From IMG/VR virus record IMGVR_UViG_3300021138_000002, positions 81,097-145,096 of that record: a stretch of DNA of 64,000 nt, one strand, 5' to 3'. Source of the stretch: a virus. Position numbers and translations under genes: made by a program. The stretch's first letter is position 1; the number at the start of each line of letters is the position of its first letter. The notes beneath the pieces are model-generated. The model was not told the origin of the DNA. It saw nothing but the letters and a program-made list of their open reading frames with translations, and searched no databases. This document shows, one piece after another, positions 1 through 64,000 of this stretch.

Positions 1-1
1 T

Positions 2-568
2 GGGTCCGGCACCGGAAACGGCACAGCCAGCGATTGCGGACAGTGCACCTTGGTAACCAGCGGCACACTTAGCTCTGGTCAAATGAACATGGTATTCAAT
101 GCCAATGGTGGATCAGCTTACGCCAGCCGTCTCACAAACAAGTACATCTGGGATGCCTCAAATACTCGCTATGCTGTAAACTTCTTTGTGGCAGGTACCA
201 ATACTCCGCTTGCTTTGGCCAACGTCACCATCACCGGCAACGCAGGCACATTCACTTGTTCTAACACCAATATTGGTCTAGGCGAATTGATCACAGTCAC
301 TGGCACATTGAGCAACGTGGCCACTGGCACAATCTCTGGTTACAGCAACCCAACCACTTATTATGTGATCAACACTAACGGCGTCAATACCTTTACTTTG
401 AGTACCACAGAAGGCGGTGCCAATATCACTACTGGCACTGGTAATACTACTGGATTGACATTCAACACCATAAGTTCAACCACATTCAAGTCTGGAGCAG
501 ATCCGGTAACTTGGACCAATGGTACTGGCAATTTGATCCTGGCACAGGTTCAGAATTACACATCATAA
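2..568 (+). CDS. Virion structural/fibre-associated protein, 5'-truncated (frame open from the window start)
   Basis: Frame is open upstream of the called TTG at 50 (GSGTGNGTASDCGQCTLV). Thr/Gly/Asn-rich; motif YYVINTNGVNTFTLSTTEGGA is typical of phage virion beta-sandwich modules. Confidence 0.6.
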   Translation, partial: GSGTGNGTASDCGQCTLVTSGTLSSGQMNMVFNANGGSAYASRLTNKYIWDASNTRYAVNFFVAGTNTPLALANVTITGNAGTFTCSNTNIGLGELITVTGTLSNVATGTISGYSNPTTYYVINTNGVNTFTLSTTEGGANITTGTGNTTGLTFNTISSTTFKSGADPVTWTNGTGNLILAQVQNYTS

Positions 569-584
569 CGCAGTTTTGTGTGGA

Positions 585-611
585 AAAAACCCGTACCTGT
601 TACGGGTTTTT
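585..611. terminator. Intrinsic terminator, likely bidirectional
   Basis: AAAAACCCGTA-cctgt-TACGGGTTTTT just after the stop at 568. Confidence 0.8.
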
Positions 612-659
612 AAATGAGTCAAAATTCTAAACACAGTCCCGGTTTTATGCGGGCACTGG

Positions 660-665
660 TAAATA
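660..665 (+). promoter_or_regulatory. T4-like late promoter core TAAATA. Other + strand copies at 6018, 7570, 10589, 18149, 24132, 25065, 26043, 28423, 32161, 34840, 36013, 41810, 45288, 47632, 58239; - strand copies at 22029-22034, 22609-22616, 28365-28370, 63957-63962
   Basis: TAAATA recurs just upstream of gene starts and resembles the gp55-dependent T4 late promoter TATAAATA. Here it is followed by SD AGGAGA and GTG 686. Confidence 0.75.
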
Positions 666-685
666 TATCATAATAGGAGAAAACC

Positions 686-3600
686 GTGGCCGTCACAAGA
701 ATAAAAAATAACCAGATCACTGATGCATCAGCTGGCAATACCCAACTTGGTATCAATGCAAATACCAAAGTACAAGATTATAGCGTAACTTCAGTCAAGT
801 TAGCTAACAATATTACCTATGGTTCAGACCTTACCATTTCGGGTAACCTAAGCGTAACTGGTACAACCACAGCGGTTGATACCACATATACCAACATACA
901 AGATCCCCTGATCGTATTAGCAGACGGACAGACTAGTGGTAGCCCGGCCGTGGACATCGGCTATATCGGTCTACGTGGAAACCAAGCCAATATTGCTCTT
1001 ATCTGGAATGAGGCCAACAGCACTTTTGCTGCTACCTATACCAACAGCGGTGTGAACGATAACACCGTTGTTGCGATCAACAGCTATGCCGACTTCAAGG
1101 CCAACAATGTAAACACTGTGACTGATGTTTCAGCAGGCGGTAACGTATCGGGTGGCAATGTCTCTGCCACAACTGATGTATCAGCTGGTGGCAATGTAGC
1201 AGGTGGCAATGTGACTGCTACTACCAATGTGAGTGCTGGCGGAAACGTTTTGGCCAATACTGATGTTTCGGCTGGCGGTAACGTAGTTGGTGGCAATGTA
1301 AATGTAACTACCAACGTAAGTGCTGGTGGCAACATCTACGGTGCAAATTTTGCAACAACAGGATCGGGTGGCAATATCACTGGTGCCAATGTTATTTCTG
1401 CAACTACAGTGACCACTACTGGTGATGTCAGTGCAGGTGGCAATGTTGTAACTGGTGCCAATGTCAGCGTAGGCGGAAACGTTTCAGTTGCTGGCAATAT
1501 TACTGCGGTAGGCAACATTGGTGCTGGTCAGTACCTGTTTGGTGATGGTTATTATATCAGCAACATCAACTCAGGCAATATTGCAGCCAGTAAAATTGTA
1601 AACGGCGGTAGCTTTGCTAATATAGCCACAACTGACGGCAACTTGGTAGTTGCCATTGGTAACGCTTCGAGCACAGTGGCCACATTCTATGACACTGGTA
1701 TCAACACCAACGGCAATCTCAGTGCCAGTGGTAATATACTAGCCGGGGCTGACATAAGTGCTGGTGGTAACGTAACTGCAACTACCAATATCTCAGCCGG
1801 TAGCAATGTTTTGGCCAATACCGATGTTTCAGCAGGCGGTAATGTGTTAGGTGGCAACGTAACTGCCACTACCAATGTTTCAGCTGGTAGCAATGTTCTT
1901 GCTAACACAGACGTTTCGGCTGGTGGTAACGTAATTGGTGGCAATGTAACTGCAACTACTAATGTTTCAGCTGGTAGCAACGTTTTAGCAAATACTGATG
2001 TAAGTGCTGGCGGTAATGTAATTGGTGGTAACGTAACTGCAACTACCAATGTTTCAGCTGGTAGCAATGTTCTTGCCAACACAGATGTAAGTGCTGGCGG
2101 TAATGTAATTGGTGGTAACGTAATCGCAACTACCACCGTGAGTGCTGGCACCAATGTAATTTCTGGACAAGATATCAGTGCAGGCGGCAATGTATTGGCC
2201 TACAACAGTGTTTCTGCTAACGGAAATATAGCAGGTGACAATGTAATTGCTGGCACTACCATTTCATCAGGCGGAAATGTATTGGTTTATGGTTTGGTGA
2301 CAGCTGGTGGCAACATACAGTCCAATCAAAATGTACAGGCTTTCCAGGATGTCAGTGCCGGTGGTAACATAATTGCAAATTACAACGTAACTGCTACAGG
2401 CAACGTAACTGGTGGTAACGTAAATGCGGTTGGTATAGGTGCAGTAGTAAGTGCAGACGGCAACGTGGTTGGTGGCAACATAGTCACTCAAGGCACTATC
2501 ACAGCCACAGGTACATTGGAAGCTGGCAACATAGTCACCGGCGGATATGTAACTGCCACAGGTAACGTACAAGCCGGCAATATCAACACAGCAGGCGACG
2601 TAAGCGCCACAGCCAATGTCAACAGCGGCAACGTAAACAGTGGCACTATCAGTGCCACAGGTGCGATATATGGTGCCAACATCAACAGCAACTATCTCTA
2701 CAGTGCCAACAGCAGTTTGGTTATCAGTGCAGTAGGTACCAATAGCGGTATCAGCATATTCACCAACGGCTCGGGCAACATTGGTGTGGGCAATGCCTAT
2801 ATCAACAACTTGGCTGATCCACAGCAGAATCAAGATGCGGCTACCAAGTTCTATGTTGACAGCGTGGCACAAGGTTTAGCAGTAAAAGCTTCTGTGAGTG
2901 TGAGTGAAGTTTCCACATTGGCCAACGTGACCAACGTGACCAACGTGACTTACAACAACGGCACGTCCGGAGTTGGTGCCACATTGACCATAACCAGTAC
3001 AGCTCAAATCAGTTTAGACGGAGTTAATCTCAGTACATTGCCGGCCAATGCCAGAGTATTGATACAGAACGAAACCGGATCCGGTGCTGGCGATACCAAT
3101 GCTGCCTGGAACGGTATCTATTACATATCAACCAATACTCCAACCAACACTGTGCTCACACGTAGCTTGGATATGAATCAACCGAGCGAATTCTACGGTG
3201 CATTTACCTTTGTTGAAGACGGTACTGTGTACAAGGCCTCGGGTTGGGTATGTACCAATACTGCTGAGGCTAGCCCGATCACGATCGGTACCACAGCAGT
3301 TACTTGGAGCCAGTTCTCGGGTGCAGGTGCTTACACACAAGGCAACGGTATCGCGATTACAGGCACAATCATCAGCACCAGAATCAACACTGGCAATTTA
3401 GAGTATGATGGTAGCGGAAACCTACAAGTATCCAGCTATGCCAATTTGACTTATCCAAATATTGGATCAGCAACTGGTACCACATTGAGCTTGACCGGTA
3501 ATTTGGTTGCCAGTGCGATTGGCTCAACCGACAGCATGAGTGCTGCAGGCAATGTTTATGCAGGCAATATCAGTACAAGTGGCACTGTAGTTGCGGTAGC

Positions 3601-5965
3601 CAACATAACTGGTGGCAACTTGTTGACCGGCAACGTGGTCAGTGCAACTGGTAACGTAACAGGTGGCAATTTGATCACTGCAGGTTATGTTTCTGCTACT
3701 GGCAATTTGTACGGTGGTAACCTCAGCTTGTCAGGCAACGTACTCAGCGATATCAACATGTTGGGCAACATCACTGCAGGTGGATATATCACCGCAGTTG
3801 GCAACGTGTCAGCTGGCAATGTAAACACTGGCATAGTATCAGCTAGCGGTAACATATATTCAGCCAATATATTTGCCACAGGCGCTATTATTCCTACCAC
3901 AGACAACACATTTACACTGGGTAACTCAACCAACAGTTGGCAAAGCCTGTATGTTAGCGGAAGCACCATTTACTTGGGCAACATCCAACTCAAACAAACC
4001 GCGGCAAATACCCTTAGCGTGGTAGCCAGCGATGGTACTACACCAGCCAGCTTGTCTATCAACAGTATCAGTGCCAGTGGAAATATCACTGCTAATGGAA
4101 ACATGAGTGCCGGCGGCAATGTATGGTCTTCGGCAGACGTCAGCGCCACAGGCAATGTGTACGGCAACAATCTTTCAGCAGTCAGCAATGTAGCAGGTGG
4201 CAATATAGTTGCAACTACCGATGTAAGTGCTGGTGGTAATGTTTTAGCCAATACCGACCTAAGTGCTGGCGGCAATGTTGTGGGTGGCAATGTAAACGTA
4301 ACTACCAACGTAAGTGCTGGTGGTAACGTCTATGGTGCCAATTTTGCAACAACGGGCCCAAGTGGCAACATTACTGGTGCCAATGTTATTTCTGCAACCA
4401 CATTCACTGCCAGCGGCAATGTCACTGCCAACAATGTAACAGTTGGAAACATAGTGAGTGCAGTTGGCAATATTGTTACTAGCAACTACTTTGTGGGCGA
4501 TGGTTACTACATCAGCAACATCAACGCCGGCAACGTGGCCACAACCAAAATCTTTAACGGCAACAGCTATGCCAACGTAACTGCCAGCAACGGCAACGTC
4601 ACAATTGGTGTAAACAGCAATTTGGTAGCCACATTCTATGACACTGGTATCAGTTCAACTGGCAATGTAAACGTTGACGGATTAACTATTGCAGTAGGTC
4701 AGAGTTTGATTGGTACCACAGCCAATGCCAATATTACCATAACACCAAACGGATCGGGCGTACTTGCAGTACAAAGTTCCAGCAACGTTGGTATAGTTGT
4801 AAGTACAACTAGTGCTAATTTAAAAAATCAAATTAGAGTGCAGACTGTTGGAACCACCCTGGGCGGAAGCGGCGGCGGAGCATTTGTTGGAACTTATGTA
4901 CTAGGTAACGGCACACCAACACAAAGTCAAAATCGTTTGGTAACCATTGTTGGTGAAGGATCTGAAGACGGCACAACTGCCGGCCCAAGTGCTGCAACCA
5001 AGATCACGTTGGATGCTGCAGCCGATTGGTCAACAGGAAACACACCGGCTCACATCAGTTTTTGGACCACACCAAGTGGAAGCAACGTCAGTGTTGAATC
5101 AGTACGAGCCGAATCCAACGGCGATTTGAGTATTTTTAATGGTAACTTGAATGCAGCCAACGGTAACGTTTACACAACCAGTGTCAGCGCCAGCGGTTCG
5201 ATTGTGGCAGACGCCAATATCACCGGTGGTAATATATACACTGGCGGCGAAATCAGTTCAACTGGTAACGTCACATCTGGCACATTCTTCTATGTTGATC
5301 CTGTAGACAGCACTGTGTTGATCGGCAACAGCTCGATCGTGGCCTGTTCTGTATTGAGTTTGAACACCACAACCAGCTTTGTAGTTCCAGTTGGTAACAC
5401 AGCACAACGTCCAAGTTCAACTTACACTGGTATGGTTCGTTTCAATACCAGCCAAAACAACTTGGAAGTGTACGACAACGCACAATGGAGCCCAGTTGGT
5501 TCAACCACATACACTGTGATTGCTGACGAACAGTTCAACGGCGACGGTGCTACTGTGGCCTTTACATTGGGTAGCACACAAACTACCAACAGTTGTATTG
5601 TAAGCATCAACGGTGTGGTACAGATCCCAACATTGGCTTATGCTGTGTCAGGAACTTACCCAACTTGTGTGTTGACATTCACAGAAGCTCCAGAACTTGG
5701 TGACGTAATTGATGTAAGAGAAATCACAACCACAGTGACCTTGACCGAATTGGCCAGCCAAAGCGGTAATGCAACTGTAACTGTAAGCAACACCAGCGCC
5801 GAAGTTGACATCAAGGGTAACTTGGTAACCACAGTTAATAGCTCAGCTCCAACCCTGTCGACCAACCAGACCTTGAGCTTCCAGCTAGTATCAAATACCA
5901 GCTTGAAGATCTTGGTACGCGGCAGCGACGGTGTAACAAGAAGCGCCACATTGACCCTGAGCTAA
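686..5965 (+). CDS. Large tail-fibre/appendage protein with SAGGNV hexad repeats (1759 aa)
   Basis: Long beta-helix-like GN repeats. Phage fibre modules DAATKFYVD, RVLIQNE..NGIY, VPVGNTAQRP..GMVRFNT and FNGDG..INGVVQ..LTFTEAP are present. Confidence 0.8.
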   Translation: MAVTRIKNNQITDASAGNTQLGINANTKVQDYSVTSVKLANNITYGSDLTISGNLSVTGTTTAVDTTYTNIQDPLIVLADGQTSGSPAVDIGYIGLRGNQANIALIWNEANSTFAATYTNSGVNDNTVVAINSYADFKANNVNTVTDVSAGGNVSGGNVSATTDVSAGGNVAGGNVTATTNVSAGGNVLANTDVSAGGNVVGGNVNVTTNVSAGGNIYGANFATTGSGGNITGANVISATTVTTTGDVSAGGNVVTGANVSVGGNVSVAGNITAVGNIGAGQYLFGDGYYISNINSGNIAASKIVNGGSFANIATTDGNLVVAIGNASSTVATFYDTGINTNGNLSASGNILAGADISAGGNVTATTNISAGSNVLANTDVSAGGNVLGGNVTATTNVSAGSNVLANTDVSAGGNVIGGNVTATTNVSAGSNVLANTDVSAGGNVIGGNVTATTNVSAGSNVLANTDVSAGGNVIGGNVIATTTVSAGTNVISGQDISAGGNVLAYNSVSANGNIAGDNVIAGTTISSGGNVLVYGLVTAGGNIQSNQNVQAFQDVSAGGNIIANYNVTATGNVTGGNVNAVGIGAVVSADGNVVGGNIVTQGTITATGTLEAGNIVTGGYVTATGNVQAGNINTAGDVSATANVNSGNVNSGTISATGAIYGANINSNYLYSANSSLVISAVGTNSGISIFTNGSGNIGVGNAYINNLADPQQNQDAATKFYVDSVAQGLAVKASVSVSEVSTLANVTNVTNVTYNNGTSGVGATLTITSTAQISLDGVNLSTLPANARVLIQNETGSGAGDTNAAWNGIYYISTNTPTNTVLTRSLDMNQPSEFYGAFTFVEDGTVYKASGWVCTNTAEASPITIGTTAVTWSQFSGAGAYTQGNGIAITGTIISTRINTGNLEYDGSGNLQVSSYANLTYPNIGSATGTTLSLTGNLVASAIGSTDSMSAAGNVYAGNISTSGTVVAVANITGGNLLTGNVVSATGNVTGGNLITAGYVSATGNLYGGNLSLSGNVLSDINMLGNITAGGYITAVGNVSAGNVNTGIVSASGNIYSANIFATGAIIPTTDNTFTLGNSTNSWQSLYVSGSTIYLGNIQLKQTAANTLSVVASDGTTPASLSINSISASGNITANGNMSAGGNVWSSADVSATGNVYGNNLSAVSNVAGGNIVATTDVSAGGNVLANTDLSAGGNVVGGNVNVTTNVSAGGNVYGANFATTGPSGNITGANVISATTFTASGNVTANNVTVGNIVSAVGNIVTSNYFVGDGYYISNINAGNVATTKIFNGNSYANVTASNGNVTIGVNSNLVATFYDTGISSTGNVNVDGLTIAVGQSLIGTTANANITITPNGSGVLAVQSSSNVGIVVSTTSANLKNQIRVQTVGTTLGGSGGGAFVGTYVLGNGTPTQSQNRLVTIVGEGSEDGTTAGPSAATKITLDAAADWSTGNTPAHISFWTTPSGSNVSVESVRAESNGDLSIFNGNLNAANGNVYTTSVSASGSIVADANITGGNIYTGGEISSTGNVTSGTFFYVDPVDSTVLIGNSSIVACSVLSLNTTTSFVVPVGNTAQRPSSTYTGMVRFNTSQNNLEVYDNAQWSPVGSTTYTVIADEQFNGDGATVAFTLGSTQTTNSCIVSINGVVQIPTLAYAVSGTYPTCVLTFTEAPELGDVIDVREITTTVTLTELASQSGNATVTVSNTSAEVDIKGNLVTTVNSSAPTLSTNQTLSFQLVSNTSLKILVRGSDGVTRSATLTLS
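1772..2120 (+). repeat. About 4 tandem 87-bp (29 aa) repeats, VTATTNVSAGSNVLANTDVSAGGNVIGGN
   Basis: Units start near 1772, 1859, 1946 and 2033. Confidence 0.85.
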
Positions 5966-5981
5966 AAACTATAGGGTTTAG

Positions 5982-6014
5982 AAAAAATAGGACTCTCCGG
6001 AGTTCTATTTTTTT
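5982..6014. terminator. Intrinsic terminator
   Basis: AAAAAATAGGACTC-tccg-GAGTTCTATTTTTTT, with one G-U pair. Confidence 0.8.
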
Positions 6015-6044
6015 GGCTAAATATACAATAGGATAGGTAAAAAA

Positions 6045-6776
6045 ATGGCTCTAACTAAACCCCGTGCGTATCAGATATACGACATAGATTACAAACAAGC
6101 GACCCGAGTAGTAACAGTTACCAACGTTTCTTTAACTGGCGGAGCCCCAAACAATGTGGACGGAGTAACGCTCAGCCTCAACGATCGAGTGCTAGTCACC
6201 GGCCAGGCTGACCAGACACAAAACGGTATCTACATCATAACCACTGTGGGATCGGGTGCCAACGGAACTTGGGCTCGTAGCAACGATACCAACGAAACAG
6301 GAGAACTATTAGCCGGCACCATTGTCATGGTCACCGAAGGTGTAATCTACGCAGATACTCAGTGGAAACTGATCACAGACAATCCGATCATGATCGGAAC
6401 CACGCCCTTAGTATTCACACAAAATTATTTGGCCAACGTATTACACGCTGGCAACAGCAATGTCACAGTTTACAGCAACGCCAATGTGACCATAACAGCT
6501 GCCGGTGCAGCCAATGTGCTCACCGTAGCCTCGGATGGTGTGTACGTGATTGGCAATGTGTCGGCTTCTGGCAATGTCACAGCCGGTCGTGTGTCAGCTA
6601 CCGGCAATGTGACCGGTAACAATGTGGTTGCTGTGGCAGGATTTTTGGGCAATAATATCAGTGTGTCTGGCAACGTGACCCTGGGCAACCGACTGGATTG
6701 GACATCAAACGGTACCAGTGCGGTATACCAAGTGTACAATGCCAGCACCGGAAGCCTGGATACCATATTTGGGTAA
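6045..6776 (+). CDS. Fibre/structural protein (243 aa)
   Basis: The VDGV..DRVLV..QNGIY..WAR module is shared with ORF 686. GN repeats; C-terminus YNASTGSLDTIFG. Confidence 0.7.
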   Translation: MALTKPRAYQIYDIDYKQATRVVTVTNVSLTGGAPNNVDGVTLSLNDRVLVTGQADQTQNGIYIITTVGSGANGTWARSNDTNETGELLAGTIVMVTEGVIYADTQWKLITDNPIMIGTTPLVFTQNYLANVLHAGNSNVTVYSNANVTITAAGAANVLTVASDGVYVIGNVSASGNVTAGRVSATGNVTGNNVVAVAGFLGNNISVSGNVTLGNRLDWTSNGTSAVYQVYNASTGSLDTIFG

Positions 6777-6779
6777 TGT

Positions 6780-7649
6780 ATGTCTACATTAGCGACCCGA
6801 CTCACCAGTGATGGCATACTGCTAACCAATGCCTACTTTGACGAAATCACCAAGACCTGGGTCAGTATAGCACCTGATGCTGTGTATGCCGGCCAGTTTG
6901 ACGAAGTTTTTCTAGCCACCGGCAGTTTGTTGTTCTCGGGATCCACCGATTTTCTCTACGGAACCAACTCGGTATTTGACATCAGTGCACCTGGCACAGC
7001 CTGGACATTTGAAACTTGGATTTATCCTGCAACAGCCGGTGCTGTGTTCAGCATCGGCGACGGTACCCAGTACGGGCAGAGTTTTGCATTAGATTGGGGC
7101 GTTACTGCCACTGACAAATTTACGCTAAAGCAAGGTGATGGATCCAGTTATCCCATTTCGATTACCACTGCTGGCACCTATGCCAGCGGATCTTGGTATC
7201 ACGTGGCTGTGAGTTACACTGCCAGCGGCCTGAGAGCCATCTATGTCAACGGTGTGGATGATGCCAGTTACATGGCATCGGTCACGTTGAGTTCGGCCAC
7301 CCAGTGGGTGGTCAACGGCTACTACGACAACAACGGTCTGGGCAATGCTGGCGGATCCGGGCACCTGAGCAATCTGAGATTTGTGTTGGGCACAGCCCTG
7401 TACACAGCCAATTTTACGCCGCCTTACGCACCCCTAGTGCCGGTCACCAACACACAACTGCTGTTGTGCATGCCCGACAATGGTGGTGTCTTGATTGATA
7501 CCAGTGCCAACGCTTTCAAAATTCAGAGCCAAGGAACACCGGTAGCAACTGTTTTAAAACCATTCGTGGTAAATACTGTACAACGAGAATTAAACACAGG
7601 AACCTTACAGGTTTCTGGATATTTTGATGAAGAAACTGGCATCATTTAA
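6780..7649 (+). CDS. 'FDE-motif' adaptor protein with inserted LamG/concanavalin-A-like domain
   Basis: WTFETWIYP..WYHVAV..IYVNG..GHLSNLRFV is LamG-like. The flanks (FDEIT, FDEV, FDEETG) match ORF 9963. Confidence 0.7.
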   Translation: MSTLATRLTSDGILLTNAYFDEITKTWVSIAPDAVYAGQFDEVFLATGSLLFSGSTDFLYGTNSVFDISAPGTAWTFETWIYPATAGAVFSIGDGTQYGQSFALDWGVTATDKFTLKQGDGSSYPISITTAGTYASGSWYHVAVSYTASGLRAIYVNGVDDASYMASVTLSSATQWVVNGYYDNNGLGNAGGSGHLSNLRFVLGTALYTANFTPPYAPLVPVTNTQLLLCMPDNGGVLIDTSANAFKIQSQGTPVATVLKPFVVNTVQRELNTGTLQVSGYFDEETGII

Positions 7650-7667
7650 CAATTAGGACAATAAAAA

Positions 7668-9950
7668 ATGGCTAAACTGCTATCAGGAACCACGGTATAC
7701 GGAAATGCCGTAATCCAAACATATATAACCGTTACCGGTAACGTGATCGGTGGCAACGTACTAGTAACCGGATCCGGACAGATCAGCACAGCTGGAAATG
7801 TCTATGCCAACAACACAATCATAGCTGGATCAGAAACTGTGACTGGAAATATCACTGGTGGTAACATATTGACAGGTGGACAAATAAGTGCCACTGGCAA
7901 TATCACCATACCGCAAGGCAACTTCTTTATCGGTAATGGTAGCCAACTTACCGGTGTTGTTGCTACTTCGGCCAATGCCCAAACATTGACTGGCACATAC
8001 CTTGCCAACAATGTTGTAACTTCCAATTTGACCAGTTTTGGTCTTGTAACTTCTATCAGCTCAACCGGCAACGTCACTACCACAGGTAATGTAATTGGTG
8101 GCAACGTATTAACAGGTGGTTTGATTTCGGCGGCTGGTACGATCACCAGTGCAGCCAACATCACTGGCGGTAATGTATTAACTGCTGGCTTGATCAGCTC
8201 GACCGGCACAATCACTTCGGCAGCAAACGTGATCGGCGGCAATTTGGTCACTGCTGGATCAGTCACAGCCACAGCCAACATCACCGGCGGTAATGTATTA
8301 ACAGCCGGTTTGGTAAGTGCTACAGGCAATGTCACAGGCGGCAACATAACCACCGCTGGTTTAATCACTGCAACCGGTGCAATCACCAGTTCTGCCAACA
8401 TCACAGGTGGTAATGTACTAACTGGTGGTTTGATCAGTGCCACAGGTAATGTGATCAGCGGCAACATAAACACCGGCAGTATCAGCCAAACCGGAAACTT
8501 ATATGTGGGCGGATCGGCCAACATTATCGGTAACTTGAACGTACAGGGCAATGTAACATTCGTCAACAGCAACGTAATCACTGTAAACGATTTATACATC
8601 GAACTGGCCAACAACATCACTACCTATGCCAACGCTAACAGTGCTGGTTTGGTAGTTGGACCTGCCGGCAACAGCTTGTTCAATTGGCAGTATCTCAATT
8701 CAGCCAATGCCTGGTCAACCAACATCGGTATCAGTGCCCAGGGCAACATAAACGGTGGTAATGTAATCACAGGTGGTTTGGTAAACGCCACAGGCAATTT
8801 AACAGGTGGAAATGTAAACACAGCCGGTCTAATCAGTGCCGCAGGCAATATCTACGGTGGCAATTTGAGCATCACCGGAAGCATTACATTTGCTACAGTG
8901 ACTGGAACTACAATCAGTGTCACTGGTAATGTGATTGGTGGTAATCTATTGACAGGTGGTGGCGTAAGTGCTGCCGGACAGATCAGTGCCACAGCCAACA
9001 TCACTGGTGGCAATTTGCTCACAGCTGGTCTAATCAGCTCAACTGGCTCTATCACCAGTGCTGCGAACGTGACCGGTGGTAATGTATTGACTGCTGGATT
9101 GGTAAGTGCCACGGGTAACATAACTGGCGGTAACATATTAAGTGCTGGCTTGGCCAGTTTGACCGGCAACATCACAGGCGGTAACATATTAACTGCTGGT
9201 TTGATCAGCTCAACTGGCACAATCACCAGTGCTGCTAATATCACAGGTGGTAACGTATTAACTGCTGGTTTGATCAGCTCAACTGGTAATTTGACCAGCG
9301 GCAACATTACAACCAGCGGCTCAGTGACAGCCACAGCCAATATTACCGGCGGCAACATATTAACTGCCGGCTTGATCAGCTCAACTGGTACTATCACTAG
9401 TTCTGCCAACATTGCAGGTGGTAATGTACTCACAGCTGGATTGATATCAGCAACCGGTAACGTAACAGGTAATTACATATTGGGTAACGGTAGTCAATTG
9501 ACCGGTATTGATGTTGGACCACAACCCAACATTGTGAACGGAACTACCAACGTAAGTATTGCCACAGCCAATGCCAATGTGACAGTGAGTGTCGGCGGTG
9601 TTGGCAACGTAGCAGTATTTTCGACAGCCGGACTCAGTGTATCAGGCACAGTACAAGCCAACGGAACTGTCACAGGCGGTAATTTGGCCACAGCCGGCAC
9701 CGCCAGTGCAACCGGCAACATCACCGGCGGTAACATACTGACAGCTGGATTGGTCAGCGCCACAGGCACCATTACTAGTGCTGCCAATATCACTGGTGGT
9801 AACTTGTTAACAGGTGGACAAATAAGTGCTACTGGTAATATTGCCACAAGCGCCTATTTAAACTTGGCCAACAGTGCTAATGCTGCCGGCCCAGGTGGAC
9901 ACATAACTTATAACTCAAGTCTGATCAGCATAGACTTTACCTTTGGATAA
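7668..9950 (+). CDS. Fibre protein with ~17-aa GN repeats (760 aa)
   Basis: N-terminus MAKLLSGTTVYGNA; [16 protein letters not shown] repeats; C-terminus YNSSLISIDFTFG. Confidence 0.75.
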   Translation: MAKLLSGTTVYGNAVIQTYITVTGNVIGGNVLVTGSGQISTAGNVYANNTIIAGSETVTGNITGGNILTGGQISATGNITIPQGNFFIGNGSQLTGVVATSANAQTLTGTYLANNVVTSNLTSFGLVTSISSTGNVTTTGNVIGGNVLTGGLISAAGTITSAANITGGNVLTAGLISSTGTITSAANVIGGNLVTAGSVTATANITGGNVLTAGLVSATGNVTGGNITTAGLITATGAITSSANITGGNVLTGGLISATGNVISGNINTGSISQTGNLYVGGSANIIGNLNVQGNVTFVNSNVITVNDLYIELANNITTYANANSAGLVVGPAGNSLFNWQYLNSANAWSTNIGISAQGNINGGNVITGGLVNATGNLTGGNVNTAGLISAAGNIYGGNLSITGSITFATVTGTTISVTGNVIGGNLLTGGGVSAAGQISATANITGGNLLTAGLISSTGSITSAANVTGGNVLTAGLVSATGNITGGNILSAGLASLTGNITGGNILTAGLISSTGTITSAANITGGNVLTAGLISSTGNLTSGNITTSGSVTATANITGGNILTAGLISSTGTITSSANIAGGNVLTAGLISATGNVTGNYILGNGSQLTGIDVGPQPNIVNGTTNVSIATANANVTVSVGGVGNVAVFSTAGLSVSGTVQANGTVTGGNLATAGTASATGNITGGNILTAGLVSATGTITSAANITGGNLLTGGQISATGNIATSAYLNLANSANAAGPGGHITYNSSLISIDFTFG
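8472..8738 (+). repeat. 267-bp segment duplicated at 11651-11917 (shared fibre module)
   Basis: Both copies encode [35 protein letters not shown]; most differences are synonymous. Confidence 0.9.
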
Positions 9951-9962
9951 TAGGGGAACACC

Positions 9963-10205
9963 ATGACATTTTTAGCCGCTAGACTGTTGAGCACCGGCAA
10001 CCTGATGATAGCCAACACTATCCAGTTTGACGAAGTCACGTACAGCAATGTACACATTGCTCAGAATGGATGCTATGCGGGATTGCTGGATGAAGTCACC
10101 CAACCAGCCAATGTGCCCATGCGTATACTGAACAACCAAACCATACAAACTGGTAATGTAGCAGGAGCCAACGGAATATTTGACGAGTATACCGGCATAA
10201 GTTAA
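9963..10205 (+). CDS. Minimal 'FDE-motif' adaptor protein (80 aa), paralogue of 6780 without LamG
   Basis: LAARLLSTGNL..QFDEVT..LDEVT..FDEYTGIS; SD GGGGA upstream. Confidence 0.7.
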   Translation: MTFLAARLLSTGNLMIANTIQFDEVTYSNVHIAQNGCYAGLLDEVTQPANVPMRILNNQTIQTGNVAGANGIFDEYTGIS

Positions 10206-10213
10206 AGGATACT

Positions 10214-10591
10214 ATGGCCAAATTACAAAGCGGAACCACGGTATACGGAAATGCCAATGTCACTACATACCTAACAGTTGGAAGCTATGTATCGGCTGCG
10301 GGCAACGTGTATGCCGGCAACATTGTCAGCACCGGTTCAGAATCAGTCGCAGGAAACATTATCGGTGGTAACATACTCACTGCCGGACAGATCAGTGCCA
10401 CCGGTAACATCACAGCTGATCCTAGCAGTTTTTTCATTGGTAATGGTAGTTTACTGACTGGTGTACAAACCAGTAACGGTGGTAATCTATTGGTATTACA
10501 AAGAACAGGCATCCTAAAGGTGCCAATTAGCTATGGTTATCTGCTGGTGGTGGGTCGATCTGGAAATGTACAATGTCCAATTGTTGCATAA
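10214..10591 (+). CDS. Short fibre protein, paralogue of the 7668 N-terminus
   Basis: MAKLQSGTTVYGNA..FFIGNGSLLTGV; SD AAGGA. Confidence 0.7.
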   Translation: MAKLQSGTTVYGNANVTTYLTVGSYVSAAGNVYAGNIVSTGSESVAGNIIGGNILTAGQISATGNITADPSSFFIGNGSLLTGVQTSNGGNLLVLQRTGILKVPISYGYLLVVGRSGNVQCPIVA

Positions 10592-10612
10592 ATATGATAA
10601 TAGGATAATAAC

Positions 10613-13600
10613 ATGACAAATCGTTTTCCACTAATATCTAATGCAACAGCAAATCAGATACAAGAAATCGCCGTTGGCGATTTTCTAGATTTAAGCCAAA
10701 GTGGTATAGCCAACAGCGGTAATATTACAGTAGCTTCCGGTAGCTTTTTTATCGGAGACGGATCAAAACTAACCGGAGTAACTGCCGAAGGAGCAAATGC
10801 TGCTGAGCTGATAGGAAATACTCTCAGTTCTAATGTGCTTTTTTCAAGTTTAACCTCGGTGGGCACATTGACCACTGTTAGTGTATCGGGCAATATAGGT
10901 GGCGGAAACGTTTTAACCGGTGGCCTGATCAGTGCCAGTGGCAATATTACTGGAAATTACATATTAGGTAATGGTGCTTGTTTGACTGGTGTGATCACTA
11001 GTGTGGCCAATATCAATAACGGTACTTCAAATGTCGCAATCACCACTTCGGGTGGAAATGTCAATGTGGCAATTGCCGGCAATGCTATTGCTGCATTTAC
11101 AGCCAATGGCTTGATGCCAGCTGCTAATGTCACATACAGTCTTGGATCAACTACCCAAAGATGGAAAGATCTTTGGGTCGCTAACAGTACAATTTACATG
11201 GGCAATGTCAGTCTTGCCACAACTGGAGACACATTAACGGTCAACGGTGCTAATGTTTTAACTGGTACCAATGGTGGATTTAGCACTGCTGGCAATATCA
11301 CCGGCGGTAATATTTTAAACAACGGATTGATCAGTTCAACCGGCAACAGCACAGCAGCCAATTATCAGACTGCAGGACTGGTATCAGCCACAGGTAACAT
11401 TACCGGTGGCAATGTGTTAACCGGTGCTGTATCAGCTTCGGGCAACATAACTGGCGCCAACATCTTGACTGTTGGGCTAGTAAGTGCTGGCGCCAACATT
11501 ACCAGTGCAACCAACATCAACGGTGGCAATTTGATTGCAACCGGTATAAACGGTTTTGTGAGTGCTAACGGTAACATTGTGACAGCATTTGGTAGTTTTA
11601 TTGGAACAGCTATGTCTGTGAGTGGCAACATTGCAGGCGGCAATGTCAATACCGGCAGCATCAGTCAAACCGGCAATTTATATGTGGGCGGTAGTGCCAA
11701 CATTATCGGTAACTTGAATGTGTCGGGCAACGTGACATTCGTCAACAGCAACGTGATCACAGTCAATGACTTGTACATTGAGTTGGCCAACAATATTAAC
11801 ACTTATGCCAATGCTAATTCGGCTGGATTGGCTGTTGGACCTGCCGGAAACGCATTATTCAACTGGCAATATCTTAACTCGGCTAACGCTTGGTCAACCA
11901 ACATCGGTATCAGTGCCGCAGGCAATGTCACAGTTGGCAATATTATCAACAAAGGATCTGAGACTGTTGTAGGCAATGTGATAGCAGCCGGATTCCAATA
12001 TGCCAATGGTACTCCGGTACAAGGATCAGGCGCACAAGGCACAACCGGAACACAAGGCACTACTGGAGCTCAGGGCACAACCGGAGCACAAGGAACAACA
12101 GGTGCTCAAGGCACAACTGGAACACAAGGCACAACCGGAGCTCAAGGAACGCAAGGCACTACAGGTGCACAGGGAACCACAGGTGCACAGGGCACAACTG
12201 GAGCCCAGGGCACAACTGGAGCCCAGGGCACAACTGGAGCCCAGGGAACAACTGGTGCACAAGGTACAACCGGAGCCCAAGGAACCACAGGTGCACAGGG
12301 CACAACCGGAGCACAAGGAACCACAGGAACACAAGGCACTACCGGAGCTCAAGGCACAACCGGAGCTCAAGGAACCACAGGTGCTCAAGGCACAACCGGA
12401 TCATTTAATGGCAATTTGACAGCCAATGTAAACGGCAATGGTTTCAGTATCAGCAATGTAGCTTATATCAGTACAAACAATAATATTACAGCTACCGGCA
12501 ACGTAATTGGTGGCAATTTGCTTACCACTCTTGGCATCATCAGCACTGGTGGTAACATTTTTGGCTATCAAGAGTCATTGAGTGGTTCAAGTCAAGCAGC
12601 CAGCTACAGTGCCAGTGGTAACATAACCGGCGGTAACATAAACGCGGCTGTACTAATTTCGTCTGCCGGTAATGTATACGGAAACAATTTTGTAACCGCA
12701 GGTTCGGGCGGAGCATTATCGGGCACAGGTAATATAATTGGCGGTAACTTATTGACCAGTGGTGGCATAAGTGCTACCGGACAGATCAGTGCCACAGCCA
12801 ACGTTACTGGTGGTAATGTCTTAACCGGCGGATTAGTTTCAGCCACAGCCAACGTTACTGGTGGCAATGTCTTAACCGGCGGATTAGTTTCAGCCACAGC
12901 CAACGTTACTGGTGGCAATGTCATAACCGGCGGATTAGTCAGTGCCAACGGTACCATTACTGGCGGTAACATAAACACCGGTGGCGCAATATCAGCCAAT
13001 GGCAACGTCACTATAGGTACAGTTGGCTCAGGATCAGGCACCTATATTTCCGCACAAGGAAATATATCAGCTGCCAATATCATAACAACCGGTGCCAATG
13101 TAAGCAATATCATAATGCCTGGGTCGGGATATATCAGCGCCTATGGCAATATATATGGCGGTAATTTGATAGCAACCGCCGCAAGTGGATTTGTCAGTGC
13201 CAATGGTAATATCGTGACAGCATTTGGTAGTTTTATTGGAACAGCAATGTCTGTGAGTGGCAATGTAAACAGTGGCAACATTAGAACTCTTGGTGTAGTC
13301 ACAGCGTCTGGTAACGTAGTAGCGGCCGGATTCCAATATGCCAACGGTACCGCAGTACAAGGATCTGGAGCTCAAGGCACTACCGGTACACAGGGTACTA
13401 CCGGAGCTCAAGGCACCACAGGTGCTCAAGGCACCACCGGTACACAGGGTACTACCGGAGCTCAAGGCACCACCGGTACACAGGGCACCACCGGTACACA
13501 GGGCACAACTGGGGCTCAAGGCATTCAAGGTGTAGTTGGAACACAAGGTACAGTTGGCACTACGGGTGCTCAAGGAACTGTAGGTGCTCAAGGCATTCAA

Positions 13601-15202
13601 GGTGTAGTTGGAACACAAGGTGTAGTTGGAACACAAGGTACAGTTGGCACCACAGGTGCACAAGGCACAACAGGTACAACTGGATCAACCGGAGCACAGG
13701 GAACCACAGGTGCACAAGGCACAACAGGTACAACTGGATCAACCGGTGCACAAGGAACCACAGGTGCACAAGGCACAACAGGTACAACTGGAGCACAAGG
13801 AACCACAGGTGCACAAGGCATCACTGGATCAACCGGTCTAGGATATTCTGGATTGACATCCTCAAGTAGCCAAACTATTGCATCAAGCGGCACATTCACG
13901 CTTACCACAAACTTGGCATCAACAGCGACAGCGTTTGCCATTGGACAACGTGTACGAGTATTCAACACACCAACTCCGGCCAACTTTATTGAGGGTACTA
14001 TTGCCACGTTCTCTAGTACTTCGATGACTGTAACCATAACTAACAGCGGCGGTTCGGGAACATTCAGTGCTTGGACTATTGTTGACGCAGGTGTACAAGG
14101 TGCACAAGGTACAACAGGTACAACCGGTAGCCAAGGTACCACAGGTAACACTGGTAGCCAAGGTACAGCTGGTACCAACGGAAACAACGGAAGCCAAGGT
14201 ACAACAGGTACTACAGGTAGCCAAGGTACCGCTGGTAACAACGGAAATAACGGAAGCCAAGGTACTGCTGGTAACAACGGAAACAACGGAAGCCAAGGTA
14301 CAACAGGTACAACCGGTAGCCAGGGTGCCACTGGACCACAGGGCAATCAGGGTAACACCGGTACACAAGGTACTACAGGTACAACCGGTAGCCAAGGCAC
14401 AACAGGACCACAAGGCAATCAGGGTAATACTGGTAGCCAAGGTACTACAGGTGCAACAGGTAGCCAAGGTGCGACTGGACCACAGGGCAATCAGGGTAAT
14501 ACAGGTAGCCAAGGCGCAACAGGACCACAGGGCAATCAGGGTAATACAGGTAGCCAAGGTACTACAGGTGCAACAGGTAACCAAGGTAATCCGGGTAATA
14601 CCGGTAGCCAAGGTACTGCTGGATCAACTGGTAGCCAAGGTGCCACAGGTCCAAGCACAGCAATCAATGCCACGGCAGTTAGTACCGGTACATACTATCC
14701 GGTATTTGTTGCCTCAGCTGGATCAAATCAGACTCCAAGCATAAGAACCACTGCTACTGCATTCAGCTTCAATGCTGGAACCAACGTGCTTACTGTTACT
14801 GCAACCACAGCACAATACGCCGACTTGGCAGAATGCTATGCAGCCGATGCCGAATATGCTCCTGGAACAGTAGTAGTGTTTGGTGGAACAAACGAAGTCA
14901 CAATCAGCGATATCGCAAGTAATCCTGCGGTAGCTGGTGTGGTCAGTACCGAACCAGCTCACTTGATGAATGCATTCCAACCGGGCAAAAACATAGTACC
15001 AGTTGCGTTGGTTGGACGTGTGCCTTGTCAAGTTACGGGTACGATCACCAAGGGCGATCGTTTGGTGACCAGCTCCATTCCGGGTGTGGCAGTTCGACTA
15101 GATCCAGATCTATATCAACCAGGTTGCTTGATTGGTAAAGCCCTGCAAGACTACGACAGTGACGCCATTGGCACCATCGAAGTAGCGGTAGGTCGAGCCT
15201 AA
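10613..15202 (+). CDS. Fibre protein with GN repeats, three collagen-like blocks and a C-terminal intramolecular chaperone/autocleavage (peptidase G2-like) domain
   Basis: (GAQGTT)n blocks. C-terminus [35 protein letters not shown] resembles the phi29 gp12-type chaperone. Confidence 0.8.
12026..12400 (+). repeat. Collagen-like block 1, (GAQGTT)n, 18-bp unit
   Basis: Uninterrupted Gly-X-Y triplets. Confidence 0.9.
12791..12940 (+). repeat. Three near-identical 51-bp tandem repeats ([17 protein letters not shown])
   Basis: Units start at 12791, 12842 and 12893. Confidence 0.9.
13367..13840 (+). repeat. Collagen-like block 2 ([12 protein letters not shown])
   Basis: Gly-X-Y triplets. Confidence 0.9.
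14090..14655 (+). repeat. Collagen-like block 3 (GSQ/GNQ/GPQ/GNN)
   Basis: Gly-X-Y triplets, separated from block 2 by an ~80-aa globular module. Confidence 0.9.
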
Positions 15203-15252
15203 AACACACAAAAATATCAGTACTATCATTCGGCAGTCATAAATGATAGTAC

Positions 15253-16260
15253 ATGATGAACATTGCACAACAAATCAAAAAAACCGGCCTGGTAAAATCC
15301 TCACTTGATCGGGGTGGAAGCATACATCCCTTGATCATTCCAGCCGAGCTCACAAACGGTACTGGGCTGATGAATCCCAGCATTTACTTGGACAACGATC
15401 AACTGGTGGTCAACATACGCCACGTAAATTACACCTTGTATCACTCAGAGAATAAAAAATTCCAACACAGATACGGACCTTTGCAGTACCTACATCCTGA
15501 AAATGACCGTAATCTGCGTACCTGGAACTTTTATTGTACACTGAACGATGATCTTTCTCTGAGCCAAATCACCACAGTGGACACATCAAAACTGGATGTT
15601 GAACCAATCTGGGAGTTTGTTGGCTTGGAAGATGCTAGACTGTTTAGATGGGACAACAAGATGTATCTGTGCGGAGTACGCAGGGACACTACCACAAACG
15701 GCCAAGGTCGTATGGAACTCAGCGAACTCAGTGTCAAAACCAATATTGTAAGAGAAATCAAACGTACCCGGATTCCGGCACCGGGTGCCAACGCTACCTA
15801 CTGCGAAAAAAACTGGATGCCCATCATAGATCAGCCGTTCCACTATGTCAAATGGTCCAATCCTACCGAAGTGGTCCGATTCAATCCGATCGATGGAACT
15901 ACTGTGACAGTGCATCTGGATGAAACCAAATTCATAAGCGGTCAACCTGATTTCCGCGGTAGCAGTCAAGTCATACCCTACGGCGATTACTACCTGGCAC
16001 TCATACACGAAGTTGATTTATTCAAAAGCGAAACTGGCGAAAAAGATGCGGCCTACAAGCATAGATTTTTGGTCTGGGATCGGTCATGGAATATTGTAAA
16101 ATTTACCGACTCATTCACTTTCATGAATGCCGACATTGAGTTTTGTTGTGGTGCTACCTTCTTCCAAGATGATTTACTGTTGAGTTTTGGCTTCCAAGAC
16201 AACTGTGCTTTTATCTTGCGTATGCCCACGACCATGCTGGCAGAATATCTAGGAGTTTGA
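15253..16260 (+). CDS. Five-bladed beta-propeller glycoside hydrolase/phosphorylase-like protein (GH130/GH43-like fold)
   Basis: Motifs NPSI, GLEDARL, EKNWMP, RGSS, IEFCCG, SFG.QD. Confidence 0.6.
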   Translation: MMNIAQQIKKTGLVKSSLDRGGSIHPLIIPAELTNGTGLMNPSIYLDNDQLVVNIRHVNYTLYHSENKKFQHRYGPLQYLHPENDRNLRTWNFYCTLNDDLSLSQITTVDTSKLDVEPIWEFVGLEDARLFRWDNKMYLCGVRRDTTTNGQGRMELSELSVKTNIVREIKRTRIPAPGANATYCEKNWMPIIDQPFHYVKWSNPTEVVRFNPIDGTTVTVHLDETKFISGQPDFRGSSQVIPYGDYYLALIHEVDLFKSETGEKDAAYKHRFLVWDRSWNIVKFTDSFTFMNADIEFCCGATFFQDDLLLSFGFQDNCAFILRMPTTMLAEYLGV

Positions 16261-16261
16261 C

Positions 16262-18151
16262 ATGCTGACCCAATGCTTACACGAATATATACAGAATCCC
16301 AATTTGGCCCAGGCCAATTTTGATCTAGGCTGGGCCTATGAATCAATAGGACAAACCGGGGCAGCCATCAGTTTTTATTTGCGTACTGCTGAACGATCTG
16401 AAACTGATCTTGAGCAATACGAAGCCCTGTTAAGGATGGCCTTGTGTTTTGAACGCCAACGCACCAGAGATGACACCGAAAAAGTCATACTGCAAAAAGC
16501 CATCAGCTTGTTACCCAGGAGACCCGAAGCCTATTTCGTATTGAGTCGCTTGCACGAAGTCAATCGCGAATGGCACGATGCTTATACCATGGCCAGCATT
16601 GGATTGTCCACTTGTGATTTTGATTTGCCCGCACTGTCAACTGATGTACAATATCCAGGAAGATATGGACTGCTGTTTGAAAAGGGTGTAGCTGCATGGT
16701 GGGTGGGACAGACCGAACAGTCTAGAGAGATCATGCATGATCTAAAATTCAGTCACCGCATAACCGAAGCGTTCACAAACGCAGTCAACAGGAATCTGGC
16801 CAGCATAGGATGGCCAAACACCACAACTCCGTACAAGCCCGACATGCAATCACGGTCTCGGGTACAATTTGCCGGTATTGCCACAGTTGAAAAGAATTAC
16901 TCACAGAGCTATCAAGATCTTTTTGTGTTATCAGCTACCAACGGAAAACGACAAGGTCGTTATTTGGAAATTGGCAGTGCTGAGCCATTCAAAAACAACA
17001 ACACAGCACTGTTGGAAACTGAATTTGGTTGGACCGGAGTCAGTGTAGATATCAATCAAGCTGTGGTAACCGACTTCATGAACAAACGCAACAATCTTGT
17101 GTTCTGTTTAGATGCTACCAAAATTGACTACGCCAAGTTCCTGGCCACGCTGGGATTTGCTGGCGACATGGACTATTTGCAAGTAGATTGCGATCCGCCC
17201 ACTTACTCGTTTGAAATATTGAAACGCATTCCTTTTGATCAGATGAGATTTGCTACTATCACGTTCGAGCACGATTACTATGTGGATACCACGATCAGGG
17301 ATCAAGCAAGACAATATTTACGATCAAAAGGATATCGGTTGGCCGCTGGCAACGTGGCCTACAACAAGATACACAGCTACGAAGATTGGTGGATACATCC
17401 TGACTTGGTTGATCCGGCTATACAGAAACTGTTGATAGAACCCGATGACACAATTAAATTTGCCGGTGATTATCTTTTTCCGACCGAGACTGTGGCATTG
17501 CCAACCATCGCCGTTGAACCAGATCTGCCGGCAATCAATCGACCCAGATCAGTCATCTCAAGACCCAAGTCTGACTTGATCAATGCCAACTACATGCCGG
17601 GATTCTGGGTGGTGGACAATTTTTATAGTGATCCTGATGCTGTCAGAGCTTTTGCGTTACAACAAGAATATGAGCCCAGTGGTCCGGGAAAACCTTACAT
17701 AGGCAGTCGTACCTACAAGCAATTTTTGTTTCCTGGCCTCAAGGAAGAATTTGAATACATCATGGGCAGAAAAATAACCGAATGGGAATCGCACGGCATG
17801 AACGGTCGATTCCAGTTCAATGTCGAGGGCGAACCCTTGGTCTATCATGCCGATCTACAACAGTGGGCGGCCATGTTGTATCTCACTCCCAATGCTCCTT
17901 ATCAAACAGGAACCATGACACACGCTCTCAAAGGCACAGACATACGACACAGCAGTCATCCTGAGTTTGGTCGCTGTTTTAGACCGGGTTCAAGAAATCT
18001 TGACAAAACACCGTTTGAAGATGTGGATATCCTGGGTAATGTGTACAACCGCCTGGTCATATTCAATGCCGGATACCTGCACAGTGCTTGTGGGTATTTT
18101 GGTTGGACACAAGAAAATTCACGATTGTGGCAAATGTTCTTTTTTGATTAA
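16262..18151 (+). CDS. Fusion of TPR, FkbM-like SAM methyltransferase and 2OG-Fe(II) oxygenase-like (DUF6445-type) domains
   Basis: TPR helices (RPEAYFVLSR). MTase motifs YSQSYQD..YLEIGS..DYLQVD..ITFEHD..EDWW. Oxygenase motifs VVDNFY..HAD..LYLTP..YNRLVIF..H..R. Confidence 0.7.
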   Translation: MLTQCLHEYIQNPNLAQANFDLGWAYESIGQTGAAISFYLRTAERSETDLEQYEALLRMALCFERQRTRDDTEKVILQKAISLLPRRPEAYFVLSRLHEVNREWHDAYTMASIGLSTCDFDLPALSTDVQYPGRYGLLFEKGVAAWWVGQTEQSREIMHDLKFSHRITEAFTNAVNRNLASIGWPNTTTPYKPDMQSRSRVQFAGIATVEKNYSQSYQDLFVLSATNGKRQGRYLEIGSAEPFKNNNTALLETEFGWTGVSVDINQAVVTDFMNKRNNLVFCLDATKIDYAKFLATLGFAGDMDYLQVDCDPPTYSFEILKRIPFDQMRFATITFEHDYYVDTTIRDQARQYLRSKGYRLAAGNVAYNKIHSYEDWWIHPDLVDPAIQKLLIEPDDTIKFAGDYLFPTETVALPTIAVEPDLPAINRPRSVISRPKSDLINANYMPGFWVVDNFYSDPDAVRAFALQQEYEPSGPGKPYIGSRTYKQFLFPGLKEEFEYIMGRKITEWESHGMNGRFQFNVEGEPLVYHADLQQWAAMLYLTPNAPYQTGTMTHALKGTDIRHSSHPEFGRCFRPGSRNLDKTPFEDVDILGNVYNRLVIFNAGYLHSACGYFGWTQENSRLWQMFFFD

Positions 18152-18172
18152 ATATTACAACAAGGAACAACC

Positions 18173-18835
18173 ATGGACGCACGATACAGACGAGATTATC
18201 CCGGAGAGTTTGTAATACTAAACACCCGCTGGGCCGGTGGTAAAAAAGAAGAAACACGAGAGTGGATTGCCAACCCTATTGAAAATCATCATATCAGCGG
18301 CCGTGCTGCCTGCATAGGACACACAGCAGAAAAACAATACTTTGACTATACACGACTACAACGCCATCGAGGCGGTTTGCTTGGTTCAAAAAAATTACAA
18401 ACCTATGGCATAGGTGATATAGCTCAAGAAATGCGACTGGATTTCACAATCGAAACACGCAGACCGCAGTTGGCTGACTTGATCGAATCTGGATATACCA
18501 AAAACAACATCGTGTATACTGATGCCAGAAACTGTATCACCAACCCAGGCGAATTTTATCTTATTCCTTACAAGCCCAAATTGCTGGACCTGGTCATACT
18601 CATGTATTTGGCCGCATTTGACGGACACAGCGAAATATTCATGATAGGTTACCACAAAGAAACTGACGCAGGGAATCCCGGCTGGATCGATCAGGTCTGT
18701 GAAGTGATGCGTGCCTATTCGGGTACTCAATTTACTTTTGCTGGTGAACCCACAAACATGCCCGACAGTTGGTTGGATTTGCCCAATGCTCGTGCGTTAA
18801 ACTATCGAGACTTCATAGGCTACTGCGACATTTGA
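18173..18835 (+). CDS. Maf/MptE/sialyltransferase-fold-like protein (degenerate)
   Basis: ACIG..TYG..D and LAAFDGHSEIFMIGY resemble the A..G...IYL.G.D signature. Confidence 0.4.
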   Translation: MDARYRRDYPGEFVILNTRWAGGKKEETREWIANPIENHHISGRAACIGHTAEKQYFDYTRLQRHRGGLLGSKKLQTYGIGDIAQEMRLDFTIETRRPQLADLIESGYTKNNIVYTDARNCITNPGEFYLIPYKPKLLDLVILMYLAAFDGHSEIFMIGYHKETDAGNPGWIDQVCEVMRAYSGTQFTFAGEPTNMPDSWLDLPNARALNYRDFIGYCDI

Positions 18836-19260
18836 ATCTGTGCTTCCATCACATGGATTTTGTCTTGCACAGCATCAAAATTCACGGTGCTCCATAGTCC
18901 CGGATGTAAAGGTTTAGGCCAGCGTCCGGATGCTATCCAGGCCCAACCCACGTGCTCGTCGTTTAGGACCGGTGCGAATTCGGCCGACACACTGCAAAAA
19001 AATGTATGATACGCAAAGCCCGAATCGGCTGTGGTAAATTTTTCCAAAGGTACCAGTTTCAAATAGTCGGGCATTGAGCCCAATTCCTCAGTGCATTCTC
19101 GCACCATGGCCTGCATGAGAGTTTCTCCAGGTTCAACACGACCGCCTGGTAATCCCCAGGTGTCTGGATGCTTGTGATCGTTACGCATGAGATACAGGTA
19201 GGTGTTGGTTTTCACACTATAAAACCAAATGCCCACTGCATTTACAATACCAGAGTCCAT
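18820..19260 (-). CDS. Nudix hydrolase (start probably at 19260)
   Basis: Nudix box GGRVEPGETLMQAMVRECTEELG; C-terminal LNDEH..W..PLHPG. Confidence 0.9.
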   Translation of the reverse strand: MDSGIVNAVGIWFYSVKTNTYLYLMRNDHKHPDTWGLPGGRVEPGETLMQAMVRECTEELGSMPDYLKLVPLEKFTTADSGFAYHTFFCSVSAEFAPVLNDEHVGWAWIASGRWPKPLHPGLWSTVNFDAVQDKIHVMEAQIQMSQ

Positions 19261-20645
19261 GAGCCTCCTTTGTATAGACCTTGATAGCTTTTGACCCAAG
19301 CGTCGCCGGTCCATCTATATTGCAGTTCGGTGTTTATGTTGGTCACATACTGATAGTTGTCGGGGCTGGTTGTGCTGTCAAAAGACACCACCCAACTGCC
19401 GCCATCATATTCCACGATGTCATTGGCATTGGCCACCATGGGTTGTCCAGCCAGACCCGACCATGCAGCAGCATTGGCAGTGTTGTCGTTCCAACTGCCG
19501 GTGCTTTCGGTCAGCAAATATCTAGTGCCTTCCGCAGCGTCAGGCAGGCCGGCTCCGGGTCCACTCAACAACGGATTGATAACAGCGTTGACCGGTGACA
19601 GGGTATTGGCTGGCACAGTGTCTATGTTCACATTGAACAACAAGAATCTATCATCGGTAGGATCAAAACTCACAGTGCCGATCACATCGGTGCCGTCGGG
19701 CTGTTCCAGGCTGACATAACTGATTCCCGGTCTCAATGTACCATACATGCCGACCACAGAGGACCACATGAGGTTGCTGTCTGGACTGTCTGGCGGAATC
19801 AAACTGGCGTCAGACTGATCGATCACTTCGGGTGCTCTTAACACTTGTAGAGTGTTGTTGATCAACAACACCTGATAGTTGAAAGGTGTAAAGGCCTGTC
19901 TGGTTCCTAGCAATAGATCGTTATCAGTAATGGCCAAGCTGGCGTCACCGTTGGCATTGTAGATACTAGCCACGATGCGTTCGACCACGCCCAGCTTTTT
20001 GACCTTGGCTGGACTGGAAATCCACATGGGCAATTTGAATCTTAAGGTGGCTATGTCGATGGGATTTTCTGTACCTACCGGAATACTGCGACTGCTCCAC
20101 GTGACATCATCCAAATATAACGTACTGAGACTGGTCCAATCTATGTAGTTATCGGTACTTTGTATTTCTAAACTGGGATTGAATAGCACCAGGATCTGTT
20201 CCAACAACTGCATTTTTTGATTGGTATTCGACGTCCATAGGTCCAAATTTATTGTGAGTTCAAACGGCACTGGCATGACTCGATCTATGGTAAATGCATT
20301 GCCTTGCGTGGTTTCGTAAGTGTCGGTCATGCTGTCGTAGGTTCTTTGACGCACCTGGATGGTGCTGACAAAGTTGGGCTCCTGGATCATGGACCTGTTG
20401 TATTTGAGATCAGTAATATAAAAAGTCATTAACGGCGTGCTGGGCAATTCATTAGCCGAGTTTTGTTGTATGATGGTCTGGGCCTGTCGGCTGCTGTCAC
20501 CGTAGCGTACTGGCACACGAACTAGTGTGTCGTTTTTACCTTCTTCGTTGCGACCGTATTCAACTTGAAAGTTACTAAAAATCCTAGAAAATTGCAAAAG
20601 GAATCTTCTGATCTGGGCATCATAAAAATATTGTGTAACTGCCAT
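19242..20645 (-). CDS. gp15: Tail sheath terminator/stabiliser (T4 gp15-like) with C-terminal extension
   Basis: YFYD.QIRR..F..IF, VPVRYG, PVPFELTINL..MQLLEQILVLFNP; adjacent to gp14. Confidence 0.8.
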   Translation of the reverse strand: MAVTQYFYDAQIRRFLLQFSRIFSNFQVEYGRNEEGKNDTLVRVPVRYGDSSRQAQTIIQQNSANELPSTPLMTFYITDLKYNRSMIQEPNFVSTIQVRQRTYDSMTDTYETTQGNAFTIDRVMPVPFELTINLDLWTSNTNQKMQLLEQILVLFNPSLEIQSTDNYIDWTSLSTLYLDDVTWSSRSIPVGTENPIDIATLRFKLPMWISSPAKVKKLGVVERIVASIYNANGDASLAITDNDLLLGTRQAFTPFNYQVLLINNTLQVLRAPEVIDQSDASLIPPDSPDSNLMWSSVVGMYGTLRPGISYVSLEQPDGTDVIGTVSFDPTDDRFLLFNVNIDTVPANTLSPVNAVINPLLSGPGAGLPDAAEGTRYLLTESTGSWNDNTANAAAWSGLAGQPMVANANDIVEYDGGSWVVSFDSTTSPDNYQYVTNINTELQYRWTGDAWVKSYQGLYKGGSWTLVL

Positions 20646-20647
20646 GA

Positions 20648-22021
20648 TTATCGTCCTGGTGGTCTTGGGTTTGGTGGTAAATTACCGCCTTGATCCCCAT
20701 TGTCGGCCAAGGGTTTGAGTATTTGGCTGAGACTTTGACGACTCGGTATGTTACCCATATCGGTGGTCGGTACAGTGTATGTATTGTTTACGAAGCTGTT
20801 GCGTTGAGTTTGTGCAGCCGGTGCCAGGTCAAGGTCGGTGCGAACAGCATCTTCGATTGCTATCCATCTGGCACCATCGTAACGGAACAGCCTGTTGGGC
20901 ACATAATCTAGGCGTAATGCGTAGGTTCCGGCAACCGGGTTGGGTGGAAAACTCACACCAGGCACAACTGGCAAGCCGTTTGGCGGTAACAGGTATCCGG
21001 TTTCAGGATCATATCCACCGGTCAAATAACCCAGTGTGTAACCAAATCCAGTTGGGGTGTCGCCCACGCCAGTCTGTGTGCCGCTGACCAAACTGCCATC
21101 ATCACTGGCCAACAGTCCATCTCCACTGGGCCCGCCCAGTTGATTGGTCGGCAATATATAAAATTTTGTAGTGTCGTATCCACTAAACGGCACATCTGCC
21201 TGCGCCTGTGTCAATAATGCATCATTGATCTGTAAGTCTTTGGGACGAGTGCTCATACGATCGCCTACTGTGGCCGGATTGTCAACGGGAGTCCAGTAGG
21301 CGGTATCGGTTATGGGCGTGCCCGGTGGTACCGGTCCATTGGCTTGATAATAGGTGTTGCCATCTAACACAGTGGTTCCTCCTGGATAAAAATTTCCTGG
21401 ATCCCAGATGTTGTCGGGCATGAAAGGTTTGTTCACGATCTGTTGAAACTCTTGGGCATTGACCATTGGTGTGGCCTTCACACGCCACAGGTGCGGCAAC
21501 CAGGTTTGGCTGAATCCTTCTGATGCATAGTCGGCATCTTGTATCACATAATACTTGGGCAACGGTAATGGTATAGTGGGATCCAGCGGATAGTAATCTT
21601 TGAGATTGGGCAATTCCAACACATCACCTGACATCAGTTTACGACCAAAAGTGTCAATCATTTTATTGTAGGCAAATGTAATAAACAAAGTATCATTGGC
21701 TAGGAATAGGCCAAATTGTGTAAGGTCAAAATCAAGGTCTTGCTGGCGATAAACACCACGCATAATGTACACATCGGGATCATATGCTCTATCTCTATTT
21801 TCTAACAACAGTAAGTCTTCGATATACAACGGATTACTACTATCGTAGACTGGCAATGTGGCATCATTGTTGCCAGGATTCGGTGAATTATCCACAATTG
21901 GACCAAGATATTTATGTATCAGTACATCAACACCTCCTACGGTGTACATCTCAGTTATTGTACGATCAAAAAATTGATAATCTTTTGTCCGATTTGGACG
22001 ATACATGGAAAGTCTTGGCAT
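20648..22021 (-). CDS. gp14: Neck protein (T4 gp14-like) with CBM-like insertion
   Basis: DLTQFGLFL.NDTLFITF..GDVLELP..W.PHLW; located next to gp15. Confidence 0.65.
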   Translation of the reverse strand: MPRLSMYRPNRTKDYQFFDRTITEMYTVGGVDVLIHKYLGPIVDNSPNPGNNDATLPVYDSSNPLYIEDLLLLENRDRAYDPDVYIMRGVYRQQDLDFDLTQFGLFLANDTLFITFAYNKMIDTFGRKLMSGDVLELPNLKDYYPLDPTIPLPLPKYYVIQDADYASEGFSQTWLPHLWRVKATPMVNAQEFQQIVNKPFMPDNIWDPGNFYPGGTTVLDGNTYYQANGPVPPGTPITDTAYWTPVDNPATVGDRMSTRPKDLQINDALLTQAQADVPFSGYDTTKFYILPTNQLGGPSGDGLLASDDGSLVSGTQTGVGDTPTGFGYTLGYLTGGYDPETGYLLPPNGLPVVPGVSFPPNPVAGTYALRLDYVPNRLFRYDGARWIAIEDAVRTDLDLAPAAQTQRNSFVNNTYTVPTTDMGNIPSRQSLSQILKPLADNGDQGGNLPPNPRPPGR

Positions 22022-22027
22022 AATATA

Positions 22028-22603
22028 CTATTTAGCGGATTTTATTGTCTTGCAGTTATCCCCGTGCCATCGTTTATAATTAGTACCACCCTTACCGGTA
22101 TGATTACAATTTGGGCACACCCATTTTACAAGAGATGTATGTGTGCCACGATTTATTGAATCTTGTGCTAATGTGTTGCCCAATAAATGATGTGTTCCTG
22201 CTTCTCTGCGACGTTTGTTGCTTTCTCTTTGTATAGCACCACCTAACATATGATGCGTGCCTTCTTGCAAACGTTTAAGCTGAACATTTCTTTGAAATCC
22301 TTCTCTTAAAAATGGATGATCGCCCCTGGCTAATCTAGCTTGAGAGTGCTTACTTGCTAATTCTGATTTTTCTTGAGGAGATATACCCATACGTTTTGAC
22401 ATTATTAAACACGCACCATAATCACCTTGAGAATAGTGTATGGCGTAATGTTCTTCTATGGTTACTAGTTTAAGATTGCTAATATCGTTATTTTCGTGAT
22501 TGCCATCTATATGATGAACTTCGTAACTACGGTTGTTAGCATCTTTGGGAATCTCACCAAAATATTTTTTGTATATAGCTCGTGGGTATATTCTTTTACG
22601 CAT
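22028..22603 (-). CDS. Free-standing HNH homing endonuclease (start probably 22603, MRKRIYP)
   Basis: YEVHHIDGNHENNDISNL..EH..IH; C-terminal CPNC..H..NC; AT-rich; TATAAATA 5 nt upstream of the ATG. Confidence 0.85.
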   Translation of the reverse strand: MRKRIYPRAIYKKYFGEIPKDANNRSYEVHHIDGNHENNDISNLKLVTIEEHYAIHYSQGDYGACLIMSKRMGISPQEKSELASKHSQARLARGDHPFLREGFQRNVQLKRLQEGTHHMLGGAIQRESNKRRREAGTHHLLGNTLAQDSINRGTHTSLVKWVCPNCNHTGKGGTNYKRWHGDNCKTIKSAK

Positions 22604-22641
22604 AAGAGTATTTATAATAATATGATTGATATAGTAAAAGT

Positions 22642-22670
22642 TTGACCAAAAATCCAAAACAGGATAAAAT
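22642..22670 (+). promoter_or_regulatory. Sigma70-type early promoter TTGACC-17-TAAAAT
   Basis: 17-bp spacer; ATG lies 5 nt downstream. Confidence 0.75.
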
Positions 22671-22675
22671 ACTAT

Positions 22676-22930
22676 ATGGACAAATTACTAGAACGAGTAG
22701 AACAGGCTGAACGTCAAATCGCCGCTGTACGCAATCGGACAGCACGCAGAGATCTGATCAAAATGCTCAAACCCATAGATTCTGCTTTGAACCGAATGAG
22801 CCAAGAAAGTGTAGAATGCCGTAGACTACATCGAGCCACAGCACGTTATCAGCAGTTGGAGCAAGAAGCCCAGGATTTGATAAATCATCTGGAAAAATAC
22901 CTGGTGTTTGCCTGTTTGTTGGGCGGTTGA
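22676..22930 (+). CDS. Hypothetical helical protein (84 aa)
   Basis: ORF directly behind a promoter; coiled-coil-like composition. Confidence 0.6.
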   Translation: MDKLLERVEQAERQIAAVRNRTARRDLIKMLKPIDSALNRMSQESVECRRLHRATARYQQLEQEAQDLINHLEKYLVFACLLGG

Positions 22931-22955
22931 CCAAAAACGGCAATGGCGCTATAAT
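22927..22955 (+). promoter_or_regulatory. Sigma70-type early promoter TTGACC-17-TATAAT
   Basis: Near-consensus -35 and -10 with a 17-bp spacer. Confidence 0.85.
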
Positions 22956-22982
22956 AAACAACAAAATACTCAAGGACAAAGC

Positions 22983-24134
22983 ATGGTCAAAACTAAAAAA
23001 ACCGCCTCAGAAATCAAATCGTTAAATCCCAAAAGTGCCGATGTAAAATATACCGGAACTGAACCTGCCTGGCGATTGGTCTTGACTGACGGTGATCGCG
23101 TCAGTGCCATGCTCAAGGCCTTTGCTTGGTACAACTATCACTATGGTAAAAAAGAAGCCAAGGACATGATAGCACACTGGCTCGAGCATCACGATCGTGC
23201 TCGAGATGCCAAACTGTTGAGAGGTATTCCTGACAGCCAGATCCGCAGTACCACGGCCTGGGTATGTAGGATGAACATGGTTGGGTTAGAATTGAGTGAA
23301 CACGAGCTGAGTGTTGTTGACTCACAAATTGCCGACATGTTGAAAATCAAACAGGAAGTGGTCAAGACTGTGAGTGCGGAAGAAACTGCACAGGCTCGCA
23401 TGACCATACAAGATCATTTACGAGAGCGTATAAGTGAATGTGCCGGCGAACTAGAAGGCATGCTTGATGAGTTTTTGAATCAAGGTGCCAAGATGTCAGC
23501 TGACTTCAAGCCCATAGCACAGATACGCGGCATGAATGTGGCTCCGCAAATGATAGGTACCATTGCTGATTCTTGGAAACAACGTCTGGCCGAATTTGAA
23601 GAAACCCTAGAAGGTCGTGACGGAGATCTAGTTGAAGCATACGGACATTTGACCAAATTGCAGTTGCGTAACTGCATAAAATTCTGCGAAACTGTGATCA
23701 ACGACTGTGCCAGTTATGTACAGATCAAAAAGGTCGAACGCAAACCCCGGGCTAAAAAAGCTGTGAGCCCAGAAAAATTATCCAGTCGATTCAAGTATCT
23801 CAAACAGTTTGATGAATTGGCGTTGACATCAATCAGTCCGGCCACGTTGGTCAATGCCAGTGAAGCTTGGCTGTACGATACCAAAAAACGCAAACTGATC
23901 CACGTGGTAGCCGACACTCATGTGGGCACGTTCACTGTGAAAGGAAGCAGCATCGTGGCCTTTGATGCGGCCAACAGCTCACAGAAAACCCTGCGTCGAC
24001 CGGCCGAGCAGATCAAGTCCATAACTTCGGTTGGCAAACCAGCGGCTCGCAAAGTGTACAAAGATATCAAGAGCACCGAAATCAAATTCAACGGACGTGG
24101 CAACGAAAACTTGATCATACTACGAGCCTGGTAA
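22983..24134 (+). CDS. Conserved T4-like phage protein of unknown function (start probably 22983)
   Basis: SD AAGGA before ATG 22983. C-terminus KYLK..WLYDTKKRKL..VKGSSI..QKTLRRP resembles a conserved T4-superfamily hypothetical. Confidence 0.6.
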   Translation: MVKTKKTASEIKSLNPKSADVKYTGTEPAWRLVLTDGDRVSAMLKAFAWYNYHYGKKEAKDMIAHWLEHHDRARDAKLLRGIPDSQIRSTTAWVCRMNMVGLELSEHELSVVDSQIADMLKIKQEVVKTVSAEETAQARMTIQDHLRERISECAGELEGMLDEFLNQGAKMSADFKPIAQIRGMNVAPQMIGTIADSWKQRLAEFEETLEGRDGDLVEAYGHLTKLQLRNCIKFCETVINDCASYVQIKKVERKPRAKKAVSPEKLSSRFKYLKQFDELALTSISPATLVNASEAWLYDTKKRKLIHVVADTHVGTFTVKGSSIVAFDAANSSQKTLRRPAEQIKSITSVGKPAARKVYKDIKSTEIKFNGRGNENLIILRAW

Positions 24135-24141
24135 ATATCCA

Positions 24142-25056
24142 GTGACCGACAATCGAATTATAATCCCCAAAGTTGAATTTTATATAACCAATGTTTGTAA
24201 TCTGACCTGTCATAATTGTAATCGTTACAACAATTATGATTTCCGTGGATGGCAACGCTGGAGTGACTATGAAGAAATTTATACCGAATGGGCCAAAAAG
24301 ATAAACATCAAACACATTGTGATCCTGGGCGGAGAACCATTGTTAAATCCCACAATTTGTGAGTGGATTGATGGGATTACCCAATTGTGGGGCCACTCGT
24401 GTCAAATAATAACCAATGGTACATATCTTAACAAAACACCTGGGTTGTACGATCTAGTTAAAAGACACAAGGCCTGGATACAGGTCAGCATACACAATGT
24501 CAACGATCTAGATCGACATTTTCAAAATATTCGAGAGTTTCTTCAAGAGCCAATTGATTTTTTTCAAGACAAAACACAACTAGATGCGCACGGACACTCG
24601 GTTACCAACGGATCTGATTATTTGTTTAAAGATCGTAACGGTGCCCAGGTGGCTGCATCTGTACAAGATTCTTTCTATAACATATCCATCTACCCCAACG
24701 AACGCAATCAGCTGACCTTGCACAACAACGATCCTGAACTGGCACATCAAGATTGTGGATTTGTAAAATATAAAAACTATCATTTCATTCGCGGCAAGTT
24801 GTACAAATGCGGACCAGTGGCATTGTTGCCCGAATTTGATCTGCAATATCCATTGGCCATTTCAGACGCAGATCGACAGCTCTTAAACAGTTATCAACCC
24901 TTGGGCATTGATGAGTTTGAACAACATGGACGAGATTTTTTAAATAACATAGATCGTGTGATACCGCAGTGTAAATTCTGTCCTACCAAATTTGCCAACC
25001 AGCAAATTTTTGCCTTGAACAAAGCCGCAGGGGCCCACAGCTCCTTCAAGAATTAA
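24142..25056 (+). CDS. Radical SAM protein, type A (N-terminal CxxxCxxC, C-terminal Cys cluster)
   Basis: CNLTCHNC, LGGEPLL, TNG; C..LYKC..CKFCP. Confidence 0.9.
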   Translation: MTDNRIIIPKVEFYITNVCNLTCHNCNRYNNYDFRGWQRWSDYEEIYTEWAKKINIKHIVILGGEPLLNPTICEWIDGITQLWGHSCQIITNGTYLNKTPGLYDLVKRHKAWIQVSIHNVNDLDRHFQNIREFLQEPIDFFQDKTQLDAHGHSVTNGSDYLFKDRNGAQVAASVQDSFYNISIYPNERNQLTLHNNDPELAHQDCGFVKYKNYHFIRGKLYKCGPVALLPEFDLQYPLAISDADRQLLNSYQPLGIDEFEQHGRDFLNNIDRVIPQCKFCPTKFANQQIFALNKAAGAHSSFKN

Positions 25057-25076
25057 ACGCCCGGTAAATATAGCAC

Positions 25077-26045
25077 ATGATTGATCCTTTAGTCCAGTGG
25101 CCCGACGAATCACCCGATGACCCACGATTATACGTTCCAAACATCGAAGTTTACATAACAAATGTTTGTAATATAGCCTGTAAAAATTGCAATCGATTTA
25201 ACAATTACAATTTTAAAGGTCAACAACTATGGAACGACTACCGAGACATTTACACAGCATGGTCTAAAAAAATCCGACTACAGAAAATCACCATCTTGGG
25301 CGGCGAACCGTTGATGAATCCCACAGTGGTAGATTGGATAAGAGGATTCAATCAGCTGTGGGACAAACGTGTGCAACTGCTGACCAACGGCACACGGTTA
25401 ACCGTGGTACCAGGATTGTACGAAGTCATGCAGGAATATCGTCGAGATGGTGGTAACTGGATAGGTGTGAGCGTACACAACCCACTGGAACTGGATCGTT
25501 ACTTTGAAGAGATACATAAATTTTTAAAAGGTCCTGTCAAAATGTGGAAAGGCAAAGACAGCCTGAATGAGTTTGGCGGCAGTGCCACCTGGGGAGCCGA
25601 TTATGCGTTTGAAGATCGTAACGGAGTACGTGTACATGTGTGGCTGTACGACAGTTTTTACAATGTGGGAATACATCAAAATTTGTCAGGAAACCTGACC
25701 TTGTGCAACAGCGATCCCGAACGGGCACATGACGTTTGTGGCATGGTCAAGTTCAAAAACTATCATTTTGTTCGCGGCAAATTGTACAAATGTGGACCGG
25801 TGGCATTATTTCCTGAATTTGATCAACAACATGCCCTGGCTATTTCAGATGAGGATCGCCAGTTGCTGAACAGTTATCAACCGTTGTCGGTTGATGAATT
25901 TGACCAAAGAGGACGAGATTTTTGGAACAATATCGATCGTGTAATACCGCAATGTAAGTTTTGCCCAACAAAATTCATAAATGAACCATTGTTTGCGACC
26001 AATAAAATAAAAGGTTCTACGACTGTATTTAAAATTACACAATAA
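25077..26045 (+). CDS. Radical SAM protein, type A, tandem paralogue of 24142
   Basis: CNIACKNC, LGGEPLM; the C-terminal third is nearly identical to 24142. Confidence 0.9.
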   Translation: MIDPLVQWPDESPDDPRLYVPNIEVYITNVCNIACKNCNRFNNYNFKGQQLWNDYRDIYTAWSKKIRLQKITILGGEPLMNPTVVDWIRGFNQLWDKRVQLLTNGTRLTVVPGLYEVMQEYRRDGGNWIGVSVHNPLELDRYFEEIHKFLKGPVKMWKGKDSLNEFGGSATWGADYAFEDRNGVRVHVWLYDSFYNVGIHQNLSGNLTLCNSDPERAHDVCGMVKFKNYHFVRGKLYKCGPVALFPEFDQQHALAISDEDRQLLNSYQPLSVDEFDQRGRDFWNNIDRVIPQCKFCPTKFINEPLFATNKIKGSTTVFKITQ

Positions 26046-26066
26046 ATATACAACAGGAGCAATCAA

Positions 26067-26837
26067 ATGGCTATCCAATCAGAATCAAGTTTAGAAACAC
26101 TGAAACAAGACCTATTCAAATATGTGCAGTATCAGCTGGGCAGTCAGATCATTGATCTTGAACTGGATGCCGAGCACTATGAAGCAGCCTATAGAAACAC
26201 AGTGGGAACCTATCGTCAGCGGGCACAAAACGCCTACGAAGAAAGTTACACTTTTATGGAACTGGTTACCAATGTCAACATCTATGAATTACCTCAAGAA
26301 GTGTACAGTGTGCGTCAGATCTTCCGCAGAACGTTCGGCGACAGCACTGGCCCATTTGCCAGCAATTTTGACCCGTTTAGCCAAGCATCTCTGAACGTTT
26401 ACTTGATGAATTTCAACGTGGCTGGTGGACTTGCTACCTACGATTTTTACAGCCAATATGTGGAATTGGCTGGACGCATGTTTGGTGCCTACATGAACTA
26501 CACATTCAATCCGGTTACCAAAAAACTACAGTTGATCCGTGACCCCAAAGGCACCGGCGAAGCTGTTCTACTTTGGACCTACAACTACAAGCCCGAATTC
26601 AACATGCTGAGCGATCCTTTGATCAGTCAGTGGATGCGCAACTACATGGTAGGGAACTGCAAGCTCATAATCGGCGAAGCAAGAGAAAAATTCTCAACAA
26701 TCGCCGGTCCACAGGGAGGTGGTACATTAAACGGCACAGCCATGAAAGCTGAAGGCCTGGCAATCATGCAACAGGGCATTGAAGACCTCAAGAACTATGT
26801 GGATGGCAGCCAGCCGTTGGCATGGGTCATCGGCTAA
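26067..26837 (+). CDS. gp13: Neck protein (T4 gp13-like)
   Basis: QLG..IDLELD, FNPVTKKL, GEAREKF..GP.GG.TLNG..MK.EG. Confidence 0.85.
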   Translation: MAIQSESSLETLKQDLFKYVQYQLGSQIIDLELDAEHYEAAYRNTVGTYRQRAQNAYEESYTFMELVTNVNIYELPQEVYSVRQIFRRTFGDSTGPFASNFDPFSQASLNVYLMNFNVAGGLATYDFYSQYVELAGRMFGAYMNYTFNPVTKKLQLIRDPKGTGEAVLLWTYNYKPEFNMLSDPLISQWMRNYMVGNCKLIIGEAREKFSTIAGPQGGGTLNGTAMKAEGLAIMQQGIEDLKNYVDGSQPLAWVIG

Positions 26838-26881
26838 CCTTTTTCCAACACTTTTTTCAAGTTTTCTGTTATACTAGCTGT

Positions 26882-27406
26882 ATGGCAGACTTAATGATCG
26901 ATCTAGAAGGTTTGGGCACTGGTCCTGACACCACAATACTCACTATCGCAGCTCAGAGTTTTGATCCATTGGGGTCAGGCTATCACGAGTCAAAATACTA
27001 TGCCAGAATAACTCTGGAAAGCCAGGAAAACCGTAGCATACAGCAAAGCACCATTGACTGGTGGGCCACCCAGCCTGCAACCGCCAGAGACGAAGCGTTC
27101 AATGAAGAAGGTCGTATACCGTTAGATCAAGCCTTGGATGAACTGGGTCGACTGATCTGGCACAGCAAACGAGTATGGGCCCAAGGTCCCACCTATGACA
27201 TGAATATACTAGAGCACGCCTACAAAAGTTACGGCAAACCCATACCATGGCAGTTTTATGCGGTACGTGATAGCAGAACAGTATTCAGCTTGTGGCCCGG
27301 TCTGCCAAAACCGCCCGTCAGTCACCATGCATTGGAAGATTGTCGCAGGCAGATCGCGTTACTACAAACCACTTTGAAACATTTTAACATAAGGGAATTG
27401 GCATGA
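26882..27406 (+). CDS. DEDDh 3'-5' exonuclease (Rv2179c/DexA-like; start probably 26882)
   Basis: MIDLEGL, TIDWW..Q, WAQG..YD, RDSRT, HHALEDC. Confidence 0.85.
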   Translation: MADLMIDLEGLGTGPDTTILTIAAQSFDPLGSGYHESKYYARITLESQENRSIQQSTIDWWATQPATARDEAFNEEGRIPLDQALDELGRLIWHSKRVWAQGPTYDMNILEHAYKSYGKPIPWQFYAVRDSRTVFSLWPGLPKPPVSHHALEDCRRQIALLQTTLKHFNIRELA

Positions 27407-28056
27407 TTATTGGCCTTGTTGGTTTAATAGGTTCTGGCAAAGACACCATTGCAGATTATCTGGTAAACATACACGAGTTTAAACGTGAAAGTTTTGCCAA
27501 CACTCTCAAAGATGCTGTTGCCCATATATTTGGCTGGGATCGTGAACTGTTAGAAGGTCGTACCAAACAAAGTCGCGCCTGGAGAGAACAACGCGATCAA
27601 TGGTGGAGCGACCGTCTAAAAATGGACATAACACCCAGGTGGGTCTTACAGTATTGGGGCACAGAAGTGGCCCGCCGCAACTTCCATGACGATATCTGGA
27701 TTGCCAGTCTAGAAAACAAACTGCGTAAAATAACCGATGATGTGGTAATCAGTGACTGTAGATTTCCTAACGAAATCGCCGCTATCAAATCAGCCGGTGG
27801 ACGAGTGATACGTGTTGTCCGCGGACCCGAACCCGAATGGTACGAATTTGCCCGAATGGTCAATCAAGGACCTGATCATAATTTACAGTGGAGTTGGGCC
27901 AAAACCCAATTGTCAAAATTCACGATCCATGCCAGCGAAACTGCCTGGATTGGCACTGCTTTCGACGCCGTGGTTGAAAACAATTCCAGCCTTGATGCGT
28001 TATATCAACAGATCACAAGTCTGGTTCAAGATCTCCCGCCCGCCACGGCAAGTTAG
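27403..28056 (+). CDS. Deoxynucleoside monophosphate kinase (T4 gp1-like)
   Basis: IIGLVGLIGSGKDT, SFA..LKD, TPRWVLQYWGTE, SDCRFPNE, HASE. Confidence 0.9.
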   Translation: MIIGLVGLIGSGKDTIADYLVNIHEFKRESFANTLKDAVAHIFGWDRELLEGRTKQSRAWREQRDQWWSDRLKMDITPRWVLQYWGTEVARRNFHDDIWIASLENKLRKITDDVVISDCRFPNEIAAIKSAGGRVIRVVRGPEPEWYEFARMVNQGPDHNLQWSWAKTQLSKFTIHASETAWIGTAFDAVVENNSSLDALYQQITSLVQDLPPATAS

Positions 28057-28360
28057 ATCTGGCAACTTCGATCACGCAGTTTTGACATATGGTTCGTAGA
28101 TTACGAACTGCAACATTGTTCATGTCGCCGTCCATGTGATAGACCAACAACTGTGCCGAATACTTGGATCTAAACCCACAGCGTTCGCAGGTGGGTTTTT
28201 TCTTGTAGCCTTGTGTTTGCCATCTAGGGGCAGGAGCTTTTGCTCGTTGATTCTTTTTGATACAGTATTCGCAACGTGTGCGATAGTGTACCACCTGATC
28301 TCGATGATAGTTTACAGCACAAAATCTCTGCTTGCATACGTTACATATAGGTCTGGACAT
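28013..28360 (-). CDS. Zinc-binding HNH-like protein (start probably 28360, MSRPIC)
   Basis: CNVC, CEYC, CERC, YHMDG..NN..NL..CQNC; TAAATA 4 nt upstream of the ATG. Confidence 0.65.
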   Translation of the reverse strand: MSRPICNVCKQRFCAVNYHRDQVVHYRTRCEYCIKKNQRAKAPAPRWQTQGYKKKPTCERCGFRSKYSAQLLVYHMDGDMNNVAVRNLRTICQNCVIEVARSNLPWRAGDLEPDL

Positions 28361-28455
28361 GGTGTATTTACAACAAACCTTTGCAAAGGGAATACAACCA
28401 CCTGTCTTTTTGTCTCCGGCCATAAATATCATTACTAGAAAAAAGGATTTTTGAT

Positions 28456-31400
28456 ATGGCCTTACTATCCCCAGGTGTACAAGTTAGCATAATTGATCAG
28501 AGCAATTATGTACCAGCCGCTACCAATTCGGTTCCCTATATTTTATTGGCAACAGCTCAGAACAAAGTTTCTGGTGCCGGTGTTGGTGTAGCCTCAGGCA
28601 CACTGGCTGCCAATGCAAACAAAACTTATTTGATGACAAGTCAACGAGACTTGCTCAATACTTTTGGTGTTCCGTTCTTTTACAACACCACAGCAGGAAC
28701 TCCGATCAACGGCTACGAGCTCAACGAATACGGACTGTTGGCAGCTTACAGTGCATTGGGCGTTACCAATCAATGCTATGTACAACGTGTTGATATCGAT
28801 CTGGCGGCTCTTACAGCCAGCCTGACTAGACCAACTGGCAAACCAAACAACAATACCTATTGGTTGGATACCACCAACACTGCTTGGGGTATCTTTGAAT
28901 GGAATTCAACAACTGGTGCGTTTACCAACAAGATTCCTAGTGTTATTACCAGCACTGCCAATTTAGAAACTGGTAACACAGTTCCAACTTTTAGTTACGG
29001 TAGTATCGGTGACTACACAGTGGTCGCTGCTGGAACTCAACCGGCCAATGTGGCTGGTGCTTTACAAAATCCTGAATACTACAAGCGTGGTGGTCCAACT
29101 GCCTCACAAACCAGTTCGGCAAATTTGAGTGGTCTATACAACAGCTGGGTATCGGTAGGTAGCGACGATTGGAAAACTGCATGGCCTACCATCAGTGGCA
29201 CACAGGCTCCTGCAAATTTAACAGCTACCAACACTGTGGTAATCAACAACACACATACAATCACTGTTCCATCAAGCCCTAATAATACTCCGGCCAATGT
29301 GTCTATTCAAATTAACTCGGCCAATATTACCGGTGTATATTCTGGCGTAATTGGTGGTGCATTGTTTGTTTATGCCGACAGTCAATCTGTTGGTTTTACT
29401 GGTAATGTCACAGCCGGTACAGCCAATGTTTCTGCTGGTACAGCAACCTTGACATTTACCAATCTTGGTAACGCAGTTCCTACTCCGTATCCGGTTGGTA
29501 GCACCATTACTGTTACAGGTACTGCAAGCAACAATTACGATGGTACCTATGATGTAGTTGCCAGCAGCAATACTTCGGTCACTTTTGATTTTGCCGGAGC
29601 CAATATTGCAACCAGTGGCGGTACAATCACCTGGCCCGACAGCGTCAGCATCAGCGGAACAGCATTGACCAGCCTGGGAATCACAGCCGGATCATACTCA
29701 ACTCCACAATACTTGGCCAGCAACAGTTATCAAAATCCACGCTGGTCCAGCACCAGCGCCACAGCGGCACCAACCGGTTCTGTATGGCAAAAAACCAACA
29801 ATGTGAATCTAGGTACTAACTTTGTTGTTAAAAAATACAACTCAACTCTGGGCGTATTTGTACAACAAAACTGTCCGGTCTACAGCGACGATGCTGCAGC
29901 CTTGTATGCACTCGACCCAGCTGGTGGTGGCACAAATATTGCAGCGGGTTCAACCTATGCTCAAATTGATGCCTACGGCAATGGAACTGGCACCTTTATG
30001 ATCTGGGAAAGATACGCAACTGGACCGACCAACATCACTGGCTATGGAATAGCCAGTGATACATTCACCAGTGGCAATCAATTTACCATATCAGCAACAC
30101 AGGCCGGTAGTACCGGAATCAACACTGCAACTGCCACACTTGAAGGCACTACACCTTCTGACTTCTGTGCCGCAGTATCAGCAGCCGGAGTTCCTTATGT
30201 GAGTGCTACCATAAACAGTTCAGGTTACATAGTATTCTCACACAGCCAAGGTGGCGACATTTATCTTACTCCGATCAGCGGTAGTCCAATCAGTGAAGCC
30301 GGTTTTGATCTTGGACACGGTATTGTTGGGTTAACAGCTCAAAACGTCACAGGCGAAACACTAGTGCTCAGTAACTGGGTAAGCTATCCAACATTTACCT
30401 ACACTGTGAGCAGTGTTGCCCCAGACCAAAATCCATTAAATGGCACTTACTGGTACTACAGCGATACCACACAGGTAGATATCATGATCCAGAACAATGG
30501 ACAGTGGGTGGGTTATCAGACCGTCAACAGCGATTTCCGTGGTTACGATCTCAGCCAGACCAATGCCAGCGGGCCACAGATTTCGGTAACAGCACCGACT
30601 ACACAAAATGACACAGCACAAAGTCCATTGGTGTATGGCGACCTCTGGATTGACATCAGCAATCTTGATCTGTATCCAGTAATCAATCGTTGGGAAAGTG
30701 TCACCGGACAAGATCAATGGGTACAAATTGACAACACCAATCAGACCACTTCGAGTGGGGTGTTGTTTGCAGATGCACGTTGGGCACCAAATGGAACCAC
30801 AGATCCTGTGGCCGATCCATTGCCAACAATCACCAGTTTGTTGACCAGCAACTATCTTGATCCAGACGCTCCAAATCCAGCTCTATATCCAGATGGTATT
30901 TTGTTATGGAACACTAGAAGAAGCGGATTCAATGTCAAGACATTTGAATCAAACTATTTCAATACTACCACATATCCGGCCTATGCCTGGAACGCTTACA
31001 CAGCCTACAGCATTGGTAATCTTGTGATTGATGGTGGTATCGAATACATCTGTCTCAAGGCCAATACCGGTCAAGCCACAGGAACCAATGTTTATTGGAC
31101 TCCGATCACTGTGACCAATACCTGGTTGACAGCCAGCGGCAACAGACCAGATGGTAGTGCATACATGGGTCGTCAAGCACAGCGAGCTATTATTGTAAAA
31201 GCTCTCAAGAGTGGAATTGACAGCAATACAACCATCAGAGAAGAACAAAATCAGTTCAACTTATTGGCCTGCCCGCAATACCCAGAATTGGCACCTAACT
31301 TGGCAGTACTCAATACAGATCGTGGTCAGACTGGATTTGTAGTAGTTGATACTCCGCTAAGATTAACACCAGATGACATCGTGACCTGGGCTGGTAATAA

Positions 31401-32115
31401 CAACGGCTTAGGTTTAGCTACTGCTGATGGTAATCTTGACAGTGGCGATGCTTATGCTGGCGCATTTTATCCAAGCTGTACCACTACAGATTTAAGCGGT
31501 AATCTGGTAGTAACTGCACCAAGCCACATGATGTTGCGTACGATCATACGCAGCGACGAAGTAAGCTATCCATGGTTGGCACCGGCTGGTACACGTCGTG
31601 GTGTAGTAGACAATGCCACACAGATTGGTTATATCGTAGCACAGACCGGTGAGTTTACACCTTTGGGTGTGAGCCAAAGTCTACGTGATGTGTTGTATCA
31701 AAACGACATCAATCCAATTACCTTTATACCAGGAGTGGGTATTACCAACTTTGGTAACCATACCCTACAAGGCACAGCCACAGCACTGGATCGCATCAAT
31801 GTGGCCAGATTGGTCGCTTATCTACGTGCCAGATTGTCACAGATTGGTAAGACTTATCTATTTGAACCAAACGACACTATCACTCGCAATCAAATTACCA
31901 ACAGTATCACTAACTTGATGATTGATTTGGTGGCCAAGCGCGGTATCTATGACTACTTGGTTGTGTGTGATCTTACAAACAACACACCAGCCAGAATCGA
32001 TGCCAACGAACTATGGGTAGATATAGCCATTGAGCCGGTCAAAGCTGTTGAGTTTATATACATACCAGTACGTATACAGAACACAGGAACAATTCAGGCA
32101 CAAACATTAGCATAA
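28456..32115 (+). CDS. gp18: Contractile tail sheath protein with a large central insertion (1219 aa)
   Basis: N-terminus LLSPGVQV; C-terminal sheath motifs PWLAPAG.RRG, INPI, DRINVARL, FEPND, I.PVKAVEFIYI. Confidence 0.95.
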   Translation: MALLSPGVQVSIIDQSNYVPAATNSVPYILLATAQNKVSGAGVGVASGTLAANANKTYLMTSQRDLLNTFGVPFFYNTTAGTPINGYELNEYGLLAAYSALGVTNQCYVQRVDIDLAALTASLTRPTGKPNNNTYWLDTTNTAWGIFEWNSTTGAFTNKIPSVITSTANLETGNTVPTFSYGSIGDYTVVAAGTQPANVAGALQNPEYYKRGGPTASQTSSANLSGLYNSWVSVGSDDWKTAWPTISGTQAPANLTATNTVVINNTHTITVPSSPNNTPANVSIQINSANITGVYSGVIGGALFVYADSQSVGFTGNVTAGTANVSAGTATLTFTNLGNAVPTPYPVGSTITVTGTASNNYDGTYDVVASSNTSVTFDFAGANIATSGGTITWPDSVSISGTALTSLGITAGSYSTPQYLASNSYQNPRWSSTSATAAPTGSVWQKTNNVNLGTNFVVKKYNSTLGVFVQQNCPVYSDDAAALYALDPAGGGTNIAAGSTYAQIDAYGNGTGTFMIWERYATGPTNITGYGIASDTFTSGNQFTISATQAGSTGINTATATLEGTTPSDFCAAVSAAGVPYVSATINSSGYIVFSHSQGGDIYLTPISGSPISEAGFDLGHGIVGLTAQNVTGETLVLSNWVSYPTFTYTVSSVAPDQNPLNGTYWYYSDTTQVDIMIQNNGQWVGYQTVNSDFRGYDLSQTNASGPQISVTAPTTQNDTAQSPLVYGDLWIDISNLDLYPVINRWESVTGQDQWVQIDNTNQTTSSGVLFADARWAPNGTTDPVADPLPTITSLLTSNYLDPDAPNPALYPDGILLWNTRRSGFNVKTFESNYFNTTTYPAYAWNAYTAYSIGNLVIDGGIEYICLKANTGQATGTNVYWTPITVTNTWLTASGNRPDGSAYMGRQAQRAIIVKALKSGIDSNTTIREEQNQFNLLACPQYPELAPNLAVLNTDRGQTGFVVVDTPLRLTPDDIVTWAGNNNGLGLATADGNLDSGDAYAGAFYPSCTTTDLSGNLVVTAPSHMMLRTIIRSDEVSYPWLAPAGTRRGVVDNATQIGYIVAQTGEFTPLGVSQSLRDVLYQNDINPITFIPGVGITNFGNHTLQGTATALDRINVARLVAYLRARLSQIGKTYLFEPNDTITRNQITNSITNLMIDLVAKRGIYDYLVVCDLTNNTPARIDANELWVDIAIEPVKAVEFIYIPVRIQNTGTIQAQTLA

Positions 32116-32120
32116 TGAAT

Positions 32121-32149
32121 CAGGACAAAATGGCCAAAATTTTGTCCTG
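32121..32149. other. Perfect 11-bp hairpin between sheath and tube genes, with no U tract
   Basis: CAGGACAAAAT-ggccaaa-ATTTTGTCCTG. Confidence 0.6.
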
Positions 32150-32191
32150 GCTCAGTGCCATAAATAACAGTAACTAGGAGATTAAAGAAAA

Positions 32192-32824
32192 ATGGCTACA
32201 TCATCATTAACAAATATGACCGTGCCTCTGGCCAGTGATCAAAGCACCACTAACCAAGGCTTGTTGATGCCAAAACTGAAGTATCGCTTTAGAGTGAGCT
32301 TCCAGAACTTTGGAGTATCGACACCGGTAACAGAATTGACCAAACAGGTGGTTGATTTCCAACGTCCCAATGTGACATTTGAAAATATTGATCTTCCTAT
32401 CTACAACAGCACAATCAAGCTGGCCGGCAAGTATAGTTGGCAAGATATCACCTGCAACCTGCGTGATGACGCTGCTGGCAATGTCAGCAGATTGGTTGGC
32501 GAACAGTTACAGAAACAATTAGACTTTGCTGAAATGAGTTCAGCCAGTTCTGGTATTGACTACAAGTTTACCACTGTGTTTGAAGTACTTGATGGTGGCA
32601 ACGGCAACAATGTTCCGATTGCATTGGAAACCTGGAACATACTTGGTTGCTATCTGCAAGGAGTCAACTACGGCGACATGAACTATGGAACTAATGAAGC
32701 AGCTCAAATTGCGTTGACCATACGCTTTGACAATGCCGTACAGAATCCGCCTGGACAAGGCGTTGGTGCAGTAGTTGGTAGAACATTGGGTGATGTGGCC
32801 ACAGGCGTTGGTGTAGCACAATAA
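32192..32824 (+). CDS. gp19: Tail tube protein
   Basis: PKLKYRFRV, RPNVTF, AGKYSW, W.ILGC, LTIRFDNA; follows the sheath gene. Confidence 0.85.
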   Translation: MATSSLTNMTVPLASDQSTTNQGLLMPKLKYRFRVSFQNFGVSTPVTELTKQVVDFQRPNVTFENIDLPIYNSTIKLAGKYSWQDITCNLRDDAAGNVSRLVGEQLQKQLDFAEMSSASSGIDYKFTTVFEVLDGGNGNNVPIALETWNILGCYLQGVNYGDMNYGTNEAAQIALTIRFDNAVQNPPGQGVGAVVGRTLGDVATGVGVAQ

Positions 32825-32837
32825 CTGATCGCTCGCT

Positions 32838-34031
32838 ATGACCAATTTGGCCTCATTTGGCGACAACATACTCCAGGGATTTTTTGGTACCAACGGTCTT
32901 AAAGATTACAGTCACGCCAGCAAGACTTTTAGGACCAACAACTACGAGCTTACTCCTAGAACCAAGTACCTATTTCATTGCTATTTCAATGTCAACATAG
33001 GGCAGATTCCTGCATTACAAGGTCAATTCCAAAACAATGATATCAGCAGCATAGGCCTCATGGTCAAGACTGCAGATCTCCCCAGTTTCCAGATCACCAA
33101 CGAAACACTAAATCAATACAATCGCAAAAGAGTGGTACAGACCAAGATCAACTATCAACCGGTCACTATCACCTTGCACGATGATCAAAGCGATCTTATA
33201 AGAAATCTCTGGTACAACTACTATACCTACTATTACAAAGACCCAACCTACGGCTACAACAATGTGCCCAATCAAAGCGGAAGCCTCGGCAAGTCGGCCA
33301 CATTACAAAATGGGTTTGGCTACAATACCGCCGACACCTATAGTGGTAGACAAAACACCGATTGGGGTTTTATAGGCGAAGGATATGCTGATAGCAGTCC
33401 AGGCACAGCAGATGGTCAAAACAACGGCAAACCCAGATTTTTCAATGATATAACCATTTATGGCCTGGCAGCAAAAAGATTTGCATCTTATGTGTTGATC
33501 AATCCGATCATCACTGATTGGAAAAGTGACCAATACGATTACAGTCAAGGTGGCGGCACCATGAGCCATACTTTGACCATTGCATACGAAACAGTAAAAT
33601 ACAACAGCGGCCCTGTTGGCGGAGCTACTCCTAGCAATGCTGTGGTTGGATTTGCTGACCCATCACACTACGATACAACCAAGAGCAGCTTATCAAGGCC
33701 TGGCGGAACAGCCACAGTGTTTGGTCAAGGTGGTATCGTTGATGCAGTAGAAGGATTTACCGACGATCTACAGGCGTTGGCATCAGGCCAAGGTGGATTG
33801 CAAAATGTATTGGGTGCTGTGCAAACTGCCGGTACTGCTTATAACACATTCAAAAATGTAAATCTTGCACAAGTGGCCGGACAAGAAATTCAAAACATTG
33901 CTACCAATGTGGCACAACAAGGTCTCACCGGCAGTGTAAGACAGGCAATCAATGCCGGTAACGGACAGTTTTTTCCAAGTGCACCACGTTTATCAACCGG
34001 TACCACAGTACAATCACAATTGGGATTTTGA
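32838..34031 (+). CDS. Tube-fold baseplate/tube-initiator protein (gp48/gp54-like)
   Basis: KTADLPS..QYNRKR..YQPVTITLHDD..TIAYE is tube-like; low-complexity C-terminal tail. Confidence 0.55.
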   Translation: MTNLASFGDNILQGFFGTNGLKDYSHASKTFRTNNYELTPRTKYLFHCYFNVNIGQIPALQGQFQNNDISSIGLMVKTADLPSFQITNETLNQYNRKRVVQTKINYQPVTITLHDDQSDLIRNLWYNYYTYYYKDPTYGYNNVPNQSGSLGKSATLQNGFGYNTADTYSGRQNTDWGFIGEGYADSSPGTADGQNNGKPRFFNDITIYGLAAKRFASYVLINPIITDWKSDQYDYSQGGGTMSHTLTIAYETVKYNSGPVGGATPSNAVVGFADPSHYDTTKSSLSRPGGTATVFGQGGIVDAVEGFTDDLQALASGQGGLQNVLGAVQTAGTAYNTFKNVNLAQVAGQEIQNIATNVAQQGLTGSVRQAINAGNGQFFPSAPRLSTGTTVQSQLGF

Positions 34032-34034
34032 TCC

Positions 34035-34394
34035 GTGAGCACAGTAAACTACGCCAACCCTAACAAAGATACCACGGTAAGAATCTTTGATCAATTTTAC
34101 GGTTACGAAACCTATGTGCCAGTTGATACCTATGATGTGGTCAACAGTTATTTTCGCAGTGTGTTTGGCACCGGCGAAGCAGCTGGAAATTTTACTGTTA
34201 GTTTATTTAGAACAGCCGAACTCAGTGGCACACCGGTCTTGACCTTGCTAGAGCAGATACAAGGACAAACAGGCCCAGATCTAACCTTGAGCTTGGCCTA
34301 TTACCTCAATGCCACTCGCAGTACCAGCACCTTATTAGGATTAAACTTGGCCACACAACCCAATTACTATGTGGCACACAACATACGCAGTTAA
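34035..34394 (+). CDS. Hypothetical virion protein
   Basis: ORF within the structural operon. Confidence 0.55.
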   Translation: MSTVNYANPNKDTTVRIFDQFYGYETYVPVDTYDVVNSYFRSVFGTGEAAGNFTVSLFRTAELSGTPVLTLLEQIQGQTGPDLTLSLAYYLNATRSTSTLLGLNLATQPNYYVAHNIRS

Positions 34395-34402
34395 GGTAAT
34401 CT

Positions 34403-34846
34403 ATGCCTAAATTTGCACAAGGTCCCTACACAGTACGAAACGCCCAAAAATATGCCGGCAATGGTGTGCCCAAATATCGCAGCAGTTGGGAATGGGCCTT
34501 CATGAATTTTTGCGACGACAACAACAACATAATACAATGGGCCAGCGAACCAGTAAGGATACCCTATCGTCATCCGCTCACTGGTCGAATGACCACCTAT
34601 GTGCCCGACTTTATCGTAACCTACCGCGGGCCCAACAATACTACTAGAGCCGAACTGATTGAAATCAAACCCAGCAGCCAGAGTCGCTTGCTGGAAAAAC
34701 AAAGCCAACGCGATCGTGCCCAGGTGGCCATCAACTACTGCAAGTGGGCAGCCGCCCAGGCTTGGTGCAAACAGAATGGCCTGTTTTTCAGGATCATAAC
34801 CGAAGACGACATTTTCCACCGAGGCGGTAAAAAACGCGGTAAATAG
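34403..34846 (+). CDS. gp4: Head completion nuclease (T4 gp4-like, TnsA-type PD-(D/E)xK)
   Basis: YRSSWE..FCD..WASE..IPY..YVPDF..IEIKP..KW.AA..F.IITE. Confidence 0.9.
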   Translation: MPKFAQGPYTVRNAQKYAGNGVPKYRSSWEWAFMNFCDDNNNIIQWASEPVRIPYRHPLTGRMTTYVPDFIVTYRGPNNTTRAELIEIKPSSQSRLLEKQSQRDRAQVAINYCKWAAAQAWCKQNGLFFRIITEDDIFHRGGKKRGK

Positions 34847-34849
34847 GTT

Positions 34850-35539
34850 ATGACCCATTATCTCTATAAAAAAACTCACAAAGAAACTGGTTTAAAATAT
34901 TTAGGAAAAACTATATCAAAAAATCCCTACAACTACAAGGGGTCTGGGGTATATTGGAAATATCATATCAAAAAATATGGATACAATGTAGAAACAGAAA
35001 TATTAAAAGAATGTTCAACCGAAGAAGAACTCAAACACTGGGGTCAATATTATAGCAAGTTATGGAACGTTGTTGAAAGTGAAGAATGGGCAAATCTTAA
35101 ACCCGAAGAAGGAAGTGGCGGAGGTATGGTAGCAGGATCTGCCTCTGCTCAAAAACATTCGTCTAAAATGATAGGACATCCAAACTGGTTAAAATCTCAA
35201 TCGGAATCAGCTAAAAAATTAATCAAAAAAGCTCAACAAGAGCTTATATCTAAATTAACACCCGATGAATTAATTTCTCGTATGAAAAATTCTTGTTGTC
35301 GCCCCGACAGTTATACTCCTGAAAGATCTAAAAAGATTAGCGAGGCATTAACAGGAAGGACTCTTAGCGACGAACATAAAAAAAATGTAAGTATCGGAGG
35401 TTCTAAATACAAAAAATCTCTTACACAAGAAGAAAAAATCATCAAATACGGTCGAGCAAATAATGGAAAAACTTGGAAAATTATCAATGGTAAACGAGTT
35501 TGGATGGAAAAAGGAGATCCAAAATTACAAAGAAATTAG
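34850..35539 (+). CDS. GIY-YIG (Seg-like) homing endonuclease with NUMOD-like tail
   Basis: YLYKKTH..KYLGKT..YKGSG..W; KISEALTGRTLSDEHKK; AT-rich. Confidence 0.85.
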   Translation: MTHYLYKKTHKETGLKYLGKTISKNPYNYKGSGVYWKYHIKKYGYNVETEILKECSTEEELKHWGQYYSKLWNVVESEEWANLKPEEGSGGGMVAGSASAQKHSSKMIGHPNWLKSQSESAKKLIKKAQQELISKLTPDELISRMKNSCCRPDSYTPERSKKISEALTGRTLSDEHKKNVSIGGSKYKKSLTQEEKIIKYGRANNGKTWKIINGKRVWMEKGDPKLQRN

Positions 35540-36015
35540 AAGAATTATTTCAGTTCGATCGACTCGACCCTGTCTCGGAACCTGATGAACCCACACTCTC
35601 TGTAGAACAAACTCGTGCGGCCATCGTGGCCATTGACACAAACATAGACAAAATTGATTTGGCATTGCCGGCCGTGCGTGATCTTGACACCAGCGATCAG
35701 GAACTGGATGAGCTGGCCGAGTTGGCCAAACAGAGCTATCAGGATCTCAGTGATCTTGGCATGCAAGTAGAATCGAGATTTGCTGCCGAACTGTTTGCAG
35801 TGGCTGGAACCATGCTAGGGCATGCTCTTACAGCCAAGACTACCAAGCTGAACAAACGATTAAAAATGATTGATCTACAGTTGAAAAAAGCTCGTTTGGA
35901 TCAAACAGCCGTCAAGGAAGAACAGTTGCCCACTGCCGAAGGGCAGATCCTGAGCCGCAATGATTTGTTGGAACGCTTGATTGGCAGTAGAGATCAAAAA
36001 GACAAAAGTTCATAA
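35524..36015 (+). CDS. Probable terminase small subunit (gp16-like); proposed ATT start at 35524
   Basis: Helical ~160-aa protein in the packaging region, C-terminal SRNDLLERL; SD AAGGAG 7 nt before the ATT. Confidence 0.5.
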   Translation: MTKKLEELFQFDRLDPVSEPDEPTLSVEQTRAAIVAIDTNIDKIDLALPAVRDLDTSDQELDELAELAKQSYQDLSDLGMQVESRFAAELFAVAGTMLGHALTAKTTKLNKRLKMIDLQLKKARLDQTAVKEEQLPTAEGQILSRNDLLERLIGSRDQKDKSS

Positions 36016-36036
36016 ATATCATATAGGGAAAAACGT

Positions 36037-36645
36037 ATGAAAAAATTTCAAGAATACCTCGCTGAATCAGAAAGAACCTACAATTATCGCATCAAAGTTG
36101 TAGGCGACACTCCTCCAAACTTCATGAAAGACATGGAAGAGAAACTCAAACAATTTGATATTGTCAAAATCTCAGCTCCAAAAACCACACCAGTACAGGC
36201 CAAACCTGCAGATTTTCCAGCGTTTGACAATGACCGTGTGACACATGTGGATGTGGAATTCCGTTATCCGGCCATCGAACCACAGATCAAACAGATAGCT
36301 CAGCTGTTGATGTTTGATCCCAATCGTATTCGCATGCTCACTACACCATACGAAGACAGCATGGATACCGAGCGTGCCAAGATTGAAGAACAAAACAAAG
36401 ATTTATTAACTGATACCGATTTCCCTGCACCTGACAAGGAACAAAAAGCCTTGTACAAAGACTACAGCACCGAATATAACAACCATGCTGTGCTCAAAAA
36501 TGCCTATCGCAGCGACTTCACTGTGGCTGGTGGCAAGACACCAGCGGCCAAAACAACTAACGATCTACCCATGGGCAAGAACAGTCCAATGACCACGATC
36601 AAGTTGCCACCCAAGCCAGCAACTGGCAACCGACCAAGAGGATAA
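36037..36645 (+). CDS. Probable prohead core/internal protein with capsid-targeting-like leader
   Basis: N-terminus MKKFQEYLAE resembles the T4 internal-protein leader MKTYQEFIAE; late promoter at 36013. Confidence 0.55.
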   Translation: MKKFQEYLAESERTYNYRIKVVGDTPPNFMKDMEEKLKQFDIVKISAPKTTPVQAKPADFPAFDNDRVTHVDVEFRYPAIEPQIKQIAQLLMFDPNRIRMLTTPYEDSMDTERAKIEEQNKDLLTDTDFPAPDKEQKALYKDYSTEYNNHAVLKNAYRSDFTVAGGKTPAAKTTNDLPMGKNSPMTTIKLPPKPATGNRPRG

Positions 36646-36648
36646 ACC

Positions 36649-38760
36649 ATGGATAACTTTTTTCACAACATAAACAAACGCCTAAACGACATCGACAGTC
36701 GTCAAGATATCGCCGAGAGTGCCGTTAGTGAAATAGCACACGATACTGGCAAAAAGTTGCTGAGCAAAGGCGAACGCAGTGGACTGGCCAAACAGGCTCG
36801 TGCTGGCAAAGACATTGGCAAGCCTGGCAAAATGTTTAAAAAAGTTGCCGGTGATGCCGCCAAGCGTTACGGTAGCAAAGAAGCCGGCGAGCGTGTTGCT
36901 GCCGCGGCCATGTTTAAAAATGCTGCCAAGCACGAAAGTATCAGCAGTACCAGTGGTACCTTGGAAGAAGGACATTGTCCTACCTGTGATTGCTCACCAT
37001 GCAGTTGCAACGAAGGCAATGCATTTAGTGGTGCAGTGGCCAAAGCCAAAGCAGATGGCATCCAAAAAGGCGAAAAGATTCGTGTGGGTGGTAAGACATA
37101 TCCAGTCAAAGAAGCCGATCCAATGGGCATGGAAGAAGGCGCATTTAAAAATCTTGACATAGAACGTCAAGAACGAGAAATGAAAAAAGCACGTCACAGT
37201 TCTTTAAAACAAGTTCCTGGTGTACAAAATCTCAAGCCTGGTGCCAAAGAGCATCCATTAAAGAATGTGGCCAAAGGTATCAAAGCATTTGTGACCGGCA
37301 AAGAAGAGCCAATGGATGAGGCCAAAGCCAAACCCGATTATATCGATCTAGATCATGATGGTGACAAAAAAGAAACAATGAAAAAAGCTGCCGCTGACAA
37401 AAAGCGTAGCACTGGTACAGCGTTTGATCCAGAAGCCCGTAAACAAATGAAAACCGATCGGGAAGGTACTGGCAACTTTGACAAGAAAAAGATCAGCACC
37501 GGTACAGTATATACTCGCCGTCACAAAGAAGATGACGACGAAGAAGTTACGAGCGATCAGCCAAAGAAAAAAGGCCGTCCTAAGGGACCAGCCAAAGGCC
37601 CTGAGCGTGTAACAGCCAAGGCTTGGAAGCATAAAGGTGGTCGTACTGTCAAAGAAATGGAAATTCCTCTAATCAATCGTGGCGAATACGATCAAGAAGG
37701 CGACGAAGTCAAGGGCGACATGCATACCGTGATCCGTCATGCTCAAGAACTTGAAAAGCATTTGAGAGACAGCGAAAACTTGCCGACCTGGATTATCGAA
37801 AAAGTAGGCCAGATCAAAGGCATGATGACCAGCATTAGCGATTACATGTTGTCACAACACGAGCGTAATGCCGAACATGAAACCGGTCAAGAAGGTATCC
37901 GTATTGCCGAGAAGATTACTAAAAATACACCAACCGGTGAAGTGATACATGATTTTGTACACAGCAAGAATCCCAAGTTTGCTGGCAAGAGCAAAAAAGA
38001 ACGTATCAATCAGGCTTTGGGTGCCAGTTATGGTATGAAGAAAAGCAAGATGGAAGAAGAATCTACAGCTGAAAAAGACGATCGTGCTGAGCATGCTGGC
38101 AAGAAGGTTGCCAAAGACATCGAGTATGATGACAAGAAAGACAAAAATTGGACAGCAGAACGCAAAGCTGCCGCAAAGAAAAAAGGCGAATGGGAGCCAA
38201 AAGTTGACGAAACAACAACTTCCGGCAGTGTAGCACCTGTGGCCAATGCTGCACCCAAGGCCAAAGGCATGTCATTTGGCAAAGGCGTATACGAAGGTGC
38301 TATCGCCGAAAGTTTTGACAAAAAATTATCCAGCGTACTCAACGAAGGTATGAATGTAAGCCTAAACATGAATGCCGAAGGTCAAAAATCAATCAATGTC
38401 AGTGCTGACGGTGATGATGCTGAGAAATTGGCTGAAATCCTAAAGTTAGCTGGCATGGGCGGTCATGCTGGTTGTAGTTCATGTGGTGAGTCACCATGTG
38501 GCTGTGACACTGTTGAAGAAGCTTACGGCGATACTACAGCCAACGAGAATCATCCAGATTGGCCAACCGATACAGAAACTGTAGATGCCGATGATCCACA
38601 TTTACGCAGATTCAGTGGCGGCTTGAATGGTCCTAAATCAACCGGACAGACCACAATCCCAGTCATAGCCGGTCAGCGTCGTAGAATGAGCACCATGGAA
38701 GAAAACGTTACTCTTGAACGTAGCCTGTTTAAACTATACAAGGATTATAAAGGTCAATGA
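36649..38760 (+). CDS. Modular, Lys/Glu-rich probable internal head polyprotein (703 aa)
   Basis: Short modules bounded by hydrophobic-X-E sites; two CxxCxxSPCxC motifs; a DxDxDG motif. Confidence 0.5.
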   Translation: MDNFFHNINKRLNDIDSRQDIAESAVSEIAHDTGKKLLSKGERSGLAKQARAGKDIGKPGKMFKKVAGDAAKRYGSKEAGERVAAAAMFKNAAKHESISSTSGTLEEGHCPTCDCSPCSCNEGNAFSGAVAKAKADGIQKGEKIRVGGKTYPVKEADPMGMEEGAFKNLDIERQEREMKKARHSSLKQVPGVQNLKPGAKEHPLKNVAKGIKAFVTGKEEPMDEAKAKPDYIDLDHDGDKKETMKKAAADKKRSTGTAFDPEARKQMKTDREGTGNFDKKKISTGTVYTRRHKEDDDEEVTSDQPKKKGRPKGPAKGPERVTAKAWKHKGGRTVKEMEIPLINRGEYDQEGDEVKGDMHTVIRHAQELEKHLRDSENLPTWIIEKVGQIKGMMTSISDYMLSQHERNAEHETGQEGIRIAEKITKNTPTGEVIHDFVHSKNPKFAGKSKKERINQALGASYGMKKSKMEEESTAEKDDRAEHAGKKVAKDIEYDDKKDKNWTAERKAAAKKKGEWEPKVDETTTSGSVAPVANAAPKAKGMSFGKGVYEGAIAESFDKKLSSVLNEGMNVSLNMNAEGQKSINVSADGDDAEKLAEILKLAGMGGHAGCSSCGESPCGCDTVEEAYGDTTANENHPDWPTDTETVDADDPHLRRFSGGLNGPKSTGQTTIPVIAGQRRRMSTMEENVTLERSLFKLYKDYKGQ

Positions 38761-39494
38761 AAGCCTTAAGAGATTACATCACCGAAAGTGAACACTGGAT
38801 GCACCATCCGGCCGAGGGCGACGAATTTGCCATTGAGTTGGCCGATGGAACCCTGGTGGAATCTTATATCTTGGAAACAGTGGAAGACTGTATCCTGTTG
38901 GATTCCAACCCAGAGATTGTATCCGTGTTAGAATCCTGGAACCTGCTGAGTGATCAAGAATCCGATGATGCTGTAATACTTGAAACCATGGGCTACGGTA
39001 CCTTAGTTGGTGAAAATCGTGGCGGTAATTACGAAGAAATGGGTTACAGAAAATCAACTTCGGACAAATTTGTTTTACTTGATAGATTCCTTGATGCTGT
39101 TATATTGACTACTAACAGTCTAAGAGAAGCCGAAAAAGAAGCTATAGAATGGGCCGAGCACGACGATATTGAAACTGAAGTTGTTGATCAAAAAACAGGT
39201 CAAACTATATTTTCAGTTGATGGTGCTGCTGGTGCAGAAGAGCATATGGACGAAGCCAAGTATCATGGTAGAGAAGTGCCGTTAGGCAAACCCATGAAGG
39301 GCGATGTAAAAAAATCTAAAGTATATGTGAGAGATCCAAAAACCGGCAACATCAAAAAAGTAAACTTTGGCGATCCCAACATGAGAATCAAAAAAAGCAG
39401 TCCCGCACATAGAAAAAGTTTTAGAGCAAGACATCATTGTGAGAATCCCGGATCACGCCTAAAAGCCCGTTACTGGTCATGTCGTGCGTGGTAA
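38757..39494 (+). CDS. Probable internal head protein with basic C-terminal domain (RKSFRARH..ARYWSC)
   Basis: Leader MKALRDYITE. The C-terminal KKVNFGDP..RKSFRARHHC..ARYWSC domain is familiar from T4-like phages. Confidence 0.55.
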   Translation: MKALRDYITESEHWMHHPAEGDEFAIELADGTLVESYILETVEDCILLDSNPEIVSVLESWNLLSDQESDDAVILETMGYGTLVGENRGGNYEEMGYRKSTSDKFVLLDRFLDAVILTTNSLREAEKEAIEWAEHDDIETEVVDQKTGQTIFSVDGAAGAEEHMDEAKYHGREVPLGKPMKGDVKKSKVYVRDPKTGNIKKVNFGDPNMRIKKSSPAHRKSFRARHHCENPGSRLKARYWSCRAW

Positions 39495-39511
39495 ACAAAG
39501 GAAAATAAATT

Positions 39512-39805
39512 ATGGCAGAAGCAAACGTAGTTAGCTCGGCAGGTAATATTACCTGGTACACAGACAAGGCCGAAATAGCCGCCTTGGACAACAGCGTGAC
39601 CTATCAGGTCTATGCTACTGCACTGGGTTCTGCTGCCGCAGTCGGCAACATTTACAGTGCTCCTGTAGCCATACCAAACGGTGTTGTAAGACAGATCTAC
39701 GTTGGAGCTGGCAACAAACTCACTGTGACCGGTACATTTACTGCCAAAGAACTTGGCACACAAAGTTCAGCACAGCATAGCGTATTCAACTCTTCAGGAG
39801 TATAA
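39512..39805 (+). CDS. Small beta-rich virion protein
   Basis: 97 aa, SD AAGGA, Gly/Ser/Thr/Val-rich. Confidence 0.55.
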   Translation: MAEANVVSSAGNITWYTDKAEIAALDNSVTYQVYATALGSAAAVGNIYSAPVAIPNGVVRQIYVGAGNKLTVTGTFTAKELGTQSSAQHSVFNSSGV

Positions 39806-39807
39806 CC

Positions 39808-40200
39808 GTGCGAGCCCGAGAATTTGTAAGTGAGGCAAGATTCAGTCAACGACCTAAGGCCAAGATGCATCACGACCATGCCCAGGTCCAAAAAGGTGTG
39901 CACCTAGCTCGAGATCCTGGTGGATACGATCGTATCTATCATTTGAATCGTCTCATGATGGCCACAGCCTGTGCCGACGGCAAGGGGACCGGCAAGATAC
40001 CCAATGTTGACAGCAGCAGTTGGTACGAAAAATACAACAGCATACATCCTTATACCGAAGAAGAACACAACATGGTCCGGCAGGCCATGGCCACTGTGCC
40101 CACCGACGGTGGAGAAATTGTCGACGATCATCGCAGTCTTGAACCCGATCATGTGCATCGAATCAGTCCTGTAAAAGGATTTCAGGGCTATCCCAGATGA
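39808..40200 (+). CDS. MRAREF-family protein, copy 1
   Basis: MRAREFVSE...SLEP..HRISPVKGFQGYPR. Confidence 0.75.
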   Translation: MRAREFVSEARFSQRPKAKMHHDHAQVQKGVHLARDPGGYDRIYHLNRLMMATACADGKGTGKIPNVDSSSWYEKYNSIHPYTEEEHNMVRQAMATVPTDGGEIVDDHRSLEPDHVHRISPVKGFQGYPR

Positions 40201-40565
40201 GAGCTCGCGAGTTCGTGATCGAAGGGCGACGAAGCAAGATAGATCACAGCTTCCAACACGCCAATCCTGGTGCCGTTATTCCCGGCAATCGAGACAGATT
40301 CTATGATGGACGCACTTACGATAGTTATCGTATGGCCATGTTGAGCGGTATGCACCCAGATGATCTAGAAAAAGCCGATGTGCATTCCTGGGCCTCAAAC
40401 ATGCCCATGTACAATGCCTACACCCAAGCCGAACACGATAAAATTACTAGAGCCATGAAAAAAATGGGACACACTGTAAAACACATGGCCTATCAAGGTA
40501 GTCAAGAGCCACCAGACACACACAGGGTTAGCCCAGTAAACCAATTTACAGGATACAGTCGATGA
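40197..40565 (+). CDS. MRAREF-family protein, copy 2
   Basis: MRAREFVIE...SQEP..HRVSPVNQFTGYSR; ATGA overlap with copy 1. Confidence 0.75.
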   Translation: MRAREFVIEGRRSKIDHSFQHANPGAVIPGNRDRFYDGRTYDSYRMAMLSGMHPDDLEKADVHSWASNMPMYNAYTQAEHDKITRAMKKMGHTVKHMAYQGSQEPPDTHRVSPVNQFTGYSR

Positions 40566-40948
40566 GAGCTCGAGAATTTGTTACCGAAGGTCAACAAACA
40601 CGTCTGCCGGCCTATACTAGAGATCCGCTGGAGCATGCTTATTTTTTACCAGGCATCCGTAACAACGACAGTTATCGTACCTACAGATTGGGCGCGGCCA
40701 TAGCTCGAGCTCGGGCTGAAAAAGATGGCGGTGCTGATAATTTTCCAGAATGGCACCCTGAAAGTGCTTTTGGCGAAAATTCGGTAGTAATAGGTCCTGA
40801 AGTAGATGTCAAAGATATTGTGACCCGTGCATTAGAAATGACCGGATATGGTGGAGGCCTGGCCAGTGTGGGAAGCCACAAGAGCCACGAACCCGAAAGC
40901 GTAAATCAAACCAGTCCTATGCGACCATTCAAAGGATATGCAAGATAA
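40562..40948 (+). CDS. MRAREF-family protein, copy 3
   Basis: MRAREFVTE...SHEP..NQTSPMRPFKGYAR; ATGA overlap with copy 2. Confidence 0.75.
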   Translation: MRAREFVTEGQQTRLPAYTRDPLEHAYFLPGIRNNDSYRTYRLGAAIARARAEKDGGADNFPEWHPESAFGENSVVIGPEVDVKDIVTRALEMTGYGGGLASVGSHKSHEPESVNQTSPMRPFKGYAR

Positions 40949-41835
40949 TGTGTGTGATCATAGCCCGACATTTTGATACTCACGGCTGGGTGGCGGTGAA
41001 AAATCGCGACCGCAACTACACACCCGAAATATCATTCAATCGTTATCATGATAAAGATACCGGCATAGAACGCCTGTTGTTTGAAGACGATGTCACACAG
41101 TACTCGGAAGGTATCAACAGTCAAGGTGTAGCCATACTGTCGGCCAGCCTCATGGTACAAGATGACGAAAAAGAAGTGACCAAAAGTGCCAAAGAAAAAA
41201 GCCCCGACGGCGAACGCATACGCAGAGCCTTGCTCAAGGCCACAGCATTTGATGCTGCCCGTGAGTGTGCTCGATTGGGACTGACCGGCAACAGCGTTAT
41301 ACTAGATCGAAAAGAACTGTATCTGTTGGAAAGTTGTAAAAATCGTGCCGGACGCTATCGTTATGATTTGAGGAAAATACCCACCGACCAAACCGTGGCC
41401 CGTACCAATCATGGCATATGGTTGCCCTGGGCCGGTTATCAACGTGGCATCGATGAAAGCCAAGATCTCAGCCGTATCAGCAGTGAAGCACGCCGGGTGC
41501 AGGCCGAAATCGTAGTGGAAACTGCACGCACACCTGAAGACATGATCGATGGCCTGTGCAAGATCATGGTGGACAATCCGCAATTGAACGTGATGCGTAC
41601 CAGTACTGAGCGTAAAAAAATGCGTACCACAGCACAAGAAATGGTGATACCTTGGGAAAATACCCTGTTTGTGCGACCGGTAGCCAGCCACATGACTTTT
41701 GATTTTTGGAAACTAAACCAGGCCGACGCCGACACCTGGGTAGAGATACTAAGCAATAGAGCCTTGTACAAAGATATAAGACCCGAGCAGGAACCTCCGT
41801 TTGCTGAGGTAAATACCACTCACAAAGTGGAATAA
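40948..41835 (+). CDS. N-terminal nucleophile (Cys) hydrolase, peptidase C45/NRDE-like
   Basis: Cys at position 2 (MCVII), KNRD, EGINS.GV, RTNH. Confidence 0.7.
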   Translation: MCVIIARHFDTHGWVAVKNRDRNYTPEISFNRYHDKDTGIERLLFEDDVTQYSEGINSQGVAILSASLMVQDDEKEVTKSAKEKSPDGERIRRALLKATAFDAARECARLGLTGNSVILDRKELYLLESCKNRAGRYRYDLRKIPTDQTVARTNHGIWLPWAGYQRGIDESQDLSRISSEARRVQAEIVVETARTPEDMIDGLCKIMVDNPQLNVMRTSTERKKMRTTAQEMVIPWENTLFVRPVASHMTFDFWKLNQADADTWVEILSNRALYKDIRPEQEPPFAEVNTTHKVE

Positions 41836-41851
41836 CAAAAAAGGACCAACC

Positions 41852-42565
41852 ATGAAAAAAATTATCGTATTAGCCGCACTGCTGTTTGCATCAGTTGCAG
41901 CACAGGCACAAATCAATGCCCAGTGCCCACAGTTTACTGTGAACGGCACACCACAATATCAAGCTCACCCAGGTGATCAAGAACTTTGTAAAACCAACTA
42001 TGCTGTGATACATCGTTGTGATGTCAAGGCACCTGTGGCCGTATTTGAACACCTGACTGTGGCCGCTATGTCAGGTCCGGCCAAACGCAAAGACAACTTC
42101 AGACCCGATCCCGGTGTGGCTGCACAGTGCCAGGCACAGTTGGCCGACTATGCCACGGCCGGCAACATCTACGATCGCGGACACATGGCTCCAGCTGGCA
42201 ACAACACACAGAACGATGCCATCATGAGCGAAAGTTTTTTCCTGTCAAACATGGTACCACAAGTGGCCAACAACAACAGAGGTATCTGGAAACAGTTGGA
42301 AACTTGGGAACGTGATTGGGCCAGCAAGGGCGGCGATTTTTATATCATTTCGGGCGGCATTTACAACCCTGGACACAAAACCATCGGTAACGGTGTAGGA
42401 GTTCCTGATGCACTCTACAAGATCATCATCAACAAACAGTCTGGACAAGTGATGGCCTATATGATGCCTAATACTGCACTGCCAGTAGCAGATTTGCCCA
42501 AGTATCAAACCACTATGACTGCTGTAGAACAAGCCACCGGCATGCGTTTTAATTTAGGCAAGTAA
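41852..42565 (+). CDS. DNA/RNA non-specific endonuclease (NucA/EndoG family) with Sec signal peptide
   Basis: DRGHMAP, SFFLSNMVPQ..NRGIW..LE, VP..YK; signal peptide MKKIIVLAALLFASVAAQA. Confidence 0.92.
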   Translation: MKKIIVLAALLFASVAAQAQINAQCPQFTVNGTPQYQAHPGDQELCKTNYAVIHRCDVKAPVAVFEHLTVAAMSGPAKRKDNFRPDPGVAAQCQAQLADYATAGNIYDRGHMAPAGNNTQNDAIMSESFFLSNMVPQVANNNRGIWKQLETWERDWASKGGDFYIISGGIYNPGHKTIGNGVGVPDALYKIIINKQSGQVMAYMMPNTALPVADLPKYQTTMTAVEQATGMRFNLGK

Positions 42566-42588
42566 TACCTGTAGTCATAAATTACAGT

Positions 42589-43734
42589 ATGAATAAAACC
42601 TATTGTGCGGCCCCCTGGCGGGGCTTGCACATCAACCCACGTGGAGATGTCAAAACTTGCTGTGCTGGCAACCCTAACATGCTGGGCAATCTCAACAATC
42701 TGACCATTGAACAAATCTTGAATGGACCTGTGTTGCGTGAAATACAGGACACTGTGCGTCTGGGTCAATTACATGATCAATATTGTAAAAACTGTATCAA
42801 TAGAGAAACCGCTGGCGGCGATAGCGAACGAGTTTGGCACAACACAGTCAATGACAATTTCGCTATTGAGTCTGCTGGAGATTTTGAATTTCCTTCTATC
42901 ATAGACATACGTTGGAACACCACTTGCAATTTGAGTTGTAACTATTGCGATCCTAATGCCAGCTCAAAATGGGCCGGTATATTAAAGCAACCGGTAGTAT
43001 CGGGCACTCGACACTACTATGAACAGGTGTGCAACTACATCAAAAAACACTACAATCAAGTACAAGAAGTTGCCTTGGTTGGCGGCGAACCTTTGTTGTT
43101 GAAAGAAAATGAACGTTTGCTAGATGTGATTCCTGACGATTGCGTGGTCACTATTATTACCAACCTTGCCGCAGATTTGGAAAATAACGCTGTGTTCCAA
43201 AAACTGGCCAAGCGATCCAGAGTAGGATGGAGTATCAGTTTTGAAAATGTTCAAGATCGATTTGAATATGTGCGTTATGGAGCCACATGGCAAAAGCTAC
43301 TGCACAATCTTGATCTAGTGCAGGATCTCATGCGTAATCAAGGACATTGGGGAGGCATACACGCGGTCTACAACTTGTTTACTGCCACAAGGTTGCGTGA
43401 AATCAAAAACTTTAGTCAAGAACGTGGACTAACAATTAAATGGCAAAGTTTACATCATCCGAGCCTGCTAGATCCACGATCATACGGATCAGAAATAGCC
43501 GAGTTGGCCGCAAATGAAATCAAACTCATGTATGAAACCTGTCAAGTTGACGCACTGGATCAACAGTTCTTTGACACAGCCTTGACACATTATCAAAATC
43601 AAACCCAGACCAATCCAGCAACTCTGGAACAACTGGACCAATACATACAGAGATTGGAATCTGAATATCATCCTGATCAAGCCGGGCAATTTGCCGTGTG
43701 CTGGCCCGAACTAGAAAGTTTATTATGGCACTAG
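42589..43734 (+). CDS. Radical SAM protein, type B (N-terminal twitch/SPASM-like Cys cluster)
   Basis: CAAPW..CC..CKNC, then CNLSCNYC, GGEP, FEYVRYG, C-terminal WPEL. Confidence 0.9.
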   Translation: MNKTYCAAPWRGLHINPRGDVKTCCAGNPNMLGNLNNLTIEQILNGPVLREIQDTVRLGQLHDQYCKNCINRETAGGDSERVWHNTVNDNFAIESAGDFEFPSIIDIRWNTTCNLSCNYCDPNASSKWAGILKQPVVSGTRHYYEQVCNYIKKHYNQVQEVALVGGEPLLLKENERLLDVIPDDCVVTIITNLAADLENNAVFQKLAKRSRVGWSISFENVQDRFEYVRYGATWQKLLHNLDLVQDLMRNQGHWGGIHAVYNLFTATRLREIKNFSQERGLTIKWQSLHHPSLLDPRSYGSEIAELAANEIKLMYETCQVDALDQQFFDTALTHYQNQTQTNPATLEQLDQYIQRLESEYHPDQAGQFAVCWPELESLLWH

Positions 43735-45290
43735 ACGAAAATACTCTGATCAAGGCTCCGTATCGGCGACAATCATTTACTGAACAACAGTTGACCGAGT
43801 TTGTGGCTTGTGCCGATCCGGTGACTGGTCCTGAATACTTCATGGATCATTTCTTTCATATACAGCACCCAACCAAGGGCAAAATGCTGTATCATCCTTT
43901 TGACTATCAAAAACGCCTGATACATACCTATCACAACTATAGATTCAGCATCAGCATGATGCCCAGACAGACCGGTAAAAGTACCAGTGCTGCTGGATAC
44001 CTGTTATGGATGGCCATGTTCCATCCAGACAGTACCATCCTGATCGCCGCGCACAAATATACTGGCTCACAAGAGATCATGCAACGTATCCGTTATGCCT
44101 ACGAGCTGTGTCCGGATCATATTCGTGCCGGAGTGACCAGCTACAACAAAGGTAATCTGGATTTTGAAAACGGGTCAAGGATAGTATCGACCACCACAAC
44201 TGAAAACACCGGCCGGGGTATGAGTATATCCTTGCTATACTGTGACGAGTTTGCGTTTGTGCGACCCACCATAGCCAAAGAATTCTGGACATCCATAAGC
44301 CCTACCTTGGCCACTGGTGGTAAGGCTATTATCACAAGCACACCAAACAGCGACGAAGATCAGTTTGCATTATTGTGGAAAGGTGCCAACCGGTGTGAAG
44401 ATGAGTATGGCAATCCCACAGAAATTGGCATCAACGGATTTAGAGCCTATCGTAGTTACTGGAACGAACATCCAGATAGAGATGAACGTTGGGCCTCAGA
44501 ACAGCGAGCACAACTGGGCGATGATAGATTCCGTCGTGAAATGGGTTGCGAATTTATTTTAGCTGATGAATCTTTGATTGCTCCGGCCAAATTGATAGAA
44601 CTAGTGGGAATTGAGCCAGTGAATAGAACAGGTCAAGTAAGATGGTTCCAAAATCCAAAGGCTGGAAGAATATATGTGGTGGCGCTTGATCCAAGCCTTG
44701 GAACCGGAGGGGATAACGCTGCTATACAAATTTTTGAAGCTAATACCACTACACAAATTGGAGAATGGAAACATAATCGAACTACAATTCCAGAACAGGT
44801 TAAAATTTTAGCAGATATATGTAAGTATATCAATTCTTTTGTAAATGCTCCAGAAAATATTTACTACAGTGTGGAAAACAACACCATTGGCGAGGCAGTT
44901 CTTATCTCTATTGCACAATACGGTGAAGAAAACATACAAGGATACTTTCTTAGCGAAAGTGGAAAAAATAACGGAAGACGATATCGTAAAGGATTTAACA
45001 CGACGCCTAAAAGCAAGATCACAGCCTGCTCAAAATTAAAAACTCTTATTGAAACAAATAGAATGAAACTACGATCTTCGGCACTCATTGGCGAATTAAA
45101 AACTTTCGTAGCACACGGTGTATCTTATGCGGCCAAACCAGGAGAAAATGACGATTTAGTAATGGCGACTATTTTGGCAGTTTGTATGATGCAACTTTTA
45201 CAAAATTATCACACAGAGATGGATACGCAAATGAGAGATCACGGAGACATTGTGATCCCACCAATGCCGTTCATATCAACAATACGCTAA
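43725..45290 (+). CDS. terL: Terminase large subunit (T4 gp17-like; start probably 43725)
   Basis: PRQTGKS Walker A, LLYCDEFAF Walker B, ITSTPN; nuclease motifs VALDP, VENN, DDLVMA. Confidence 0.95.
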   Translation: MALDENTLIKAPYRRQSFTEQQLTEFVACADPVTGPEYFMDHFFHIQHPTKGKMLYHPFDYQKRLIHTYHNYRFSISMMPRQTGKSTSAAGYLLWMAMFHPDSTILIAAHKYTGSQEIMQRIRYAYELCPDHIRAGVTSYNKGNLDFENGSRIVSTTTTENTGRGMSISLLYCDEFAFVRPTIAKEFWTSISPTLATGGKAIITSTPNSDEDQFALLWKGANRCEDEYGNPTEIGINGFRAYRSYWNEHPDRDERWASEQRAQLGDDRFRREMGCEFILADESLIAPAKLIELVGIEPVNRTGQVRWFQNPKAGRIYVVALDPSLGTGGDNAAIQIFEANTTTQIGEWKHNRTTIPEQVKILADICKYINSFVNAPENIYYSVENNTIGEAVLISIAQYGEENIQGYFLSESGKNNGRRYRKGFNTTPKSKITACSKLKTLIETNRMKLRSSALIGELKTFVAHGVSYAAKPGENDDLVMATILAVCMMQLLQNYHTEMDTQMRDHGDIVIPPMPFISTIR

Positions 45291-45300
45291 ATACAACACC

Positions 45301-47634
45301 ATGGCAAAAGAAACCACAGAAAAAAAACTTTACGATCTACTGGCAACTAGAGATTACGACAACTTCCAGGCCCTCGACAGCCGCACGGGAAAAACACCGG
45401 TCAATCCAGAAACTGGTGCACAAGATGTTAGTCGAGCTGACATGTTTACCTTTGACTGGAGCTCCAGCCGTGGTAAAAACTACGGCACAGCAGTGATCCT
45501 GCTCACACCCGAACACGACCTTGAATTGTACTTTGGCGATAATCTGGGCAAAACCATGGAAGACACTGAAGACAAAAACGAGTGGTTTGCGTTCATGGAA
45601 CAGCTGAGACACTTTGCTACAAGAACAAACTTCAACGGATTTAGACCGTTAAATATCAATCAACTGAGACACAGCCTGCAAGGACAGGCTGCGATCAAAG
45701 AAGGCCTGTTTGAATCGTGGCAAGGACGTCGAAACATGAGCTGGAGTGCGGGTCCTACCGAAGCCAGACTCATGATCCGTCACAAACGCGATCTTGATGA
45801 GGCTGATGCACGCCATCTTTATATCGAAAGCCTGTTTATCGAAACGGTAGAAGGTGAGCGTTACAAGTTGCCATTTACTAAATTAGCTGGTGGTAGAGCC
45901 ATGCTGGAACATGTACGCCAAGGTGGCAAGCCCTATGACATTCGCGGTCAACACATTGTAGACATAGTGGAAGAACTCAATGTACTGGGCCGATTTGAAC
46001 GCGGTGTTGCCAGAGAAACAGTGTTGGAAGGAGATACAGCTCAGCTGGTGTCAGAAGCTGCAGAATATCGCAACACACTCAAGACCAGTCTCAAACGTCT
46101 TGGCACCGGCCGTGGATATGCCGAATATTTTGAATCATGGAATCCCATAGACCTTACCGAACAGGATGTGGTAATTGAAAGTTTGAAACACATGTTTGTC
46201 AAACAGACATTGGATGCAAGAATTGAGCAGGCCTTACCTGTGCTGGCTCGTATACAACAACAAGGAAACGCTATGAAAGAAGCCAACATATTTGAAGCCT
46301 GGGCCAATCGCCTGGTAGAAGGAACCTGGAGCACACCGGACACTCCAGAAGCTCAAAAGAAACTGTTAGATTTTATGAGTCGAGAACAACCGGTGGGCGC
46401 CGATGCCACTGACGCCACCGAGCAACTGTATGATTTGTTGGGTGACGATGAGCTATTTGATCAGCTGGATGCACTGGCACAAGAAGATCCTAATGCTGAC
46501 TGTCGTCAACTGGTACTTGATCGCATGCAAGAACTCGGCGACCATCCTGATGTGCGTGCTGTACTTGACCAATTAAACATTGATGCTGATGCCGAAATGA
46601 ATCCGCCTGAGAGCTTGCCAGCTGACTTGGACAATCAAGAACAAGACATGGCCGAAGCAGGATACGCTAGCCGACACCCACGAACTGGCGGTATTGCCGG
46701 CGGTCGAGACGAGTGGGCTCAAATGGCTGGAGGCAAAAAACAAGGTGATACTTTGGCTGGAAGGAGAAAACCCGGACACGAAGTTGCCCATGGTCAAGCA
46801 CTGGGGTGGAAAGATCACGATGAAAAAACCGAGCAAGGCAAACTCAAAGCTGCGTTAAAAGCCAAGATGGGTATAGCAGAAGATGCAGTCAACTCTTTAC
46901 GCAGAGCCGCCGGACTAACAGAAAATGTGTTGCGTGATAGTACCGGCAGTACCTTGGATCATATCGCTGATACATTTAAACGTGATATTCGAGATTTTGA
47001 AGAAACCGGTAATCTCAGCGAAGAATTATATGATGCATTGTACGACTACTACCAAGATGACATGCCATACGGTGTTCAAAAAGCTCGTACCGGTGACCCA
47101 CATCAGTGGATCGCAGATAGAATCACTCAAGACTTAGGGTTACAATCAACCAGTCTAAGCCCATGGGAACAGTTCAAATTACGCAACAATGCGGCTCGTG
47201 ACCAAGCAGGTATGGAACCCAATCCGGATTTCCAAGAAGAACGTGATCCACATTCGGTAGATGGTGGCATGGCGAATGATCTGTTACAAGACAACGTCGC
47301 TGGTCGAGTTGCCGGATCTATCGCCGGAGCAGAATTGGGACCGATAGGATCGGCCATTGGCGGAGCCATTGGTGATGAACTTACTGACGAAGCTGTATGC
47401 AACATGAGCGAAGCCGGTGAACCGTGTCCGGTACATGGCCTAGAAGAGTGCTGGGGTAGTTCAATGCCCGTTACCAACGAAGAAGGATTTGGACTGAACC
47501 CAACTCCGGCCGCCATGGAAGAAAAGTCACCGTTGGCTGGTATCTATGGTCATTCAGGCAAAATGAAGGAAGTGGGCAAAGACACCAGTTGGTTGGATCG
47601 CCTAAAAGAGCTTTCTGGCATGGCCCGTTCATAA
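45301..47634 (+). CDS. Large probable head-core/scaffold-associated protein (777 aa) with modular acidic C-terminal half
   Basis: Late promoter; Glu-bounded modules; LRRAAGL and LKELSGM motifs; CPVHG..C. Confidence 0.5.
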   Translation: MAKETTEKKLYDLLATRDYDNFQALDSRTGKTPVNPETGAQDVSRADMFTFDWSSSRGKNYGTAVILLTPEHDLELYFGDNLGKTMEDTEDKNEWFAFMEQLRHFATRTNFNGFRPLNINQLRHSLQGQAAIKEGLFESWQGRRNMSWSAGPTEARLMIRHKRDLDEADARHLYIESLFIETVEGERYKLPFTKLAGGRAMLEHVRQGGKPYDIRGQHIVDIVEELNVLGRFERGVARETVLEGDTAQLVSEAAEYRNTLKTSLKRLGTGRGYAEYFESWNPIDLTEQDVVIESLKHMFVKQTLDARIEQALPVLARIQQQGNAMKEANIFEAWANRLVEGTWSTPDTPEAQKKLLDFMSREQPVGADATDATEQLYDLLGDDELFDQLDALAQEDPNADCRQLVLDRMQELGDHPDVRAVLDQLNIDADAEMNPPESLPADLDNQEQDMAEAGYASRHPRTGGIAGGRDEWAQMAGGKKQGDTLAGRRKPGHEVAHGQALGWKDHDEKTEQGKLKAALKAKMGIAEDAVNSLRRAAGLTENVLRDSTGSTLDHIADTFKRDIRDFEETGNLSEELYDALYDYYQDDMPYGVQKARTGDPHQWIADRITQDLGLQSTSLSPWEQFKLRNNAARDQAGMEPNPDFQEERDPHSVDGGMANDLLQDNVAGRVAGSIAGAELGPIGSAIGGAIGDELTDEAVCNMSEAGEPCPVHGLEECWGSSMPVTNEEGFGLNPTPAAMEEKSPLAGIYGHSGKMKEVGKDTSWLDRLKELSGMARS

Positions 47635-47640
47635 ATATTC

Positions 47641-47682
47641 TTGTAATAAACTAGAACGCATGCTATAGTAACACATGCGTTC
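47641..47682 (+). promoter_or_regulatory. Sigma70-type promoter TTGTAA-17-TATAGT with a 9-bp inverted repeat flanking the -10
   Basis: GAACGCATG (47654-47662) and CATGCGTTC (47674-47682). Confidence 0.6.
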
Positions 47683-47710
47683 AACAGGCAACAGAGATAG
47701 GCAACAACAA

Positions 47711-48448
47711 ATGCAACCATATACATACTTTATTCGATGGACCAAATTAAACATCAACTACTATGGTGTTAGATACGCACAAGATTGCGATCCAACTGAC
47801 CTTTGGAATCCATACAAAACCTCATCAAAACATGTGGCCGAGTTTATTGCCAAATACGGTGAACCCGATGTTATCCAGGTAAGAAAAACTTTTAATGATA
47901 CTCAAGCGGCCCGGTTGTGGGAAAATCGTGTATTGAAACGCATGAAGGTAGTCGGGAATGATAAGTGGTTGAATCAAACAGATAATAAATCCATTGCTCC
48001 ACAATACGGAGAAGACCATCCGCATTATGGTAAAAAGGGCGAGGCCCATCATTGCTATGGTAAACCAAATCCTGGAGCTTCTAAAGCACAAAAACAAAAA
48101 TGGGCCAACTTCATTGGTCCGCATCCTTGGAGTGATCCAGAATTCATAGCTCGCAATGTAGCAAGTAAACTTGGTGATCGCCATCACATGAAACAGCCAA
48201 AGGTAGTAGAAAAGGTATCTGGTAAAAATAATTGGATCTATCAAAAACCCGGGGCACTCGAAGCAAGAAGAAAACAGTTTATAGAAATGAACAAAGCTCG
48301 CAAAGGCACTCATTATCGTAGACTTTGTTGTGAGCATTGTGGAAAAGATTATTCTTCCGTCCAAATTAAACAACATCAAAAACGATGTGAGATGAATTTA
48401 ACCAGTTTAGTAGCAAACACTGACAGCAGAGTGTATAATCAGCTGTAA
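47711..48448 (+). CDS. GIY-YIG-type homing endonuclease with C-terminal Zn finger (start 47711 or 47675)
   Basis: PYTY..YYGVR..YKTSS..WE.RVL..WLN; CEHC..H..C. Confidence 0.8.
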   Translation: MQPYTYFIRWTKLNINYYGVRYAQDCDPTDLWNPYKTSSKHVAEFIAKYGEPDVIQVRKTFNDTQAARLWENRVLKRMKVVGNDKWLNQTDNKSIAPQYGEDHPHYGKKGEAHHCYGKPNPGASKAQKQKWANFIGPHPWSDPEFIARNVASKLGDRHHMKQPKVVEKVSGKNNWIYQKPGALEARRKQFIEMNKARKGTHYRRLCCEHCGKDYSSVQIKQHQKRCEMNLTSLVANTDSRVYNQL

Positions 48449-48508
48449 GGCAACATTTAAGGCAATCTTAAATCAACATTTTAAATCAACTTAGAAAGGC
48501 AACATAAA
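48411..48508 (+). promoter_or_regulatory. gp32 promoter (TAGCAA-17-TATAAT) and A-rich repeated leader
   Basis: AGGCAA x3 and TTAAATCAAC x2 precede ATG 48509. Confidence 0.6.
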
Positions 48509-49522
48509 ATGGCTAGCTTATCAGAAATTCGTGCCCGTTTAGCGGCATCAGAAAACAAACCCGGTACAGGTGGATCCGGTGGTGGAGATGGATCAATTTA
48601 TCCTCATTGGAATATGTCAGAAGGTGAAAGCGCCACTGTACGCTTCTTACCCGATGGTAACAGCAAAAACACATTCTTTTGGGCCGAACGACAATTACTT
48701 CGTTTGCCATTCAACGGCATCAAAGGCGAGATGGACTCAAAACAGGTCTACGTGCAAGTGCCTTGTATGGAAATGTGGCAAGAAACTTGCCCAGTGCTTA
48801 CCGAAGTACGCACTTGGTTCAAAGACAAAAGCCTAGAAGAAATGGGTCGTAAGTATTGGAAAAAACGTTCATACATTTTCCAAGGCTTTGTGCGTGACAA
48901 TCCCTTGGCCGATGATAAAACACCAGCCAACCCAATTCGTAGATTTATCATTGGACCTCAGATCTTTGCTATCATCAAAGGTGCCCTGATGGATCCAGAA
49001 TTGGAAGAATTACCAACAGACTTGATGCGTGGCTTGAATTTTACTATCAGCAAAACAGCCAAAGGTGGATTTGCTGACTACAACACTAGCAAGTGGGCTC
49101 GTAAAGAATCTGCCTTGACCGAAGCCGAACAGGCAGCCATTGCCGAACACGGCCTGTATGATCTTGGATCATTTTTGCCCAAAAAGCCAACCGAAGCCGA
49201 AATCAAGGTCATCAAAGAAATGTTTGAAGCATCGGTAGATGGTCAGAGCTATGATATCGAACGTTGGGGTGCATACTTCAGACCAGCAGGTGTAGCAGCT
49301 CCAGCCGGTGCCACACCCGCAGTAGATGATGACGCTCCGGCACCAGTGGTTAAAACACAGGCATCAGGTTATGTGGCACCAAATTCTGGTGCAGTAGCCA
49401 GCGACATCGATGAAGATGACGAACCAGCAGTGGCCACAACACCGGTAGTTGCCAAAGCACCTGCTGGTAACACCCAGGACATCTTGGCCATGATCCGGAG
49501 TCGTCAAAAAACCACTAACTAA
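48509..49522 (+). CDS. gp32: Single-stranded DNA-binding protein (T4 gp32-like)
   Basis: VRFLP, CPV, KYWKKRSY, G.ADY..S.W; acidic Ala/Pro-rich tail. Confidence 0.9.
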   Translation: MASLSEIRARLAASENKPGTGGSGGGDGSIYPHWNMSEGESATVRFLPDGNSKNTFFWAERQLLRLPFNGIKGEMDSKQVYVQVPCMEMWQETCPVLTEVRTWFKDKSLEEMGRKYWKKRSYIFQGFVRDNPLADDKTPANPIRRFIIGPQIFAIIKGALMDPELEELPTDLMRGLNFTISKTAKGGFADYNTSKWARKESALTEAEQAAIAEHGLYDLGSFLPKKPTEAEIKVIKEMFEASVDGQSYDIERWGAYFRPAGVAAPAGATPAVDDDAPAPVVKTQASGYVAPNSGAVASDIDEDDEPAVATTPVVAKAPAGNTQDILAMIRSRQKTTN

Positions 49523-50181
49523 TGTTATCGTATTTAGATCACATTATATTCCCAGACCGCTGTGAGGTAATAGAAGTTGTACCGTCACAGCGGTATGTGT
49601 ATCCAATTTTCAAAAATGGTAGATCAAGTTTATCTATCACTGCTGAAGAAAATAACTGGCGAATAAAAATAAACGATCAAATTAAAAAAATTAACAGTAT
49701 TGATGTAATTTTGAGAGATCCACAGGATAGATTGATTTCAGGAATCAATACATTCATACAGCATACGATCAGGGACAATCCTGGGCTTGATCACAGCACA
49801 GTAGAATGGTTTGCGTTAAATTATTTGTATCTAAATCGACATTATTGCCCACAATTTTTATGGTTAATAAATTTGTCAAGATATTTGAATGCAGATGCAA
49901 CATTGAATTTTTTACCAATGACAGCCGTTGATACCATTACAACTCTCAACACAAAACCAAGAGGTATTGAACCGGCGACCAACAGATTGATCACTCAAGT
50001 CGGCCAGATAAAAAACAACGAAATGTATCATCGAATAGACTGCGTGTTAGTCGGTTGCATTGGTCGATCAATGAGCTTTGATCATCTCATGCAACATATA
50101 AAAACTACCGACCCTGAGGCATATGATTATGTGGTTGGGCACGCACAAAAAATTTTAAATCCAACCTATGCATTGTCCTAG
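49522..50181 (+). CDS. Sulfotransferase-family-2-like protein
   Basis: IFKNGRSS, LRDP.DRLISG and RHYCPQ match degenerate PAPS-binding motifs. Confidence 0.5.
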   Translation: MLSYLDHIIFPDRCEVIEVVPSQRYVYPIFKNGRSSLSITAEENNWRIKINDQIKKINSIDVILRDPQDRLISGINTFIQHTIRDNPGLDHSTVEWFALNYLYLNRHYCPQFLWLINLSRYLNADATLNFLPMTAVDTITTLNTKPRGIEPATNRLITQVGQIKNNEMYHRIDCVLVGCIGRSMSFDHLMQHIKTTDPEAYDYVVGHAQKILNPTYALS

Positions 50182-51115
50182 ACTAGATCATTTTGTTAGA
50201 TTCAATCACAATGGCACAGTCAGCCGATGTGGTCACATGATCAACATACGGCAATTTGATTCGTTGGAGGACATGGACTCAAGTGACTGGCTGGCGGATA
50301 TCAAAGAACAATTTGAACAAAATCGGTGGCCCATCGAATGCACCAGATGTAAACAAACCGAAGAAATCAATCAAACAAGTATTCGACTCAACGCTATCGA
50401 ATTTGACAAAAAACAAACTCAAGAAAACTATCTAACGGTAGGAGGAGTATTGGACAATGTGTGCAACAGTGCTTGTTTGACCTGCAACGAACGGTTGAGT
50501 ACAAAAATTGGCAGTTTACGAACATTAGATTATCCTATCATTGATAACACACGGCGTTTTTGGTCTTTGCCATTGGATCGAGTGGTGCATCTGGACATCA
50601 ACGGTGGAGAGCCCAGTGCCAGCAAAAACTACAAAAATATATTGTCTAATCTTCCAGAAAATGTCAAAAGCGTCAGAGTCAATACCAATTGTTCGTTGGT
50701 AATTGCTGAACTGGAAGACATTGTGAAAAAAGGTATTGAAGTCACGGTCACAGTCAGTTTAGACGGAATTGGTCCGGTACACGATTATGTGCGTTGGCCA
50801 ATCAAATGGGATAAATTTTACAAAAATCTAATGACCTACAAGTCAATGGCATTGACCGAATTGAACACCTGGACCACAGTGAGTGCGTTAAATATCGGTG
50901 ATTTTGACAACATCCGTGCGTTTGTCAACGAACACGAGTTGTTGCACTCGTGGGCCTTGTTGAACACGCCGGATGAATTAAATGTTAAATACACAAATAC
51001 ACTGACAGAACCCTATCGTGGAGTCATTGACAATATGGTAGCAGTAGATAAAAACAATCAACAAGAACTAGATAAATTTATCAGTCAACAACATCAATTG
51101 CGAAACATCACATGA
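50168..51115 (+). CDS. Radical SAM protein, type B
   Basis: C..C..ECTRC, then CNSACLTC, NGGEP, SLDG..YVRWP. Confidence 0.88.
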   Translation: MHCPRLDHFVRFNHNGTVSRCGHMINIRQFDSLEDMDSSDWLADIKEQFEQNRWPIECTRCKQTEEINQTSIRLNAIEFDKKQTQENYLTVGGVLDNVCNSACLTCNERLSTKIGSLRTLDYPIIDNTRRFWSLPLDRVVHLDINGGEPSASKNYKNILSNLPENVKSVRVNTNCSLVIAELEDIVKKGIEVTVTVSLDGIGPVHDYVRWPIKWDKFYKNLMTYKSMALTELNTWTTVSALNIGDFDNIRAFVNEHELLHSWALLNTPDELNVKYTNTLTEPYRGVIDNMVAVDKNNQQELDKFISQQHQLRNIT

Positions 51116-51166
51116 TTTGATGTTTGCAGTATGAAAAATATTTTTTAAAAAATTAACCGGAGTATC

Positions 51167-51715
51167 ATGATGAAAATAGCCATCACTGGACACACAGCTG
51201 GAATAGGACAAGCATTAGCCAATGAATATGCCAGTGCCGGCTATGAAATTCTAGGATTGAGCAAGCGAGAAGGCAACAATATTCGCAACACTCCCAAGAT
51301 CTGTGATCAAATTGAATCTTGCGATGTTTTTGTCAACAATGCCCAAGCTGGATATTCGCAGACTGAATTGTTGTTTGAAATGGTCGATCGTTGGCAAGGT
51401 ACCAAAAAACATATCGTGGTGATCAGTACCATGATGACACAAGACCCGGTATCGGTCCTTCCAGGCCTGGGCATGGATCATTATCGTGTACAAAAAGTTG
51501 CATTGGAAGAAGCAGTCAAGCAAATACGTAACCGTCGATTGGGAGTTAGATTGACTGTAGTAAGGCCCGGAAATGTTGCGACCAGTAGCGACAAAACAGT
51601 ACCTCCGGCGGCTGATGTAACCAACTGGGCACACACTCTGATAAAATTATTTGATCTGGCAGAAACCAACAATTTGTCTATTCCAGATATTTCTCTTGGG
51701 GCATTGAACAAATGA
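51167..51715 (+). CDS. Short-chain dehydrogenase/reductase
   Basis: ITGHTAGIG, VNNA, YxxxK (YRVQK), RPG. Confidence 0.85.
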   Translation: MMKIAITGHTAGIGQALANEYASAGYEILGLSKREGNNIRNTPKICDQIESCDVFVNNAQAGYSQTELLFEMVDRWQGTKKHIVVISTMMTQDPVSVLPGLGMDHYRVQKVALEEAVKQIRNRRLGVRLTVVRPGNVATSSDKTVPPAADVTNWAHTLIKLFDLAETNNLSIPDISLGALNK

Positions 51716-52878
51716 CACCCAAGGATATTTTGACCAATCGACATTTTTGTCCGTTGCCCTGGACTGGATTGATGTACAACTTTGATGGAACTGTAAAAAA
51801 TTGTATTCGCAGTGATAGAGCCACAGGAACACTGGGCAATATTAAAAATACACCTATCAAAGAAATAATGTCAGGTCCTGACAACATGAGCAAGCAAACC
51901 AACATGACAGCAAACAAACCGGCTGCCGGTTGTCATACCTGTTATGATCTGGAACGTGGCAAAGAAGGGTTTGATATTATTAGCGACCGTATTTTTTACA
52001 TACGCGAATTCAAACGTACACCAGTTGATACCTATCAGATTGGTAATTTTGATTTGCAAACCATTGATGTACGCTGGACCAATTTGTGCAATTTTGCCTG
52101 TGTGTATTGTAATGCCAGTTTTAGCAGCCGTTGGGCTGATGAATTAAATTTCAAAATAGAGACACCCTCGGCAACTCAGCTGGCCGATTTTAAAAAATAT
52201 ATCCATGATCATGCTGGTCAATTGAAACATGTGTATCTAGCCGGTGGTGAACCCTTGTTGATGAAAGAAAATCTAGAACTGCTTGCACAACTGGATCCCG
52301 ACGTCAATCTGAGGATAAACACCAATCTCAGTAGGGTTGATACCGGTGTGTTTGATGCTGTATGCAAATTTAAAAATGTACATTGGACTGTGAGTGTGGA
52401 AACTCAAGAAGAAGAATTTGAATACATCAGATTTGGAGGCCGTTGGCAAGATTTTTTGACGAATTTACAAACAATCAATCAATTGGGTCACAAAATAAGT
52501 TTCAACATGCTTTGGTTTTTGCTAAATTACAACAGCGTGTTTGACTGTGTGGACTATTTAAAAGGTTTGGGATTTCATAACAACAGTTTTGTAATCGGGG
52601 CATTACTCACTCCAGAATACCTAAATGTTAGGCATTTGCCTGATCATGTGTTAAACTTGTTAAAGACGAAATTAGAATCACGTATTGCTGAAAATCCGGG
52701 ATATCTACTAGAAGATAGTTATCGAAACATGTTGCACTATATAACACAACCAATTGACCAAGATCTTTCCGGATCGTTTGACCAATTGGCCGTGATGGAT
52801 CAAAGACGTGGTGTTGACAGCAGCAAGATTTTTACAGAATTATACAAATTGAAAGAGGAAAACAATCATGGCCAATAA
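51712..52878 (+). CDS. Radical SAM protein, type B
   Basis: CPLPW..C..GCHTC, then CNFACVYC, AGGEP, FEYIRFG, DQRRG..FTEL. Confidence 0.9.
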   Translation: MTPKDILTNRHFCPLPWTGLMYNFDGTVKNCIRSDRATGTLGNIKNTPIKEIMSGPDNMSKQTNMTANKPAAGCHTCYDLERGKEGFDIISDRIFYIREFKRTPVDTYQIGNFDLQTIDVRWTNLCNFACVYCNASFSSRWADELNFKIETPSATQLADFKKYIHDHAGQLKHVYLAGGEPLLMKENLELLAQLDPDVNLRINTNLSRVDTGVFDAVCKFKNVHWTVSVETQEEEFEYIRFGGRWQDFLTNLQTINQLGHKISFNMLWFLLNYNSVFDCVDYLKGLGFHNNSFVIGALLTPEYLNVRHLPDHVLNLLKTKLESRIAENPGYLLEDSYRNMLHYITQPIDQDLSGSFDQLAVMDQRRGVDSSKIFTELYKLKEENNHGQ

Positions 52879-53932
52879 ACCATTTGACGTATCAAAGTTC
52901 CGCAAGGAAATTACCAAAAGCATCGATGGACTCAGTATAGGATTCAATGATCCTACCGACTGGATCAGCACCGGCAACTATGCCTTGAACTATCTTATCT
53001 CAGGTGACTTCAACAAAGGTATTCCGTTGGGCAAGGTCACAGTGTTTGCTGGTGAATCGGGTGCCGGTAAAAGCTACATCTGTTCCGGCAACATCATCAA
53101 GAACGCACAAGAACAGGGTATTTTTGTTGTGTTGATCGACACAGAAAATGCATTGGACGAAGATTGGCTCAAGGCCTTGGGCGTTGACACCAGTGAAGGC
53201 AAGTTGCTCAAGCTCAGCATGGCCATGATCGATGACGTGGCCAAGACCATATCAACATTCATGAGCGACTACAAGGCCTTGCCCGATGGTGAAAGACCCA
53301 AGGTCATGTTCGTGATTGACAGCTTGGGCATGTTGTTGACACCCACAGATGTGAACCAGTTCGATGCCGGTGAAATGAAAGGCGATCTAGGTCGCAAACC
53401 CAAAGCACTCACGGCCTTGGTGCGTAACTGTGTCAACATGTTTGGCAGTTACAACGTGGGCCTGGTGTGTACCAATCATACCTATGCCAGTCAAGACATG
53501 TTTGATCCTGACGACAAAATTTCAGGTGGACAAGGATTTATCTATGCGTCAAGTATTGTAGTGGCCATGAAAAAACTCAAGCTCAAAGAAGACGAGGATG
53601 GCAACAAGATTTCAGACGTAATGGGCATCCGATCAGCTTGCAAGGTCATGAAAACACGCTATGCTAAACCGTTTGAAGGTGTGCAGGTCAAGATACCGTA
53701 TTCAACCGGAATGAGCCCGTACAGTGGCTTGGTCGACTTGGCCGAGAAAAAAGGCCTGCTAAAGAAAGACGGCAACAGACTCATGTTTGTGACCACAGAT
53801 GGCGAAATCATCAAACAGTTCCGCAAGGCCTGGGAACTTAACGAAGACGGCTGTCTTGATCGAGTCATGGCAGACTTTGCAAATCAACGCGAAACGGTAA
53901 GTACTGAAGAAGACACTGCAACGGAGGAATAA
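52868..53932 (+). CDS. uvsX: RecA-like recombinase UvsX
   Basis: AGESGAGKS, IDTENA, VIDSLG, NHTY, SGGQG..YASS, KTRYAKPF. Confidence 0.95.
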   Translation: MANKPFDVSKFRKEITKSIDGLSIGFNDPTDWISTGNYALNYLISGDFNKGIPLGKVTVFAGESGAGKSYICSGNIIKNAQEQGIFVVLIDTENALDEDWLKALGVDTSEGKLLKLSMAMIDDVAKTISTFMSDYKALPDGERPKVMFVIDSLGMLLTPTDVNQFDAGEMKGDLGRKPKALTALVRNCVNMFGSYNVGLVCTNHTYASQDMFDPDDKISGGQGFIYASSIVVAMKKLKLKEDEDGNKISDVMGIRSACKVMKTRYAKPFEGVQVKIPYSTGMSPYSGLVDLAEKKGLLKKDGNRLMFVTTDGEIIKQFRKAWELNEDGCLDRVMADFANQRETVSTEEDTATEE

Positions 53933-53934
53933 CA

Positions 53935-54192
53935 ATGAGCATTGAACTGAGTAGAGAAATTTGGAATGAATTGAAACGATACATCAACACTGTGGATCGT
54001 GATGAAGCAGCCGAAACACTAGTGTCGGTCTTGATCGATAACGATGCTGATGCAGATGAAATCAAATCCGTTTTCAAAACCGAACCCGACATCAAACGTG
54101 CGGTAACCAGCTACCTCAAAAATCATGACGAAGAAGACGAGGATGATGATTTTCATAACGATGACTACGACGATGAAGAAGACGATTATTAA
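53935..54192 (+). CDS. Small protein with a very acidic tail
   Basis: SD GGAGG; C-terminus DEEDEDDDFHNDDYDDEEDDY. Confidence 0.7.
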   Translation: MSIELSREIWNELKRYINTVDRDEAAETLVSVLIDNDADADEIKSVFKTEPDIKRAVTSYLKNHDEEDEDDDFHNDDYDDEEDDY

Positions 54193-55448
54193 TGACCAAC
54201 AAATATTTTCCTATAACAACAGAAACTGCATGCAGATTAAAATGGAGTTGGAGTACGCTTTATCTTAATTCGGGCATAACTGGATCATGTCATAGATCCA
54301 GTCTTTCAACGGTTGATGTTGATAATTTTGAAAACTTTCACAACACCGATAAAAAAATACAGTCCAGAGAAGCCATGCTTGCAGGACAATGGCCAGGAGA
54401 TGGGTGCGAATATTGCAAAACGATTGAAGAAGCAGGTGGTATGAGTGATCGCTTGTTTCAAAATCAAGTACCTGATGTATACCCAAGAATTTTAGACTCA
54501 AATCCTCAAGAAACCCGAACAGATCCGGCTGTGCTTGAAGTATTTTTTTCAAACACTTGCAATTTAAAGTGTGTTTATTGTACCGCTAAAGCAAGCTCAT
54601 CGATACAGGCCGAAAATAAAAAATTTGGAGGAGCCATAATTGAGCGAGCCAATTTTGAATATCAAGACAATCAATATAAAAAATTAGCTCCAAAATTTTG
54701 GCAATGGTTTGAGAAAAATTCACAAAAGGTACAAAGATTACAAGTACTAGGGGGCGAACCATTTCTACAAAACGAAGTCAACACATTGTTGACATATTTT
54801 AACAACAATCCGCATCCAGATTTGGAATTTAATGTTGTGACCAATTTGAGTTTGCCAACCAATGTGATTGAAAAAACGTTGAGATTGCTCAGCGAACTGG
54901 TTGACTCAAAAAAAGTAAAAAGGGTTGACATTCAAGTCAGCATTGACTGTTGGGGTCCTGCACAAGAATACATTCGTAATGGACTACAGTTAACTCAATT
55001 TGAAAAAAATCTAAAGTTGTTGATTGGTTTAAAAAATCTTCGAATTGGATTGTTATCCACTGTGACATCATTGTCGATACCGAACATGATGGACTTATGT
55101 ATCAAATACCAGGAATGGAATCAATTACAAACAATCTTCTGGTATAATAATTTGGTACTGCCCTACGATGACAGTGTGTTTGATCCAACAATTTTTGATT
55201 ATAGTGTGTTTGAATCTTATTTTCTTGATCTTGATAAATTGTTGCCCGACCACACATGGGATGATAAAATTACCAAAGAAAAATTTGTTGGTATCAGGAA
55301 AAAATTAGAAAAAAATTGTCAAACCAACATCGACAGACAAAAAGAATTATTCAGATATTTGACCATGAATGATCAACGAAGAAATAGCGATTGGCGCATA
55401 ACATTTCCCTGGCTAGAAAAGGTATTTAAAGAAAATCATGTGGTATAG
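54192..55448 (+). CDS. Radical SAM protein, type B
   Basis: ACRLKW..SCH..GCEYC, then CNLKCVYC, LGGEPF, QEYIRNG, DQRR..FPWL. Confidence 0.9.
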   Translation: MTNKYFPITTETACRLKWSWSTLYLNSGITGSCHRSSLSTVDVDNFENFHNTDKKIQSREAMLAGQWPGDGCEYCKTIEEAGGMSDRLFQNQVPDVYPRILDSNPQETRTDPAVLEVFFSNTCNLKCVYCTAKASSSIQAENKKFGGAIIERANFEYQDNQYKKLAPKFWQWFEKNSQKVQRLQVLGGEPFLQNEVNTLLTYFNNNPHPDLEFNVVTNLSLPTNVIEKTLRLLSELVDSKKVKRVDIQVSIDCWGPAQEYIRNGLQLTQFEKNLKLLIGLKNLRIGLLSTVTSLSIPNMMDLCIKYQEWNQLQTIFWYNNLVLPYDDSVFDPTIFDYSVFESYFLDLDKLLPDHTWDDKITKEKFVGIRKKLEKNCQTNIDRQKELFRYLTMNDQRRNSDWRITFPWLEKVFKENHVV

Positions 55449-55890
55449 TCGAGTTGTAGCAGATCTAGGTAACATTCCTGATTTCATCAATTACTACGAA
55501 CAAGAATTGGCTGATGCCAAACGCGAATGTCAAGTGGGCGGCCTGGTCGAAAAAAACATCACCACTCTTCCGGGCGTGACCGAACACAGATTCAATCAAC
55601 TGCAAGAAATCGAAGCAGTATTGAACTATCTCAACATACAGTTGAGAAAGATCCGTCGGCGCCACTTCCAAAAATATCTGGAAGGTTATGCACGAGCACT
55701 AACTAGTAGAGATGCTGAGAAATATGTGGACGGTGAAGATGAGGTTGTGGATTTTGAAACCTTGATCAATGAAGTGGCACTGTTACGCAACAAATTTTTG
55801 GGCATAATCAAAGCATTTGAAAGTAAAAATTTCATGCTCGGACACATAGTGCGTTTGCGAGCAGCCGGTATGGAGGATATACAAGTATGA
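55438..55890 (+). CDS. uvsY: Recombination mediator UvsY-like
   Basis: KYLEGY.RAL.SRDAEKYVDGE..K.F.LG.I..LR.AG; near uvsX. Confidence 0.8.
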   Translation: MWYSRVVADLGNIPDFINYYEQELADAKRECQVGGLVEKNITTLPGVTEHRFNQLQEIEAVLNYLNIQLRKIRRRHFQKYLEGYARALTSRDAEKYVDGEDEVVDFETLINEVALLRNKFLGIIKAFESKNFMLGHIVRLRAAGMEDIQV

Positions 55891-56648
55891 CATTTTCAAG
55901 TCCACAACAGAGTCATCAACACAGCCTATCTGTGTTGAATCAGCTGTACGAATACGATGATTTTATGGCCAGCATCAACACCTTGGTGGATCTTGGTTGC
56001 GGAAAAGGCCTGGATCTCGAATGGTGGGCTACCCGAACCACCCGAGACGATGTTCCTGAGCCACTAAACATCAAGTGTGTGGGTGTAGACCATGCCGATC
56101 AACTGCCCATGGCAGATGTGTATGCCAACGTGGATTACTATCAAAACGATTTTGAACTGCCGTTGAGATTGTGCCATGACAGCCTGCACTACGATGTGTT
56201 ATGGTGCCATGACAGTTTCCAGTACAGTGTGAATCCCTTGGCGACCCTGACCAATTGGTGGCAGGCCGCCAATGAAGGCGCCATGCTGTATATCGGCCTT
56301 CCACAGACCACCAATCTCTATCGAGGACGACAGGATTTCACTCAGGCCCCTGGTTGCTACTATCATCACACCATGGTCAGTCTCATACACATGCTGGCCG
56401 TGACCGGATGGGATTGCCGTGCTGGATTTTTCAAAAAAGACATACAGGATCCCTGGATACATGCCGTGGTATACAAAAGTGCCGTCGAACCACAGGATCC
56501 TAAAACCGCCACTTGGTACCGCTTGGCCGAGCTGGGTCTTATCCCCGAAAGTGCTGAGCGTAGTGTACAGGCACACGGGTATCTTAGACAGCAGGATCTG
56601 GTGGTAGCCTGGCTGGATAAAAGTTTACAATACATGGGACATCAATAA
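55887..56648 (+). CDS. Class I SAM-dependent methyltransferase
   Basis: VDLGCGKG, GVD, YDVLWCHDSFQY. Confidence 0.8.
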   Translation: MTFSSPQQSHQHSLSVLNQLYEYDDFMASINTLVDLGCGKGLDLEWWATRTTRDDVPEPLNIKCVGVDHADQLPMADVYANVDYYQNDFELPLRLCHDSLHYDVLWCHDSFQYSVNPLATLTNWWQAANEGAMLYIGLPQTTNLYRGRQDFTQAPGCYYHHTMVSLIHMLAVTGWDCRAGFFKKDIQDPWIHAVVYKSAVEPQDPKTATWYRLAELGLIPESAERSVQAHGYLRQQDLVVAWLDKSLQYMGHQ

Positions 56649-56968
56649 TGCAAACACAACGTCAATGGGGATATTATCGTGTGATACACGAAGCTGCAGG
56701 AATGAAAGTCAAAGAACTGGTAGTGGAACCCGGTCAAAGCCTCAGCATGCAACGTCATTTCAAACGCAACGAATTTTGGGTGGTGCAACAAGGTGCCTGC
56801 GTGGTCAATCTAGAGTCTGAAACCGTGACCTTACAAACCCACGAAATAATGGCCATTCCGGTAAACGAGTGGCATCAACTGACCAACCCGCACGAAACTG
56901 CCTGCCATATCGTGGAAATACAGTATGGCGAAGCCTGCGTAGAAGAAGATATAGAACGAAAAGGTTGA
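56648..56968 (+). CDS. Cupin resembling the C-terminal domain of mannose-6-phosphate isomerase type II
   Basis: R.WG.Y, VKEL.V.PGQSLSMQRH..R.EFW, WHQL.N, VEIQYG..EEDIER. Confidence 0.85.
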   Translation: MQTQRQWGYYRVIHEAAGMKVKELVVEPGQSLSMQRHFKRNEFWVVQQGACVVNLESETVTLQTHEIMAIPVNEWHQLTNPHETACHIVEIQYGEACVEEDIERKG

Positions 56969-56993
56969 CCAAAAACTCCAGTTTATATACAAT
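56965..56993 (+). promoter_or_regulatory. Sigma70-type early promoter TTGACC-17-TACAAT
   Basis: 17-bp spacer; same TTGACCAAAAA context as 22642 and 22927. Confidence 0.75.
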
Positions 56994-57079
56994 AGCATTA
57001 TGAAATCGGGTGCTGTAGACCTTGTATTTACGGAGTGTTGTGTTTATACAACACCAAAAAAAACTGTAAAAATCAGTGG

Positions 57080-57108
57080 TTGACCCAAAATACCCATTTT
57101 GTTATAAT
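57080..57108 (+). promoter_or_regulatory. Sigma70-type early promoter TTGACC-17-TATAAT (extended -10)
   Basis: Near consensus; upstream of SD AGGAG and GTG 57139. Confidence 0.85.
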
Positions 57109-57138
57109 ATTAGTATAGTAATTAAACAGGAGCTGAAT

Positions 57139-58158
57139 GTGAGTAAAGTCAATATCAAAAACGGAATATACCGTAATCAACCAGTAAAAAATGTAGCCTT
57201 TACCTTGGTAAAAGGTTTACAGACTGGCGCCAAGGGCAGTTTTGTCACAGTAGATAGCGAAGGCTATTTTGGGCCAGATTTTGATGTGGTTCGTATCAAA
57301 GTTGATTCTATCGAAGATGTAGAATTTGTGGGCGGAGACACTGAAACAGCCACACCTGCTGTCAAAACAGTGGCACCTGTGGAAACTGATGAAGAAGTCA
57401 TGGCTCGTATTGGCGAGCGTTTTGATATCTTGGATCAAATGACTAAAGCTACAATCGCCGGTGATGTCCGTGCCATGATCGTGGTTGGGCCTCCTGGTGT
57501 GGGCAAGAGTTACGGCGTAGAAAAACAACTGGAACAGTCAGGACTTTTTGACAAGTTGGCTGGACGCAGGATCAAGTACGAAATCATCAAAGGTGCCATG
57601 ACTCCGATTGGCCTGTACTGTACCTTGTACAAGAATTCCGATCCGTGTAACGTGTTGGTATTCGATGACTGCGACAGTGTATTCCAGGACGATGTCAGCT
57701 TGAACATTCTCAAAGCGGCCCTGGATTCTGGCAAGAAGCGTAGGATCTACTGGAATAGTGACAGCTCTATGTTGCGTCGTGAAGGTGTTCCTGACTGTTT
57801 TGACTTCAAGGGTGCCTGTATCTTTATCACCAACTTACAGTTCCAGAATTTAAAGAGCAAGAAATTGCAAGACCACTTGGAAGCCTTACAGAGTCGTTGT
57901 CACTTTTTGGATCTTACACTTAATACACAGCGTGATAGATTCTTGCGTATCAAACAGATCTTCCGCAAAGGTGACCTGTTCCAGGACTATGATTTTACTC
58001 CAGAACAGGGTGAAGAGATTTTAGATTACATGGATGCCAACAAAGATCGTTTGAGAGAGATGAGCTTGCGTATGGCACTCAAGATCGCAGACTTGACCAA
58101 GGTCAGTTCGACCAATTGGAAGGCCCTGGCAGTAAGCACATGTATGAAGAATTCGTAA
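57139..58158 (+). CDS. AAA+ ATPase (start probably GTG 57139)
   Basis: GPPGVGKS, VLVFDDCD, NILKAALD, IFITN, SRC. Confidence 0.85.
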   Translation: MSKVNIKNGIYRNQPVKNVAFTLVKGLQTGAKGSFVTVDSEGYFGPDFDVVRIKVDSIEDVEFVGGDTETATPAVKTVAPVETDEEVMARIGERFDILDQMTKATIAGDVRAMIVVGPPGVGKSYGVEKQLEQSGLFDKLAGRRIKYEIIKGAMTPIGLYCTLYKNSDPCNVLVFDDCDSVFQDDVSLNILKAALDSGKKRRIYWNSDSSMLRREGVPDCFDFKGACIFITNLQFQNLKSKKLQDHLEALQSRCHFLDLTLNTQRDRFLRIKQIFRKGDLFQDYDFTPEQGEEILDYMDANKDRLREMSLRMALKIADLTKVSSTNWKALAVSTCMKNS

Positions 58159-58170
58159 ACGGTAGCTCCT

Positions 58171-58225
58171 GGGTTGATTCAACAATCAACCCATTTTACA
58201 CAGGCACTTAGGTGCCTGTCTTTTT
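58171..58225 (+). terminator. Two tandem hairpins; the second is an intrinsic terminator
   Basis: GGGTTGATT-caac-AATCAACCC, then ACAGGCAC-ttag-GTGCCTGT-CTTTTT. Confidence 0.8.
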
Positions 58226-58258
58226 GACTTTTTGTTAATAAATATGCTATAGTTATAT

Positions 58259-59380
58259 ATGACTTTTTGCTACTCTCCTTGGACCAATATTGACATCAGT
58301 CCCATGGGAGAAATAACTCCCTGCTGTAAATTCCAAAAACAATATTATACCGAACAATTCAATATACAAACACATTCTCTTGTTGAGTATGTTGACAGCA
58401 ATTTGATCAACGGTATCAAGCAACAATTCCAACAAGGGAGTTGGCCAGTTGGTTGCGAACGATGCAGGATTGAAGAATCACACGGCATTGAAAGCAAACG
58501 ACAGCTAGATTACGTCAGATGGAAAGATCATTATGATTCGTACGATATTAATAGTGGCCGATTTCTTACCACAAGTGTTGCATTTGGTAATACTTGCAAT
58601 CTTAAATGCATAACATGTGGTCCACATGCATCAAGTCGCTGGCAAAAAGAATATCGTGAGCTGTACGGCAAAGACATTCCGCATTTTAAATTTTACAAAA
58701 AAAACTTTGTTCAAGACTTTGTAGCACAGGCACCAGATATTGTTCACTTGGATATTCCCGGCGGCGAACCGTTTTTGAGTGGTATCGACGAACAACAAGC
58801 TCTATTGGAACACTATGTATCAAATGGCCAGGCAAAACATATAACATTACATTACACAACCAACACTCAGATATTTCCGGATTCCGTCTGGTGGGATTTG
58901 TGGGCACACTTCAAAGAAGTAGACATTCAAATGAGTATTGATGGTATTGGGGACAGATACGAATATATCAGGTATCCAGCCAGCTGGGTAACTTTGGTTG
59001 ATCATGTAAAGAAATATCTACAAATTCAACAATCAAATATCAGACTGAGTGTCAGTCATACCGTTAGTGCCTATAACATCTATTATCTTGATGAATTTTT
59101 TGATTGGTGTTATACTATAGGCTTGCCACGCCCTTGGCTGGGTAGAGCTCACAATCCAAAATACCTGCGTCCCGGGGTATGGAGTCGTTCTGCTCGTCAA
59201 GTTATTGTGGATCATTTAAAACATAGCCAGTATTCTGATGTATTGGCCTGGGCCAATTTGATGTCCTTGACGGATGAGTCTGAATTTTTCGATGAGTTTA
59301 GAACCAAATTAACAGCACACGATCAGTACAGAGGTACCAATTTTAAAAATATTTTTCCAGAGTTAGCCAATCACATATGA
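58259..59380 (+). CDS. Radical SAM protein, type B
   Basis: CYSPW..PCC..GCERC, then CNLKCITC, GGEPF, SIDG..EYIRYP, DQYRG..FPEL. Own promoter (TTGACT..TATAGT and TAAATA). Confidence 0.9.
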   Translation: MTFCYSPWTNIDISPMGEITPCCKFQKQYYTEQFNIQTHSLVEYVDSNLINGIKQQFQQGSWPVGCERCRIEESHGIESKRQLDYVRWKDHYDSYDINSGRFLTTSVAFGNTCNLKCITCGPHASSRWQKEYRELYGKDIPHFKFYKKNFVQDFVAQAPDIVHLDIPGGEPFLSGIDEQQALLEHYVSNGQAKHITLHYTTNTQIFPDSVWWDLWAHFKEVDIQMSIDGIGDRYEYIRYPASWVTLVDHVKKYLQIQQSNIRLSVSHTVSAYNIYYLDEFFDWCYTIGLPRPWLGRAHNPKYLRPGVWSRSARQVIVDHLKHSQYSDVLAWANLMSLTDESEFFDEFRTKLTAHDQYRGTNFKNIFPELANHI

Positions 59381-60837
59381 AAACAGCCACAATCGTAATA
59401 CGCGATGAAGTAAACATCAAGATAGAAGGACTTGAACTAGACGCTCGGCGTGCCTTGGTCAAAGCCTTTGAATATGATGTACCTGGAGCCAGATACTTGC
59501 CAGCTGTGAGACTGGGCCGCTGGAACGGCAAGGTCAGTTACTTCCAGCTGGGTGGTAGCAGTTATACCAATCTGTTGCCCGAAATCATTCCCATACTAGA
59601 ACGATTCAATTACGACATTGAACTGGATGATCAACGCGACTACTCAACCACGTTTGAGTTTGAACAAGTGTCCGAAGATTCGTTTGGTCATATAGACTGG
59701 CCAACTGGTCACCCCATGGCAGGTGAACCCATGGCGTTACGCGATTATCAAGTGGACGTGATCAATCGTTTCCTGGCCAATCCACAATGCATACAAGAAA
59801 TAGCCACCGGTGCCGGTAAAACTGTGATAACTGCGGCACTAAGCAATGCAGTGGCACCGCATGGAAGATCAATCGTTATCGTGCCCAACAAGAGCTTGGT
59901 CACACAGACCGAACGGGACTACATCAACATGCAACAGGATGTGGGTGTGTTCTTTGGAGATAGAAAAGAGTGGGGTCGTCAGCATACTATCTGCACCTGG
60001 CAAAGTCTCAATGTGTTGCTCAAGAATACCAAGAGCGGAGTAGGCGAAGTTACCATACAGGAATTTTTAGAGGATGTGGTATGTGTGATTGTTGACGAAG
60101 TGCATATGGCCAAGGCCGATGCACTCAAGTCCTTGTTGACCGGTGTCATGAGTCGTGTGCCGTTGCGTTGGGGACTCACAGGCACAGTGCCCAAAGAACC
60201 GTACGAATTCCAGGCCTTGAGATGCAGTCTGGGTCCAGTGATCAATCAGCTCAGTGCCAGCGAACTGCAAGAGCGTGGAGTGTTGGCACAATGTCATGTG
60301 AACGTGGTACAATTAGTAGACCATGCCGAGTTCAGCAACTATCAAAGTGAACTCAAGTTCTTGCTAGAGGAACCTGATAGATTAAGTACAATAGCACGCC
60401 TGATAGCACAGGTCAATGCCACCGGTAATACACTAGTGTTGGTAGATCGAGTGGCCGCCGGACATGCCTTAGCCGAACGGCTAGGCGAATCGGCTGTGTT
60501 TGTGTCAGGCGCAACCAAAGCAAAGGATCGACAGGATGAATATGATGAAATTAGCGTCAGTGATGGCAAGATTATTATTGCTACCTATGGCATTGCTGCT
60601 GTTGGTATCAATATCCCTAGGATATTTAATCTTGTGCTGGTTGAGCCGGGCAAGAGTTTTGTCAGGGTCATCCAGAGTATCGGGCGTGGCATTCGCAAAG
60701 CGGAGGACAAGGACCACGTGGAAATCTGGGACGTGACCAGCACCTGCAAGTTTGCCAAACGACACTTGACCAAACGCAAAGCATTTTATCGCGAAGCCAA
60801 CTATCCATTCACGCAAGAGAAACTGGAATGGAAATAA
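59377..60837 (+). CDS. uvsW: SF2 DNA helicase UvsW-like
   Basis: LRDYQ, ATGAGKT, DEVH, GLTGT, QSIGRGIR. Confidence 0.92.
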   Translation: MKTATIVIRDEVNIKIEGLELDARRALVKAFEYDVPGARYLPAVRLGRWNGKVSYFQLGGSSYTNLLPEIIPILERFNYDIELDDQRDYSTTFEFEQVSEDSFGHIDWPTGHPMAGEPMALRDYQVDVINRFLANPQCIQEIATGAGKTVITAALSNAVAPHGRSIVIVPNKSLVTQTERDYINMQQDVGVFFGDRKEWGRQHTICTWQSLNVLLKNTKSGVGEVTIQEFLEDVVCVIVDEVHMAKADALKSLLTGVMSRVPLRWGLTGTVPKEPYEFQALRCSLGPVINQLSASELQERGVLAQCHVNVVQLVDHAEFSNYQSELKFLLEEPDRLSTIARLIAQVNATGNTLVLVDRVAAGHALAERLGESAVFVSGATKAKDRQDEYDEISVSDGKIIIATYGIAAVGINIPRIFNLVLVEPGKSFVRVIQSIGRGIRKAEDKDHVEIWDVTSTCKFAKRHLTKRKAFYREANYPFTQEKLEWK

Positions 60838-60876
60838 AAGGTCGCATTTGCGTTTTATAACAGTTATACTAAACAC

Positions 60877-61377
60877 ATGAGAATACTAACACTAGACAAC
60901 CAACCATTTGATCTTGATCATCTTCCTGAAGAAGTGGATGACATGAGATTTGCCATTCTGGACAACTCAAACACACAAGAGCCCGACTATCACTACATAC
61001 CCTTGATCTTTTTGGAAAGTTTCAACAGTCCGGCTCTGGTATTAAAGATCGGCAACAACAGAATACGTATGCCGGTGGATTGGCAGATCTTGATTGGTGA
61101 ACCTGACCTGGGCGACCTGGAAGTGTTACCACTTACGGCCATAAACGATCGAGGATTCAAAGCATTCCAATTCAATCCACTCAGCAGTTTTAGGCCAAGT
61201 TTTTTAGATATTGAAATCGTGGATGTGTATCAGGAAGTGTCCTGGTATGCACCCAAACTCAAAAATGGACAGTTACTGTGTGTGCCAGTGACCGAAGGCG
61301 ACCAGCCTGACTGTGTGTACTTTGTCAAAGACATCAGTCGTAATTGCGAAATCGTGGACTACAATAGGGCTTGGTAA
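60877..61377 (+). CDS. Conserved hypothetical protein
   Basis: Intact 166-aa ORF; TATACT 6 nt upstream. Confidence 0.65.
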   Translation: MRILTLDNQPFDLDHLPEEVDDMRFAILDNSNTQEPDYHYIPLIFLESFNSPALVLKIGNNRIRMPVDWQILIGEPDLGDLEVLPLTAINDRGFKAFQFNPLSSFRPSFLDIEIVDVYQEVSWYAPKLKNGQLLCVPVTEGDQPDCVYFVKDISRNCEIVDYNRAW

Positions 61378-61378
61378 C

Positions 61379-61672
61379 ATGGGCACACTCAAACCTGGAG
61401 CAACTTACATACACGAACGAGTAGGCAACGTGGTCTACGCCAGAGAATTTGGCGCCGATCCTGAGACTAGACAGGTAGTAGGATGGGACTATGATGCCGA
61501 CAATCCCAATTGGGATCCAAGAACCACTTTCAACATACCCATAATTGATCAATTGAAAGAAGACCAACTGTGGGCTGATCTTAGACGTGCCTCAAAAACC
61601 AATGCGGCCGTACAGGATGCAATAAATCAGGCCATAGAAATATATCATTTGAGCAAACGCAATGACCGATAA
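61379..61672 (+). CDS. Hypothetical protein (start probably 61379)
   Basis: ATG directly after the upstream stop codon. Confidence 0.6.
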   Translation: MGTLKPGATYIHERVGNVVYAREFGADPETRQVVGWDYDADNPNWDPRTTFNIPIIDQLKEDQLWADLRRASKTNAAVQDAINQAIEIYHLSKRNDR

Positions 61673-62117
61673 ACTATCAATCGCCAACGAAATGGCACAG
61701 TTTGACAGCAAGAACAGGCAGTTCTTTGACGAGCTCTCCGAGGAAGAACGCAAGAAGTTTAGTCCGTTTCTCATGATCAGATATGGCAGTTCAGTATCGG
61801 GCAGTCGAGACTTGCAGGAGTTTTACTTGATTGCCACCAACGAGCGACTGAACAAAAGATTTTTTGCTGTAAATACCACACAGCACAAAAAGCTACAGTG
61901 GTTGATGGCCACCACAGTGAGTCCGGGACTGGGTAACTTCAGACACAACTGGATCTCGCCCAAAAAGAAAGAACCCGGGTCGGGCACGATTCGCAAACAG
62001 TTGGCTGAACTATTTCCGGACTACCGAGACGATGAACTGGATTTATTGGCGCAGATAACCAGCAAGCGAGAATTGGATACATACTTGCAAGAACTAGGAC
62101 AGGAGAAATCAAAATGA
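61662..62117 (+). CDS. Clamp-loader small subunit-like protein (T4 gp62-like)
   Basis: KKFSPFLMIRY..N...H.KLQW...WI resembles the gp62 core. Confidence 0.6.
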   Translation: MTDKLSIANEMAQFDSKNRQFFDELSEEERKKFSPFLMIRYGSSVSGSRDLQEFYLIATNERLNKRFFAVNTTQHKKLQWLMATTVSPGLGNFRHNWISPKKKEPGSGTIRKQLAELFPDYRDDELDLLAQITSKRELDTYLQELGQEKSK

Positions 62118-62329
62118 TGGGATTTTTTAAAAAGAAACAGGAAGCACGGTTTCCGGAACACAAGGTAATTTCGTTCGGTGGGTGGCGTTATGCTCCGCAA
62201 CCGGATATCACAGCCTACGAATTGGCTCTACTGGCACCGGTGTTTGGATCGGTCATGCACAGACAAGATATCAAACCGTACATAGAACAAAACAACCTAA
62301 TCAGACACTTCCAACCGCAGGGCGAATGA
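62114..62329 (+). CDS. Small hypothetical protein
   Basis: SD AGGAG; ATGA overlaps on both sides. Confidence 0.55.
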   Translation: MMGFFKKKQEARFPEHKVISFGGWRYAPQPDITAYELALLAPVFGSVMHRQDIKPYIEQNNLIRHFQPQGE

Positions 62330-62997
62330 ATACTTGTCAGTACTGTAAGAAACAATTTGCAAAAGAATCAAGCCTGGCTGTACATTCGTGTGAGCCACGT
62401 CGTCGCAGACAAGAACAGAACGAACCCGGAGTCAGATTGGGCTTCCAGGCCTATCTCAAATTCTACGAACTCACACAAGGATCAGCACGTTTAAAAACAT
62501 TTGACGATTTTGCCGACAGCCCTTACTACAAGGCCTTTGTGCGTTTTGGTCGATACTGTGTAGATATCCGTGCTATCAATCCGGCTAGATTCGTTGAATG
62601 GGTGCTCAAACAAAACCGAAAGATTGATCACTGGTGCCGAGATACGGTGTATACCGAATATCTAATTGGCTATCTACAGGTAGAAAATGTCAATGATGCC
62701 TTGGCCAGAGCCATGGAATTCAGTCTAGACTGGAACGAAAGGACCGGTAATCCACCCGAACATTGTTTGCGGTATGGCAATGTCAACAGCATGGTGTATG
62801 CAGTCACTACTGGTCGTGTCAGTCCTTGGGTGATCTACAACAGTGATTCGGGTCAACATTTTTTAGGAGAACTGGACGCCACTCAGGTGGCCATGATATG
62901 GCCCTATATCGATGCAGACATATGGCAAAAGAAATTTCGAGACTATCCAGCCGATCAAGAATATGCTCGAGAAATGTTAAAGAAAGCAGGTTGGTAA
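62326..62997 (+). CDS. Protein with N-terminal C2HC zinc finger (start probably 62326)
   Basis: CQYCKKQF..L..HSC; ATGA overlap. Confidence 0.65.
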   Translation: MNTCQYCKKQFAKESSLAVHSCEPRRRRQEQNEPGVRLGFQAYLKFYELTQGSARLKTFDDFADSPYYKAFVRFGRYCVDIRAINPARFVEWVLKQNRKIDHWCRDTVYTEYLIGYLQVENVNDALARAMEFSLDWNERTGNPPEHCLRYGNVNSMVYAVTTGRVSPWVIYNSDSGQHFLGELDATQVAMIWPYIDADIWQKKFRDYPADQEYAREMLKKAGW

Positions 62998-63575
62998 TGA
63001 GTGCAGATATCGATATTGACTTGGCCGATAGAGAGCAGGTACTACAACTGATCCAGGCTATTCCGGCACGACAGATGCATCAAGGACAGGTGCGTAGGCA
63101 CAACAGTGGAGTATATGCTACAGACATACCTCGTGATCCGGTCAATCAGTGTGCGGCCATAGACTATGAAACGGCCGAACAGCTGGGCTATTTTAAAATT
63201 GATTTACTCAATATGTCAGTGTACCAACTAATCAAGGGTCCTGAACACTATCAGACTATGTTGGATCAAACACCCACATGGAGTCGTTTATGGACCGACC
63301 CAGCTTGGGCACAACAGTTGGTGCACGTGGGCAACTATACAGAATTATTGAAGTCAATGCGTCCAGATAGTATTCCCAGGATGGCTGCATTTATCAGCAT
63401 CATTAGACCAGGCAAGGCACATTTACAGAATCAACCCTGGGATCGAGTGTTTGAGTCAGTTTGGGATGGTGATGATTCTCGAGGTTTTGTGTTCAAACAA
63501 AGTCACGCTATAAGCTATGCGGCCTTGGTAGCATTACATATGAATATACTCAGTCAAGACGTCGCACCAGTGTGA
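62997..63575 (+). CDS. Miniature DNA polymerase III alpha (DnaE/C-family) catalytic fragment, ~192 aa (start probably 62997)
   Basis: DIDID, HNSGV, KIDLL, IRPG and FKQSHA.SYA correspond to DnaE PDIDID, HAAG, KFDFL, RPGP and FNKSH. Confidence 0.8.
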   Translation: MSADIDIDLADREQVLQLIQAIPARQMHQGQVRRHNSGVYATDIPRDPVNQCAAIDYETAEQLGYFKIDLLNMSVYQLIKGPEHYQTMLDQTPTWSRLWTDPAWAQQLVHVGNYTELLKSMRPDSIPRMAAFISIIRPGKAHLQNQPWDRVFESVWDGDDSRGFVFKQSHAISYAALVALHMNILSQDVAPV

Positions 63576-63927
63576 TGGATTTTTTCTTGCTTTTTTTACG
63601 GGCCATTTCGCTGAGACTGCACACAGGTCCATGCAACACGGTAAGATCTTTGTTGATAAAAGTACGCAAACAAGATCTAAACTGATCCCATTCGGTTTTG
63701 AGGAATATGTTTATGGGTATGCTACGATTGCTTTCCCACCACCAAATGTTGGCCAATTCCAAGAAACGGCGTTTGTCATCCAGGTCCTGTATGCTGCCAA
63801 AATCATAGATGGTGGTTATGACGTCGTCTTGGTTCTGTATAATGCCCACGTATTCGGTACTGGCATACACACAGAGAGTTATAAAAGGGTATTTGTCGGT
63901 CAGTTTTGTAAAAATATCGTTACCCAT
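63550..63927 (-). CDS. Conserved hypothetical protein
   Basis: Intact ORF (WWWESNR.IPINIFL); minus-strand TAAATA at 63957-63962. Confidence 0.65.
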   Translation of the reverse strand: MGNDIFTKLTDKYPFITLCVYASTEYVGIIQNQDDVITTIYDFGSIQDLDDKRRFLELANIWWWESNRSIPINIFLKTEWDQFRSCLRTFINKDLTVLHGPVCSLSEMARKKSKKKSITLVRRLD

Positions 63928-64000
63928 AAATATCGTATAATAAATTGATCACGAGATATTTACCAAAAATGAATCTGGCCAAAATGAATACAGGCTTCGC

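What the first reader, a model, noticed from the sequence alone, without database searches (positions are those of the whole stretch)
6045..10700. Repeating adaptor-fibre gene chain with paired terminal motifs
Seen: ORF 6045 ends YNASTGSLDTIFG and is followed by FDE-adaptor 6780, then by a fibre starting MAKLLSGTTVYGNA (7668). That fibre ends YNSSLISIDFTFG and is followed by FDE-adaptor 9963, then by MAKLQSGTTVYGNA (10214). The junction 'YN..S.D..FG / FDE protein / MAKL.SGTTVYG' therefore occurs twice in gene order. ORF 10214 ends in a different motif (VVGRSGNV) before the terminal collagen fibre. Inference: a three-part connector joins separate trimeric segments head to tail, so fibre length could change by adding cassettes.
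Basis: partly seen in the sequence, partly recalled or inferred. Interest (0 to 1): 0.72.

Follow-up and report, generated by a model that had tools for sequence, protein, structure and literature searches.

The report
Three-part joints chaining phage fibre segments
An uncultured giant T4-like phage encodes a long virion fibre as separate segments; conserved end motifs on neighbouring segments flank a small three-repeat adaptor gene, most likely a snap-together knee joint like that of phage T4's long tail fibre, though binding itself is untested.

Summary
Twice in gene order, a fibre gene ending ..N....S(L/I)D(T/F).FG is followed by an 'FDE' adaptor gene and then by a gene starting MAKL.SGT.VYG. 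These motifs occur nowhere else in the 145-kb contig.

The pattern also holds in IMG/VR scans seeded on one motif at a time:
- 35 of 36 FDE-seeded unique junctions have the tail motif upstream, and 30-32 of 34 have the plug downstream.
- 69 of 74 tail-seeded genes have an FDE gene directly downstream. The other five have one a gene further on.
- The plug is less exclusive. About 70% follow an FDE gene and about 21% follow a ~1000-aa protein ending ..WTEAQA.

The adaptor is an internal triplication of a ~23-residue unit. It tolerates large insertions or fusions (LamG, beta-helix cargo), and no fusion to a fibre end was found.

The best reading (about 0.65) is a knee joint analogous to T4 gp34-gp35-gp36-gp37. 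T4 gp35 likewise builds its joint domain from both termini, around inserted lectin-like domains. No sequence homology to T4 was detectable. Both AlphaFold monomer models were uninformative, and contact is unproven.

This scan reached a similar reading before on other genomes. I found no description of the adaptor in the literature searched.

The parts
686..5965 (+). 1759-aa repeat fibre; probable upstream (proximal) segment of the same chain
   Evidence: One search gives the ORF. Its C-terminal module (..SFQLV..LVRG.DGVTR..TL[SA]) precedes genes starting M.LT(K/R).RA.QI.D in 7 distinct contigs. A TAAATA box lies 26 nt upstream. The link to the next gene is inferred.
6018..6023 (+). TAAATA late-promoter-like box, 27 nt before the 243-aa gene; preceded by a hairpin plus T-run at about 5975-6010
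   Evidence: Four of the five TAAATA boxes in the first 19 kb lie 24-27 nt upstream of gene starts (686, 6045, 10613, 18173).
6045..6776 (+). 243-aa segment 1: variable N-terminal globular domain, short repeat stalk and C-terminal tail motif (class SLDT.F, about 6717-6773)
   Evidence: The N-domain matches phrog_2647 and the PDB 9NX3 capsid decoration protein (E 7e-5). In L006 only the last ~65 aa are shared and the N-domain is replaced.
6780..7649 (+). 289-aa FDE adaptor 1: repeats R1-R2 (aa 1-46), inserted LamG/ConA-like domain, repeat R3 (aa 265-289)
   Evidence: PF13385, E 5e-12. The FDE HMM matches it in two pieces, 1-45 and 265-288. Both ends align to the 80-aa paralogue.
7668..9950 (+). 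760-aa segment 2: N-terminal plug (7668-7709), 17-residue-period repeat rod and C-terminal tail motif (class SIDF.F, about 9900-9947)
   Evidence: It shares a 381-aa stretch at 54% identity with the collagen fibre.
9963..10205 (+). 80-aa minimal FDE adaptor 2: three repeats only
   Evidence: 19 close homologues of 66-84 aa. The profile finds 241 representative proteins at E<=1e-3. Internal triplication by hhalign: R1/R3 97%, R1/R2 93%, R2/R3 90%.
10214..10591 (+). 125-aa connector: plug domain (aa 1-84) plus a 41-aa C-terminal docking tail (about 10466-10588); analogue of T4 gp36
   Evidence: 63% identity to the N-terminus of the 760-aa protein. Conserved full-length in L006. Its tail type and the next gene's N-terminus co-occur again in the independent contig L322.
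10613..15202 (+). 1529-aa distal fibre: N-terminal M.NRFPLI..QE...GDFLDLS docking motif (10613-10708), repeat rod, three collagen blocks and a C-terminal globular domain
   Evidence: PF01391, E 5e-67. Many tail-fibre PHROGs. A TAAATA box lies 24 nt upstream.

Best explanation
Genes 6045-15202, and probably 686-5965 as well, encode one articulated virion fibre built from separate segments joined head to tail in gene order.

At two joints the C-terminal hairpin of the proximal segment (..VYQ.YN....S(L/I)D(T/F).F(G)) is bound by a small FDE adaptor. The N-terminal plug (MAKL.SGT.(V/I)YG) of the next segment docks onto this capped end.

The adaptor is a ~73-residue single chain made of three similar ~23-residue units, each ending in (F/L)DE(V)T. 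I infer that it is a pseudo-threefold monomer that matches a trimeric fibre end, as T4's monomeric kneecap gp35 does between (gp34)3 and (gp36)3.

The loops between units carry optional cargo. Here that is a LamG lectin-like domain at joint 1 and nothing at joint 2, so a joint can also display a binding domain.

The 125-aa protein is a pure connector, comparable to gp36. It passes the chain to the collagen fibre through a third, two-part joint.

The two FDE joints belong to different cognate classes, which would enforce assembly order.

Shown: the motifs, the paralogy, the triplication, co-occurrence across more than 140 unique junctions, and the cargo architectures.

Inferred: physical contact, stoichiometry, serial topology, and whether the fibre sits on the tail or the head.
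For: 1. **Anatomy.** All ORFs and motifs are present.
2. **Unbiased co-occurrence in IMG/VR.** FDE-seeded: 35/36 with the tail upstream and 30-32/34 with the plug downstream, against a background of 26/1226 ORFs. Tail-seeded: 69/74 with an FDE gene immediately downstream, and the other 5 with an FDE-bearing gene after one small ORF. Pooled: 144 unique FDE genes, about 98% with a tail and about 96% with a plug.
3. **Conserved ends, swapped middles.** Upstream partners range from 129 to 1678 aa and downstream partners from 125 to 1911 aa. L006 keeps only the last ~65 aa of segment 1.
4. **The 125-aa protein has only two docking ends.** Other contigs fuse the same plug domain to a different tail, which pairs with a different next gene.
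5. **The FDE module is a triplication**.
6. **The module tolerates cargo.** Inserts occur between units, and 200-2000-aa cargo is fused at either end.
7. **No fibre-adaptor fusions.** None occurs among 191 proteins and about 370 loci, despite gaps of 0-15 nt. This fits a 3:1 symmetry mismatch.
8. **Distinct joint classes.** In two-joint contigs the two joints always differ in all three parts, with the cognate sets conserved between contigs.
9. **Parallel in T4.** The gene order is fibre, adaptor, small connector, distal fibre. [quoted passage not shown] It is reported as a monomer between trimers (PMC5537660).
10. **A cultured phage has a diverged copy.** Cyanophage S-SRM01 gp331/gp332/gp333.
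Against: - No physical or structural evidence exists. AlphaFold2 monomer models of both adaptors had pLDDT 52.6 and 42.2, and no multimer prediction was possible.
- There is no detectable sequence relation to T4 gp34, gp35 or gp36. HMM scores were at most 4 bits. Profile-profile probability was 0.2-0.5%.
- The plug is not exclusive to FDE joints. 24 of 115 plug genes follow ..WTEAQA proteins.
- Much of the co-occurrence could be inherited synteny among related aquatic phages.
- A small gene just downstream of a fibre gene is also the hallmark of tail-fibre chaperones.
- The repeat rods (period 17, FapA-like hits) could be single-chain solenoids, so trimeric state is not proven for every segment.
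- The N-domain of segment 1 resembles a capsid decoration protein, so the appendage may not be a tail fibre.
Confidence: 0.65

Rival explanations
1. Tip cap or chaperone model. Each FDE protein is a Tfa/gp38-like assembly factor or tip adhesin for the C-terminus of the upstream fibre only. The fibres are independent and attach to the virion in parallel through their common MAKL N-terminus.
For: - Tail motif and FDE gene are the tightest pair (69/74 and 35/36).
- The gene lies immediately downstream of the fibre gene, as for Tfa and gp38 (general knowledge).
- The plug also occurs without an FDE gene.
- The LamG cargo could be an adhesin.
Against: - About 96% of FDE genes are followed by a plug gene.
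- The first segment never has the plug and the last never has the tail, as a serial chain predicts.
- The 125-aa protein has no receptor-binding part.
- The 73-80-aa adaptors have no adhesin domain.
- There is no Pfam or PHROG match to known chaperone families.
- Cargo of up to about 2000 aa is unlike a chaperone.
Confidence: 0.12
2. Decoration-only model. Tail and plug bind each other directly. The FDE module is merely an anchor that hangs optional cargo (LamG, beta-helix proteins) on the joint and is dispensable for joining.
For: - The FDE module is fused to very diverse and very large cargo.
- Plugs can dock without an FDE gene behind ..WTEAQA proteins.
Against: - 42 of 144 unique adaptors are bare modules of 51-109 aa with no cargo. 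Conservation of these is hard to explain for a pure cargo anchor.
- No tail-motif gene was found without an FDE gene within two genes downstream.
Confidence: 0.15
3. Synteny only. The three motifs are inherited together as a conserved operon and are generic fibre end-caps and starts with no specific mutual contact.
For: All loci come from aquatic metagenomic phage contigs that may be related. Only one cultured phage matches, and weakly.
Against: - The ends are near-invariant while the sequence between them is replaced. N and D are 100% conserved and F 99% in the tail. M and A are 100%, T 96%, G 94% and Y 93% in the plug.
- The two joint classes within one genome stay distinct in all three parts.
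- The partners of the plug fall into just two defined classes.
Confidence: 0.05

Closest known systems
Phage T4 long tail fibre: (gp34)3 - gp35 kneecap - (gp36)3 - (gp37)3
   Same: - The gene order is proximal fibre, small adaptor, short connector, long distal fibre.
- One small protein sits between fibre segments.
- T4 gp35 builds its joint ('tower-like') domain of about 70 residues from its N- and C-terminal segments. Lectin/CBM-like domains are inserted between them (bioRxiv 10.64898/2026.03.06.709160). The 289-aa FDE-LamG protein does the same.
- T4 gp35 is reported as monomeric between trimers (PMC5537660).
   Different: - There is no detectable sequence similarity.
- Here there are two such joints in series, of two cognate classes.
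- A minimal 73-80-aa form has no inserted domain.
- The adaptor is an obvious triplication with an (F/L)DE signature.
- Cargo is highly variable.
- The end motifs differ from the T4 gp34 C-terminus and gp36 N-terminus.
PAAR / T4 gp5.4 spike-tip proteins (own knowledge, not tested here)
   Same: A small single chain with three internal repeats that caps a trimeric beta-structure by pseudo-threefold symmetry and can carry fused cargo domains.
   Different: There was no Pfam match to PAAR. PAAR caps a free tip and is not known to bridge to a second trimer. The resemblance is a mechanistic analogy only.
Tail-fibre assembly or adhesin proteins encoded downstream of fibre genes (lambda/Mu/P2 Tfa, T4/T2 gp38; own knowledge)
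   Same: A small gene immediately downstream of a fibre gene, tightly coupled to that fibre's C-terminal motif.
   Different: There is no family match. The gene is nearly always followed by another fibre gene with a conserved plug. The module is fused to giant structural cargo.
Synechococcus phage S-SRM01 gp331-gp332-gp333 (NC_070963), annotated as baseplate wedge subunit / hypothetical protein / baseplate wedge subunit
   Same: The only cultured-phage instance found. gp331 ends ..NSLDFIFI. The gp332 N-terminus matches the FDE HMM (E 1e-7). gp333 starts MALLK.N.G.
   Different: The plug is diverged. The cargo is C-terminal rather than inserted. It has not been studied experimentally.

Membership tests
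T4 gp35 kneecap family (its homologues carry PF15711) | Sequence or profile similarity to gp35 | tested here: not met
   The FDE HMM against T4 gp35 scored -0.3 bits. hhalign of the FDE-LamG alignment (A3) and of the FDE alignment (A2) against a 17-member gp35 alignment (A4) gave probability 0.2% and 0.5%. There was no PF15711 hit in Pfam.
T4 gp35 kneecap family (its homologues carry PF15711) | Gene between the proximal fibre and a short connector that precedes the distal fibre | tested here: met
   The window has 760 aa / 80 aa / 125 aa / 1529 aa. T4 has gp34 / gp35 / gp36 / gp37.
T4 gp35 kneecap family (its homologues carry PF15711) | Joint domain built from the N- and C-terminal segments, with a globular lectin-like insert | tested here: met
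   The FDE HMM hits residues 1-45 and 265-288 of the 289-aa protein, and PF13385 lies between them. The T4 architecture is taken from the preprint. This was compared at the level of domain order only, not of fold.
T4 gp35 kneecap family (its homologues carry PF15711) | One monomer per joint, in contact with both rods | not testable with these tools
   No multimer prediction was available. Monomer models had pLDDT 52.6 and 42.2. gp35 is absent from the PDB copy.
Tail-fibre assembly chaperones (Tfa / gp38 types) | Match to a known chaperone family | tested here: not met
   There were no Pfam or PHROG hits for the 80-aa protein. The 289-aa protein hit only LamG and LamG-containing structural PHROGs.
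Tail-fibre assembly chaperones (Tfa / gp38 types) | Small gene immediately downstream of the fibre whose C-terminus it serves | tested here: met
   The gaps are 3 and 12 nt in the window. 69 of 74 tail-seeded genes have an FDE gene directly downstream.
Laminin_G_3 / ConA-like lectin domain (PF13385) | Score above the Pfam gathering cut-off | tested here: met
   46.6 bits against a cut-off of 27.6, residues 70-180 of the 289-aa protein.
Collagen triple-helix repeat (PF01391), as evidence of a trimeric distal fibre | Gly-X-Y repeats above the cut-off | tested here: met
   222 bits in 8 stretches of the 1529-aa protein.
PAAR-like pseudo-threefold caps | Three internal repeats in one small chain | tested here: met
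   hhalign between the three sub-alignments gave 97%, 93% and 90%. This is an analogy only, with no sequence match to PAAR.

The most novel reading that the evidence does not exclude
The FDE module is a portable, single-chain, pseudo-threefold 'symmetry adaptor'. It turns a fibre's trimeric C-terminal hairpins into a universal socket for the MAKL plug.

Its three aromatic-acidic (F/L)DE tips would mimic the three ..WTEAQA C-termini of the alternative, homotrimeric socket.

Different cognate classes would give orthogonal joints that dictate assembly order, and the loops display swappable cargo.

The tower domain of T4's kneecap has three conserved EF-type motifs in its terminal segments. It would be a very distant relative of this module.
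Probability: 0.3. Interest if true: 0.8.

Novelty: new variant of a known kind. Interest (0 to 1): 0.62.

Why it matters
How multi-protein phage fibres are joined is known in detail only for T4, and even there the knee was resolved only recently.

A compact 73-residue joint module is recognisable from sequence and recurs in more than 140 distinct junctions. This has three uses:
- It would let annotators read fibre wiring, including order, branch points and displayed lectin domains, directly from metagenomic contigs of uncultured giant phages.
- It would explain how receptor-binding modules are exchanged without disturbing assembly.
- It would give a minimal, testable model for matching a monomer to trimeric rods.

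The cultured cyanophage S-SRM01 offers an experimental entry point.

Tried and rejected
- **Megablast against phages.** Region 6000-10700 gave no match.
- **tblastn against cultured phages.** The 125-aa protein gave no match. A plug-bearing N-terminus hit only S-SRM01, and only in a repeat region. The system is therefore essentially absent from cultured phage records.
- **Frameshift reading of the 125-aa ORF.** Rejected, because no other frame continues it and it is conserved full-length.
- **AlphaFold2 monomer models.** The 80-aa adaptor (19-row alignment) gave pLDDT 52.6. The 289-aa adaptor (28-row alignment) gave pLDDT 42.2. Both are too poor to use, so I ran no fold search.
- **PDB sequence searches.** The FDE profile and the 125-aa protein gave nothing meaningful. 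T4 gp35 is not in the PDB copy.
- **ESM Atlas.** The 80-aa protein scored below 0.9, which is uninformative.
- **The search for related loci with the diverse FDE alignment.** It failed because no stretch was conserved enough. I replaced it with degenerate DNA patterns.
- **Homology to T4 gp34, gp35 and gp36.** Not detected by HMM or hhalign. The only hhalign match pairs an FDE unit with the C-terminal EFRE of gp35, at E 0.1-0.3, which is not significant.
- **Promoter and terminator scan.** No enrichment.
- **One profile hit (P0048).** It is a low-complexity false positive.
- **Read-through fusion fold.** The adjacent in-frame genes could have been folded as one read-through chain. I did not do this, because the tool returns no contacts and the 2-7-residue linkers would bias the geometry.


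Full report
**Context**

The window is the last 64 kb of a 145,096-bp IMG/VR virus contig that CheckV rates 42% complete. It is therefore probably a jumbo phage.
- Its major head protein is about 65% identical to those of Vibrio phage 2.275.O, Sinorhizobium phage Phosso and Pseudomonas phage PA5oct.
- T4-type portal, prohead protease and head genes lie just upstream.
- Neck, sheath, tube and terminase genes lie downstream.
- The fibre genes occupy 686-15202, all on the + strand.

**Observation**

- The tail motif and the plug motif occur only at these genes in the whole contig. The FDE module occurs only in the two adaptor genes.
- The 80-aa protein aligns to both ends of the 289-aa protein. 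The middle of the 289-aa protein is a Laminin_G_3 domain.
- The 125-aa protein shares its first 84 residues (63% identity) with the 760-aa fibre, then diverges into a 41-residue tail.
- That tail is not a frameshift artefact. It is conserved in a related 199,683-bp contig, which has the same six-gene chain.

**Is the junction general?**

A profile of the 80-aa family found 241 representative proteins at E<=1e-3 among 1.84 billion. I then seeded IMG/VR scans on one motif at a time and inspected the neighbours, so the neighbouring motifs were not part of the query.

| Seed | Result |
|---|---|
| FDE motif | 35/36 unique junctions have the tail motif at the end of the upstream gene; 30/34 have the strict plug downstream, and two more have variant plugs. 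Only 26 of 1226 background ORFs carry either motif. |
| Tail motif | 69/74 have an FDE gene starting immediately downstream. The other five have a 57-65-aa ORF and then a beta-helix protein, which in L121 carries a C-terminal FDE module. |
| Plug | 78/115 have an HMM-detected FDE gene upstream and 2 have an FDE-like end. 24 follow ~1000-aa proteins ending ..W(T/N)E(A/S)QA. Of the remaining 11, several have the upstream gene cut by the contig end. |

- Pooling all loci gives 144 unique FDE genes in 162 loci. With relaxed motif definitions, about 98% have a tail upstream and about 96% have a plug downstream.
- The end motifs are nearly invariant. In the tail, N and D are 100% conserved, F 99% and S 96%. 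In the plug, M and A are 100%, T 96%, G 94% and Y 93%.
- The proteins between the motifs vary greatly. Upstream partners range from 129 to 1678 aa and downstream partners from 125 to 1911 aa.

**The adaptor**

- Sub-alignments of its three parts match each other by hhalign: R1/R3 97% (E 2e-11), R1/R2 93% and R2/R3 90%. The module is therefore a triplicated ~23-residue unit ending in (F/L)DE(V)T.
- Among the unique genes, the architectures are 42 bare modules (51-109 aa), 58 split by one or two inserts, 26 with C-terminal cargo, 14 at the C-terminus of large proteins and 4 in the middle of a protein.
- The cargo includes LamG, ~1000-aa beta-helix proteins and a 2022-aa multi-domain protein.
- Both ends and both inter-unit loops of the module accept extra domains.
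- No fusion of a fibre tail to an FDE module, or of an FDE module to a plug, was found in 191 proteins and about 370 loci. Many intergenic gaps are only 0-15 nt. I read this as consistent with a stoichiometric mismatch, such as three fibre chains to one adaptor. That reading is an inference.

**Serial or parallel?**

Four points favour a serial chain.
- The first gene has a tail but no plug, the middle gene has both, and the gene after the last FDE joint has a plug but no tail.
- The 125-aa protein consists only of a plug domain and a second docking tail.
- The tail type of the 125-aa protein co-occurs with the next gene's M.NRFPLI...GDFLDLS start in the independent contig L322.
- In other contigs the same plug domain is fused to a different C-terminus, which is followed by a different partner.

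In contigs with two joints, the two always differ in tail, adaptor and plug, and the cognate sets are conserved between contigs. This would prevent skipping of the middle segment.

The chain probably starts further upstream. The C-terminal module of the 1759-aa protein precedes the M.LT(K/R).RA.QI.D start of segment 1 in seven distinct contigs.

**Comparison with T4**

T4 encodes gp34, gp35, gp36 and gp37 in the same order.
- gp35 is described as a monomeric kneecap between trimeric rods (PMC5537660).
- A 2026 preprint resolves gp35 as a tower-like joint domain made of residues 1-21 and 324-372. [quoted passage not shown]
- This is the same domain order as the 289-aa FDE-LamG protein, and the joint module is of similar size (about 70 residues).

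Homology, however, is not demonstrable.
- HMMs of the tail, the plug and the FDE module score at most 4 bits against T4 gp34-gp38.
- Profile-profile comparison with a gp35 family alignment gives probabilities below 1%.

I therefore file this as something that works like the T4 knee, not as a member of the gp35 family.

**Limits**

- Both structure predictions failed, and no solved relative exists.
- Trimeric state is inferred. The distal fibre has collagen repeats, and it shares a 381-aa stretch at 54% identity with the 760-aa fibre.
- The repeat rods have a 17-residue period.
- The N-domain of segment 1 resembles a capsid decoration protein (PDB 9NX3, E 7e-5). The operon also follows the head genes. 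'Virion fibre' is therefore safer than 'tail fibre'.
- Much of the co-occurrence may reflect shared ancestry of aquatic phage contigs.
- Among cultured phages, only S-SRM01 shows a diverged copy, and no proteomics exist for it.

**Novelty**

I found no description of this adaptor in the literature searched. Follow-up notes of this same scan on other genomes reached a similar reading. My tests here were run independently of them. The principle, an adaptor at a fibre knee, is known from T4. The following appear new:
- the module itself and its triplication;
- its minimal 73-80-aa form;
- serial use of the joint with distinct cognate classes;
- the generic plug with two socket types.

Noticed in passing
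window 660, 6018, 10589, 18149: Four of the five TAAATA boxes in the first 19 kb lie 24-27 nt upstream of gene starts (686, 6045, 10613, 18173). This suggests T4-like late promoters. Genes 6045-10591 would then form one late transcription unit.
   Followed up: partly
window about 5975-6010: A hairpin followed by a run of seven T lies between the 1759-aa gene and the 243-aa gene. It is a likely terminator that the consensus scan missed.
   Followed up: no
window 5400-5965 and 6045-6120; L010, L012, L043, L180, L202, L229, L362: A further joint type. A long fibre ending ..SFQLV..LVRGTDG.TR..TL(S/A) is followed by a gene starting M.LT(K/R).RA.QI.D.DYKQ in seven distinct contigs. In L006 both partners are replaced together.
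   Followed up: partly
window 10466-10708; L322 about 3400-3620: A two-part joint without an adaptor gene. The C-terminal tail of the 125-aa protein (GGNL.V..R..VP...G.L...GR.GN) pairs with the next gene's start (M.NRFPLI...QEL..GDFLDLS). The pairing recurs in an independent contig.
   Followed up: partly
24 plug-seeded loci, e.g. L144, L148, L173, L177, L234; also L010-L012 (948/952-aa genes): Proteins of about 1000 aa ending ..R(L/I)SW(T/N)E(A/S)QA are followed, usually after 3 nt, by a MAKL-plug gene with no FDE gene between them. Their aromatic-polar-Glu C-terminus resembles the FDE tip.
   Followed up: partly
window 6045-6440: The N-terminal domain of the 243-aa protein matches PDB 9NX3, 'capsid decoration protein' (E 7e-5), and phrog_2647, 'head decoration'. 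The same domain also sits inside the 1759-aa fibre. The appendage could therefore be head-attached.
   Followed up: no
L006 1574-2326 against window 6045-6776: A mosaic. The two proteins share only their last ~65 residues, which are nearly identical. The N-terminal domains are unrelated, and the L006 one starts with an FP.SPT..Q.Y-type motif.
   Followed up: partly
L121, L269, L279, L280, L282: A conserved 57-65-aa ORF (..F.FD..YGK..DA..L.D...LTD.EIE.MKQ.R) lies between the tail-motif gene and the next gene. In four of these loci that next gene is a large beta-helix protein (M..RYWVGG..TWD start); in L121 it carries a C-terminal FDE module.
   Followed up: no
window 6045-10205: Four consecutive genes (243, 289, 760 and 80 aa) lie in one reading frame, separated only by one or two stop codons and 1-5 sense codons.
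   Followed up: no
L009 (T4) 5688-6806: The terminal segments of T4 gp35, which form its tower-like domain, contain three conserved EF-type motifs in the family alignment: MA.FG near the N-terminus, AEFGVNGIR at about residue 330, and EFRE at the C-terminus. The only hhalign match to the FDE unit falls on the last of these and is not significant.
   Followed up: partly
window 7668-9950 and 686-5965: The repeat rods show residue autocorrelation peaks at 17, 23, 34 and 6. This fits a three-sided beta-helix with about 17-18 residues per turn. There are FapA beta-solenoid Pfam hits.
   Followed up: partly

Follow-up and report, generated by a model that had tools for sequence, protein, structure and literature searches.

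Seven radical-SAM genes of a freshwater jumbo phage occupy hypervariable sites among conserved core genes as optional cargo

Seven radical-SAM genes among core phage genes

The window analyzed here is a 64,000-nucleotide stretch of the 145-kb viral record IMGVR_UViG_3300021138_000002, which represents ~42% of the ~345-kb genome of an uncultured freshwater jumbo phage related to PA5oct. Seven intact radical-SAM ORFs, each with CxxxCxxC and GGE(P) motifs, are located where the original prediction placed them (Table 1). That prediction counted seven genes; all seven are in the window, but the count is too low for the whole record, which holds 16 radical-SAM genes consisting of 13 N_Twi genes, two with a C-terminal twitch domain and one SPASM-like gene. 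The assignment of the core neighbors was also correct: a gp13-like adaptor (26067), TerL (43698), UvsX (52868), UvsY (55438) and a UvsW-like helicase (59377). The tandem pair that begins at 24142 is an insertion, with p22908 on one side and the gene for the gp13-like adaptor on the other. Gene 51712 closes a four-gene cassette (49522, 50168, 51167, 51712) and then overlaps uvsX; copies of 51167 in the same cassette of relatives are 45-82% identical by tblastn.

Table 1. Coordinates of the radical-SAM genes, cassette genes and promoter-like motif in the window.
Feature	Coordinates	Strand	Remarks
Late-promoter-like GGTAAATAT	24128..24137	+	Ends 4 nt before the 24142 start
Radical-SAM, C-terminal twitch, 304 aa	24142..25056	+	PF04055 48.7 bits; first of tandem pair
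Radical-SAM, C-terminal twitch, 322 aa	25077..26045	+	Second of tandem pair
N_Twi radical-SAM, 381 aa	42589..43734	+	NF033640 195.6 bits; between Endonuclease_NS gene and TerL
219-aa gene, no Pfam match	49522..50181	+	Cassette gene 1; in relatives always with cassette
N_Twi-like short radical-SAM, 315 aa	50168..51115	+	NF033640 131.3 bits, under cutoff; cassette gene 2
Short SDR / NAD-binding protein, 182 aa	51167..51715	+	Cassette gene 3; PF00106 and PF01370, N-terminus only
N_Twi radical-SAM, 388 aa	51712..52878	+	NF033640 238.1 bits; last cassette gene
N_Twi radical-SAM, 418 aa	54192..55448	+	NF033640 237.9 bits; between 85-aa gene and uvsY
N_Twi radical-SAM, 373 aa	58259..59380	+	NF033640 298.6 bits; before uvsW-like helicase gene

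By their sequence signatures, all seven proteins are radical-SAM enzymes with a predicted SAM-binding [4Fe-4S] site (CX3CX2C) and one predicted auxiliary site of the twitch type. PF13186 matches of 23.8-40.3 bits together with the cysteine signature are the basis for the putative auxiliary [4Fe-4S] site. The PF04055 gathering cutoff is passed by five of the seven, and 50168 and 58259 are matched solely by NCBIfam and PHROG models. The division into two types holds: the twitch domain is C-terminal in 24142 and 25077 and N-terminal in the other five. The tandem pair shares 58% identity and a C-terminal CX13GX4C...CX2C arrangement; the motifs in 24142 are CNLTCHNC, GGEP and CX13GX4C...CKFC. The N_Twi signature, CX12GX4C...CX2C, precedes the CX3CX2C core (C113/C117/C120), and the N-terminal twitch cysteines C4, C66 and C69 occur without exception across 31 sequences, with C23 present in at least 90%. 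The reversed domain order was thus described correctly, but it was already catalogued as NCBIfam NF033640 (N_Twi_rSAM; 398 model positions, curated cutoff 170 bits).

Four of the seven genes (42589, 51712, 54192 and 58259) score above the NF033640 cutoff and cover model positions ~1-397. These are four of the five N-terminal-twitch genes, and like the family they carry CX12GX4C...CX2C, CX3CX2C and GGE. They differ from it in that the copies here are phage-borne, highly expanded and swappable cargo, and in that 50168 is under the cutoff; this gene belongs to a conserved shorter subfamily (291-337 aa) whose orthologs form one clade in the tree. Homologs of 58259 number more than 1,200, and the best 120 are 59-81% identical. 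N_Twi_rSAM is a large, phage-dominated, catalogued and biochemically uncharacterized family. To our knowledge NF033640 has no member with a known reaction, so membership gives no function and a substrate assignment leans on gene context. Literature searches found nothing on the N-terminal twitch arrangement and nothing relevant linking jumbo phages to radical-SAM. Models for other radical-SAM families were scored and rejected: viperin (NF038283 / TIGR04278 / PADLOC pVip) gave 19-45 bits against a cutoff of 180, over the first ~100-115 model positions, and NrdG (17-28 bits, cutoff 126-131), QueE (22-38 bits, cutoff 260) and MoaA (15-41 bits, cutoff 231-325) were also below their thresholds.

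The genes resemble the solved SPASM/twitch enzymes anSME (4K36-39), SkfB (6EFN), CteB (5WGG), BtrN and BlsE (7VOB) in combining a partial TIM-barrel core with an auxiliary Fe-S domain and a CX9-15GX4C motif. In the solved enzymes the auxiliary domain is C-terminal, whereas five of the seven proteins here have it at the N-terminus, and the two groups share 10-19% identity with TM ~0.4. The AF2 model of 58259 has a pLDDT of 86.7. The best Foldseek neighbors are the peptide and protein modifiers SkfB, CteB and anSME as much as BlsE, viperin and DesII, which act on sugars or nucleotides, all at TM ~0.4. A search of genome contigs with a single N_Twi protein returned MAG contigs only, apparently either mis-binned phage or an expansion of TPR fusions; long TPR arrays are joined to the N_Twi domain in an Elusimicrobia MAG.

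Junctions, base composition and selection

Four radical-SAM genes overlap the next core gene, as predicted: 42589 and TerL by 37 nt (provided that GTG is the true start), 51712 and uvsX by 11 nt, 54192 and uvsY by 11 nt, and 58259 and uvsW by 4 nt. The ATGA coupling of the last pair is preserved in relative L006 and in one ENA contig. The insertion of 54192 is seamless, with TAATG at the left junction and the stop codon within uvsY codons 1-4, and the 85-aa gene to its left is conserved with or without the radical-SAM gene. Likewise, loci with and without the radical-SAM gene have the Endonuclease_NS gene found here at 41852. The promoter-like motif is T4-late-like, [AG]TAAATA. The prediction that four genes have their own promoter 4-6 nt before the start codon holds in part, as the motif ends 4, 6 and 5 nt before 24142, 25077 and 42589 but 14 nt before 58259. 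At structural genes, [AG]TAAATA-type motifs lie 18-30 nt upstream with an AGGA-like Shine-Dalgarno sequence in between. Beyond the promoter-like GGTAAATAT, no repeat is common to the boundaries of the 16 radical-SAM genes, so that none has ends like those of att sites or transposons.

The 11 dispersed copies have a GC content of 0.35-0.435 (0.402 in 24142) and the five copies in the sugar-tailoring cluster have 0.44-0.465, compared to a gene mean of 0.456 (Mann-Whitney p = 3e-5 for all 16 genes). Gene 54192 has a GC of 0.352 and a GC3 of 0.315, where genes average 0.456 and 0.455. The dispersed copies are under strong purifying selection despite their low GC. The radical-SAM genes have pN of 0.12-0.30 versus pS of 0.65-0.83, and 51712 has pN of 0.12-0.14 versus pS of 0.65-0.72; dS is saturated in every comparison, and the dN/dS values are therefore upper-level indications and no more.

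Occupancy of the slots in relatives

Occupancy varies among close relatives at each of the seven sites, and different deep paralogs share slots; there is good support for the description as an expanded, portable family of enzymes. The following counts come from metagenomic contigs picked by similarity, with near-duplicates included. The gp13 slot is empty in 46/65 loci and holds one radical-SAM gene in 17/65; none of the relatives among these 65 loci has two copies at this slot. A radical-SAM gene is directly upstream of TerL in 28 of 62 loci, one gene away in 16 and not nearby in 18, and in relative L100 the gene in this slot is 34% identical to 42589 compared to 85% identity between the TerL proteins. 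The slot between SSB and uvsX is empty in 17/57, where the SSB-like gene abuts uvsX, and it contains the four-gene cassette in 9-10/57. Between uvsX and uvsY, 38 of 70 loci are empty and 31 carry a radical-SAM gene. The uvsW slot is empty in 13/57 and has a radical-SAM gene in 7/57, and most of the others contain different cargo.

Lineages mix across slots. The tree places the uvsX-uvsY cargo in three or more deep paralog lineages; 54192 and the copy C1:58472 from the gp47|gp46 slot belong together in one of them (SH-aLRT 100). Gene 54192 is missing from G001 and G006, and the collinear relative G006 shares the backbone but has none of the seven window genes. Complete relatives with terminal repeats have 16 and 12 N_Twi copies, one 152-kb collinear relative has none, and A-type Fe-S carrier proteins number two per complete relative. 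The seven genes make up an optional cargo of hypervariable sites among conserved core genes, where they are swapped, gained and lost. Their adjacency to uvsX, uvsY, uvsW and terL is no sign of a functional partnership, because these core genes abut directly in many relatives.

The DNA sequencing runs that contain the phage are freshwater and lake-water metagenomes. The clade is abundant, and its members were recovered from lake metagenomes in more than 12 studies. Among the INPHARED cultured phages there is no relative at the DNA level and no N_Twi homolog except for a weak 27% match in Ralstonia phage RsoM2USA.

Candidate substrates and relation to known systems

A sugar-tailoring cluster at C1:2.5-23 kb encodes an NDP-sugar epimerase/dehydratase, a DegT aminotransferase, a carbamoyltransferase, a GDSL protein and five N_Twi genes. 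The cluster genes C1:7727, 8839, 11948 and 12690 have homologs among the cargo other than radical-SAM genes that relatives carry in their slots, accounting for part of that cargo, and the families common to slots and cluster are a GT10-like-motif family, an SGNH protein and the C1:12690 family. For family X (C1:7727), the case for a GT10-like identity is weak (Atlas score 0.80, Foldseek E > 0.02, model pLDDT 57), and Foldseek found no match to its model at E <= 0.001. The weak Foldseek matches of family X are nearly all GT-B glycosyltransferases, which is a lead only. Pfam analysis of eight other slot-cargo genes gave one match, to an AMP-binding enzyme. A large share of the slot cargo belongs to no known family, and the 145-kb record contains no homolog of many of the cargo genes from the uvsW slot.

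The original prediction was a dispersed system that may modify virion proteins, virion glycans or DNA. We consider it most likely that the dispersed copies are interchangeable tailoring enzymes in optional-cargo slots, probably acting on a glycan or glycoconjugate (probability about 0.5). The sugar or glycoconjugate link is drawn indirectly, because the slots and the sugar cluster of the phage have a common cargo repertoire and the four-gene cassette includes an SDR, and from this gene context we infer the substrate. In the proposed reaction, a 5′-deoxyadenosyl radical would abstract hydrogen from a substrate akin to what the main cluster makes, either a sugar or a glycoconjugate. The benefit would be diversification, with the dispersed copies altering the cluster product strain by strain. 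More tentatively, the N_Twi, GT10-like, SGNH and C1:12690-family cargo may form an exchangeable toolkit, shuffled from genome to genome and from slot to slot, in which each complement would give a different radical decoration of a glycan, glycoconjugate or DNA adduct.

The genes could instead encode protein or peptide maturases, in which each paralog would act on a protein of the virion or host and introduce, by radical chemistry, a modification such as a thioether, a C-C crosslink, an epimerization or a formylglycine-like oxidation, with turnover reflecting changing targets. We regard this as unlikely but a serious contender. SPASM/twitch enzymes are chiefly peptide or protein modifiers (PMC11002830). 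The top structural matches include SkfB, CteB, anSME and SuiB, but these are at the level of the generic core with TM ~0.4. A late-promoter-like motif precedes four of the seven genes as it does structural genes, and the TPR-N_Twi fusions in a bacterial MAG point in the same direction; TPR arrays usually bind proteins. Against maturation, no obvious precursor peptide or RRE-type domain was noticed beside any of the seven by Pfam or in their neighborhoods, and no obvious small conserved ORF was noticed to travel with the radical-SAM genes in the loci of relatives. The 85-aa neighbor of 54192 is kept in loci with and without the radical-SAM gene, and the conserved five-gene N_Twi set lies among sugar-nucleotide enzymes. 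Modification of DNA or nucleotides against host defenses, by way of a hypermodified base, its sugar or a viperin-like product, would explain both the position among replication and packaging genes and the rapid turnover, and the genes adjoin terL, uvsX, uvsY, uvsW, gp46 and gp47, and in L006 primase and DnaB. T-even phages put sugars on DNA, and the phage here has a sugar-nucleotide cluster. Partial N-terminal matches to viperin models also favor it. This explanation is nevertheless improbable: the viperin, QueE and NrdG scores are far under cutoff and reflect the generic core only, complete relatives lack NrdD, the adjacency is not conserved since the core genes abut in many relatives, and a non-systematic look noticed no base-modification partner genes.

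Selfish or near-neutral mobile genes, of no use to the phage and filling the niche that belongs in T4 to homing endonucleases, would also produce seamless, low-GC insertions at inter-core-gene sites that are present or absent among close relatives. We find this very improbable because a nuclease domain is absent from all seven (Pfam, NCBIfam and PHROG; GIY-YIG, HNH and LAGLIDADG), the boundaries share only the short promoter-like motif, the catalytic cysteines and GGE are all kept with pN far below pS, and orthologs are retained at 59-81% identity over more than 100 protein clusters. Least credible are housekeeping activases or cofactor enzymes (NrdG, QueE, MoaA) with partners elsewhere. The weak N-terminal similarity to these models amounts to 15-41 bits, where 126-325 would be required, the model that four genes do match above cutoff and along its entire length is NF033640, and the HMM scores effectively refute this reading. 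PF13597 (NRDD) was not found in the 145-kb record or in three relatives that are 93-100% complete, and a single housekeeping role is incompatible with 12-16 copies per genome.

Multiple radical-SAM genes have been noted before in aquatic T4-like phages: a T4-like marine viral genome is reported to have 12 together with Fe-S carrier genes (Nishimura 2017, PMC5332604), and radical-SAM cassettes are the variable part between two host-recognition clusters of pelagimyophages (Zaragoza-Solas 2020, PMC7029224). These are passing mentions without family assignment, slot-by-slot occupancy or lineage analysis, and the phage here is a ~345-kb freshwater jumbo phage of the PA5oct-like group. The slots resemble the homing-endonuclease and plasticity slots of T4 in their inter-core-gene sites, presence or absence in close relatives and seamless junctions. 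Unlike those, the cargo is a conserved enzyme under purifying selection with no nuclease domain, and no evidence for a homing mechanism was found.

The N_Twi architecture itself was already catalogued; what is new is the variable occupancy at all seven sites. Phages in this clade differ in their enzyme toolkit through gain, loss and swapping of radical-SAM genes, and near-identical backbones with and without each cassette are natural test pairs. Swappable cargo under purifying selection points to an arms-race or niche-adaptation trait in large aquatic phages. The chemistry of radical-SAM enzymes is difficult and oxygen-independent. Should the substrate prove to be a glycan or DNA decoration, the system would represent a new way for phages to diversify and would supply new enzyme reactions. 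An exchangeable toolkit, if true, would be a phage counterpart of the tailoring diversity of O-antigens and secondary metabolites, with new chemistry.

A catalogued radical-SAM family in a freshwater jumbo phage

The window covers bases 81,097–145,096 of a linear 145,096-bp IMG/VR record (positions prefixed C1 count along the record) that is 42% complete by CheckV. The TerL shares 51% identity with its counterpart in Pseudomonas jumbo phage PA5oct and 47–52% with the Phosso and Atu_ph07 proteins, relatives bearing direct terminal repeats are 344–347 kb in length, and near-identical DNA is present in runs from freshwater and lake-water metagenomes of more than a dozen studies. These properties identify the record as a fragment of an abundant, uncultured T4-superfamily jumbo phage from fresh water.

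All seven predicted radical-SAM ORFs are present in the window and are named here by their start positions. Four (42589, 51712, 54192 and 58259) match the N_Twi_rSAM model NF033640, radical SAM with an N-terminal twitch, end to end at 196–299 bits (cutoff, 170 bits). The 50168 protein is a conserved shorter form scoring 131 bits, and 24142 and 25077, which are 58% identical to each other, match the generic radical-SAM core alone. Two alignments, one of the record's 13 N_Twi paralogs and one with orthologs included, show residues C4, C66, C69, C113, C117, C120 and G168-G169-E170 to be invariant. The N-terminal cysteines of these proteins are spaced CX12GX4C...CX2C, the canonical twitch/SPASM signature, so the reversed domain order described for the larger group is real; the architecture is already catalogued. 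The same signature is placed C-terminally in 24142 and 25077 as CX13GX4C...CX2C, which bears out the proposed division into two types. The family to which the enzymes belong is catalogued but uncharacterised.

The whole record encodes 16 radical-SAM genes compared to the seven noted in the window. Nine are in two groups outside it (Table), one of them interleaved with a metallophosphatase, called gp47/Mre11-like by position and domain, and a gp46/Rad50-like protein. The N_Twi paralogs share just 19–36% identity, showing that the family is old and diversified. In a metagenome-assembled genome (MAG) labelled Haliscomenobacter sp., two contigs (183 and 148 kb) carry the clustered five-gene N_Twi set at 73% identity to the phage genes of the record; they are apparently phage contigs binned into a Bacteroidota MAG and offer a weak host lead.

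Variable occupancy of slots between core genes

The core neighbors were correctly named as the gp13-like adaptor (phrog_211), TerL, UvsX, UvsY and the UvsW-like helicase, and each of the four overlaps with the following core gene was confirmed. Up to 80 IMG/VR loci per core gene (UvsX, TerL, UvsW and gp13-like; 75–97% identical to the window proteins) were fetched, and the contents of each slot, the gap between neighboring core genes, were scored by mapping window proteins onto them. The loci are metagenomic contigs picked by similarity, and the counts include near-duplicates. All seven sites are variably occupied (Table). The empty p22908–gp13 loci include the closest relatives (96–97% gp13 identity), the filled ones hold single copies 44–71% identical, and the tandem pair of the window occurs in none of the 65 relatives' loci. 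One 152-kb relative, G006, keeps the core order of the entire window, with core proteins 50–88% identical, but has none of the seven radical-SAM genes and also lacks the SDR and p49522. A 45-kb relative, G001, retains 50168, the SDR, 51712 and 58259 and is missing 54192. The insertion of 54192 is seamless: its ATG overlaps the upstream stop (TAATG), and its own stop falls in uvsY codons 1–4, which are the same codons in the empty allele. Two loci hold just a 216–220-aa ORF with CxxxCxxC in the uvsX–uvsY slot, possibly what is left of radical-SAM cargo after truncation.

Table. Slot occupancy and positions of features. The cassette is p49522/50168/SDR 51167/51712.
Feature	Position	Content
Slot p22908 to gp13		65 loci: empty 46 (gap 33–45 nt), radical-SAM 17, other 2
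Slot upstream of TerL		62 loci: adjacent copy 28, one gene away 16, none (no radical-SAM gene in last three genes) 18
Slot SSB-like p48509 to uvsX		57 loci: empty 17 (69–86 nt), cassette 9–10, rest other cargo
Slot uvsX to uvsY		70 loci: empty (85-aa gene only) 38, radical-SAM 31, other 1
Slot p57076 to uvsW		57 loci: empty 13, radical-SAM 7, most others unrelated cargo
N_Twi cluster	C1:13.7–23.1 kb	five genes
Second group	C1:55.9–63.8 kb	four radical-SAM genes interleaved with gp47/Mre11-like metallophosphatase and gp46/Rad50-like SMC/AAA protein
Remaining radical-SAM genes	window	seven genes
Close-set [AG]TAAATA sites	window 24128–24141, 25063–25076, 42576–42588
Close-set [AG]TAAATA sites	before starts C1:1052, 3514, 8839, 46135, 115946
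Virus-only family paralogs	C1:7727–8809, 15047–16015, 20520–21719 (L001, L002)	interleaved with clustered radical-SAM genes
A-type Fe-S carriers (PF01521)	G002:C1:19519–19815, 291785–292087
A-type Fe-S carriers (PF01521)	G003:C1:163920–164222, 248639–248941
A-type Fe-S carriers (PF01521)	G004:C1:32929–33231, 111073–111378
Tandem paralogous trio	window 39808–40948	122–130 aa each, 27–31% identical
Primase–DnaB slot copy	L006 18363–19493; ENA contig of P0047	64–65%-identity relatives
Island, p56648-like to p57076-like	G001 8.8–16.1 kb (L016); L006 86–3689	7–8 kb; absent here

In a maximum-likelihood tree built from 62 N_Twi proteins (LG+G4, quick search), the uvsX–uvsY cargo separates into at least three deep lineages. 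The first clade (17 rows, SH-aLRT 100) consists of 15 slot copies together with 54192 and the copy that separates the gp47-like gene from the gp46-like gene, C1:58472; the second has 13 slot copies (SH-aLRT 100); and the third is a single long-branch copy grouped with C1:62485, a placement flagged as unsure. Locus L019 differs in lineage from L020 and L021 despite 95% identical UvsX. Two loci with TerL 86% and 85% identical to the window protein have radical-SAM copies 73% and just 34% identical to 42589, respectively. The two cassette genes, 50168 and 51712, are each monophyletic, indicating that the genes of the cassette move together or are lost together. The variable occupancy and the mixing of paralog lineages across slots support the original prediction of an expanded, portable enzyme family. 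Radical-SAM cassettes are also the variable element between two host-recognition clusters in pelagimyophages (Zaragoza-Solas et al., PMC7029224).

Three other features were observed. In relatives, one more inter-core slot, located past the window end, has another radical-SAM gene between the Toprim primase and DnaB-like helicase that overlaps both. The tandem trio is directly upstream of a 295-aa gene and an Endonuclease_NS gene. The products of the island in L006 are methyltransferases, glycosyltransferases of GT8- and GT25-like types and a CTP-transferase/mannose-phosphate-isomerase-like protein.

Promoter-like motif, composition and selection

A promoter 4–6 nt before the start codon had been proposed for four genes. 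The distance from the end of the T4-late-like motif [AG]TAAATA to the start is 4 nt for 24142, 6 nt for 25077 and 5 nt for 42589, as proposed, but 14 nt for 58259. About 9 genes have the motif ending 4–7 nt ahead of their start codon, compared to ~0.2 expected from its genome-wide frequency; in structural genes it lies 18–30 nt upstream with a Shine-Dalgarno in between. The close spacing could reflect late transcripts that are leaderless in this clade. The gp13 site has one motif in the empty allele and three in the window, one per gene, a number that would fit promoter-plus-ORF units. No boundary repeats common to the radical-SAM genes were found beyond this short motif.

The GC content of the five clustered genes is 0.44–0.465 compared to a gene mean of 0.456, and that of the 11 dispersed copies is 0.35–0.435, with 54192 the lowest (GC 0.352, GC3 0.315). 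Taken together, the 16 radical-SAM genes differ from the other genes in GC (Mann-Whitney p = 3e-5). The GC content of G006 is 0.40, so lower-GC relatives exist that could be donors of the dispersed copies. All tested orthologous pairs have pN of 0.12–0.30 and pS of 0.65–0.83, with synonymous sites saturated. The low pN relative to pS and the retention of all catalytic residues show that the genes are functional rather than decaying passengers.

Candidate substrates

Viperin, MoaA, QueE and NrdG models match no more than the generic core and score 15–45 bits, well under their cutoffs, which rules out these families, including the housekeeping assignments (NrdG, QueE, MoaA) that the original prediction had set as its alternative. 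The stated lack of NrdD holds in three relatives that are 93–100% complete. The AF2 model of 58259 (pLDDT 86.7) matches SkfB, CteB, anSME, viperin and BlsE at the core level (TM ~0.4), and its predicted fold is that of a SPASM/twitch-type radical-SAM enzyme and nothing more specific. Two A-type Fe-S carriers are encoded by each of the complete or near-complete relatives G002, G003 and G004, and none is found within the record (42% of the genome). Two carriers would fit a large burden of Fe-S enzymes during infection, and Nishimura et al. (PMC5332604) likewise noted Fe-S carriers alongside 12 radical-SAM genes in a T4-like marine genome.

The original prediction was of a modification system, and we infer both the system and its target. 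The conserved five-gene N_Twi set belongs to a cluster whose other members include an NDP-sugar epimerase/dehydratase, a DegT aminotransferase, a NodU/TobZ-type carbamoyltransferase and a GDSL protein. Part of the non-radical-SAM slot cargo of relatives is homologous to cluster genes C1:7727, 8839, 11948 and 12690, the C1:12690 family is found in both the uvsX and uvsW slots, and the window cassette includes an SDR, so the slots and the cluster draw in part on a common gene pool. This shared pool favors tailoring of a glycan or glycoconjugate, a reading drawn from gene context. The C1:7727-type family, whose homologs are slot cargo in relatives, has an 'ET...TEK' stretch in its alignment consensus that we take to resemble the GT10 fucosyltransferase motif; its Atlas score is 0.80, the structure model is poor and GT-B matches are all non-significant, and the three paralogs may, tentatively, be GT10-like transferases. 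Protein substrates are suggested in another lineage. NF033640 matches 60 times in an Elusimicrobia-labelled MAG of 2.9 Mb (L341 = G008:C22:3001–22701; L342), with at least 53 of the matches above cutoff and many in tandem arrays, and a Pfam scan of five arrayed copies (543–1078 aa) finds fusions in which a long TPR array forms the N-terminal part, ahead of the twitch and radical-SAM domains. These TPR fusions suggest protein substrates in the Elusimicrobia lineage and point against a sugar substrate. The ESM Atlas clusters nearest 54192 are 97–100% viral. Glycan or glycoconjugate tailoring is the favored function in the phage.

The original observation is confirmed and extended. What is new is that the radical-SAM genes of an abundant clade of jumbo phages behave as interchangeable cargo lying between core genes and are under purifying selection.
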